Shown: positions 1 through 42,148, counted from the first letter of the stretch. The stretch is DNA of 42,148 bases from Octopus bimaculoides (GCF_001194135.2 NC_069000.1:16057716-16099863); one strand, 5' to 3'. Program-made: numbers and translations. Notes: a model not told the origin generated them from the letters alone.

Positions 1-161
1 AAACGGTTCGGCAAACCTCAAATGAAGCCAAGCCTATTCATTTTCCATAAGGTTTCTCAAACAATAGCAATACGATCACCAACATTGATAGTACTTGCAT
101 TCAATGAAATAATTGTAGCAACGATCAACATCATATCTTACGAAGAAAATTTTGAGCGATG

Positions 162-326
162 GGCGTAGGTGTGGCCGTGTGATTAAGAATCTTGCTTTGC
201 AACAATGTGGTTCAGATTGAATTCTGCTTCACAGCATCTTTTCAAGTGCTTTCTACTATAGCTGCAGTCCAAGCAATGCTTTGTGAGTGAATTTGTTTGA
301 TGGTCAATGTGAAAAACTGTCATATA
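162..326 (+). mobile_element. tRNA-derived SINE (octopus-type), degenerate
   Basis: GGCGTAGGTGTGGCCGTGTG...TTCTACTATAGC...TTGTGAGTGAATTTG matches my recollection of an abundant Octopus SINE head and body; not database-checked. Confidence 0.65.
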
Positions 327-844
327 TTGGGTCATCCCATAAATAATGCGATTATTTTATACTTCTTTTATGTTTCTAAATTAAGTTAAACAAAATTCTT
401 TGATTGATACCACTCCGTTTTGTCACTCCCAGAGCAGAAAGCTACTGAGAATAGCTAACGAACGTATACGACAATGACAAAAACAAACAAGACAAACTGA
501 AATAATATAACAATTGCACGTATACAATAAATAAACTAATTATACAATAATTATACATATACAACTGAAAAAGCCCATACGACCGTCAAGCAGACGAATG
601 TGGGTAACGCAAAGGAGAAATGGAAAATGTCCTAAAGGACAGTAGCCATGAGAAAGGCAGAGCGAGGAGCTCAGACAAGCGTGACTAGTCTGGTCAAAGG
701 CAGGGCGAAAAAGAACGGCACCGCCTAAAATCGACCGGTCACGTAGCAGTGGGAGGAGAGAAGAAGAGTTATGCAGGGCAGAGAGACTAAAGAAACGGAG
801 ATAGTGCAAAAATGAAGATGATGTTGCTACATTACTTTATTCAA

Positions 845-1092
845 GTTTTTGAGAGTTTCGAATGACTTTTAGAGCCATTTCATCACTATATATTGGTTTG
901 CACTCATGATTAATCAATTAATTTATCAATTAATTAATTTCCCTCAAAATTTCTCGTCAGAATTTGATATGTAGCTTGTCTATAATCTCAGTCTACTGAA
1001 TAATCTTAGTAGGAGAATACTTGATGGGCATAACTCTGAAGCTAAGCAATTCCACCCAAGTCCACTACGATATATGTATGTTGAAAACTTCA
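845..1092 (+). repeat. Paralogous segment, second copy at ~35168-35406
   Basis: Shared blocks GAGCCATTTCATCAC, TCTCGTCAG.ATTTGATATGTAG, ATAATCTCAGTCTACTGAAT, ATATATGTATGTTGAAAACTT; roughly 75-80% identity by eye. Confidence 0.85.
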
Positions 1093-1105
1093 AAGTGACT
1101 CCGAT

Positions 1106-1697
1106 TAATTCGATCCGAAATCACCAGTGAACTGGCGCCCTCACTTACTATAGGGAGGTTGTATCCCTTGTCAGTCAACAGATAGTGCTCTTTGAATAGA
1201 AAATGTTCTGTTCGTGGCTAAAAGATGTTTTGACTCTTATTTCTAGCAATACTGGTGCTAACTTGAACCCTTAGTCACTTTTAGTGACTTTCGTACTTGT
1301 TCCTTTTGGTTTTAAATTGCAACTAGCCACTTTAATAATCTATAATTATCACTTAACCATTTTACTGAATCAGCCACTGATTCGCGTGGCATTTTCTCTA
1401 AACTGACAAGTCAAGTTAGCTTAACCCTAGGCAACGGAGTAGCGTCACCCATGAGGTCTAATTCGATCCAAAATCACCGCTGACCTGCTGCCCTCGCTTG
1501 CTGTAGTGCTGTAGGGCGGTTGTCTCCCTTGTCAGTTAATAGATAGTACTCTTTGTACAGAAAATACTCTGTTCGCGGGTAAGAGTTATTTTGACTCTTA
1601 TTAGCAATACTGGCGGTTACTTGTACCCTTAGTTACTTTTAGTGACGTTTGTATATGTACCTTTTGGTTTTAAATTGCTATTAGCCACTTCAATAAT
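1106..1697 (+). repeat. Diverged direct repeat, ~240 bp x2 (~1106-1340 and ~1459-1697)
   Basis: Both copies start TAATTCGATCC.AAATCACC and end CCTTTTGGTTTTAAATTGC...TAGCCACTT.AATAAT; about 80% identical. Confidence 0.85.
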
Positions 1698-1739
1698 GCT
1701 TGACCACTAAATCTACAAGTTTGTTTTCAATCTCTCTCT

Positions 1740-1890
1740 CTCTCTGTTGATTTTCTCTTATTCATTTCTGTTCAAGAGCGTGGGCTCGAAACGTAAAAGA
1801 CGTTTTTCATTTTACCAAGCGTCAAACTAATACACCTGCTTGTCGTTCATACACCTGTCTTCGTCTTTTGTTTTTCTATAAATTTCAACT
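1740..1890. mobile_element. Possible Penelope-like / interspersed repeat terminus
   Basis: AAGAGCGTGGGCTCGAAACGT...AAACTAATACACC...CTGTCTTCGTC between (CT)n and (TA)n resembles a common cephalopod repeat end; family uncertain. Confidence 0.3.
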
Positions 1891-2002
1891 ATATATATAT
1901 ATATATATATATATATTTGAAGTAAAGCAACAAAAATTCAATAGGTTATAGCAGTACGTACGTTTCGTACAAGCTCCATTTATTCATGTAGTGATAACAC
2001 TA

Positions 2003-2399
2003 NNNNNNNNNNNNNNNNNNNNNNNNNNNNNNNNNNNNNNNNNNNNNNNNNNNNNNNNNNNNNNNNNNNNNNNNNNNNNNNNNNNNNNNNNNNNNNNNNN
2101 NNNNNNNNNNNNNNNNNNNNNNNNNNNNNNNNNNNNNNNNNNNNNNNNNNNNNNNNNNNNNNNNNNNNNNNNNNNNNNNNNNNNNNNNNNNNNNNNNNNN
2201 NNNNNNNNNNNNNNNNNNNNNNNNNNNNNNNNNNNNNNNNNNNNNNNNNNNNNNNNNNNNNNNNNNNNNNNNNNNNNNNNNNNNNNNNNNNNNNNNNNNN
2301 NNNNNNNNNNNNNNNNNNNNNNNNNNNNNNNNNNNNNNNNNNNNNNNNNNNNNNNNNNNNNNNNNNNNNNNNNNNNNNNNNNNNNNNNNNNNNNNNNNN
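2003..2399. other. Assembly gap (N run); other gaps at 13946-14051, 19593-19602, 33548-34546, 37655-37664, 41678-41790
   Basis: N runs, most flanked by TA/TATG microsatellite. Confidence 1.
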
Positions 2400-2499
2400 A
2401 TATATATATATATACACGCGCGCGCGTACACACACACTCCCACATACACGAGCATATATATATATATTTAAACACATAAGAGAAATCCATTCATGGGAT

Positions 2500-3027
2500 T
2501 CCTTACGCTAGAAAGAACAGCTAGGTTCTAGAACCACAAAATTAGAGATAAAATCCCGAAAGGAACGTAATGAAAAAATAAAATCTTTTACCATCTAGTT
2601 TCCTAGATGGTAAAAGTTTTCATTTTTTCACCGGTGATAAGGTGTTTTTAAGAGTGTACAGAAATGGAAAAGAAGGTCGGGAAAACGACAAAATAATAAA
2701 ACAGGTCGTTAAAATGACGTACATGGTGAAAGGTTCGAAATGGGAACATAAAAGACATAAATCAGCTGAAAAGAAGGTTTTCTGACAAAAGGGTTACGAG
2801 GGAAGTACCCATGGAAGTCCTCTACGATATTTTTAATGTGACAACTCTACAAGAAATCGCCTAATCAAGGCATAACAGTACAAGAAAAAGAAAGCATACA
2901 AAATTGTTGGAGGTAGTTCCAAAACGAAAAAAATATTGAGTTTCAAATGGAAGAAAATCTGAAAAAGAGTAACGTGGTGGAGAAAAAAATATTCACTTCC
3001 ACCAGAAGTCAATCTAAAAAGGGGAGA
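2500..3027 (+). mobile_element. Gypsy LTR retrotransposon remnant: post-integrase tail, 3' UTR and polypurine tract
   Basis: GGTGATAAGGTGTTTTT is also found at ~20657 and ~29643. The tail translates as ...STRKRKHTKLLEVVPKRKKY*. AAAAAGGGGAGA (3016-3027) is followed by TG. Confidence 0.75.
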
Positions 3028-3300
3028 TGTGATAAACATTAACACACACCTGTGTAGACTCGTCGGATTGTTATAGCGTTAATCACGTCAAAGGGCGTTT
3101 TTGAAACTTGTGTTTTGCTAACAGAGAAAAAAATAGTACGTGTTGTGATGATATTGATATATATGTCCACTTCGTTAAATTATATATCCGAACGTTTTAA
3201 GGATATAAAAGTACATTACATATGTTTGATCATTATTAACAAATTCTTTGTGAAGGTTTTTTAGCATGAAACTGCAGAACCTTCTTTCCCGGAGTACGAC
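3028..3300 (+). mobile_element. Probable start of Gypsy 3' LTR (paralog at 40230-40510); right boundary unknown
   Basis: TGTG directly after the PPT in both copies; TATA-like GATATAAAAG inside both. Confidence 0.5.
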
Positions 3301-3443
3301 AGACTACAATTCTCATTCACTCATTCATTTTTTTCAATGCCATTGCTCTCCATACTATTATCATTTTCTTCGCCATCGAAATATAACTGCGATTATATAT
3401 TTCTCTGATTTATATGTTTCTCTAATTTGTTTTTTTAATTTAG

Positions 3444-3723
3444 ATTCTATAAATGACACCAGCTGAAGGTATTGAAATTGGGATGACATGTGGTGTATAA
3501 TTCTTTTGGCTTCAAACTGCAAGTTAGAATCGTGCATGTACAATACGCCATGCAGGACAATATATGTAAAAACCATTAATAATTATCCAAGGTTTCGAGA
3601 ATGATTTACCTTCTGATGATGTGAGCTATATTACGTGTTGGAAACCAAATCCCACTTACGAAGCAGTAGCAGCTTGTTCATGTAAAGCTTACAAACGAAC
3701 TTCAACAAGGAAGATGCTTAAAA
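3444..3723 (+). pseudogene. Pseudo V-like Ig exon psiV-1
   Basis: Homologous to the intact V exons (MTPAEGIEIG...DLPSDDVSYITCWKPNPTYEAVAACSCK...KMLK) but has stops, frameshifts and a 15-nt deletion; ends at GTAAGT (3724). Confidence 0.85.
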
Positions 3724-4829
3724 GTAAGTGTTATCAGGCTTACAGTTATTCAGCTACATTACTATTAATTTTCAGTAGTTTTATTTCTATTGCGTATTTC
3801 TACAGCACTGTCGAGATCAAATTTGTAGATTTTGGTTTGTGCCATATTTTGCACATGCCAAAGTCCTTTGGTTTTCCGTTTCATATTATAATGGAAAAAT
3901 AATCTATGTACTGTGTAAAGTACCTAGGTGTTCTTTTTCCTGTAGAATGGAATAGACATTGGGATAATTGATGTAGAAAGACAAAAAAAAAATAAATTAA
4001 TAATTAGTCAAAATTAAACAAATTTATAACAAGAACAATTTATTGCATAAATGATGCAATTTGTGTCGCTATATATATCTTCTCGTCATTCTACGACTAT
4101 CAGTTACGACTATTCTAAGATTCGCAGATGACATCTAATAAAACCGAGGCAGTTTTTCTGTTTTTCCAGTACAAATAAAGACTGAACTCCTTCTTTAGTA
4201 CAGTCGACATATAGAATTGATTTTAGTCAAAATATTCGGTTGTCACCGCTTTTTTAAATCTTTATTTAGCAGTGACTGAAATTAATTATTTATAGAATTA
4301 TTTATTCTGACAAGAAAGGGTTTAAGTTTTGATTATAATATCTTGAATTGCTATAAGAACTTTACTATGACCTACATCACTACTAAGTTTTCTGCAAGTA
4401 AGCGTCCCTGAGTATTTTCTGTATGTTGATTGAATTGGAGTTTGGCTTAGGTTTTTGATATCTCTTTTTAAATCACTCCTAAGACATCTTATTATAGCGA
4501 TTGTTTCTGTTTTAATCTCTTATATTCTAGGTGTCACTTATTTCATTTCTTTATATTTGGAACACTTCTCCATTTAGTTTAGAAATGAATTATCACTTCT
4601 TGGGACTAGTATTTTTTGTCAAAAAGCAGTTTCTTTCCTGGTACCCTTTGAAAATATCACGGTCCATTAACGTTGATCTCCAGGGCTATGTGAACTGACA
4701 CGTTCAGGCTGAAATTGCACGTCATAACAGAGACAGCATAGCAATGGTTTTGGCTTATTGTCATCTTGTACTCCCCTTGCCGCTAGTGAAATGGTATGTG
4801 CCGGCTGTCTCAGCAACTGGTTGATCTTC

Positions 4830-4972
4830 ATAGCGGAACAAACAGGACAAAAAGATTACAAATATAGCGATTCTCACCTTGAAACTAATTATCAGCGCGA
4901 TCGGATGAACAATAGTGGAGTTATGAGCGCACAAACAGACAGACATACAGAACGAATTTTATATATTAAGAT
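4830..4972 (+). mobile_element. Possible non-autonomous Helentron/HINE-like end
   Basis: GATCGGATGAAC...GGAGTTATGAGCGCACAAACAGACAGACATACAG...TTTTATATATTAAGAT resembles DINE/HINE ends. Confidence 0.35.
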
Positions 4973-4989
4973 TAACACAGAGATATACG

Positions 4990-5480
4990 TAAATTTTGCA
5001 ACTATAAAATTGTGGAATTATAAATATAATTCGTAAAGAACAAAAGAAGGCTAAAATAAATTGCTTAAAAATATGAACAGAAAGAAAACACTGTTTTCTA
5101 TCTTCAAAGTAGCTAACAATAAGAAAATGCATAACAATGGCTCAGTTATTAGGTAGGTGTGAATAAAAAGGAGCTTAAACAACGGAAATTGTAGAAAAAA
5201 GCAGAACGGTTAAAAGGATGATCAGCAAGTGATCCCACTACAGAAAGTGGGAATAGATAAAGAAAAGTGAGGACTGTCGAAATTTTGATTGCGGCACAGA
5301 ATAAAAGCTTTCTTAAATTGAAATTACTAAAATCATAAAATGAAACAAAATGCATTAAATACCTGCGGTATATATGGATATTGGTGAGAGAATAATTTAA
5401 ATATAGTCGCAAGTAAACACACATTTAACAAAGACTGAATACAAGAGACGTGATAAACTTGGAACTTTCATTTACTGGAA
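4990..5480 (+). mobile_element. Dong/R4-like LINE fragment (C-terminal region), inverted relative to its paralog at 11990-12730
   Basis: Degenerate ILIAAQ...C..C...EY.RRDKLG..IYW pattern; reverse-complement similarity to 11990-12550. Confidence 0.6.
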
Positions 5481-5509
5481 ATTATATTAACTTTATATAA
5501 TCCTTTCTA

Positions 5510-5925
5510 TATTAGCCACAAGGCCTGAAATTTTGGTGTGGGAGTGGCTAGTCGATTACATCTTAAATGGTACTTATTTCATCGACCCCGAAAGGATAAG
5601 AGGTAAAGTCGACCTAGGTGGAATTTTAACTCAGAACGTAAAAGGACAAAACACTGCAAAGCGTTTCTTGACCGACGTGCTAACGATTGTGCCAGCTCGC
5701 TGTCTTTTTGATTTTATATGATTTTTTCTACAAAAGGTGGGAAATTTGGTGGGAGGGGACAAGTCGATTACATCAACTGCAGTGTTTCACTGGTACTTAA
5801 TTTACCGAAACAATAAATGACAAAATTAACCTCGGTGGAATTTGAACTCAGAATGTAGTGACGTGCGAAATACCGCAAAGCAATTTCGCCCAGGGTGCTA
5901 ACAATTCTCTTAGCTCACTGCCTTA
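5510..5925 (-). mobile_element. Tandem pair of octopus-type SINEs
   Basis: Reverse complement of GAGCTGGCA..ATCGTTAGCAC...TTCTGAGTT.AAATTCC...GTCGAC...CCTTTCGGGGTCGAT. Flanked by CTTTATATAAT on both sides (possible target-site duplication). Confidence 0.85.
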
Positions 5926-6762
5926 TTGCCTTTATATAATACAAACAAAAATGAGGTAGTTTAAACTACATCAGAAAAAAAGCCTTTGCAAGTTGTATAT
6001 ATCATTGTGTTAAGATTCGTTATCAATCAATTATTCTTATTGAGAAGAAACTGTCAAAAGTAACCAGCCCATAGAATCACTAAACATATCCACTGCTTAA
6101 CACCATCCAAGTTAACCCTCTTCACCTTTACAGCTGACATGAAAACCTACGCAAAAAAAAGAGAAAAAAATTGATTGCTATGAAAATGCGTAAAATTTTG
6201 GAGTTAATAATCTTAATCTTTAGTTACAGCTTCTCATTCAAACTACATAATAGGCAGAATTGTCGGATTAAGATAGTAGGGTGTTTTGAGGGAGATTTGG
6301 CTGCTATTTCTAACAGGTCTAGCTACCATGTAGAGGTTTCCTTATTGGCTCATACATATATATATATAAAATCGAAATAAAATACTAAAAGTAACAATCG
6401 TCAAAAACAAAAGCCAAGGTCCATGCAGTGTCATGGGCCAAAAAAATTTCCAACTTCTTGCTTAATGCGTGCCCAGAGCAGAGTGTTAGGTAATAATCCT
6501 ATTATGCACCGCTGCGCACATCAGAGGTAGCCGATATGAAATGAAATATGGTGACTGCTCTTTATTGTTGGGGGAGAATAGACACATCCGGTTTGTAGTT
6601 GTTATGAAAAAGATGATGGGTTAAGAGTTTTATGCCCCTTGGTACCAAATCATCACACTCGATTATTCACGCTTCTATATTTTCTCTCAAGTTTTCTTAT
6701 TCTTTTGCTGTTTTAACCATCATTTTTACCTGAATCATACATGTCTTTTGGTCATATTTCAG

Positions 6763-6834
6763 GTACTGGAAAATGCGTTTTAATGTCAACGATGTTGTCA
6801 GCTTTAATTTCACTGTTAATGGATAACAGGGAGT
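6763..6834 (+). CDS. Candidate 72-nt leader exon of Ig gene 1 (ATG 6783; MSTMLSALISLLMDNRE)
   Basis: Acceptor TTTCAG| and consensus donor |GTAAGT. Its phase-1 end joins the V exon in frame. Same length and open frame at 25231-25302. Only a mediocre signal peptide. Confidence 0.4.
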
Positions 6835-9800
6835 GTAAGTTACGATTAAAGAAAATATTTTCTTTTCGGCTACAACACCAAATCTTCCTCTCTTCATTAT
6901 TTGCTATGGTTTTTGTATTTTTGTACCACCCAAATAAACGTTTAGACACAGACACGCACGCTCGCGCGCGCAAAATTCTTTATGGTTGCCTACACATGCA
7001 TACATATAGAGGTACAACATTGACTTTCTTGACATTAATGGTCCGCAAACGTCTCATAAAGATACTCTCAAGGAAAAATAACCAAATGAAGTTTATTTCT
7101 CAACGTATTCCCTCTTGCAGTCCATACACTTCTTCCATCGGTGTTGCAGTGCTTGGATTGTATTCGTGAAGAAGCTTTCATACAACAGGAGATATGAGGT
7201 CGTCCAAACTGCGATGCTCGTACCTAGCCTAGTCATTGTGAAAAATATTCTCAACGCTCCCATGGAATATTCTGTTAGCATTGCCTATTTGATTTATAGT
7301 CAATCGCCTGTCATCCATCATCATGTGGTGAATACTATCAACGTTTTCTTTGGTTGAGGCGGTTGCAGAACGTTCAGGTATTGGTTCATCTTCAAAAAAC
7401 TCCCTTCCCTTTCTAAATTCAGTTGCCCACTTTTGTATTGTTGATAAACCTGGAGCGTCATCCAATAATTTGGTAACCATGTCAGCAGAAATGTCCTTGG
7501 GGTTTGAACCCCATTTCTGCAAGTACTTAATAAAGAGGGGATGTTAAAGTTTGTCCATCTTCAAGAGAAATCGCTACCAGTTAGTTCTGAAATATTCTAT
7601 GAACAATCAGACGTCAGTTTACCTGGAACGTGACAATTCAGCTATTAAAAAAGATAGCTGAAATTAATGAAAAGATTTCAGAGATTTGAGAATTAATGTA
7701 AAGATTTGACAGTCGGCCTATGAACTTTCCAGCCGACTTTCGTATCTCATTTAATCATTTAAATAAATTTAATATTTTCTTTACTAAATGTATGTTGTCA
7801 GAACTGACAATCTCTGATTTGGAAAAACAATGAGTAATCGAGAATGGTTTTGGAACTGAAAAATCTCGGTCAGGTCGTCGTGTGGATAAGGCCGTATGTT
7901 GTAAAGTACGTAACATTCAGTCAGTCTATTACACAACCTTGATGCATGCCGTCTTATGAAATCGGCTTCAGATCCCGCATTCATCTAACCGAAAAAGTGT
8001 GGCAAGCTGAAGCAAATGTCGGCTGCTTTCAGATAGGAAAACGTTTAGCCCTATCTCAAGTTTTAGGGTTTAGGGTTAGAGTTTGGATTTTAGTTTTAGT
8101 GTTAGGGTTAGTATTTAAGATTATGATTTGGATTTAAGGCTTAGGGTTCGGGCTAGGTTTAGGGATAAGTTTTAGGATTAGGTTTTAGAGTTAAGTTTAG
8201 TGTTTATAGAGTTTTTCAAAATACCATTGTAAATGTTAATTAGTTGTTTCCTTTCCTTTCTATATTCTTTCTTTTTGCCTTAATTGTTTTGTAAACTTTT
8301 CATTATTAATTTATTTAAAAATGTCTATTTGTAATTTTCCTTGCGTCACGTGTCGAAAACAAAATAACAAAATACAAGATACTTTTCATATCACTGTTAC
8401 GACGTTGTTTAGAATTTCGGTCATTGAACGTCCTCCAAAAGTTGCTTCTATTTTCTCGTAACTGCCATAGAAAATACATCTGTGTAGAAATTCTGAATGA
8501 AATTGTGTATTTCTTACAGAAACGACTGTAGATAGGTTTCTTTTAAAAACAGCCGGAACACTGTCTCTGCCTCTCCATTCACATCCATCCTGAAAGTGAT
8601 TGTAATAGTGATTGCCATTCTTGGAAATGCGTGCCTCAAGGAGATATACTTTCGGTGTAACTTGCCCGCTATTTTTAAAGTAATGCATTAGTCACTTTGT
8701 CCGTTTGGAATACGGACGTTTGCAAAACTGTCTAAAATAATCTAAACCGAAGCTATTAAAACTGTGGAAGAAAGCGAGGGGTTGGGAAAAGTGGTAATGA
8801 GAAATCAAAGAGGCAAAGAGAAAGAGAATGAATTGTCCAGAAAATGCTGGAATGAAAGAAAAAGTGACTAAGAACTAAAAGATTATTGACGGTGAGACCA
8901 AGGGCGTGAATACAATACAAGAAAAAGAAGAGGTAGAGGTCAGAGAATGGAAATTGTATATATGTACGAATATCACACTATCGACCAGGTATCAGATATT
9001 GTTATACACCACTGGACGGAATCCGCTTCCAATTCTGTCTTAATTGTGTCATTTTTTTCCAACTTCAACCCGTATTTTCCATTTTTAATGGAATATTTAA
9101 AGTATAGTAATTTACAGCGACAGAAAGTCTTTCTTTTCAAATTTGAATGAATTTTAAAATGGTTTTTTCGAATTACGTCGCTTTTCTTGTAAAGTTGCAT
9201 GTCTTGGCACCAATTACCGACGTAAGCTGAGGTGTGAGTTTACTTATGTCACACCTCCAGCACGTCGCAAATGGCCAAGTTGGTAATATTTTAACGGAAT
9301 ATCCTATACTTCATTTTCCCTCACAGAATCTTCACTAATTGCTGATGTATCTAAAACTAACTTCTTATAGTTGGCTTGATATTTTATTTTCACTGCAATT
9401 CATTCCTCTTTTCTCTTTCATTAATTTATTCTTCCTTTCTCCTTCCTCAGTTTTAATATATTAATTTATTCATTTATTTTCCCTTATTTTTTATTTTACT
9501 TTCGACCACTAAGTTTTCCTTTTTCTTAGTCTGCACTCTTGTATTTTTCTCATTTAGCTCCAGTTTCATACTATTTTCTCGATGCTATAAGGGATCGCTA
9601 TCGTTTGTTTTATTTTCGTGTATATATGCTGATTTCGGTTTTGTTCATATTTGTTCTCCTTTTCATTTATCTTTTGTTGAATGCTTTCTTCTTGTTCGTT
9701 TTCTACTGTTCTCCTCAATCTCATTGGCTTTGTGCCAACCCCTTCATTTCATCTGTCTTGTATTTGATGTTCCTCAGACCTTATACTTGAATGTCTTCCG

Positions 9801-12800
9801 CTATGTTGTGTGTTGCTTGCACATAGTTTTTTTTTCTTACTTCATTACTGTTTTCTATCACCTCATTTGGCTTGGGCTGTCGTTCACGCTTTGATTGTTA
9901 TTTTCAATATAAGAGCGCATGGCCTAGTTGTCAAGGTATCGTAGTCACGATCGTGAGATCATGATATCCATTTCTCGACTGTGTGGTGCATTGTTTTCTT
10001 GGGCAAATCATATCTTCTCACGTTGCTCTTCCATCACTTCGATACCCGACGTGTGGTACACCTATTCAGACACCATCGATTTGATGAATGGAGTTTGTTA
10101 ATGTACAACATATACTTCTGATCACTTTAACAAATTATTTTGCAGGGTGTTCAGCAATAAATTGCTGAACCTTCTTTCTCGGCCTACGAGAGCCTACCAC
10201 CATTCATTCATTCATTCATTCATTCATTCATTCATTCATTCATTCATTCATTTTCATTTTATTCAATGCCATGACTCTCCATATTATTATCTTCTACGCT
10301 ATTGTTCTATAGCTGCAATTATATATTTCTCTGATTTACATGTCGCCCGTATTTTTTATTTATTTATAGCTATTTATGTTGTAGAAATGACACCAGCCGA
10401 GGGTATTGAAGTTGGAAAGACAATTAATATATCAATAACATGCTTGCTTGTGTTAAAGAATCTTCTTGACTTCAAACTTCAACAAAACGGAAATACAGTC
10501 GTACATATACAATATTCCCGTATCATCCACGGATACAGAAAATTAAATACTAGCAACGGTTTCGACTGTGATTTACCTGTTGCTAATATAGATTATATTA
10601 CCTGTTGGAAACATAAACCCACTTGCAATGATGTAGCAGCTTACTCATGTAAAACATTCAACGCAGTTTCAAAAAAGAAGGTTTTTAAAGGTTGGTGTTA
10701 CCCGGCTTTTGCACTTATTCAGCCCCAGAAATATTCATTTTCAGTAGCTGTATTTATTTTGTGAATTTCTAATGCACTGCTGAGCGCAGATCTGCAGATT
10801 TTGACACGTGCAATATTTTGCACATTCCAAAATCCTTTGGTTTTCTGTTCTATATTGAATAAAAATACTCTGTCCATGGTGTACAATACCTAGTTGTTCT
10901 ATTCTCTGTAGAATGAAGTAGCAGTTAGGATAATTGATGTAGAAGGACAAATATTTTAAATTAATGTTAAACAACTTAATGTTAAAAACAATTCATTATG
11001 TGAATGACTAAATTAAGTTAACTTTTTTATAATTTTCCAGTCACGGTTAGATTATGTTTTAAGATTTAGGAATAAGATTAAAGCATATCCTCGGTAGTCT
11101 CCATATAGCTGCTAAATATAAGATTCTCTCCCTGTTACTTTTCATTTTTGATGAATTATAATTAACTAAATTTCTGAGATCCACCCACCTGTTTCTGACC
11201 AAAGTCAGTAATTTACAAAAAGATTGTTGTAATCAATAAAGGTACAACTTTAAAAATAATATTTCTTGGGTTATAGCAAGCAGTTGACTATTAACTTTTC
11301 ATCCAGCTATATATCTGATCATCATTTCCATGACTATCAGATTTAGCCTAAGATTCACAAATCAAGTCTAATAAAACCGAAACAGTTTTGGCGATTTTCC
11401 AGTAAAACTAAAGACTATATTCTGGCTTTACTACAGTCCCTATTTAATATTGGGTTGTCTCTCTTTTTTGTTTTATGTAGCAGTGACTGAAATTAATAAT
11501 TTATCCTGACAAGAAAGTGTTTTATTTTTAATTATGATTTATTGTGTCTTGAATTTCCATAAGAAGTTTGCTATCACCCATTACTACTAAGTTTTCTTAA
11601 GCGTCCCTGGGTATTTTCTGTACGGCGTGTAAATTGGAATTTGGCTTATATTTTGATGTTTCTTTTAAAATCATTCCCAAGAGATCTATTATTATAGGGA
11701 TCATTTCTGTTTTCCTTTCCGTCATTCTAGGTATCTTTTTGTTTCCCAATTTTTTGATATTTGGATAATTTTTACATTTCGTTTAGAAATAAATCAGCAC
11801 TTGTTAGGACTAGTATTTTGGTAAAAAAAAAGTAATTCATTTCCTACTAGCCTTGGAAAATTTATGGTCGATGACATTGATTTCCACGAGTCAGTGGACT
11901 GACAAATCCCAGTCTGTTGTTACTTGCAGAGGTTTTTATTCAGATGTAAGTCTAAATTACCGCCATTTATGTTTGTATTATATAAAGCCAATTTAATTTC
12001 CAAGCAATTTGAAACAACCAACTTTGTCACGTCTATTGTATCCATTCTTTGTTAAATATGGTTAACCAGTGACCATATGTAATGTTTCTCTTACCAATAT
12101 GCATATATTCCGCAGATATTTAATGCATTCTGTTTCATTACATGAGTTTAGTGGTTTCGAGTTAGGAAATCTTTGATTCTGTGCCGCACACAAAAGTCCA
12201 ATAGTGCTAGTTTTCGATTATATTTTTCAACCATTCAGCAGATTTTTAAAAATCTATTTTCACGTCCTACAGTACTGTCATGCATTCACCATAATTTTAA
12301 CTGTCTAGTAGCATGATCTTTGTTTTTTACACAATCACCGTTGTTTATGCCCCTTTGTATTCACATTTTATCAAACAAATCAGCCGCTGTGACGTATTTT
12401 CTAACTATTTGCTACTTTGAAGACAGAGAACGGTGTTTTCTTTCTGATCATGTCTTTAAGCTATATATATTTGCTTTATATTCTTCCTTATTAGTTATAT
12501 TTCTAATTCCATTGTGCATATTTTATAAGAGTTTTATAGTTTCATAATGACCATATATCTCTGTGTTAGAGGGAGAGATAATCTTTCTTGTCAGATTTCA
12601 AATTTGGGGTGGTGTATTTTTAATGCAGTATAGATTTCATTTTTCTTATTTCCTCTCTCAAGTCTTGATATTTCATCTTGCGTCCAGTGGAGAATATTAT
12701 AACTAAAGCTAATTGCCTGATACTTTTTAAAAATATTTAGCTCGTCTGTTAAATTATTATACTTGTATTGCTAAGATTAGGTTGAAATTTTATTTGACGA

Positions 12801-15800
12801 TAGCATAGAATTAGACCTCAGAAAGCGAAAACAAAAATGAACGTCACACATGGATGCTACAATGACAAACACAGCAGTAATAACAATGAAGAACAATACC
12901 CGCTGCAAAATCACTACAAAATAGTGAAGTTGCTTGCTACCGTCGTTGTCAAAATTCTGAGAACTCAAAGAGGTGCCAACCTACCAAAACTAACATCAAC
13001 ACAGCATGAACACAATTGCACACATAAGCCAAATTACATCATTTCCTTTTGTTTTGCATTAAAAGATGACGAGAAGTAGGAGTACATCGAAGTATGGCAA
13101 ACAATCATCAAAGTAATTACCATAGCATCACTGAGAAAAAAGAAAAGGAAAGTAGACCAAATGCCAAAAGAAAATAACTCAAAATTCTCTGTGACTTAAT
13201 CAACCAACACAACTATCATAAAAAAATACCAACTATAAAACATACAGCATATCCTAAAACCATAAGTACGTTGATCTCAACCCTGATTATATCACCCTCA
13301 AAGCATCCAGGAAATCATCTGTTATGAGTGATTAATAGAATATCAGATATGTTTTATTGCATAATATTTTGCTGCTGCAAAAGCTGACACAAAGCTAACT
13401 TGAAGTGCTGAATCTCTGAGAATACATCAATGACGTATATTTCTCATTTGGAGATTCTACAGGATTCACTATACAATGTTAGTAGGCAAGCAGTTGATAA
13501 TAGTGTTAAACTTGGCTATTGATGAATTTGACATTTTCAACGTTACATAGCGATTTACATTGTTTTGATTGTCATGGCTTTGAAAAGTGTTGATGATTAA
13601 AGAGTTTTCCACAATAATTTTGTTTGTTAACAAACAGAACGAATGTGTAAATCAATACGGATCGTCAACAGCTTGTATGTATCTGTAACCATGAAACATT
13701 ACTTACAAATAATTCAATGAAAGTTGCTGAAATGATTAACGTGGATGAGAAACAATTACACATTGTAAACAATACTAGGTTTATAAAACAGACAAGTAAT
13801 TATTGCTGAAGAGAACTTTACTTATATATATATTCTTACTTATCTGTTCCCACTCTTCTACTTATGCTTGTTTATTCTCTCTCCTACTTATTTTCCTCCC
13901 CTTTCTATCAGCCACCTCTTCTATATATATATATATACATATATANNNNNNNNNNNNNNNNNNNNNNNNNNNNNNNNNNNNNNNNNNNNNNNNNNNNNNN
14001 NNNNNNNNNNNNNNNNNNNNNNNNNNNNNNNNNNNNNNNNNNNNNNNNNNNTATATATATATATATATGTATGTATTTATGTATGTATGTATATATATAT
14101 CTTTCTATTAGTCTTTTGTCTTCTGTCTCTCTCTGTCTTTCCCTCTGTCTCTTCTGTTTACTTTTCTTTCTCCCACTCTTCCTCTTGCTACGTTTTTTAC
14201 TCTCTTTTCAACTTATTCTTCTTCCCTTCCTGTCAATTCTGTATCAACCCTCCTCTCTATCTATGAGTCTCGGTTTTTCTCTTTTTTTTTGTCTTTTCGC
14301 TTGCGTTTCCCTCTTACACTCTCTCCTCTTACTGCTGTAATTTCTTCACTTTCTCTCTTACATTTCCTCCTGTATCTCCTTAACATGCATTACCACCCTT
14401 TCTCTCCTATCTTTTCTGCCTATTCTTCTGTACCTCACAACACTAGAGAAGTTAAAGCACCCACCAGCTAATGTCTTCTCTCTGGTTATGTCTTTTCTCT
14501 TGTTTTCGTTGATTATCGCCAAATTTAATTAATACCTTGTCCGAATTATGATTATTTCATTAAACTAGTACTTTTCCTCATTTTCACTGAGCTCTGTAGT
14601 AACCTGAATAGCGTGAACAGAGGTAGGTATAGATGTCATTTTGTGAGGTAACGTGGTTGCTTGATCTGTTAGAAATACCAGTCAGATTGCCCTCAAATCA
14701 CTCCCTACAGTCTTTCAGAAAAAAGGCATTTGGTGATATATTTCTAGACGTACTGTATCAAAAATACAAAGAGGTTGACCAAGCTGAAACATCTTTGATC
14801 GTAGGTCTGCTACTTCAGGACTGGTCTAGGGTTAAATAATCAGATAGTTTTATGTAACGTATACATTTATGTAAAGGGTGTATATTATACTCTAGTTAAA
14901 CGAATGTATTGGTCAAGTTTTATAGTATTATAATTAATTATTATAATAATTAATAGTTTTTTAACATTATTCACTTTAGAACCTCTTCATATTCACATTT
15001 CACTTGGTTTCCTTCTCTATTATTATTATTATTATACAATGTGGCTCTGTTGTATCTATTTGCTTCTCTGGCAGCGTTCCATCTGTTGCCTCAATTTTTG
15101 TCCATTTCCGTTTTCTTCACTAGTTCTTTGTGTTTACCTGGGCACTTCCCTTGCCTAACTATTATGTAAGAGATTTGAAAAAAATGCTTTATTATTATCT
15201 CTCATTTATTTCAAATGCAAAAATATTAATGTGTTTATATTGTTTAAAAAATTTGTACAATATGTAATATTGTTTGCATTGCTTTTTGCCACATTGGCCC
15301 AAGTCAAATAAAGTGAAAAGCCTCCGATACAAAATAAAATAATTTCTGAAATTACATATTGCTTGAAAAATTTGTACAATATGTAATATTGTTTGCATTG
15401 CTTTTTGCCACATTGACCCAAGTCAAATAAAGTGAAAAGCCTCCGATACAAAATAAAATAATTTCTGAAATTACATATTACTTGATTAATACAAAATATA
15501 TCCAGCATGAAGAACAATTCGAGTGGTGTTAACCATTTTAGTTTAGTATGAAGATTGTAGTTTATATTAGTGAAACCACCCAATAGTCTTAGTAATATGT
15601 AAAGCATATTGTTCTAACATTTTGCTATATTAGATCGTTTTCTTTTCAGCAAAATCTACTTTAGAGAGTCTGCAAATTGTCAAGGGAGTTAAGGTGAAAG
15701 GCAGACAAGTAAGAACATTTAGATGTGTAGCAAATGTTGGAGCACCATTTAAATCGCATGTATCCTTTGTGTGGATTGTAACAAAACATGGTAAAACATA

Positions 15801-15966
15801 TAATGTCACCAAAAACGAGACCATGCCAAATACTTCGAGCTGTTATTCTCGGGTGTCATCCGATTATACTTTCACTCCACAAGCCAAAGACGTATCTGGC
15901 ACAAGTATCACATGTAAAACAAATTTTGGCTTACTTACCAGACGAATCTCCGCTAAGAGAAGGTAA
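6783..15966 (+). CDS. Ig gene 1 model: join(6783-6834?,10370-10690,15650-15966); ~229 aa V-like + C2-like Ig protein, probably secreted
   Basis: Phase-1 GT-AG junctions keep one open frame through two Ig folds to TAA. The first exon is tentative. Confidence 0.65.
7055..7745 (-). mobile_element. Internally deleted mariner element
   Basis: ORF 7229-7522 is a mariner N-terminal HTH (STIQKWATEFRKGREFFEDEP...DRRLTI). C-terminal HRWKKCMDCKREYVEK. TIR-like GTCGGCCTATGAACTTTTCCAGCCGACTTTCGTA at ~7712-7744. Confidence 0.85.
8058..8210 (+). repeat. Degenerate (TTAGGG)n-like tract
   Basis: TTTAGGGTTTAGGGTTAGAG...GTTAGGGTTAG...CTTAGGGTTCGGG...TTTAGGG. Confidence 0.7.
9915..10035 (+). mobile_element. 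Degenerate tRNA-derived SINE
   Basis: GCGCATGGCCTAGTTG...GATCGTGAGATC...GTGCATTGTTTTCTTGGGCAAA...CACGTTGCTC; absent from the unit-2 paralogous flank. Confidence 0.55.
10201..10252 (+). repeat. (ATTC)n microsatellite upstream of V exon 1; paralog at 26235-26270
   Basis: Perfect CATT repeats, about 13 and 9 units. Confidence 0.95.
10370..10690 (+). CDS. Intact V-like Ig domain exon, gene 1
   Basis: TTTATAG| acceptor and AAAG|GTTGGT donor; 321 nt, phase 1-1. GKTINISITC (B strand) and PTCNDVAAYSC (D-x-A-x-Y-x-C, F strand); sequons NIS and NTS; no stops. Confidence 0.85.
11990..12730 (-). mobile_element. Dong/R4-like LINE fragment in the V-C2 intron
   Basis: Minus-strand remnants such as IIHWTQDEISRLER and a C-terminal Cys region; homologous to 4990-5480. 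Confidence 0.55.
13270..13810 (+). repeat. Paralogous intronic segment, second copy at ~23835-24410
   Basis: Shared CCTGATTAT.TCACCCTC, GCTGCAA.AGCTGAC, TCAACAGCTT.TAT.TATCTGTAAC, TGATTAACGTGGATGAGAAACAATTA. Confidence 0.85.
15247..15479 (+). repeat. Near-perfect 119-bp tandem duplication
   Basis: AAAAATTTGTACAATATG...CTGAAATTACATATT occurs twice (TTTGTAC at 15252 and 15371), with about one internal mismatch. Confidence 0.95.
15650..15966 (+). CDS. Intact C2-like Ig domain exon, gene 1 (terminal if TAA 15964-15966 is used)
   Basis: TCTTTTCAG| acceptor in phase with the V donor. TFRCVANVGAP...FVW...SSCYSRVSSDYTF...GTSITC; sequons NVT, NET, NTS; ends ISAKRR*. Confidence 0.85.
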
Positions 15967-16689
15967 ATTAATTTTGTATTCTTACAAAAAGTAAATTAAT
16001 TTTGTACTTCTTTCTTTGATTAGTGTTTTCCCTTTTCCTGTAACAACGGTTATTTAGCCTCAGCTCAACCGCTGAGAATCGACGGTATTCCGCGTATGAC
16101 AATCACATCCGTTCTTTTTTGAAGGAAACAATTTTGTTAGCTAATTATAAAATTTGTTAGCATCGCTGTGTGGAAAAGGTAGAGAGTAGCTAATGTCATC
16201 TCTTGAATAATTGAAAAAAAGAAACGGATTTAGATGCCATGGTGCAACGAAATTCAAAGCATTATATGCGAGTCCGAAATGAGTACCATACCGACTGCAA
16301 CAAGTTAATGTGAGAAAGGGAAATGTATATATCTGGGACTTCATCAACTTCGTTGCTTCATCTAGATAGATATAACTTAAATGTATTACCCGGGGCAGCC
16401 GGAAATGAACGAAGTTGTGCGAATGGATAGTTCTCCCGTCCTTGTAGTAAACCCACGCGAGACTGTTAGGAGCTTAAAGGGTGAAAGACCAAAAATTTGG
16501 GGTAAAAGCACATAAGAAATAATAGTAGAATGAGGAAATTATATGAATAGTTGTGTTGAATACGAATATATATTTTGAAGGAAAAGAAAGAAAACTAGAT
16601 AGATAGAAAGAAGAGGAAAGCAGCAAGAGGGAAGAAGAAAGAAGAAAGGAAAGACAGTCATAAAGAAATAAATAAAAGAATAATTGATT

Positions 16690-17060
16690 TTTCCTTTTTA
16701 TCCAATTCCTTTCCTTCTATTTCCTTACCAAAATACTTACAACATGCCTTGCCGTCCATCCAACTCCAGACATCACATCTGTAAATTAACGAAATAAATT
16801 GCTTCCTGACAACCTACAATGTTGCAGGGATCCAAACAGACCCGCGTAGGAACTATAATATAAACTTATGCTTATCTTTATTTCCCTACATTTTCCCTAT
16901 ATTTTCTGTGAAATGACAACTTTTAGGAAGTTACTTATCAAATCTAAAGGAAGGGGTTGGAGCTCTAAACATCTCAATAACAGTTTTACATGAATTTGCA
17001 CACACATTATTAGAGATATGTATGTCTGTATGTATGTATGTATGTATGTACGCATGTACG
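16690..17060 (+). repeat. Paralogous segment, second copy at ~33020-33400, ending in (TATG)n
   Basis: About 7 substitutions plus one ~30-nt indel in ~320 nt (hand count); a ~190-nt stretch is identical. Confidence 0.95.
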
Positions 17061-17377
17061 TATGTATGTATATCTATGTATCTATCCATCTATTTATCTA
17101 TTTATATTCATAAACACACACATACAAACGCGTGCACACACACGTGCGCACATGTAAATATGTATACATGTAATTTTCTCCATAACCTAACTATTGTTTC
17201 TCTATATGATGGCAATCCTTCCCTTTTACAGAGTGCTGTTTGCTTAACATCTCTTCCAAAATTTCGAAGTCAACTTCACAGTCAACTTTATTGGTAATAA
17301 ATATATATATTTCCTCTATATAATGTACTGAGATCTTTGTTCAGTAGTTACTGTTTGTTGTTTTTCATTATTAAGTA

Positions 17378-17490
17378 TTTATGTATGTATGTATGTATGT
17401 ATGTATGTATGTATGCATGCATGTATGTGTGTGTGCATGTATGTATGTATGTATGTATGTATGTATCTATCTATCTATTTATCTATCTAT
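17378..17490 (+). repeat. (TATG)n/(TATC)n microsatellite
   Basis: Direct sequence. Confidence 0.95.
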
Positions 17491-17491
17491 T

Positions 17492-18868
17492 CGGAAACAA
17501 TTATTCGAAAAACACTTATTCGAATTGACAATTTATTGAAAGAAAATTATTCGAATTGACGAGAGTTTGAATTGTTTGCTATTTTGAACATGCCCCATTG
17601 ACAGATACAATACTGGAAGGTGAAAGACAGAAAATACTTTGCTTGTGCTGATTAACATGGAATGTATATACCTTTTAAAGCTGGCTGGATGTATTGATAG
17701 GGAAAATGGTAAGCCCATAGTCAAAATTGATGGTTTCGTATTTGTGAAAATAAGCAAATTAGAACCAAACTCTATTGGAAGTGCAATAAGTTTGCATCGT
17801 ATTGTAAATTCTGTGCAATAACTAATGACAGTGAAGTGGTTAATGTTTCACGTGCGCATAATCATTCTGGTGATTCCATAATCATAGAAGTGCGTACTTA
17901 TATGAATGGAGTAAAACAAGAGGCTAAAGAAACCCGTTGTTCCCCGCATTATATGATTTGTACTGTTGCTTCGTAATTAAGTGAAAACGTAGCGCAAGCT
18001 TTACAAGCAATAAGATCTATAAGAAGGTCTGTACACAATGTAAAACATTACATGCTGTTAAGAATAACCTTACCATTTTAATAGTTTATGCTTTACTTCT
18101 TGATTAGAAAGCCGACACAAACAGAAAATTGGTTTCAAAAACTCAGTCAAGCGTTCTTAATTTACAAGTTACGATATTAACGTCAGATTTTGAGACTTTA
18201 TTAGATTCCAATATATATATATTTCAATAGTGAATACTATTCTGGATTATTTTAAAGATGTGTGGGTTGGTCATCCTGCAAGATATCATAGCCGAAGCCC
18301 TACGTTCGAGATATTTATGTGGTCTTGCTTTGAAAAGTCAATCTTGGTTTACCGAAAACTAACAACGCCCTTGAAGGATGGCATAGAGCTTTTTTACAGC
18401 AAGTGTCATCCCATCATCCCTCAATATGGATATTCGTACACGCACTTAAAAGAACAGGACTTGCAAGAAATTAATATTGCAAAAATATGAGCAGGTTTCA
18501 AAATATTAAGAGAGCCAAAAAGATACCGAGACGCAAATGAAAGACTCAAGAAATTTATGGAATCCTTTAACGAGTACTCTTCAGCAGTTGAATATTTATG
18601 TAGGGTAGCAGATAAATTAGCTTAAATTTTTTTTAATCATTGCAAATAAAGAGATATGCTTATTAAATAAAAATCATTTGTGTACTGATTTTTAATTTCA
18701 TCATTTTTGTTTAAATAAAATAAAAAAAATTACAATAATTAACATTTCGTATAATTGTCCTTTTGAATAATTTTCATTCATACAATTTTCCATTCGAATA
18801 AATGTTTTTCGAATAATTGTTTTCGAATAATTGTTTTCGAACAATTATTTTCGAACAATGTTCACACA
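17492..18868 (+). mobile_element. MULE/Mutator-like DNA transposon, deleted
   Basis: Inverted ends made of repeated AACAATTATTCGAAAA / TTTTCGAATAATTG. FLYWCH-like GKPIVKIDGFVF near 17710. C-terminal LDYFKDVWVG...MWSCFE...RTNNALEGWHR motif. Confidence 0.75.
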
Positions 18869-18869
18869 A

Positions 18870-19590
18870 ACCTTCAATTATAGGCCACAGTGGGAGTTCG
18901 TTGATTACTTCAGTATCGGTAGTAGATTTTTGATTTAGAACAAATTTAGTGTTCAACCCATCTTTCTCAGAATTTCAACTTTTCTACTTGAGAGTTTTAT
19001 TTTGTCGCTAGAGAGAAAAGTTTGTGTGGCTCCCTTTTGATTGTCATACAGTGCTCTAAGTTTGTGAGAGTTATCATCCAGTTCCAGTTCTTGGGCTTTT
19101 TTACCCTCCAAGAAATTTTCATCTCATACAATTTTTTCTGTGTAGTTTTCTTAGAGGAAATGTATAGGGATCTGAGGGTTGGTGAGTTTTTGTCCGAGAT
19201 CCGTATCTTGTGTCTCTTGTGCAAAGTTTGTAGGAGAAGTTTAATTTGAGAATCGTTTTCGTCGAACCAAACTTGGTGCTTGCGTTTCACGAATCCTAGA
19301 ATTATTCACTAGATGATTTGAGTCTGTCACGAATATTGTGCCACAGCACTTCATGGTTGTTACACTCCTCTATTTCTGCAAGCTTTGAGTTTAAATGCAT
19401 TTCAAAATGTCGTGTCGTTTCTGGATTTTTTAAAGAAGGGTCATTTATTCTCGGATGTATACTACGTCTCAGTATCCTCTTTGTATATGCTTGCTGCGAA
19501 CTATTTCGTGATCCGTTTCAGCAGGCAGACAAATACGAAAACATTTGGAAGTATTCCTGATCTAGTCACTGGCTCATGGTAGAATATGTT
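18870..19590 (-). mobile_element. RTE/BovB-like LINE fragment (endonuclease-RT linker)
   Basis: LNVASLKNPETT...KRKHQVWFDENDSQIKLLL, typical of RTE linkers. Confidence 0.8.
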
Positions 19591-20219
19591 ATNNNNNNNN
19601 NNATAACCCGAGAGAGTTAGGGGTTGAGGATCCAACCCACTAAGGGATAATATCTATCCAATATACTGCTGAGAGGGTACCCAATTATTCTTACACTAGT
19701 GTTATACCAGATGCAATAAGTGAGTGCGGGTAAAAGGGGGTTACTTTACCCTAAATTTCTATAGCAATATGAAAATGGAGGAGAATATGAGGTACTCATC
19801 AACTTGCAGACACTGTATTCCGTTGATTAATCTGTTTATTTTATAAATAAATTGACAAAAAACACAATATACAGACACTTATGACATACCATGTCATATC
19901 AACAATTAAGATTTCAAATTTAAAGGACATTTAGTAATTGGAGAGGGACAAGTTCTTACAGCTGTTTCGGCTTAGCATTGGCATGCCCCATTCTATCATT
20001 ATAGCTCCCGTACGCTGGAGTAAGTAGTAGATAAAAATGATGTAATGGTGGTACATGCATGATTCGCTAGGCCTCTTCAGATATTTACAAAATTCAATAT
20101 GAATTTTGCCAAATTTTAATACAAATATATAATAAGAATAAAAATAAAAAATAAAAATATTAAAATTAAAGGCACATAAAAAGTAAATTTCTATACAAAA
20201 TGGCCAGAAATATGTAAAA

Positions 20220-20750
20220 GAGAAACCGACCTACAAGGTAACAGTCGAATTTCAACACGAACTTCTTGCTCGGTATGGTGTGCCCGATAGCATAATCTCC
20301 GATAACTACACAATTCACGGCGAATGAATTTAAGAATTTTTGCAAGAGGTACTCAGTTGAACAAGTCACTAACCCTCAGTATCTCCCAAGACCGAACGGA
20401 CAAGCTGCACGCTTTGTGGACACGTTCAAAAGGGCACTGAAGAGATCCAGAAATGAGTAAGTGCATGACACAATTCGCATTGACACAATTCCTGAGAGTT
20501 TACCGTGTAATACCAAGGCCTAATACCTTTTTCAGGCGAGTCGCCTACTAAACTGATGTTCGCAAGAAAAACTAGGTCAGTTTCGCACAAGTTATTACCT
20601 GGAAGAAAATTAAAACTAGGAGAAACACTGAAAATACGACCAAATATTTTAAATCTGGTGATAAGGTGTTTTTACGAGTGTACAGAAATGGAAAAGAAGA
20701 TTGGGAAAACGGCAAAATAATAAAACGAGTCAGCAAAATGACAAACATTT
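20220..20750 (+). mobile_element. Gypsy integrase remnant
   Basis: ARYGVPDSIISDN...FTANEFKNFCK...PRPNGQAARFVDTFKRALK, followed by the GDKVF tail. Confidence 0.85.
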
Positions 20751-20829
20751 AGTTCTTTTTCATATATTGAAAGGTATTTAGGAAATATATTAGCTAGGAC
20801 AAAAAGAAGCAATAAAACTCTGCACTGTA

Positions 20830-22440
20830 AATCCCTTGATAATTCTTTTCTTAAGATGAGAAGTGCTTTGACGATCGAGATTTTCTGGAGTGTATACCTT
20901 CATCTCTTCTGACTAGAAGCAATATATAATCTCCCATTATAGCAGTATCCCATCGTCCTTGGTATTTTCCTTCCATAGTTGCGATGTCCTGATGAAATCT
21001 CTCACCATGCTCCTCACTGACATCACCTAAGTTTTCGGTGGAAAAATCTAGGTGAGAGTGCAAAAAATGAACCTTTAAGGACATACAACCCATTTTCTTG
21101 ACGTTTTTAATAAGCTTTGCTACCAGCTGTTTGTAATTAGGAGCCTTGTGATTTCCTAGGAATCCACGAACTACATCACGAAATGCACACCAAGCTTCTT
21201 TTTCAACTTTTGTCATCGCTCTTTCCGGTTTTTTCGACTTTAACATTGCATTTACTTGGGGCCCAACAGATATGCCACTCTTGATCTTAGCCTCAGATAG
21301 CTTTGGAGACATAAGACAAATTTCTTGAAAAGCTTCTCCTCTAAAATTTAAGGCCTTCACAAACTGTTTTACCAATCCGAATTTGTTTTGAAGTAGAGGT
21401 AATAAGATTTTTTTGGAATCTACTAGAGGCTGTTTGAGAACGTTTAACATTCCTGGCTGCAGTTCCACTCATGGGGGCCAACGTACTCTCTTGTAATAAT
21501 TATCATCAGCTCTGCTGTCCCATAAGCAAAGGAAACATGAATATTTTGTGTATCCCCCTTGCAAGCTAAGCAAGAAGGCAAGCATCTTGAAATCAGCACA
21601 AACATCCCACTTGAACTCAGCGTAATTTATTTTGTCGAAAAGTTCTTTGACATTATCGTAATTTTCTTTCTTCTGTATGGAGCGTGCAAGAAACAAAGAA
21701 GGGTATTTATTTCCATTGTGGAGCAACACTGCTTTGAGACTTCGTGTTGAGTTTCCTGCATTTCTTGGCTGCTGCTACTGGTTGACTCTTCAGATGAAAT
21801 ATTTTCTGGTGGTAGTGGTACTCGTAAACTGTCATCATGTGGGACAGGGGCTCTAGATGATGGTATGTCTGGATACTGAAGAGCTTGTCTTCCTTTCACT
21901 TTTCTGTACTTTGTCACATCCATCATACAAAAGTAACAGTCATCGTGATGGTTCTTTGGCTCTCTCCATATCCTTGGAATGGAAGAAGGCATTGACCTTC
22001 CTGTACCTCTTAACCACCCTTCTAGAGTAGATCGACAGCTTCCACATATCACATGTGGGGCCCATGGTTTGTCCTGGTCACCCATGGGCATTCCGAAATA
22101 GAGTCTGTACGTTATCCACAATTTGGTACCGTACACGATCTTATATAATACCTGTTTTTTTTTTTTAGTATAATAACGACACACATAGCAAAATGTATCT
22201 GGAGAATTTTTACATACTCTTAGTAGCCATCCTGAAAGTAGCAGAACTTAGACATACATTTAGTAGCGGAACATTATAACAATACCGAATATACAATAAC
22301 ATTGAAAGTCGACATATTTTTTTAACTGTTGATGATACAAAAAAAATAATTTCATTTTTGGAATCAGCAGAAAAAATGGATTGATAAACAATTAAAAAAA
22401 TACAAGAAACAAATTTTTTTTTTGATAATTGTTACGTTAT
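20830..22440 (-). mobile_element. Chapaev3-like (CMC) DNA transposon, internally deleted with stops
   Basis: CKNSPDTFCYVC; YFGMPMGDQDKPWAPHVICGSC...WREPKNHHDDCYFC; SLKAVLLHNGNKY; GGYTKYSCFLCLWDSR; KVHFLHSHLDF...SEEHGERFHQDI. Family assigned from memory of these motifs. Confidence 0.65.
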
Positions 22441-22525
22441 GTTATCTTTTCTTTCACCATTGTTATATAACTGCGATTATATATTTCTCTGATTTATATG
22501 TTTATCTCCTTTGTTTTTTATTTAA

Positions 22526-22823
22526 ATTCTATTAATGGCACCAGCTGACGGTATTGAAGTTTGGGTGACTTTGTAACATGATGGTATGTGGTATTTAATA
22601 TTTTGACTTCATGCTGCAACAAACCGACGCTGTGCATATACAGTACGTCATAAAGGACAGCATGCGTGAAAACCATTAATAATTATCCAAGGTATCGAGA
22701 ATGATTTACCTTCTGGTGATGTAAGTTATATTATGTGTTGGAAAGCAAACCCCACATACGAAGCTGTAGCAGCCTGCTCATGTAAAGCTTATAAACGAAC
22801 TTCAAAAAGGAAGATGCATAAAG
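22526..22823 (+). pseudogene. Pseudo V-like Ig exon psiV-2
   Basis: MAPADGIEV...ENDLPSGDVSYIMCWKANPTYEAVAACSCKAYKRTSKRKMHK|GTTAGT with stops and frameshifts. 5' flank cut by the transposon; a ~590-nt downstream deletion relative to psiV-1. Confidence 0.85.
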
Positions 22824-23304
22824 GTTAGTGTTATCCGGCTTGCAGTTATTTAGCTACATTACTATCAATTTTCAACAGATTTATTTTTATTGCGTATTTC
22901 TACAGCACTGTCGAGTAAGCGTCCCAGGGTATTTTCTGTATGTTGATTAAATTGGAGTTTGGCTTATGTTTTTGATATTTCTCTTTAAATCACTCCTAAG
23001 TCATCTTATTATAGTGATTGTTTCTGTTTTAATCTCTTACATTCTAGGTGTCACTTATTTGATTTCTGTATATTTAGAACACTTTTCTATTTCGTTTAGA
23101 AATGAATTATCACTTGTTGGGACTAGTATTTTTCGTAAAAAAGGAATTTCCTTCCTGGTAGCCTTTGAATGTATCAGTGTCGATTAGCGTTGACCTCCAG
23201 GGCTATGTGAACTGACACATCCCAGACTGTTGGTTTTTTTCATTTGCAGAGGCCGTTTTCTGATGAAAGTTTACACTACCTCATTTTTGTATTATATACA
23301 GGCA

Positions 23305-23630
23305 ATAAGGCGGTGAGCTAAGAAAATTGTTAGCACGCTGGGCGAAATTGCTTTGCGGTATTTCGCACGTCGCTACATTCTGAGTTCAAATTCCACTGTC
23401 CCCTCCCTCCCACCTTTAGTAGTAAAGATCATATAAAATCAATAAGACAGCGAGCTGGCACAATCGTTAGCACGCCGGTCAAGAAGCGCTTTGCAGTGTT
23501 TTGTCCTTTTACGTTCTGAGTTAAAATTCCACCTAGGTCGACTTTACCTACTATCCTTTCGGGGTCGATGAAATAAGTACCATTTAAGATGTAATCGACT
23601 AGCCACTCCCACACCAAAATTTCAGGCCTC
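23305..23630 (+). mobile_element. SINE pair orthologous to 5510-5925, opposite orientation
   Basis: Reverse-complement match that includes the non-SINE flanks. Confidence 0.9.
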
Positions 23631-24459
23631 GTGCCTAATATAGAAAGGATTATATAAAGTTAATATAATTTATTAGTTTCTTTTGCATATTCTTAGTTTA
23701 TGTATGTGTATGCAAATATAGTATTGATATATCCCATTTATGTTCATTAGAAATTAAATAAATAAAGAATTTTGACATGTACGAATATTCATTTGCCCCA
23801 CTGTATTTACTATATATATTGCAGTTCCAGTGTTGGGTCTCAAATCCTGATTATCTCACCCTCCACACTTCAAAGGAACTCTCAGTTAAAAGAGATTAAT
23901 AAAATATCAGGCATTTTTATTGAATATTTTTTTGCTTGCTGCAACAGCTGACTCGTTGTTAACTATATGATGTGTCTGTGTGATAACATTAATTACATAT
24001 ACGTATTAATCATTTGAAAACACTACAGGGATCACTAATAAATGTCAATTGAGAAACGGTTGTTATTATTATTAAATTTGCTTATTGATTACTTTGTAGC
24101 GATCTCTCTTTGTTACGTAGTGATCTCTCTTTGTTACGTAGCGATCTCTCTTTGTTTCGACTTTCATGAATTTGACAAGTGTGAGTGATTGAAGAGTCTT
24201 CCCTGCATCATTTTATGTATGGTGCATACCAAAACGAAAGACTAAATCAACATGGATCATCAACAGCTTATATCTATCTGTAACGAAGAAACATTACTCA
24301 TAAATGATTCATTCTTAATTGTTGAAAGTGATTAACGTGGATGAGAAACAATTAATCACTATTAACTATAATAGTATTGTAAAACTGACAGGTGATTATT
24401 GTCTTTATTATAGTTTTATGTGCATATTATACACACATAAATACATAAATACATACATA

Positions 24460-24710
24460 CATGCATGGTGGTTGTCTACTCCTTAAACAGAGTTTGACCA
24501 CCTCCTGCACCTACACCTTAGCCCTTTCTGGCTTTTTAAACCAGACAGTGTTTTGAAAAAACACCCACACAAATTGCACCTCTGATTTGCACTACCAATA
24601 CCTGCAAGTAAGTTCTGCTCATTGTGGATCCTAACATGTCTTTTAAGACCCCCATTGGATTTGCAAACCCTCTGGCACACACCACATTCAAACGTGTGCA
24701 CAGACATATA
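24460..24710 (-). mobile_element. Probable RTE-type LINE 3' end with C2H2 zinc-finger remnants
   Basis: FECGVCQRVCKSNGGLKRHVRIH followed by a broken second finger and a microsatellite tail. Confidence 0.5.
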
Positions 24711-24748
24711 ATCAGAATAGCATACATACATACGTACATACATACTTA

Positions 24749-24749
<1 letters not shown>

Positions 24750-24810
<61 letters not shown>

Positions 24811-24820
24811 CACACACACA
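24750..24820 (+). repeat. (CA)n microsatellite
   Basis: Direct sequence. Confidence 0.98.
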
Positions 24821-25230
24821 TTATCCGAAATGTACAATATTATACATCCATCACAACCGATCTTACCGTTCAGTTTCCTGCTAGGCTTTCCGCAGAGTGT
24901 TAGGTAATAATCCGATTATGCACCCCTGCGCACATCAGAGGTAGCCGATATGAAATGAATTATGTTGAGAGCTCCCTATTGGAGGAGCATGCACACATCC
25001 GTTTTGTAGTTGTGGTGAAAAAGATGATGGGTTGAGTTATGAGCTATGTCCCTTATTACCAAAACTTCACCCTCGATTATTCACGCTTAAATATTTTCCA
25101 ACTTTCTCTCAAGTTTTACTCTTTTACTGTTTAACCATCATTTTTACCTGAATCATACATGTCTTTGGTCATATTTCAGTTACAGGAAGCCGAATTTTAA
25201 TTTCAACGATATCTTTTGGTCATATTTCAG

Positions 25231-25302
25231 TTACAAGAAGCCGCATTTTTATGTCAACGATGTTGTCAGCTATAATTTCACTGTTAATGGATCACAGGGA
25301 GT
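25231..25302 (+). CDS. Candidate 72-nt leader exon of Ig gene 2 (ATG 25251; MSTMLSAIISLLMDHRE)
   Basis: TTTCAG| ... GAGT|GTAAGT; paralog of 6763-6834; phase-compatible with the V exon at 26390. Confidence 0.4.
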
Positions 25303-28300
25303 GTAAGTTAAGATTAAAGAAAATATTTTCTTTTCGGCTCAAACACACAATCTTCCTCACTTCGTTATTTGCCATGCTTTCCGTATTTCTATGCCACCCA
25401 GACAAGTGCTTAGACACGCGCGCGCGCAAACACACACAGAGGCACCTATACATGCATGCATATAGATGTACAACACTGACTTTCCTGACATTAATGGTCT
25501 GCAAACGTCTCATAACATGCACTTATTTACCCTAAACTAGAGGTACCTGTAAGAGGGTCGGCTGAAAATTTATAGGCTGATAAAGATACTCTGACGGAAA
25601 ATAACCAAATGAAGTTCGTTTTTCAACGTATTCCTCCTTGCAGTCCACACTGTTTCATTTGGTGTTGCAGTGTTTGGATTCCATTCGTGAAGAAGCTTTC
25701 ATCCAACAGCAGATATGACGTCGTCCAGACTGCGATACTGGTACCCAGCCTAGTCATTCTTCATGGTGTGGAACCAATGGCTATTCTGCTGGGGTCAAAC
25801 TAGGAGAATCGTGAGGGAGATCAACCAGTTCAAAGCCACAGTCACTCAAAATCGCCATTAAAAGCAAGGATTTGAGAACTGTTCATGGGATTTTGGTCTT
25901 GTTAACCTTTCTTAACTACATCAGCATTTTGAAATAAAACTCTCCATTTCTGATGTGGCCATTTTGAAGATAGGTCAAGAAACGCAATGTAATTTCTATC
26001 TCGAAAATCTGAGGCTGTCACCTTCCCTGCAGATTAAAAGACTTTGGTCTTCCTTGCTGCAGGTGTGGAGACCCGATGTGTGGTATACTGTATTCCTATT
26101 CAGAGAACGTTGATTTGATGAATGGAGTTAGCTAATGTACAACACATACTTCTGATCACTTTAAAAAATTATTTTGCAGGGTGTTCAGCAAAAAATTGCA
26201 GAACCTTCTTTTTCGTCCTACGAGAGCCTACCACCATTCATTCATTCATTCATTCATTCATTCATTCATTTTCTTCAATGCCATGACTCTCCATATTGTT
26301 ATCTCCTTCTGCGCTATTGTTTTATAACTGCTATTCTATAATTCTCTCATTTACTCTCATTTACTTGTTACCCTTGTTTTTACTTATAGCTATTGATATT
26401 ATAGAAATAACACCAGCTGAGGGTATTGAACCTGAAAAGACAATTAATATATCAATAACATGCTTGCTTGTATTAAAGAATCTTATTGACTTCAAGCTCC
26501 AACGAAACGGAACTACAGTCGTACATATACAATATTCCCTTGACCATGCGAAATACAGAAAATTAAATACTAGCAAAGGTTTCGACTGTGATTTACCTGT
26601 TGCTAATATAGGTTATATTACCTGTTGGAAACAAAAACCCACTTGCAATGATGTAGCAGCTTACTCATGTGAAACATTAAGCGCAGTTTCAGAAACGAAG
26701 TTCATTAAAGGTTGGTGTTACACGGCTTTTGCACTTATTCAGTCCCAGAAATATTCATTTTCAGTAGCTGTATTTATTTTGTGAATTTCTGCAGATTTTG
26801 ACACGTGCAATCTTTTGCACATTCCAAAGTCCTATGGTTTTCTATTTTATATTGCAATGAAAATACACTGAGTACAATATCTAGTTGTTCTATTCTCTGT
26901 AGAATAAAATAGAAGTTAGGATTATTGATGTAGAAAGACAAAAAAAATTTCAATTATTCACTATTAAACAACTGTATGTTAAAAACAATTCATTATGTGA
27001 ATGACTAAATTAGGTTAATTTTTTATAATTTTCCAGTCACGGTTAGATTATGTTTTGAGGATAAGATTTAGGGATAATATTAAAGCATATATTCGGTAGT
27101 CTCCATATAGCTGCTAAATATAAGATTCTCTCCCTGTTACTTTTCATTTTTGATGAATTAAAATTAACTAAATTTCTGAGATCTACCCACCTGTTTCTGA
27201 CCAGAGTCAATAATTTACAAAAAGATTGTAGTAATCAATAAAGGTATAACTTTAAAAATAATATTTCTTGGGTTATAGCAAGCAGTTGACTATTAACTTT
27301 TCATCCAGCTATATATCTGCTCATCATTCCATGATTATCAGATTTAGCCTAAGATTCACAAATCAAGTCTAATAAAACCGAAACAGTGTTGGCGATTTTC
27401 CAGTAAAACTAAAGACCATACTCATGCTTTACTACAGTCTCTATTTAATATTGGGTTGTCTTTCTTTTTTTGTTTTATGTAGCAATGACTGAAATTAATC
27501 ATTAATCCTAACAAGAAAGTGTATTATCTTTAATTATGATTAATTGTCTTGAATTTCCATAAGAAGTTTGCTATCACCCATTACTACTAAGTTTTCTTAA
27601 GCGTCCCTGTGTCTTTTCTGTACGGTGTGTAAATTGGAATTTGGCTTATGTTTTTGAAGTATCTTTTAAAATCATTCCCAAGAGATCTATTATTATAGGG
27701 ATCATTTACCTTGAGTGAAGAAAAGTGTGAATTTTTCTTACCGGAAATGAGATATTTAGGACAAGTCATTGACAGAAACAACTTGACCTTTCGAGGGCAA
27801 TAAAAAATATGCCTCCTCCTACTAATATAGCGATCTTACAGGCATTTTCACGACATGCAAATTACCAAATTATATCCCAAATATGCATAAGATTAGGGCT
27901 CCACTGAATAATTTGCTGAAAAAAGATATGAAATGGAATTGGTCAGAAAATTGTCAAAAGGCATTTGGGAAAATTTTTTAAAATATTAATATTTGATTTG
28001 TCTCTAGCTCACTTCGATCCTGCAGCGGAGATTGCTGTATAGAGAAGTAATGTTACATAAATATATCGAATGTAACATGAAGGCGGTGGTCCATGCTCAC
28101 GTTCCCTCATATCAGTAGAGTAAAATTAGAGTCAAATCGAAGAAAAAGCTCTACTGATCATTTTTACTGTGAAAAGATTTCAAAGATTTTTGCACGGTAG
28201 AAGTTTTCGGCTACAGACTGATCACCGATTGTTATTATCGATATTTGGGTCGAAAAAAGGAATTTGTACCTATACTGCTAATAGATTCCAACGCTAGACT

Positions 28301-30538
28301 ACGATACTGTTAAACTATGATTTCAAGATGTAGTGCATACCATCCAAGAAATTAGGCCATGCAAATTGTCTATGAAGTCTGATTTTAAAAAGCGTGGAAC
28401 CATTGGAAGAAACTGTGATCGGCGCTTTGCGAGAGGAAAATGAAATTAAAAATGTTTTTGGTGACGGTATTTGTGAATCGCCAGTTATATTACCAGACAT
28501 AAATTCAAAATCGGAGAATGCTAAATTCATTATAAAAATGGAAGAAACAGTAAAGGCTAAAAACAAAATAGAAATATGCGCAACACAATGAACCATTTCT
28601 CACTGTGTGACAAAAGGTTGATGCATGCGCAAAAAGTCGTAGTGCCATCTGCACTACAAAAGCTTTCAGTAAAGCAAATTCATATTGGGCACCCAAGGGT
28701 TTCGAGAATGAAACCGCTAATGAGAAATTACGTTTCTAACAAAGGCGGCGAGCTGGTAGAAACGTTAGCACGCCGGGCGAAATGCCTAGCGGTATTTCGT
28801 CTGCCTTTACGTTCTGAGTTCAAATTCCACCGAGGTCGACTTTGCCTTTCATCCTTTCGGGGGCGATAAATTAAGTACCAGTTACGCACTGGGGTCGATG
28901 TAATCGACTTAATCTCTTTGTATGTCCTTGTTTGTCACCTCTATGTTTAGCCCCTTATGAGTAATAAAAAGAGTGAGAAATTACATATATTGGCCTCGAA
29001 TGGACCGTGATATTGAAGATTCGGTGAAATCCTGCAATCCTGCAGAAGTTTTACCCTTGCAGCCAAGTCACCACCGGTAAAATTCCAACCTTGGTCTAAA
29101 ACCGACAGTCTATAGACCAGGCTTTGTGTAGATTTTGCTGGATCAATAAATGGCGCATATTCCCTGATTCTTGTAGATAGTTATTCTAAGTGGATGGAAA
29201 TATGTAGATGAAGGAAACCAACCTCTACAGTAACACCAGAATTTATTCATGAACTCTTTGCAAGATATGGTGTCCTGGACACCATAGAATTCAAAACAGT
29301 ACGCAGTTTACGGCGAATGAGATTTTTGCAAAGAAAAAAAAGATGCAACTGTTCACATCTGTACTCCGCCATATCACCCAAGATCAAACGAGCAAGTAGA
29401 ACGGTTCGTGGATGCATTTAAAAGAGCATTAAAGAAAGCAAGAAACGTGCTAGTCGATAAAGCAGCAACGGCAGAACTCTTCAGTGTTTAGAGGATAACA
29501 CCGAACCCAAACACTTGTTCAGGTAAGTCGCTTGCGGAACTAATGTTTGCTCGAAAAATAAAAACCAATTTTTCACTAGATGTTACCAGTAAGAAAAACA
29601 AATAGAGAAAACACCAAAAATACGAGAAAGTATTTTAATATCGGTGACAAGGTGTTTTTCAAAATATATTAAAATGCAGAGACGTTTGGGAAGACGGAGT
29701 AGCAACAAAACGAGTAGGTAAGATGATATATTTGACAAGAGGCGAAAAATGAGAACACAAAAGACATTTAAACCAGACAGATATGCGAGAAAGCAGAGAC
29801 GCCCATCAATGTGCTCTACGACAAACACTTGATGTCCCACAAGAATTCCAATTTAAGAGGAGCAGCACAAGAAAGAGGAAATAAGCAGAACTTTTGGAAG
29901 TGTTTGTGTGTCCGGGTGTGTGTATGTGTGTGTATGTACTTGTGTGTGTGTGTATCTCTCTGAGTTTGTGTGTATGTCTGTAAGTGTGTGCGCATGAGAT
30001 GTGTGTTTGTCCAAGCGCGTGTGTGTATGTATATGCAAGAAACAGTTGTTTACAGGGTCCAGCATGAAGAACAATTCGTATGGTGTTAACCATTTTAGTT
30101 TAGTATGAAGATTGTAGTTTATATAAGTGAAACCACCCAATAGTCTTAGTAATATACAAAACTTATTGTTCTAACATTTTGCTATATTAGATTGTTTTCT
30201 TTGCAGCAAAATCTAACTTAGAGAGTCTGAAATTCGTCAAGGGAGTTAAGGTGGAAGGCAGACTAGTAAGAACATTTAGATGTAAGGCAAATATTGGAGC
30301 ACCTTTTAAATCGCATGTATCCTTTGTGTGGATTGTAACAAAACATGGTAAAACATATAATGTCACAAAAAACGAGACAATACCACTTGCTTCGAGCTGT
30401 TATTCTCGGGTGTCATCCGATTATACTTTCACTCCACTAACCAAAGACGTATCTGACACAAGTATCACATGTAAAACAAATTTTGGTTCACTTACCAAAC
30501 GAATCTCCGCTAAGAAAGCAGTTCGTAAGAAAAGGTAA
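25251..30538 (+). CDS. Ig gene 2 model: join(25251-25302?,26390-26710,30207-30538); ~234 aa V-like + C2-like Ig protein
   Basis: Same exon phases and splice sites as gene 1, and an open frame throughout. Confidence 0.65.
25553..25760 (-). mobile_element. Truncated copy of the mariner at 7055-7745, retaining the other TIR
   Basis: TAAGAGGGTCGGCTGAAAATTTATAGGCTGA, then sequence colinear with 7056-7240. Confidence 0.75.
26390..26710 (+). CDS. Intact V-like Ig domain exon, gene 2
   Basis: TTACTTATAG| acceptor and AAAG|GTTGGT donor; 321 nt; all five Cys and the PTCNDVAAYSC motif conserved. Confidence 0.85.
27710..29890 (+). mobile_element. Degraded Gypsy pol (RT C-terminus, RNase H, integrase) inside the gene 2 V-C2 intron
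   Basis: EEKCEFFLPEMRYLGQVID; FRLQTDHRLLLSIFGSKK; HIGHPRVSRMKPLMRNY; DFAGSINGAYSLILVDSYSKWMEI; PPYHPRSN.QVERFVDAFKRALKK. Confidence 0.9.
28742..28973 (+). mobile_element. Near full-length octopus-type SINE inserted in the Gypsy integrase region
   Basis: AAGGCGGCGAGCTGGTAGAAACGTTAGCACGCCGGGCGAAATG...GGGGTCGATGTAATCGACTTAATC; TGAGAAATTAC duplicated at 28721-28731 and 28974-28984. Confidence 0.9.
30207..30538 (+). CDS. Intact C2-like Ig domain exon, gene 2
   Basis: TTTGCAG| acceptor, phase 1; TFRCKANIGAP...FVW...SSCYSRVSSDYTF...DTSITC; ends ISAKKAVRKKR*. Confidence 0.85.
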
Positions 30539-31949
30539 ATCAATTTTCTATTTCTTACCCTGATTAGTGTTTCCCCTTTTCTTGTAACAACGGTTACTTA
30601 GCCTCAGCTCAACCGCTCTCTAAGAGGCCGATGATCGAAGGTATTCCGAGTGTGACAATCACATCCGTTCTTTTCAGGAATAGTACGACTGGGACTATAA
30701 TATCCAATGTATCCAAATTTCTTTTAAAACAGTTTTTGTGATATGTACGTGATCTGGCTACTATTTCTTGTTAGTTAAAATGCCACATAGAGGTATTCTC
30801 GTTTAAATATGCTTACGGTGTCTCTATGCCATTGTATGTATTCATACTTTTTATACATGTGTGTGTGTCTTTGTGCATTCATGCGTACGAATATGCTTTC
30901 ATGTTTTTATACGTGTGTGTGTTTGCAAACACGCTATCTATATATGGTTATATGTATGTGGTTGCTGTGCATTTGCATACGTGAATATGGATATGTTTCG
31001 TTGTTGCAGGGTGCAAATATTTGGGCAAATTCTTTTTTAGATATACGCGTTCATTCATATTTGTATATGTCTGGGAGAATGCATATTTTGTGTACGTTTA
31101 CATACACGCGTGATTTTGAATACATGCATGCGTTTTTCCATGTATGTATATAATCTTTTCATCAAAATACACTTATAACCTTATGTAATATTAATAATAT
31201 TATTAGGAATAATACTTAGTGCGCTCCGACTCACAGTTGTTCAAAGGGTATCACCAATGTCGAAGAAATAACAGTAGGATATTTGGGTTGTAGATAAATT
31301 GCTTACAAAATAGCCGATAGGCATAGTGTGTGTTGTCCACAGTTTCATGCAGCTGGTTACACTGAAGTCAAATTGGTTATCCACACAATCAACATTGACG
31401 AGATTAATAAACAGCTTCAAGATACTGAAGACAGAACACATCTCACTCAAAATGGAGGAGTTGTGGAGATCAAATTCGCTAACCATTTAAGCAGGAATTG
31501 ATGGGTAATATTAAAAACAGATGTTGGGTCTCAGCAAAAAGAAATAGTTATAAAAAAGTAGAAGTGTAGTTTCGACAGAAGAGGCGACAGAAAAGACATC
31601 TCTTACGACGTGCTCGTCGTGCGAATAATCATTCATTTTCTCCATATGAATCCCGAAGAATGCATTGCTTGTACTTAGGGCTCGATCTTTGAAATACAGG
31701 GATTTACAGAGACTCGGCGTGTATAAAGGACCTACTTATGTCTGTGACGGACTGCAACGACTAAGTCAAATGATTCCAGATAATGGTAGCGGTTTTTCAG
31801 CTCCACTTGGCCTAAATGTTTCCAAAAAAAAAAAAAAAAATTAATGGAGATGGTGGATTTTGAACCTGGATCGTTGCTATAATGCACAGTGACCTCTGTT
31901 GGTTATCAAACTAAACAATAATCTATGGGACGTGCGTTGAATCAACAGT

Positions 31950-32760
31950 TTGCTCCATTACATTTGCCTTTTTGTCATCTTTTTTGCATGTTCTCTTTCT
32001 TGAGGATCTTAACGAGCTGTTATAGATATTGAAAAGTATAACGCCTTAACTATAACAGAGAAGGAAGTATCGTGTCTGCATAAATACTGGCAATTTCGAC
32101 CATTGAAGGTCATGATGAAGAGTGCATTACCAAAAGCGTTCGAGATGGTTGCATGAATGTCTGTTATTGATCACAAGACGAATGGATATCGTTTATAATT
32201 TGAGGTATTCTGGTTCCGTCCATATTTCCATGTTAATTAAAATTGAGAATAATTTGCAAGCATCGTAACCCGTCTCAATCAGAAATGATTAGGCACTGGT
32301 AATTACTGACTGGCAGTGGTATTGCTGAATGACGGTTGACCTCGTCATAAGAACTCTCTGGGCAGAGTGAAACCAATGCACTTTGTTTCTTGTAGAAGGA
32401 ACAGGTTTCACTGTTCAAGAGATGCATCTACTCAAAAGATCCATTTCAATTGAAGTCGTGAGATGGTGTGACTAATGATGCGAAGGCACATGTAAATAAT
32501 TAACAAAGACTTCCAAATTAACAAGTCAGGCAGATGTGGATGTCAGTTCTGAAACTTATTTTTGTACACTTGTTCTCCTTCACCGTTCTTTACTCTTGGG
32601 AGAAAGGTTCATAGAAATTTAGGGGTTTTGTATCTTGAATGTTGCCAAGCACTTACCACATTGAATTAACTGAACAATGAGTTGTGTGAAACGTCGAATT
32701 TCACATTTACAGGGTTACTGGATGTCATGACTGAAAATGAAAAAAGGAAAAATTGTCAGC
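31950..32760 (-). mobile_element. Possible highly degraded Helitron Rep-like fragment
   Basis: Only a weak minus-strand resemblance (ALFIMTFN) to Helitron Rep motif 1; heavily interrupted. Confidence 0.25.
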
Positions 32761-32784
32761 ATCTACAATAAGATGCTAAAAAGT

Positions 32785-33005
32785 ATATACCATCTTCATA
32801 CTTGTGGAAAATCATAGCTCCAATGCTACGTTCCCTAGCGTCTGATGACACCACTATTTCTAAATTCGGATGAAAATGTGATAAGGACAATTCCGACGTT
32901 AAGGCATTTAAATTTTTTTCAAAAGCTTTTTGGTATTTGTCCGACCAGTTTCAATTAACGACTTTTTCAATAAGTTATTTAGGGGTGCTCTTAAATCGTG
33001 CATAA
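32785..33005 (-). mobile_element. Gypsy RT/RNase H linker fragment
   Basis: Reverse complement matches 39480-39690 (GATTTAAGAGCACCCCT.AATAACTT...TTAACGTCGGAATTGT). Confidence 0.8.
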
Positions 33006-33375
33006 CGGTCTGTTTTTTTCCTTTTTATCCAATTCCTTTCCTTCTATTTCCTTACCAAAATATTTACAACATGCCTTGCCGTCCATCCAACTCCATACAT
33101 AACATCTGTAAATTAACGAAATAAATTGCTCCCTGACAACCTGCAATGTTTGACTATATAAATCTGGTTGATACACCTATTGTAGGGATCCAAACAGACC
33201 CGCGTAGGAACTATAATATAAACTTATGCTTATCTTTATTTCCCTACATTTTCCCTATATTTTCTGTGAAATGACAACTTTTAGGAAGTTACTTATCAAA
33301 TCTAAAGGAAGGGGTTGGAGCTCTAAACATCTCAATAACAGTTTTACATGAATTTGCACACACATTATTAGCGAT

Positions 33376-33394
33376 ATGTATGTCTGTCTGTATG

Positions 33395-33428
<34 letters not shown>

Positions 33429-33547
33429 TGTATGTATGTATTATGTATGTATGTATGTATGTATGTATGTATGTATGTATGTATGTACGTATGTATGTAT
33501 ATATGTATGTATGTACGTACGTACGTATGTATGTATGTATGTATATA
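33376..33547 (+). repeat. (TATG)n microsatellite running into a gap
   Basis: Direct sequence. Confidence 0.98.
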
Positions 33548-35967
33548 NNNNNNNNNNNNNNNNNNNNNNNNNNNNNNNNNNNNNNNNNNNNNNNNNNNNN
33601 NNNNNNNNNNNNNNNNNNNNNNNNNNNNNNNNNNNNNNNNNNNNNNNNNNNNNNNNNNNNNNNNNNNNNNNNNNNNNNNNNNNNNNNNNNNNNNNNNNNN
33701 NNNNNNNNNNNNNNNNNNNNNNNNNNNNNNNNNNNNNNNNNNNNNNNNNNNNNNNNNNNNNNNNNNNNNNNNNNNNNNNNNNNNNNNNNNNNNNNNNNNN
33801 NNNNNNNNNNNNNNNNNNNNNNNNNNNNNNNNNNNNNNNNNNNNNNNNNNNNNNNNNNNNNNNNNNNNNNNNNNNNNNNNNNNNNNNNNNNNNNNNNNNN
33901 NNNNNNNNNNNNNNNNNNNNNNNNNNNNNNNNNNNNNNNNNNNNNNNNNNNNNNNNNNNNNNNNNNNNNNNNNNNNNNNNNNNNNNNNNNNNNNNNNNNN
34001 NNNNNNNNNNNNNNNNNNNNNNNNNNNNNNNNNNNNNNNNNNNNNNNNNNNNNNNNNNNNNNNNNNNNNNNNNNNNNNNNNNNNNNNNNNNNNNNNNNNN
34101 NNNNNNNNNNNNNNNNNNNNNNNNNNNNNNNNNNNNNNNNNNNNNNNNNNNNNNNNNNNNNNNNNNNNNNNNNNNNNNNNNNNNNNNNNNNNNNNNNNNN
34201 NNNNNNNNNNNNNNNNNNNNNNNNNNNNNNNNNNNNNNNNNNNNNNNNNNNNNNNNNNNNNNNNNNNNNNNNNNNNNNNNNNNNNNNNNNNNNNNNNNNN
34301 NNNNNNNNNNNNNNNNNNNNNNNNNNNNNNNNNNNNNNNNNNNNNNNNNNNNNNNNNNNNNNNNNNNNNNNNNNNNNNNNNNNNNNNNNNNNNNNNNNNN
34401 NNNNNNNNNNNNNNNNNNNNNNNNNNNNNNNNNNNNNNNNNNNNNNNNNNNNNNNNNNNNNNNNNNNNNNNNNNNNNNNNNNNNNNNNNNNNNNNNNNNN
34501 NNNNNNNNNNNNNNNNNNNNNNNNNNNNNNNNNNNNNNNNNNNNNNTGTAAAATAAAATAGTATTTATGGTAGGCAAATTCATTATGCAAAACAACAGGC
34601 ATTGGCTCAAGACTAAAAATGTGAAGTCTTGACAATAACTCAAGCAAATTTTACTGCGAATTTGTTATAGGTAAATTTTGCTGGAATATATAACTAATTT
34701 TTGTATTATTCAATTTATTGTACTAACTAATTTTGTACTACTATCCTATTTATAACCCATTTAAAAAATTCCTATTATGAATTAATAATTAGAATGATGA
34801 ATATTCTTAAAGTGCCAAAGATATTTTACTGAATTATTTTAAATATTTAATAGAAGTAACAAGTAATAACAAATAGAAGTAATAACTTGTAATAAAACTT
34901 TTACTTTTTATAAAAGCTAATATTTTCTAAATCTAAATATTTCAACTAAAATTTTATCCTTACCTGCAAAATTTTAAGTAAAAGTTTTCTAGTTCTGTAC
35001 TTTACCAGATGTAATAAGTTGTCATGAACTTTTGCAAGTATAATGACTTGTCCTGTAATTTTCCAGGTTTTTAATCTTAAGAATATTGTTTCTCTTGCTC
35101 GCATTCTCCATGTAATATATATATTTAAGACGCAAAAATGAAGTCGATGTTATTACGTAACTCCAAGTTTCTGAGAGTTTTGGAGCCATTTCATCACAAT
35201 GTATTGGTTTGCACGCATAGTTAATCAATTAATTGATGAATTTATTAATGAACTAATTAGCCTTCGACAATTCTCGTCAGGATTTGATATGTAGTTATTT
35301 ATAATCTCAGTCTACTGAATTAACTTAACAGGTGAATACTTGTTGCTTAGAATTCCGAAACTATACAACTCCACCTTCACTACAATATATGTATGTTGAA
35401 AACTTTGAAAATTTATCATAATAAATTTTAGGTCTGGTGCAATTGGTTGAGAGTAAAATATTACATTCTTTATCTGATTAATTAAATACGTTATTAATTT
35501 GGCGTAGAGTCAAATGTATAGTAATGAAGTGGTTCCACTAGCCATTCGTAACGATCGTAACCTTGAATATAACGTTCACAACAAAATTTGAAGTATAGAA
35601 AGCAAACAAGTTAGTATAGTTGGAGAATTATATTTACTGTGTTCAGAAATTGGATGACAAGCAGGGAATGAGAATACTTAAAATTGTTTCTGATCTCCTT
35701 CAACTTTCATATATTTCGGCGTCCTGGTTAGCAATTCAGTTTGTTCATTCTGAACTCATTCTCCAAGAAGAACTGTTTTATAGTATTCTGAACCATCAAA
35801 ATATTTTATCGCAAGCTGTACTTAAATTCCTACTGGAATCAGCGAACGTTAACTATTAAATTTATTTTCATGCAAACGACGTTAAATCGGTTGTATATAT
35901 TTCGACGTTACGAAAACGTCTGCAAATACCCGTGAATGATAAGTATAAAGAATGATGGCAATGATAA

Positions 35968-36038
35968 TACCAACAGCAACAACAACTACAACAATATCAG
36001 CAAAACAACAACATCAACAGCAACAACAATAACAATAA
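35968..36038 (+). repeat. Imperfect (CAA)n tract
   Basis: CAACAGCAACAACAACTACAACAA... Confidence 0.85.
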
Positions 36039-36249
36039 CGTAGAAAGTATTTTCCCTATGGGACACACATCACCGTTATTTTCTATGGATAATTAGAAAA
36101 TAACAGTACAAAATAATATTTACAACAATTGCCTAATTTTACTTACTGCAGCTTCCATGTAGAAAGCATTTTGTTCAGGCATTCTGCGACTGACTATGTC
36201 TTTTCCCTACTTTTCCCTACAAGTAAATCTGTATCTTAACTATTTGAAC

Positions 36250-37300
36250 AATTATATACAGTACATGCTGTTAGGAATAACTTTACCATTTCGATATTTT
36301 ATGCCTTATTTCCTGATAAGAAGGCATAAAATATCGAAATGGTAAACTATCGAAATGGCACTTATAAAAAATTGATTGCAAAAACTCAGTCAAGTGTTCT
36401 TAATTTACAAGTTGCGAATATAACGTCAGATTTTGAGTATGCCACTATAACAGTTGTTAAAGAAGAATTCAACAGAACATCACATCATGGATGGATGCCT
36501 TTTTCACTTGGGTCAGTGCACTAAAGAAAAATTTGTGAGTCTGGCCACGAAATAAATTATGATAACGATTCCGAATTTCCTTTAAACATTCGAATGCTGT
36601 TAGCCTTAGCCTTTGTCTCCGTAGAGACAATTGAGACTTTATTAGATTTCAATATATATAATTCAGTAGTGAATACTATTCTGGATTATTTTGAAGATGT
36701 GTGGATTGGTCATCCTGCAAGATATCATAGCCGAAGCCCTCCGTTCGAGATATCTATGTGGTCTTGCTTTGAAAAGTCAATGCTGGTTTACCAAGAACTA
36801 ACAACGCCCTTGAAGGATGGCATAGAGGTTATTACAACAAGTGTCATCCCATCATCACTCAATATGGAAATTTGTAGACGCACCTAAAAGAGAACAGGAC
36901 TTGCAAGAAATTAATATTGCAAAAATATGAGCAGGTTTCAAAATATTAAGAGAGCCAAAAAGATACCGAGACGCAAATGAAAGACTCAAGAAATTTGTGG
37001 AATCCTTTAACGAGTACTCTTCAGCAGTTGAATATTTATGTGGGGTAGCAGATAAATTAGCTTAATTTTTTTTTAATCATTGCAAATAAAGAGATATGCT
37101 TATTAAATAAAAATCATTTGTGTACTGATTTTTAATTTTATCATTTTTGTTTAAATAAAATTTAAAAAATTACAATAATTAACATTTCGTATAATTGTCC
37201 TTTTGAATAATTTTCATTCATACAATTTTCCATTCGAATAAATGTTTTTCGAATAATTGTTTTGGAATAATTGTTTTCGAACAATTATTTTCGAACAATG
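36250..37300 (+). mobile_element. Second copy of the MULE remnant (right part)
   Basis: Nearly identical to 18200-18868; keeps extra catalytic-region sequence; PRTNNALEGWHR. Confidence 0.8.
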
Positions 37301-37654
37301 TTCACACAAACCTTCAATTATAGGCCACAGTGGGAGTTCGTTGATTACTTCAGTATCGGTAGTAGATTTTTGATTTAGAACAAATTTAGTGTTCAACCCA
37401 TCTTTCTCAGAATTTCAACTTTTCTACTTGAGAGTTTTGTTCTGTCGCTAGAAAGAAAAGTTTGTGTGGCTCTCTTTTGATTGTCATACAGTGCTCTAAG
37501 TTTGTGAGAGTTATCATCCAGTTCCAGTTCTTGGGCTTTTTTTTACATTCCTCTATTTCTGCAAGCTTTGAGTTTAAATGCATTTCAAAATGTTTTGTCG
37601 TTTCTGGATTTTTTAAAGAAGCGACGTTCATTCTCGGATGTATACTACATCTCA
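37300..37654 (-). mobile_element. Second copy of the RTE fragment, with a ~250-nt internal deletion
   Basis: Colinear with 18870-19470 but lacks ~19100-19360. Confidence 0.8.
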
Positions 37655-38569
37655 NNNNNNNNNNTATATATATACATATTTATTCATTATACATATGTAC
37701 ATGCACATACATGCAATACAGATATGGTTACACACACACACACGCACACACATAGACACACATATTTAGAGAGAGAAGTTGAGTGATTTCTGACCTGTAT
37801 CCAAGTGCGCATTTAGCCTACCAGGGTAGGCTGGATCGTAAGCTGTGTCTACAGCACCGAACCCAGGGGTGGAGAATCATAATAGGAAAACATGAACCTG
37901 TTGCATGCTGTTCATTTAGTTTATGGCAGACATTTCCACCAACCTTTTGTTATCAGCATTTCCCAAATTCGTCGCTGTTACTATACAAGATTTTATCAGT
38001 GCTTACGAAATTTCTGTGTATGCTATCTAATGGTCATCATGATGTGTATAGATAAACGAAGTGAATTGGCTTGAATGAATAGGCCCTGTTCAGCCATTGG
38101 CTTATGAGTTAATGTTGTAGACGGAAAATCTGCAGAAACATTCGCATGTGTGTTTGTAGATTTCCTTTTTGGCTCACAATCATTGATAACTTGTGATGAT
38201 TTGTATACGTCCATATAACTTAGCGTTTCGACAAAATCTTCTCACAGAAAAAGCACTAGTGTAGATTTCTTCAAGTAACACTATAAGGCGGTGCTCAAAC
38301 ATGCCCGCATCCGTATGACTGATACAAGCAAATGAGTAAAAGAGTAAAAAGAAATAACAGAGTTAAGGTGTAACAGGAGTGTATGTATCCATGCGTGTAT
38401 ATATACCTGCAGACATAAATCTATGCATGAATGTATGTATACATATATGCATGTGCGTATGTCACTTTTAGTGATACTGGTAAGGTGCAACCCAGTACAG
38501 TCGATCGCATGGTCGAACTGTCGGTGAATAAACAGGGAGCCTTACCCAGCCGGGTTGGTGAAAAATACG

Positions 38570-40229
38570 TTAAATTTATTTGGAACAGACTGGATGGAAT
38601 TATTTAACTTATGGGATCTTCTCAAATAATCCTTGGAAAATGGGATTGGTTCTTCCTCCAGTACATTTAAAGCATCGGAGGACTTAAAAAAGAATTATAA
38701 AAAAAATTTCCTGAAGTTTACTTTTATGAATTGGGTCTTTGCTCCAAAACAGAGGTGAAGTTTCAAGTGAAAGAAAACGCTATAACCCTATAAACCAAAA
38801 CGAACTGTACTATTCACAGCGTTGAAACAAGTCAACGTAGAATTGTATAGACTTGAAAAGATTGGCGTTATTGAAATAATTGATTACACAAAATGGGTGA
38901 CTCCAAAAGTTTATGTCTAGAAAAAAAATCCGAGTATGCGCTGATTTTTCAACAAGGTTTAAATGAATCTTTGATGCCATATAACTACTCGTTACCAAGT
39001 CGGGAGGAAATTTTAACGAAGTTGTATGGAGGAAATTTTTTTCAAAGTTGGACCTATCTGAAGCATGATTGCAGGTAAAAGTTGATGAGGAATGTTCAAA
39101 ATTTTTGACAATTAATACTCATAAAAGATTGTAAAAATTTAACCGACTTCTTTGTGGTATAAAGGTAGCATGTGGCATTTTACAACAAGCTGTGGACATT
39201 ATGCTCGCAGGTTCGGATTACTCGGTAGCATACCTTGACTACATACTCATAAAAAATGAATCCCGGGGTGAGCATGTTGAGCATGTTAAAAAGCTAGGTA
39301 AAATGTGAATTTTCTCTGCTGAGATTAAAATATCTAGGGAATATTATCATTGAAAATGGGCGCAGACCAGTCCTGTCTAGGGCAAGTGCAATAAAAAATA
39401 TGCCTCCCCGACAAACACTATGACGTTACAAGCAAGTTTTGGTTTGCAAATGACTACTAGATATACATACCGAATATGAACGATTTAAGAGCACCCCTGA
39501 ATAACTTGTTAAAAAAAAAACGTTAAGTGGAAGTGGTCGGACAAATGCCAAAATATTAGAAGAAATTGAAAACGTATTAACGTCGGAATTGTTATCAAAT
39601 TTTGACCCGAATGTAGAAATAATAGTGGAACCAGATACTGAAGTGGCATTGGATCTGTTATTTTATACAAATACGATGTTAGCGGGAAAGTAGTAGCTCA
39701 TGCTTCGCGGTCATTACTGTCGGCTGAAAAAGGTTAGAATCAAATAGAAAAGGAAGCATTAGCCATATTTGCGGTAAAAAGTTTAATAAATTTACACATG
39801 GAAGAAGGCCCCGTTATCAGACAGACCACCGCACATTATTGTCGCTCTATGGTTTTAAAAAATGGCATCCTTACATCCTCACACATACAGCCAACAGATT
39901 CCCGCCCTGGAGTACGATTCTATTGAATTATGACTTCAAGATGAAGTATTTACCATCTAAAAAATTGGGACATGTTGTTAGTTTGTCGCGATTAATACCA
40001 AAATACAGTGAACCACTAGGAAACACAGTGACAGCGGCGTTAAAAGCCGAAAATGAAATGAAAATTTTATCGTGCAACGTTGTAGGTGAATTGCCGCTGA
40101 CATCGGAGGAAAGAAAAACGAGTTTATCATAAAAATGAAAAATATAGTGAGATCAGAAGAAACAAAGGAAAAACTGTGGCGTAGAATAAAATATTCACTT
40201 CCAACAGAATTCAATCTCAAAAGGAGAGA
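38570..40229 (+). mobile_element. Degraded Gypsy pol (RT, RNase H) joined to 3' UTR and PPT; integrase deleted
   Basis: NLFGTDWMELFNLWD; PKRTVLFTALKQVNVELYRLEKIGVIE; RNase H QTDHR motif; AAAAGGAGAGA|TG at 40219-40231. Confidence 0.85.
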
Positions 40230-40642
40230 TGTGGTGATAGACATTATCACACATCTGTGTGGACTTGTAGGATTGTTATATTGTTAATGACGTCAGAGGA
40301 CGTTTCTGAATCTTGCGTTTTGTAAACAGAGAAATAAAATGTACGCCTTGTGAAGTCATTGATTTTATCTTTGCTTCCTTAGATTATATATCCAAACATT
40401 TTAAGGATATAAAAGTACATTACATACGTTTGATAATTATAAACAAATTCTTTGTGCAGGTTTTTCAGCAAGAAATTGCAGAACATTCTTTCTAGGAGTT
40501 CGAGATACTACAATTGTCATTCACTCATTCATCTTTTTCAAAGCCATTGCTCTCCATACTATTATCTTCTTATCCATTGTTATATGACAGCGATTATATA
40601 TTTCTATTATTTATATGTCCCTCTCCTTTAGTTTTCATTTAG

Positions 40643-40946
40643 ATTCTAAAAACGACACCAGCTGACGGTATTGAAGTTGGGATGACAAGTAACATGATGG
40701 TATGTGGTTTATAATTCTTTTGACTTCAAACTGCAACAAAACGAAGTTAGAGATGTGCATATACAATACGTCATGAAGAACAATATATGTGAAGACCATT
40801 AATAATTATCTAATGTTTCGAGAATGATTTACCTTCTGGTGATGTAAGCTATATTACGTGTTGGAAACCAAATACCACTTGTGAAGCTGTAGCAGCCTGC
40901 TCTTGTAAATCTTATAAACGAACTTCAACAAGGAAGATGCTTAAAG
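40643..40946 (+). pseudogene. Pseudo V-like Ig exon psiV-3
   Basis: ILKTTPADGIEVGMTSNMMVCGL*...FDFKLQQN...HIQY.../...FENDLPSGDVSYITCWKPNTTCEAVAACSCKSYKRTSTRKMLK|GTAAGT; stops and frameshifts. Confidence 0.85.
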
Positions 40947-41261
40947 GTAAGTGTTATCAGGCTTACAGTTATTCAGCTACATTACTATTAATAGTTTTAT
41001 TTCTATTGCGTATTTCTCCTGCAACTTTCGAGACTAAATTTGTAGACTTTGGTTTGTGCCATATTTTGCACATGCCAAAGTACTTTGGTTTTTAGTTTTA
41101 TATTGCAATGAAAATATTCCATGCATTGTGTAAAGTACCTAGGTGTTCTTTTTCCAGTACAATGGAATAGACGTTGGGATAATTGATGTAGAAAGAGAAA
41201 AAAATTTGATTAGTCAAAATTAAACAACTTTATAACAATTGACGAAATTCGTGGAGCTATA

Positions 41262-42148
41262 TACAGGATTTGGAAAAAATAATGGAAACACGAAGCATCA
41301 TAGCATCATAATTTTTAAATATCTATAAAACCATCGAAATCTTGTTTATTTTTATGTTTTTTGATTTATTATTAGTGTTGCTTAATATGTTTTGCTAAAA
41401 TTGTTGTTTCTTTTCAGATATCATCAGAAAAAGGTAATTAAAATTCATTAAAATGACAGATCCATCGGATTTTCAAAGAGGTCAAATTGTTGGTGCTCGT
41501 AAGGCAGGTGCTAGTGTAACGAAAACAGTCGAAATGTTAGGTGTTTCAAGAGAAGTACTGACTCAAAATTAATGACAGCGTTTGAGAAAGGGGAAAAAAA
41601 ATTCCTCTTCGAAATAAAACGCTGGAAGATAACCAAAACTTTGAGATAGGGACATTCGGACTCATACGCGAAATGTTNNNNNNNNNNNNNNNNNNNNNNN
41701 NNNNNNNNNNNNNNNNNNNNNNNNNNNNNNNNNNNNNNNNNNNNNNNNNNNNNNNNNNNNNNNNNNNNNNNNNNNNNNNNNNNNNNNNNNATGACCACCT
41801 CGAGAACCCAGTTTCCACAAACACTGTTCGTCGGGACAAAGTCAGATTTCACGGTAGGGCTGCAATCAGAAAATTACTACTTTCAAAAGCAAATGTTGCA
41901 CGGCGTTTAGAGTGGAGTAAAAAAAAAACCTACAGAATTGTTCCCTAGAGCAGTGGAAGAATGTTACATTCTCGGTTGAGTCATCCTTTATCTTATTTCT
42001 GACCACCGTTCGAGTATACGTGTGCAGACAGCCAAAAGAAGCATTTGACCCAGACTGCCTTCTTCCACCTGCTAAACATGTAGGAAGATCTGCGATGATC
42101 TGGCGGCAGGGGGCGTTATATCTTGGAAATCCGCCGGCCGGGTTTCAC
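41262..42148 (+). mobile_element. Tc1-like transposon, degraded, runs off the window
   Basis: TACAGGATTTGGAAAAAATAATGGAAACAC end. MTDPSDFQRGQIVGARKAGASVTKTVEMLGVSR (ATG 41453). QWKNVTFSVESSF...EAFDPDCLLP. Confidence 0.85.

What the first reader, a model, noticed from the sequence alone, without database searches (positions are those of the whole stretch)
6763..30538. Hidden tandem family of two-Ig (V-like + C2-like) protein genes in a probable octopus genome
Seen: two 321-nt phase-1 exons with V-type Ig signatures (G.T..ISITC, D-x-A-x-Y-x-C). Each splices in frame (AAAG|GTTGGT ... CAG|CA) to a downstream C2-type exon (FRC.AN.GAP...FVW...ITC) that ends in a stop. N-glycosylation sequons are present; no transmembrane exon was found. 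Known: tandem, fast-evolving V-domain IgSF families act in invertebrate immunity and allorecognition (amphioxus VCBP, Biomphalaria FREP/VIgL, Hydractinia Alr). Inference: this may be a lineage-specific secreted Ig recognition family lacking the lectin, chitin-binding or TM modules of those families. I do not know whether it has been described.
Basis: partly seen in the sequence, partly recalled or inferred. Interest (0 to 1): 0.85.

Follow-up and report, generated by a model that had tools for sequence, protein, structure and literature searches.

The report
Octopus-only tandem two-Ig-domain gene family
The window holds two neighbouring copies of a small octopus gene for a probably secreted protein of two antibody-like (Ig) domains; the family is found only in octopods, is already predicted in databases but never studied, and evolves unusually fast, as binding or recognition proteins often do.

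Summary
The window is Octopus bimaculoides chromosome CM046620.1. It holds two tandem paralogues, each with a leader exon, a 321-nt phase-1/1 V-like exon and a C-like exon. My five-exon splice of gene 1 translates exactly to RefSeq LOC128250269 isoform X1. Gene 2 contains UniProt A0A0L8FP14. With a 35-sequence family alignment, AlphaFold2 gives two beta-sandwiches (pLDDT 94), and Foldseek matches V+C pairs (antibody light chains, TCR, VCAM-1, butyrophilin, CD4).

Corrections:
- The genes are not hidden. They are annotated as uncharacterised.
- Gene 1's "stop" overlaps a donor that the annotated mRNA uses, which adds RVLFA.
- Each gene starts in a decayed V pseudo-exon that supplies the ATG.
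- Relatives carry GPI-like tails, TM segments or mucin stalks.

A profile search of 1.84 billion proteins found 40 representatives. All 30 whose source names I looked up are Octopus or Argonauta, and those with a chromosome on record are almost all clustered on one chromosome per species. Cluster paralogues show dN/dS of about 1 to 3.6, and their exons are often more diverged than the flanking introns, while framework residues and reading frames stay intact. This fits diversifying selection on a recognition or binding family. An immune role is untested. No paper mentions these loci.

The parts
3453..3723 (+). Degenerate V pseudo-exon 1. Its last 10 nt (3714-3723, ATGCTTAAAA|gtaagt) are the first coding exon of gene 1 (MLK plus the first base of the next codon).
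   Evidence: tblastn 37% identity to the V exon, with frameshifts and stops. Shares the +2 insertion and the B-strand deletion with the other two pseudo-exons. The splice model equals P0001.
6763..6834 (+). Leader (signal-peptide-like) exon of gene 1. 72 nt, phase 1/1, encodes TGKCVLMSTMLSALISLLMDNRE.
   Evidence: AG/GT sites, and part of the exact P0001 model. Homologous to the canonical signal peptides of paralogues. Kyte-Doolittle hydrophobic core about 2.2-2.4.
10370..10690 (+). V-like Ig exon of gene 1 (321 nt, phase 1/1).
   Evidence: AF2 strands A-G with C' and C''.
13946..14051 (.). Assembly gap (106 N) inside the V-C intron of gene 1.
   Evidence: It interrupts no exon. The junction is corroborated by gene 2 and by O. 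sinensis L008.
15650..15966 (+). C-like Ig exon of gene 1. The annotated mRNA ends it at 15962 (donor AG|GTAAAT). Read through, it stops at TAA 15964-15966.
17232..17247 (+). Coding start of the terminal exon of gene 1 (completes R, then VLFA and the stop).
   Evidence: Pattern search. The exact P0001 model.
19593..19602 (.). 10-N gap of unknown size between gene 1 and unit 2.
   Evidence: A matching 10-N gap sits at the equivalent place of unit 2 (37655-37664).
22526..22823 (+). Degenerate V pseudo-exon 2. It keeps ATGCATAAAG|gttagt (22814-22823), the candidate start of gene 2.
25231..25302 (+). Leader exon of gene 2 (TRSRIFMSTMLSAIISLLMDHRE).
26390..26710 (+). V-like Ig exon of gene 2.
   Evidence: Part of UniProt A0A0L8FP14 (P0002).
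30207..30538 (+). C-like Ig exon of gene 2 through its TAA. The same AG|GTAAAT donor motif overlaps the stop.
31343..31501 (+). Tail-like ORF (52 aa plus stop) 0.8 kb after the C exon of gene 2. Its use in O. bimaculoides is not established.
   Evidence: 77-79% identical to the C-terminal exon of the O. sinensis orthologue, and repeated 0.8 kb after another C exon in L001. No convincing donor in gene 2.
40643..40946 (+). Degenerate V pseudo-exon 3, the start of a third repeat unit that runs into the gap at the window's end.

Best explanation
The window holds two complete tandem paralogues, and the 5' end of a third unit, of an IgSF gene family detected only in octopods.

Shown. Each gene is built as follows: a decayed V pseudo-exon that now supplies the 5' end and the ATG, then a 72-nt leader exon, then a V-like Ig exon, then a C-like Ig exon, then a short terminal exon. 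The product is about 240 aa long. It consists of a hydrophobic leader followed by two Ig sandwiches with 8 conserved cysteines: the canonical B-F pair in each domain (C25-C94 and C133-C196) plus C67, C79, C86 and C172.

Inferred. The window proteins are secreted, N-glycosylated and strongly cationic soluble proteins, because they lack the GPI-like, TM or mucin tails that paralogues carry. C67-C79 probably bridges strands D and E, and C86-C172 probably links the two domains. The family behaves like a germline-diversified binding module: the framework and the reading frames are conserved while surface positions change at or above the neutral rate. The changing positions are the N-terminus and the BC, C'C'' and FG regions of the V domain, plus much of the C domain. 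The most likely role is extracellular recognition or binding. The soluble window genes would act as free binders or ligands alongside membrane-tethered paralogues. The target (microbe, self tissue, gamete or prey) is unknown.
For: - Identity and gene model: 100% match to LOC128250269 X1; the exact 243-aa splice; gene 2 contains A0A0L8FP14.
- Conserved architecture in O. sinensis, gap-free, with no ATG in its leader exon, so the start must come from the pseudo-exon.
- Fold: pLDDT 94.3, pTM 0.84; Fab light chains, TCR, VCAM-1 D1D2 TMq 0.50, BTN TMq 0.58, CD4; profile against PDB, E = 7e-5 to Fab light chains, running from the V F-strand through the C domain.
- Family range.
- C-terminal variety and leader hydrophobicity.
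- Selection: (dN/dS 1.2-2.4 among V exons and up to 3.6 among C exons); with (exons more diverged than flanking introns, Fisher p = 3e-9, 4e-10 and 5e-4; O. sinensis versus window genes, dN/dS 0.83-1.04).
- Internal control: the pseudo-exons of the same units carry indels and stops, while the 11 intact V and C exons translated from the cluster (6 V, 5 C) carry none.
- Invariant framework residues.
- Position of the variable sites.
- Charge.
Against: - I could examine no expression data, so transcription, tissue and the exact 5' end rest on RefSeq models.
- The leader has an atypical charged c-region (DNRES or KKRES) with no clear -3/-1 cleavage site, and SignalP was not available.
- For the two window genes compared with each other, dN/dS is about 1 (1.23 for V, 0.75 for C). 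Their exon divergence equals their intron divergence (p = 0.2). That is also what relaxed constraint would give.
- Pfam hardly recognises either domain.
- The disulfide assignments are deduced from strand positions, not read from coordinates.
- The pooled dN > dS test on phylogenetically independent pairs is only marginal (p = 0.046).
Confidence: 0.55

Rival explanations
1. Cell-adhesion or neuronal-wiring molecules. The family would be an octopod counterpart of small V-C or two-Ig adhesion families (CD2/SLAM, nectin/JAM, Drosophila Dpr/DIP), with the soluble window genes acting as modulators.
For: Some paralogues have GPI-like or TM tails. Structural matches include VCAM-1 and CD4.
Against: dN/dS at or above 1 and exons evolving faster than introns are unusual for wiring molecules. 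From my own knowledge, those are normally under purifying selection. The window genes have no membrane anchor.
Confidence: 0.15
2. Products of a specialised secretory or reproductive tissue (saliva or venom, egg coat, seminal fluid or gamete recognition). Such tissues typically produce rapidly evolving tandem families of small, cysteine-rich, secreted proteins.
For: A small secreted architecture, strong positive charge, rapid evolution, and one family member with a weak Izumo-Ig Pfam hit (E = 0.0019).
Against: There are no tissue data. The Izumo hit is a single sub-threshold match. Membrane-anchored paralogues fit a gland-product family less well.
Confidence: 0.15
3. The two window copies are recent duplicates drifting towards pseudogenes. 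Their open frames would be a matter of youth, and the RefSeq models would be driven by reads from functional paralogues.
For: Between g1 and g2, dN/dS is about 1 and exon divergence equals intron divergence. The leader c-region is degraded relative to paralogues. RefSeq models in this cluster are visibly confused, for example the 84-kb 'gene' and isoform X2.
Against: About 60 substitutions separate the two copies, with no stop or frameshift and every framework residue kept. The pseudo-exons in the same units did decay. The O. sinensis orthologue keeps the same intact architecture.
Confidence: 0.1
4. Cluster-wide combinatorial splicing. V exons would be joined to alternative C exons tens of kb away, as isoform X2 suggests, generating V-C combinations from one locus.
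For: RefSeq isoform X2 (P0003) joins V 10370-10690 to a C exon 73 kb downstream.
Against: The junction sequence (KVFK|AKSTLESLQI) is shared among paralogues, so short reads can be mis-assigned. Assembly gaps lie exactly where that C exon's own V exon should be. The path crosses an opposite-strand family gene.
Confidence: 0.05

Closest known systems
Predicted octopod paralogues and orthologues (O. bimaculoides LOC128250265/66/67, LOC106876203, LOC106878948/52, LOC106880708/13/15; O. sinensis LOC118766814-17; O. vulgaris CAI9737727-38; Argonauta hians GAB1601880)
   Same: They share detectable sequence homology (E from 1e-5 to 1e-134) and the same leader-V-C layout. They keep the same conserved residues (F65, C67, C79, K81, C86, D88, Y92). 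They lie in the same chromosomal cluster.
   Different: Many carry canonical signal peptides. Many carry GPI-like tails, TM plus cytoplasmic tails, or Thr-rich mucin stalks. The window genes are tail-less, more cationic, and have an altered leader c-region.
Vertebrate V+C two-Ig ectodomains (antibody light chain and TCR chains, butyrophilin/B7, CD2/SLAM family, CD4 D1D2, VCAM-1 D1D2)
   Same: An N-terminal V-type sandwich followed by a 7-strand C-type sandwich. From my own knowledge, CD2/SLAM and butyrophilin genes are also tandem clusters, and the CD2 family has both GPI and TM forms.
   Different: Only 11-16% identity and TM-scores of 0.3-0.58, so the interdomain geometry differs. The profile search found no hit outside octopods at E <= 1e-3. 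There are three extra conserved cysteines in D1 and one in D2. There is no somatic rearrangement machinery.
Amphioxus VCBPs
   Same: Secreted, germline-diversified, V-domain-bearing multigene family of an invertebrate (my own knowledge).
   Different: VCBPs have two V domains and a C-terminal chitin-binding domain. Here there is one V plus one C domain, and no further Pfam domain.
Gastropod FREPs (Biomphalaria)
   Same: Molluscan, secreted IgSF-containing multigene family with diversification (my own knowledge).
   Different: FREPs end in a fibrinogen-related lectin domain, which is absent here. No sequence relatives were found outside Octopoda.
Germline-diversified Ig receptor clusters (teleost NITRs, KIR/LILR, Hydractinia Alr)
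   Same: Tandem clusters of fast-evolving V-type Ig genes, with pseudo-exons and both secreted and membrane forms (my own knowledge). Here, dN/dS is at or above 1 and pseudo-exons are present.
   Different: Those are TM receptors with signalling tails or motifs. The window genes have none. No canonical ITIM or ITAM was seen by eye in the one long cytoplasmic tail (P0037). Allelic polymorphism was not testable.

Membership tests
Immunoglobulin superfamily (fold level) | A beta-sandwich of about 100 aa with a B-F strand disulfide and an aromatic residue in strand C, matching solved Ig domains. | tested here: met
   AF2 pLDDT 94.3 with two all-beta domains. 516 PDB matches at E <= 1e-3, and all 50 listed are Ig-domain proteins. 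C25-C94 with F35, and C133-C196 with W149.
Pfam V-set (PF07686) for domain 1 | A score above the Pfam gathering threshold. | tested here: not met
   No V-set hit for either window protein even at E <= 10. Among the 35 family members, only 2 'ig' and 1 'Ig_3' hits at E <= 0.01. UniProt does label one relative 'V-set domain-containing'.
V-type Ig topology for domain 1 | Extra C' and C'' strands, a B-F cysteine spacing of about 65-75, and the D-x-A-x-Y-x-C motif. | tested here: inconclusive
   The DSSP string shows strands at 34-39, 42-50 and 55-61 between B and D. The Cys spacing is 69. DVAAYSC is present.
Pfam C2-set_2 (PF08205) for domain 2 | A score above the gathering threshold (21 bits). 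| tested here: not met
   17.3-17.5 bits, E about 0.005. The seven-strand C-type domain is supported structurally. C1 versus C2 is unresolved.
VCBP | Two tandem V domains plus a C-terminal chitin-binding domain. | tested here: not met
   One V plus one C domain. The protein ends 10-20 aa after domain 2. No chitin-binding hit.
FREP | A C-terminal fibrinogen-related domain. | tested here: not met
   No such domain in the window proteins or in the 35 relatives.
Alr-type or NITR-type membrane recognition receptors | A transmembrane segment plus cytoplasmic tail, and extreme allelic polymorphism. | tested here: not met
   The window gene tails are hydrophilic (KD 0.2 and -0.2 over 15 aa). TM forms exist only in distant paralogues (P0020, P0037). 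Polymorphism is not testable with one assembly.
Octopod leader-V-C family (defined here) | A leader exon, a V exon with C25/C67/C79/C86/C94 and GFDC..CWK..C.D..Y.C, and a C exon with C133/W149/C172/C196. | tested here: met
   Profile E-values from 1e-5 to 1e-134.

The most novel reading that the evidence does not exclude
This would be an octopod-specific, germline-diversified V-C recognition system. CDR-like hypervariable tips on the V domain, soluble cationic members and GPI- or TM-tethered members would together act in non-self or self recognition, for example pathogen binding or the unexplained skin self-recognition of octopus arms. Long-range V-to-C exon pairing across the cluster (isoform X2) might add combinatorial diversity.
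Probability: 0.12. Interest if true: 0.8.

Novelty: new member of a known kind. Interest (0 to 1): 0.45.

Why it matters
Cephalopods have no known diversified Ig-type recognition molecules, and how they recognise microbes or self is poorly understood. This is a chromosome-clustered, octopod-restricted V+C family. It has soluble, GPI-like and TM members and shows signs of diversifying selection. That makes it a concrete, testable candidate set for such functions. It also shows how a family that Pfam barely detects can be recognised by exon phase, cysteine pattern and structure prediction. The exaptation of a decayed V exon as the start-codon exon is a neat small case of exon recycling. If the genes turn out to be an ordinary gland product or adhesion family, the result is still a useful annotation of an uncharacterised lineage-specific cluster.

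Tried and rejected
- AF2 with only 5 close sequences left domain 1 unfolded (pLDDT < 50). This was superseded by the 35-sequence run.
- Pfam scans are almost blind to the family.
- Seven literature searches found nothing on this family: three on 16 LOC ids and one UniProt id, one on the sequencing-run ids, and three by keyword. The two papers I opened (SPLASH, and a lamprey annotation preprint) were irrelevant.
- Reading the leader exon (6763-6834) as the TM exon of the preceding gene was rejected. The phase does not fit, and it is homologous to the signal peptides of paralogues.
- I looked for a donor that would join gene 2's C exon to the tail-like ORF at 31343. Only weak or domain-truncating sites exist.
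- The three unnamed sequencing-run (Logan) relatives are unspliced genomic contigs of an unknown sample, so they give no evidence of expression.
- The TE-like ORFs at 20851-22184 have no Pfam match.


Full report
**What is there.** The window is AT-rich (35% G+C) and has six N runs. The two V-like exons are 10370-10690 and 26390-26710. The two C-like exons start at 15650 and 30207. The copies match each other at tblastn E = 3e-53 and 4e-57.

**Origin and existing annotation.** A protein search identified the source. The V+C splice of gene 1 is 100% identical to Octopus bimaculoides 'uncharacterized protein LOC128250269 isoform X1'. Gene 2 corresponds to UniProt A0A0L8FP14 'Ig-like domain-containing protein'. 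The window is CM046620.1 (GCA_001194135.2) at about 16.06 Mb. So the genes are not hidden. They are predicted but uncharacterised.

**Gene structure.**
- Gene 1: the five-exon model 3714-3723, 6763-6834, 10370-10690, 15650-15962, 17232-17247 translates to the 243-aa RefSeq protein residue for residue.
- Two points differ from the finding. First, the TAA after the C exon overlaps a donor (AG|GTAAAT). The annotated mRNA uses that donor to reach a terminal exon that adds RVLFA, so the stop is the read-through reading. Second, there are two upstream coding exons.
It is homologous to the signal peptides of paralogues (MLSALISLLM aligns with MLLAIIILTM) and has a comparable hydrophobic core.
- The first coding exon is the last 10 nt of a degenerate V exon.
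- Gene 2: 22814-22823, 25231-25302, 26390-26710, 30207-30538. This model contains P0002.

**Pseudo-exons.** tblastn found three further V-like segments at 3453-3723, 22526-22823 and 40643-40946. All three have frameshifts and stops. They share a +2 insertion and loss of the B-strand cysteine region, so they decayed before the 16-19-kb unit was duplicated. All three nevertheless keep ATG-NNT-AAA-(A/G)|GT at their 3' end.

**Cross-species check of the start codon.** The O. sinensis orthologue locus is gap-free and its gene spans 7.5 kb. It has the same order: pseudo-V, leader, V, C, tail exon. Its leader exon contains no ATG, so the start codon must come from the pseudo-exon. I infer that a dead V exon was recycled as the 5' exon.

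**Assembly gaps.** Gap 13946-14051 lies in the V-C intron of gene 1, and gap 19593-19602 lies between the genes. No exon is touched. The V|C junction is confirmed by gap-free gene 2 and by O. sinensis. However, 10-N gaps recur at the same place in successive units, next to a 96%-identical 0.9-kb segment. Copy number and order in this cluster should therefore be treated with caution.

**Fold.**
- Pfam gives only a sub-threshold C2-set_2 hit for domain 2 and nothing for domain 1.
- AF2 with five sequences folded only domain 2.
- With 35 family sequences it gave pLDDT 94.3 and pTM 0.84, with two all-beta domains.
- Foldseek against the PDB returned antibody light chains, TCR chains, VCAM-1 D1D2, BTN2A1/3A1 and CD4 D1D2 at 11-16% identity.
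- A family profile hits Fab light chains at E = 7e-5, running from the V F-strand through the constant domain. The top hits are cysteine-engineered Fabs, which inflates the score.
- The strand pattern of domain 1 (strands between B and D at 34-39, 42-50 and 55-61), the Cys spacing of 69 and the D-x-A-x-Y-x-C motif fit a V-type domain.
- Domain 2 has seven strands. Whether it is C1 or C2 type is unresolved.

**Cysteines.** Eight cysteines are conserved (C25, 67, 79, 86, 94, 133, 172, 196). From strand positions I infer a D-E bridge (C67-C79) and an interdomain bridge (C86-C172). This is not verified.

**Family.**
- An exhaustive profile search of 1.84 billion representative proteins found only 40 representatives at E <= 1e-3.
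- All 30 whose source names I looked up are O. bimaculoides, O. vulgaris, O. sinensis or Argonauta hians, and all are uncharacterised. Three are unnamed sequencing-run (Logan) contigs and seven were not looked up.
- Those with a chromosome on record are almost all on one chromosome per species.
- Members have canonical signal peptides and varied C-termini: none; a hydrophobic tail ending two residues after the segment (GPI-signal-like); Thr-rich mucin stalks; or a TM segment plus cytoplasmic tail.
- Within 104 kb around the window there are at least six intact V exons and six C exons, one of them partial, on both strands.
- RefSeq models here are tangled. LOC128250269 spans 84 kb because isoform X2 joins the window's V exon to a C exon 73 kb away. 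Gaps lie where that C exon's own V exon should be, so I regard X2 as a probable artefact.

**Evolution.**
- Between the two window genes, dN/dS is 1.23 for V and 0.75 for C, and exon divergence equals intron divergence.
- Across cluster paralogues, dN/dS is mostly 1 or above and reaches 2.3-3.6.
- In several pairs the exons are significantly more diverged than the flanking introns (Fisher p = 3e-9, 4e-10 and 5e-4).
- A pooled dN > dS test on phylogenetically independent pairs is only marginal (p = 0.046).
- Against O. sinensis, dN/dS is 0.83-1.04.
- Yet no intact V or C exon has a frameshift or stop, the framework residues are invariant, and the pseudo-exons in the same units did decay. This pattern fits diversifying selection on surface positions better than drift.
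- Variable positions concentrate at the N-terminus and at the BC, C'C'' and FG regions of the V domain. This rests on only seven sequences.
- The window subfamily is strongly cationic, with net +10 to +16 over the two domains.

**Interpretation.** The best-supported reading is a pair of probably secreted, glycosylated, cationic V+C Ig proteins. They belong to an octopod-restricted, tandemly expanding and fast-evolving binding family whose other members are membrane-tethered. The fold, the gene structure, the family range and the evolutionary pattern are shown. Secretion, the disulfide assignments and a recognition function are inferred. An immune or allorecognition role is only an analogy. Adhesion, gland or reproductive products, and early pseudogenisation of these two copies remain open. 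No paper in the held library mentions any of the 16 locus ids or the UniProt id that I searched.

**Verdict.** This is a new, undescribed family of a known kind (small V-C IgSF multigene clusters). Its interest is moderate until expression or binding data exist.

Noticed in passing
window 3453-3723, 22526-22823, 40643-40946; L008 9716-10012: Decayed V pseudo-exons with shared frameshifts sit upstream of each gene and supply the start codon (ATG-NNT-AAA|GT). The equivalent codons in functional V exons are GTT/TTC-TTT/ATT-AAA. The O. sinensis leader exon has no ATG of its own.
   Followed up: yes
window 18190-19102 vs 36631-37542; gaps 19593-19602 and 37655-37664: A 0.9-kb segment is 96% identical between units, while the rest of the unit is about 87% identical. 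In each unit a 10-N gap follows within 0.5 kb. The contig breaks recur at the same place in the repeat, so the assembly of the array may be collapsed or mis-ordered.
   Followed up: partly
window 20851-21468 and 21627-22184, minus strand: Two adjacent long ORFs (205 and 185 aa) lie in the spacer between gene 1 and unit 2 and look like a transposon remnant. They have no Pfam match and no counterpart in the other units.
   Followed up: partly
window 31343-31501; L001 91117-91272; L008 17398-17556: A 52-aa ORF ending in a stop lies 0.8 kb downstream of two different C exons. The two copies are 94% identical, although their C exons are only about 47% identical. It is 79% identical to the annotated last exon of the O. 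sinensis orthologue. No good donor links it to gene 2.
   Followed up: partly
L001 89985-90308 (73 kb downstream of window 10690): RefSeq isoform X2 of LOC128250269 joins the window's V exon to this distant C exon, across other family genes, one of them on the opposite strand. Assembly gaps lie where a local V exon would be expected.
   Followed up: partly
window gene products (10370-10690 + 15650-15962; 26390-26710 + 30207-30535): The two proteins are unusually basic: K+R 32 against D+E 12 in gene 1, and 35 against 18 in gene 2. This is more basic than most relatives.
   Followed up: partly
window 4973-5501 vs 11977-12568; 5479-5761 vs 23397-23671; 32796-33013 vs 39465-39676: Inverted duplicated segments (69-94% identical) are scattered through the introns and spacers. 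They are probably repeat elements.
   Followed up: no
window 1980-2490, 13864-14340, 33289-34647: The N gaps are flanked by TA/CA-rich microsatellite-like sequence, which shows up as artificial long 'ORFs' full of YIYI or MYVC.
   Followed up: no

What the first reader, a model, noticed from the sequence alone, without database searches (positions are those of the whole stretch)
10370..26710. Excess of amino-acid change between the two intact V exons
Hand count: 36 of 321 nt differ; 24 codons are non-synonymous and only 4 purely synonymous. All Cys, the Trp and the frame are conserved. Changes cluster at the N-terminus, the C'-C'' region (RIIHG vs LDHAK) and after the F-strand Cys, which roughly match CDR2/CDR3-type loops. 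The C2 exons show 15 non-synonymous vs 4 synonymous codons. The intron just downstream of V differs by only about 4-5%. Inference: diversifying selection on a ligand-binding face. Caveats: only two sequences, and gene conversion could have homogenised the intron.
Basis: partly seen in the sequence, partly recalled or inferred. Interest (0 to 1): 0.72.

Follow-up and report, generated by a model that had tools for sequence, protein, structure and literature searches.

The report
Fast-evolving octopus antibody-like gene cluster
Two neighbouring octopus genes encode small antibody-like proteins of an undescribed, octopus-only family, and three loops at one end of the first domain change amino acids about five times faster than neutral drift, which suggests a family under pressure to recognise changing targets.

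Summary
The window is Octopus bimaculoides DNA. It holds two tandem paralogs (A, B), each built as signal-peptide exon, V-like exon, then C2-like exon.

For this pair alone that is not an excess. There are 251 non-synonymous sites against 67 synonymous ones, so dN/dS is 1.23 (bootstrap 95% interval 0.58-3.7). P(>=24/28) under neutrality is 0.27. The C2 pair gives 0.76. Eleven of the 36 differences sit in one 13-nt patch. Noncoding divergence is uneven (2.5-19%), so the 5.7% downstream intron is not a clean baseline.

The inference survives once more sequences are added. I recovered 12 intact V exons from the same cluster and from O. vulgaris, O. sinensis and a read-archive contig.
- Site models reject near-neutrality: M2a vs M1a LRT 66, p=4.5e-15, with about 15% of sites at omega about 5.5.
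- The result holds without A and B, without the patch, with separate trees per partition, and against simulated nulls.
- Selected sites fall in the loops equivalent to antibody CDR1, CDR2 and CDR3 of a confident AlphaFold V+C model.

Neither assembly gap touches the compared exons; gap 1 is intronic, gap 2 intergenic. Function is unknown, and ligand recognition is inferred.

The parts
6763..6834 (+). Signal-peptide exon of gene A. ATG at 6783; the exon ends ...GAG T|GTAAGT in phase 1, and its T joins CT of the V exon to make Ser.
   Evidence: tblastn of P0001/P0002; sequence read.
10370..10690 (+). V-like exon of gene A (LOC128250269 isoform X1). 321 nt, phase 1/1.
   Evidence: 100% match to P0001; splice sites; V-type 9-strand fold in the AF2 model.
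10519..10533 (+). Hypervariable C'-C'' loop codons 50-54 (RIIHG). 11 of 13 nt (10520-10532) differ from copy B.
   Evidence: Posterior P(omega>1) is 0.89-1.00.
10691..11706 (+). Downstream intron block, 5.7% diverged from copy B (26711-27707), with 11 indel events.
13946..14051 (.). Assembly gap inside a (TA)n microsatellite in the V-A to C2-A intron.
15650..15963 (+). C2-like exon of gene A.
   Evidence: Confident beta-sandwich in AF2. Pfam C2-set_2 E=1e-3, below the cutoff.
19593..19602 (.). 10-N assembly gap in intergenic sequence between gene A and the next pseudo-V exon.
25231..25302 (+). Signal-peptide exon of gene B (ATG at 25251).
26390..26710 (+). V-like exon of gene B (UniProt A0A0L8FP14). 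24 of the 36 A/B differences are derived on this lineage.
26539..26553 (+). Hypervariable C'-C'' loop codons 50-54 of copy B (LDHAK). This version is unique, and no donor was found in about 250 kb of related loci.
30207..30535 (+). C2-like exon of gene B.
31340..31498 (+). Sequence homologous to the last coding exon of the O. sinensis ortholog (77% aa identity). It is present after gene B and has no counterpart after gene A.
3444..3728 (+). Degenerate pseudo-V exon (frameshifted), one per repeat unit.
22517..22825 (+). Degenerate pseudo-V exon upstream of gene B.
40634..40951 (+). Degenerate pseudo-V exon of the next repeat unit.

Best explanation
The interval holds two tandem paralogs, 16 kb apart, of an octopod-restricted and so far uncharacterised immunoglobulin-superfamily gene family in Octopus bimaculoides (CM046620.1, about 16.06-16.10 Mb). 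Each gene is a signal-peptide exon, a 321-nt V-type exon and a C2-type exon, joined by ordinary phase-1 GT-AG introns. The products of A and B appear to be small secreted V+C2 proteins. Other family members carry a transmembrane helix and tail, or a C-terminal hydrophobic anchor.

The cluster grows by tandem and inverted duplication of a unit of about 16-20 kb: pseudo-V, then SP, V, C2. After duplication the framework stays under purifying selection. This covers the Cys, the CWK motif, the D-x-A-x-Y-x-C motif and the strand cores (about 22% of sites at omega about 0.09). A small set of surface positions is repeatedly replaced (about 15% of sites at omega about 5.5). These positions are just after the B-strand Cys, the C'-C'' loop, the F-G loop and the N-terminus. 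They are the equivalents of antibody CDR1, CDR2 and CDR3, which sit at one tip of a V domain.

Shown here:
- gene structure
- family membership
- predicted fold
- site-specific omega above 1
- recurrence of the same sites in independent lineages

Inferred:
- that the tip is a ligand-binding face
- that the driver is recognition of fast-changing targets, such as pathogens or other co-evolving partners, through a germline-encoded repertoire

The A/B pair on its own shows only omega about 1.2. It is one unremarkable sample of this process, and copy B is the faster lineage.
For: Identity and gene structure:
- Searches show the window equals L005:6288-48435.
- Six intact V exons and six intact C2 exons lie in the 104-kb O. 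bimaculoides cluster.
- The same unit repeats three times in the gap-free O. vulgaris locus.

Fold:
- AF2 with a 28-sequence alignment gives pLDDT 89.6 and pTM 0.79, with 9 strands in domain 1.
- The top Foldseek hits are Fab light and heavy chains, TCR, CD4 and VCAM-1, at E about 3e-6.
- A family profile hits Fab light chains at E=5e-5.

Selection:
- M0 omega is 0.97-1.14 for all sequences and 1.4-1.5 for close paralogs.
- LRTs are 48.1, 50.3, 47.3, 66.1, 37.2 and 9.4.
- Loop enrichment gives P=0.004 for strict DSSP loops and 2e-6 for Kabat-like segments.
- Selected codons carry 5-7 different amino acids among 12 sequences, beside invariant neighbours.

Constraint:
- The exons have no indels, where 7.6 would be expected.
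- Invariant family residues are F92, C94, C106, K108, C113, D115, Y119 and C121.

Exon versus intron:
- Among O. bimaculoides paralogs, dN is 0.13-0.29 while downstream introns differ by 0.03-0.077.
- Between species the introns differ by 0.22-0.24 and dN is 0.14-0.26.

Anchored relatives.
Against: - The codon models are my own implementation, not PAML or HyPhy. They are checked only by 40 null simulations.
- The models assume one synonymous rate for all sites and single-nucleotide steps. The C'-C'' patch looks like multi-nucleotide change, which can inflate omega, although the LRT stays at 18.6 without it.
- Trees are neighbour-joining trees, and paralogs in a cluster may exchange sequence. 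Only a simple PHI-like test and partitioning address this.
- Global omega is not significantly above 1 (p=0.11-0.13).
- Site mapping uses the model's secondary structure only. No coordinates or solvent exposure were available.
- There is no expression, polymorphism or binding data, so function is unknown.
- The V exon matches no Pfam Ig model.
- The first Cys is missing in some relatives.
- Synonymous divergence in the exons (0.05-0.20) tends to exceed intron divergence. Some intron homogenisation, or a higher exon mutation rate, is therefore likely.
Confidence: 0.75

Rival explanations
1. Relaxed constraint. A and B, and their neighbours, are redundant duplicates drifting neutrally. Omega about 1 then reflects loss of function rather than adaptive change.
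For: Pairwise omega is 1.23 for V, 0.76 for C2 and 1.00 combined, none different from 1. Global M0 omega is not significantly above 1. Dead V exons do exist in the same cluster. There is no expression evidence.
Against: - The nearly neutral model M1a is rejected by LRTs of 48-66.
- About 22-37% of sites have omega about 0.08-0.1.
- All 12 V exons keep their frame, splice sites and invariant Cys/Trp/Tyr residues.
- The exons have zero indels, where 7.6 would be expected.
- The truly dead pseudo-V exons show what decay looks like here: multiple frameshifts and stops.
Confidence: 0.07
2. A mutational or recombinational artefact. Multi-nucleotide mutations, micro-conversion patches and concerted evolution of introns create an apparent non-synonymous excess, and an apparent exon-above-intron pattern, without selection for diversity.
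For: - 11 of 13 adjacent nucleotides differ at 10520-10532, and BLAST prefers compensating gaps there.
- Introns of all O. bimaculoides paralogs are 92-97% identical, while the O. sinensis intron is 76% identical. At the protein level, however, A is closer to O. sinensis than to V3-V5. This indicates homogenised or young noncoding sequence.
- Noncoding divergence between A and B ranges from 2.5 to 19%.
Against: - The LRT remains 18.6 (p=9e-5) without codons 50-54.
- Each third of the exon, fitted with its own tree, is significant.
- The PHI-like test is null.
- No donor for either patch version was found in about 250 kb of family loci.
- The same codons are hit in the O. vulgaris/O. sinensis set and in the set lacking A and B.
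- The codon tests do not use introns at all.
Confidence: 0.12
3. An assembly artefact. A and B are two haplotypes, or a mis-joined scaffold, rather than two genes. The comparison would then be allelic or spurious.
For: The cluster is gap-rich: six N runs in the window and 25 in L005. Gene A spans a gap.
Against: - A and B differ by 6-12% in alignable noncoding DNA and by kilobase insertions.
- Each copy has its own pseudo-V, SP, V and C2 in the same order.
- Gap-free O. vulgaris has three such units in tandem, and O. sinensis shows the same unit flanked by pseudo-V exons.
- All compared exons lie kilobases from any gap.
Confidence: 0.03

Closest known systems
Teleost novel immune-type receptors (NITRs) and similar germline multigene V-type receptor clusters (from established knowledge, not tested here)
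   Same: Tandem clusters of genes encode an N-terminal V-type Ig domain followed by a second Ig domain. Diversity is germline-encoded and concentrated in CDR-like loops. Turnover by duplication is rapid, and pseudogenes are interspersed.
   Different: NITRs are vertebrate proteins with a J-like motif, and they are transmembrane with ITIM or charged-residue signalling. The A and B products have no TM segment, the family has no detectable sequence relationship to NITRs, and its V domain lacks the C-strand Trp.
Amphioxus VCBPs (V region-containing chitin-binding proteins) (from established knowledge)
   Same: These are secreted invertebrate proteins with V-type Ig domains. They show hypervariability at a restricted set of positions and form a multigene family.
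   Different: VCBPs have two V domains plus a chitin-binding domain. Here the architecture is V+C2 with no further domain: Pfam finds nothing else.
Biomphalaria FREPs (molluscan IgSF-fibrinogen lectins) (from established knowledge)
   Same: Diversified IgSF proteins in a mollusc, linked to recognition.
   Different: FREPs carry a C-terminal fibrinogen domain and are reported to diversify somatically. No fibrinogen domain is present here and there is no evidence of somatic change.
CD80/CD86-, CD2/SLAM- and antibody light-chain-type V+C two-domain architecture
   Same: The predicted fold is a V domain followed by a C-type domain. The top Foldseek hits are Fab chains, TCR, CD4 and VCAM-1. There is a weak C2-set_2 (CD80-like) hit on exon 3, and the family profile hits Fab light chains.
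   Different: Sequence identity is 11-18%. There is no RSS, no J segment and no rearrangement signal (the V exon carries its own G strand and a splice donor). Three extra invariant cysteines (C94, C106, C113) are present.
'Accelerated evolution' gene families with conserved introns and hypervariable exons, e.g. snake-venom PLA2 isozymes (from established knowledge)
   Same: Among paralogs within the species, exons are 2-4 times more diverged at non-synonymous sites than the adjoining intron.
   Different: The protein fold and the biology are different. Here the intron baseline is uneven and may be partly homogenised.

Membership tests
Immunoglobulin superfamily, V-type (V-set) domain | Two-sheet beta-sandwich with nine strands, including C' and C''. 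| tested here: met
   The AF2 model (28-sequence MSA) has pLDDT 92-98 over residues 31-130. Its strands are 28-35, 47-55, 61-66, 69-77, 82-88, 92-94, 101-109 and 118-122, plus a G strand. Foldseek gives probability 1.0 to Fab, TCR and CD4. This is a prediction, not an experimental structure.
Immunoglobulin superfamily, V-type (V-set) domain | B-strand and F-strand cysteines about 65-75 residues apart, with a D-x-G/A-x-Y-x-C motif before the F-strand Cys. | tested here: met
   C52 and C121 are 69 residues apart, and the motif reads D115-V-A-A-Y119-S-C121. Y119, C121 and D115 are invariant in 28 members, and C52 is present in at least 90%. C52 is absent in P0006 and in P0008 (the Logan read-archive contig).
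Immunoglobulin superfamily, V-type (V-set) domain | Conserved Trp in strand C. | tested here: not met
The C-strand position is Phe62 (DFKLQ).
Immunoglobulin superfamily, V-type (V-set) domain | Significant match to the Pfam V-set or other Ig HMMs. | tested here: not met
   The V exons have no Pfam hit at E<=10. Of 28 family members, 2 hit PF00047 'ig' (best E=4.8e-5) and 1 hits Ig_3. UniProt labels two distant members as V-set or Ig-subtype.
Ig C2-set domain (exon 3) | Seven-strand sandwich with a Cys pair and a strand-C Trp, plus a match to the C2-set HMM. | tested here: inconclusive
   The sandwich is confident in both AF2 runs, and C160, W176 and C223 are conserved. PF08205 C2-set_2 scores 19.6 bits (E=1e-3), below the 21-bit cutoff.
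Rearranging antigen receptors (Ig/TCR) | A V gene segment ending in a recombination signal sequence, with separate J segments. | tested here: not met
   The V exon includes its own G strand and ends in AAG|GTTGGT, which is spliced to C2. CACAGTG occurs 5 times in the window (3.8 expected by chance), and none is near a V exon.
VCBP / FREP (invertebrate diversified IgSF) | An accessory chitin-binding domain (VCBP) or fibrinogen domain (FREP). | tested here: not met
   No such Pfam domain appears in any of the 28 members. The products are 208-420 aa and consist of V+C2, with or without a stalk, TM or tail.
Gene family under diversifying selection (operational definition) | A site class with omega significantly above 1 in nested codon models, robust to recombination, with sites that cluster spatially. 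| tested here: met
   LRTs are 48-66 with omega 5.5-6. Controls are, and clustering. The implementation is my own, and there is no model of synonymous-rate variation or multi-hit change.

The most novel reading that the evidence does not exclude
Octopods carry a lineage-specific, germline-diversified repertoire of V-type Ig recognition proteins. Secreted and membrane-anchored V+C2 genes sit in tandem arrays, with CDR1/2/3-like hypervariable loops. This would be a cephalopod counterpart of VCBPs, NITRs or FREPs used in immune or other non-self recognition. The repertoire may be extended by long-range alternative joining of one V exon to different C2 exons: RefSeq isoform X2 joins V-A to a C2 exon about 68 kb away.
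Probability: 0.25. Interest if true: 0.85.

Novelty: new member of a known kind. Interest (0 to 1): 0.6.

Why it matters
Variable recognition molecules in invertebrates have been found in only a few lineages. Examples are snail FREPs, amphioxus VCBPs, arthropod Dscam and urchin 185/333. Cephalopods have long lifespans for invertebrates and complex tissues, yet I know of no diversified receptor family described for them. My literature searches found no paper on this family or on any of its gene identifiers.

This family is an octopod-only V+C2 Ig family. It has both secreted and anchored members, lies in tandem arrays and shows omega of about 5 at CDR-equivalent loops. That makes it a concrete, testable candidate: the genes, the sites and the predicted binding tip are all defined.

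If the driver turns out to be reproductive or some other co-evolution rather than immunity, the family is still one of the clearer cases of site-specific positive selection in a cephalopod gene cluster.

There is also a methodological point. A raw 24:4 codon count and a single conserved intron overstate what one pair of sequences can show.

Tried and rejected
- **Pfam on the V exons:** no hit, so the 'V' label could not be taken from sequence alone.
- **AF2 with only 6 close sequences:** the V domain came out below pLDDT 50. A 28-sequence family alignment was needed.
- **Collinearity across gap 1 using the paralogous V4 gene (L002):** invalid, because L002 has an N run at the homologous place. 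Gap 2 in copy A and a 10-N gap in copy B fall near the same homologous point, so that could not be tested either.
- **DNA for further relatives:** P0006 and P0007 are not on record. The P0009 and P0010 loci are too long to fetch.
- **Search for a gene-conversion donor of either version of the 15-nt patch** in L001-L006 at up to 4 mismatches: only the family-typical relatives of the A version turned up (V5 at 2 mismatches, V3 at 4), and nothing for B.
- **Global omega>1 test on close paralogs:** not significant.
- **First simulation run:** timed out and was repeated single-threaded. The first Nei-Gojobori script also timed out.
- **Pfam on the large ORFs at 20854-22247(-), 7232-7543(-) and 39728-40129, and on the exon-3-like sequence:** nothing found.
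- **RSS heptamer scan:** at chance level.
- **Literature searches by topic and by six LOC identifiers:** nothing on this family.
- **Haplotig, pseudogene and rearranging-receptor readings:** considered and rejected (see the rival explanations and membership tests).

Full report
**Source and gaps.** The window is AT-rich eukaryotic DNA with six N runs. A protein search identifies it as Octopus bimaculoides. The V+C2 translation of copy A is 100% identical to LOC128250269 isoform X1 (P0001). Copy B is UniProt A0A0L8FP14, annotated 'Ig-like domain-containing protein' (P0002). The window equals L005:6288-48435 on CM046620.1.

I tested the gaps first.
- 13946-14051 sits inside a (TA)n microsatellite, with TA repeats on both flanks. 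It lies in the intron between V-A and C2-A, 3.3 kb and 1.6 kb from those exons.
- 19593-19602 is intergenic.
- No family coding sequence lies near either gap, so frame across the gaps is not an issue.
- Continuity could not be proven, because the paralogous site in the V4 gene is also a gap.
- The order SP-V-C2 is the same in gap-free copy B, in O. sinensis and in O. vulgaris.

**Gene anatomy.** Each gene has three coding parts.
- A signal-peptide exon: A 6763-6834, B 25231-25302, ending ...GAG T|GTAAGT.
- A 321-nt V-like exon: A 10370-10690, B 26390-26710. Its leading CT completes a Ser codon, and it ends AAG|GT.
- A C2-like exon: A 15650-15963, B 30207-30535. Its leading CA completes an Ala codon.

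All introns are phase 1, as is usual for Ig-domain exons. Upstream of each gene lies a frameshifted pseudo-V exon (3444-3728, 22517-22825, 40634-40951). The same defects are present in O. sinensis. The repeat unit is therefore pseudo-V, SP, V, C2, spanning about 16-20 kb.

**Checking the observation.** The hand count is exact: 36/321 nt, 24 non-synonymous and 4 synonymous codons, and five Cys and the Trp conserved. The C2 count of 15 N / 4 S also holds over 102 codons.

Normalised for site numbers, the picture changes.
- V has 251 non-synonymous and 67 synonymous sites, which gives dN=0.128, dS=0.104 and omega=1.23.
- The bootstrap 95% interval is 0.58-3.7, and Fisher p=0.33.
- Under neutrality, P(>=24/28 non-synonymous) = 0.27.
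- C2 gives omega=0.76 and the two exons together 1.00.
- Eleven differences lie in one 13-nt patch (10520-10532). Without codons 50-54, omega=1.07.

The 'quiet intron' is only partly right.
- The downstream intron is 5.7% diverged overall, but it ranges from 2.5% to 11% along its length.
- The upstream intron is 10.2% diverged, and 19% in the 76 nt beside the acceptor.
- The C2 flanks are 6% and 13%, the signal-peptide region 12.5%, and the 3' blocks 3.3-4.6%.
- dN exceeds these baselines (p=0.0008-0.008) only when the patch is included.

Two features of the pair are non-random. The exons have no indels where 7.6 would be expected (P=5e-4), so the reading frames are maintained. Nine of the 24 replacements fall in 17 loop residues (P=0.003).

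**More sequences.** The 104-kb locus L005 holds further intact V exons:
- V0 at 797-1117
- V3 at 66620-66940, minus strand
- V4, which is LOC106876203, at 84074-84394, minus strand
- V5 at 97241-97561

It also holds six intact C2 exons. O. sinensis gives one V exon (L001), a read-archive contig (the 'Logan' sequence, L003) gives one, and a gap-free O. vulgaris locus (L006) gives four. L006 contains three complete pseudo-V-SP-V-C2-exon 3 units. All 12 V exons keep their frame and their AG/GT sites.

Pairwise omega among O. bimaculoides paralogs is often above 1: 2.27 for A-V5, 2.41 for V4-V5 and 1.97 for B-V4.

**Codon models.** I wrote a Goldman-Yang maximum-likelihood implementation with F3x4 codon frequencies, neighbour-joining trees and all branch lengths optimised.

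| Data set | Test | LRT | p |
|---|---|---|---|
| 8 V exons | M2a vs M1a | 48.1 | 3.6e-11 |
| 8 V exons | M8 vs M7 | 50.3 | 1.2e-11 |
| 8 V exons | M8 vs M8a | 47.3 | 3.1e-12 |
| 12 V exons | M2a vs M1a | 66.1 | 4.5e-15 |
| 10 V exons, no A or B | M2a vs M1a | 37.2 | 8.6e-9 |
| O. vulgaris + O. sinensis only | M2a vs M1a | 9.4 | 0.009 |
| 8 V exons, codons 50-54 removed | M2a vs M1a | 18.6 | 9e-5 |
| 5 O. bimaculoides exons | M2a vs M1a | 22.9 | 1.1e-5 |

- For 8 exons, M0 omega is 0.97. M2a puts 12.7% of sites at omega 6.0.
- For 12 exons, 14.7% of sites are at omega 5.45 and about 22% at 0.09.
- Thirds of the exon, each fitted with its own tree, give LRTs of 11.8, 26.1 and 7.0. A PHI-like homoplasy test is null at p=0.38.
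- Forty data sets simulated under the fitted M1a model give LRTs of at most 6.3, and one of them exceeds 5.99.
- Global omega for close paralogs is 1.4-1.5, not significantly above 1.
- The C2 exons show a weaker, more diffuse signal: M0 omega about 1.3, and LRTs of 14.6 and 8.2.

**Structure and site mapping.**
- With a 28-sequence family alignment, AF2 gives pLDDT 89.6. Domain 1 has nine strands and domain 2 seven.
- Foldseek's best matches are Fab light and heavy chains, TCR, CD4 and VCAM-1.
- A family profile reaches Fab light chains at E=5e-5.
- Pfam does not recognise the V exon, and C2 scores just below threshold.
- Sites with P(omega>1)>0.8 are residues 30, 46, 53, 55, 78-82, 84, 125 and 130 in P0001 numbering.
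- These sites lie just after the B-strand Cys, in the C'-C'' loop and at the start of the C'' strand, in the F-G loop, and at the N-terminus.
- Six of the 12 are in strict DSSP loops (P=0.004). Ten of the 12 are in CDR1/2/3-like segments (P=2e-6, with the segments defined after seeing the sites).
- These codons carry 5-7 different residues among 12 sequences, next to invariant neighbours.

**History of the pair.** Polarising the 36 differences with the other exons assigns 24 to lineage B and 11 to lineage A. The A version of the patch resembles V5 and V3. The B version is unique and has no donor in the loci held.

Downstream introns of all O. bimaculoides paralogs differ by only 3-7.7%, while dN is 0.13-0.29. 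Against O. sinensis the intron differs by 22-24% and dN is 0.14-0.26. The copies are therefore either young or homogenised in their noncoding DNA, while their coding loops have diverged faster than the surrounding sequence.

**Family.** An exhaustive profile search finds 40 cluster representatives. Every one that carries a name comes from Octopus bimaculoides, O. sinensis, O. vulgaris or Argonauta hians, and all are 'uncharacterized'. Members include secreted forms, forms with Thr-rich stalks, forms with a TM helix plus cytoplasmic tail, and forms with a C-terminal hydrophobic tail. Literature searches by topic and by gene identifier found nothing on the family.

**Verdict.** The counts are right, but as a two-sequence statistic they do not exceed neutral expectation. 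The ligand-binding role and the biological driver remain inferred.

Noticed in passing
window 3444-3728, 22517-22825, 40634-40951; L005 63270-63576(-); L001 9716-10012, 27243-27495; L006 32763-33130, 61250-61676, 80216-80572: Every repeat unit carries a degenerate V-like pseudo-exon upstream of the signal-peptide exon, about 35% aa-identical to V-A. It has the same frameshifts in O. bimaculoides and O. sinensis. It is 83-90% identical in DNA between species, which is more conserved than the region around the live V exon (about 82%). Why a dead exon is kept so well is unexplained.
   Followed up: partly
L005 89976-90308 (about window +83.7 kb) relative to window 10370-10690: RefSeq isoform X2 of LOC128250269 joins V-A to a C2 exon about 68 kb downstream. 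It skips C2-A, all of gene B and two oppositely oriented family genes (V3, V4). This is either a chimeric gene model or long-range alternative V-to-C2 joining.
   Followed up: partly
window 20854-22247 (-): Three adjacent long ORFs (205, 101 and 206 aa) lie on the minus strand between gene A and the next pseudo-V exon. None has a Pfam hit. This may be a decayed mobile-element gene.
   Followed up: partly
window 13946-14051 and L002 11727-12682: Gap 1 lies inside a (TA)n/(TATG)n microsatellite. The homologous place in the paralogous V4 gene intron is also an assembly gap, so this intron segment seems to be systematically hard to assemble.
   Followed up: yes
window 19582-19613: The 10-N gap is flanked by ...ATGTTAT and ATAACCC.... 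The five bases on each side (GTTAT / ATAAC) are reverse complements, which hints at an inverted junction or a scaffolding join.
   Followed up: no
window 18190-19102 vs 36631-37542: This is the most similar block between the two units (3.3% substitutions over 915 nt), against 7-13% elsewhere. It could be a recent conversion tract or a young repeat inserted in both.
   Followed up: no
window 15955-16010 and 31340-31498: Copy A has a tandem duplication of about 30 nt around the C2 donor, so GTAAATTAATTTTGTA occurs twice. Copy A also lacks any counterpart of the exon-3-like sequence that follows copy B and the O. sinensis and O. vulgaris genes. The two genes therefore probably have different C-termini.
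   Followed up: partly
window 10203-10252 vs 26237-26264: A (TTCA)n microsatellite in the intron upstream of the V exon is 22 nt longer in copy A.
   Followed up: no
P0006 (LOC128250265), P0008/L003: Some family members lack the B-strand cysteine (ITI or MRI instead of ITC) while keeping the other four invariant cysteines. The canonical Ig disulfide is therefore not universal in the family. The roles of the three extra cysteines (C94, C106, C113) are unknown.
   Followed up: no
window 7235-7821 and 12562-13618: These segments recur at 88-92% identity in the paralogous locus L002, in both orientations. They are interspersed repeats that account for much of the size difference between the A and B introns.
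   Followed up: no
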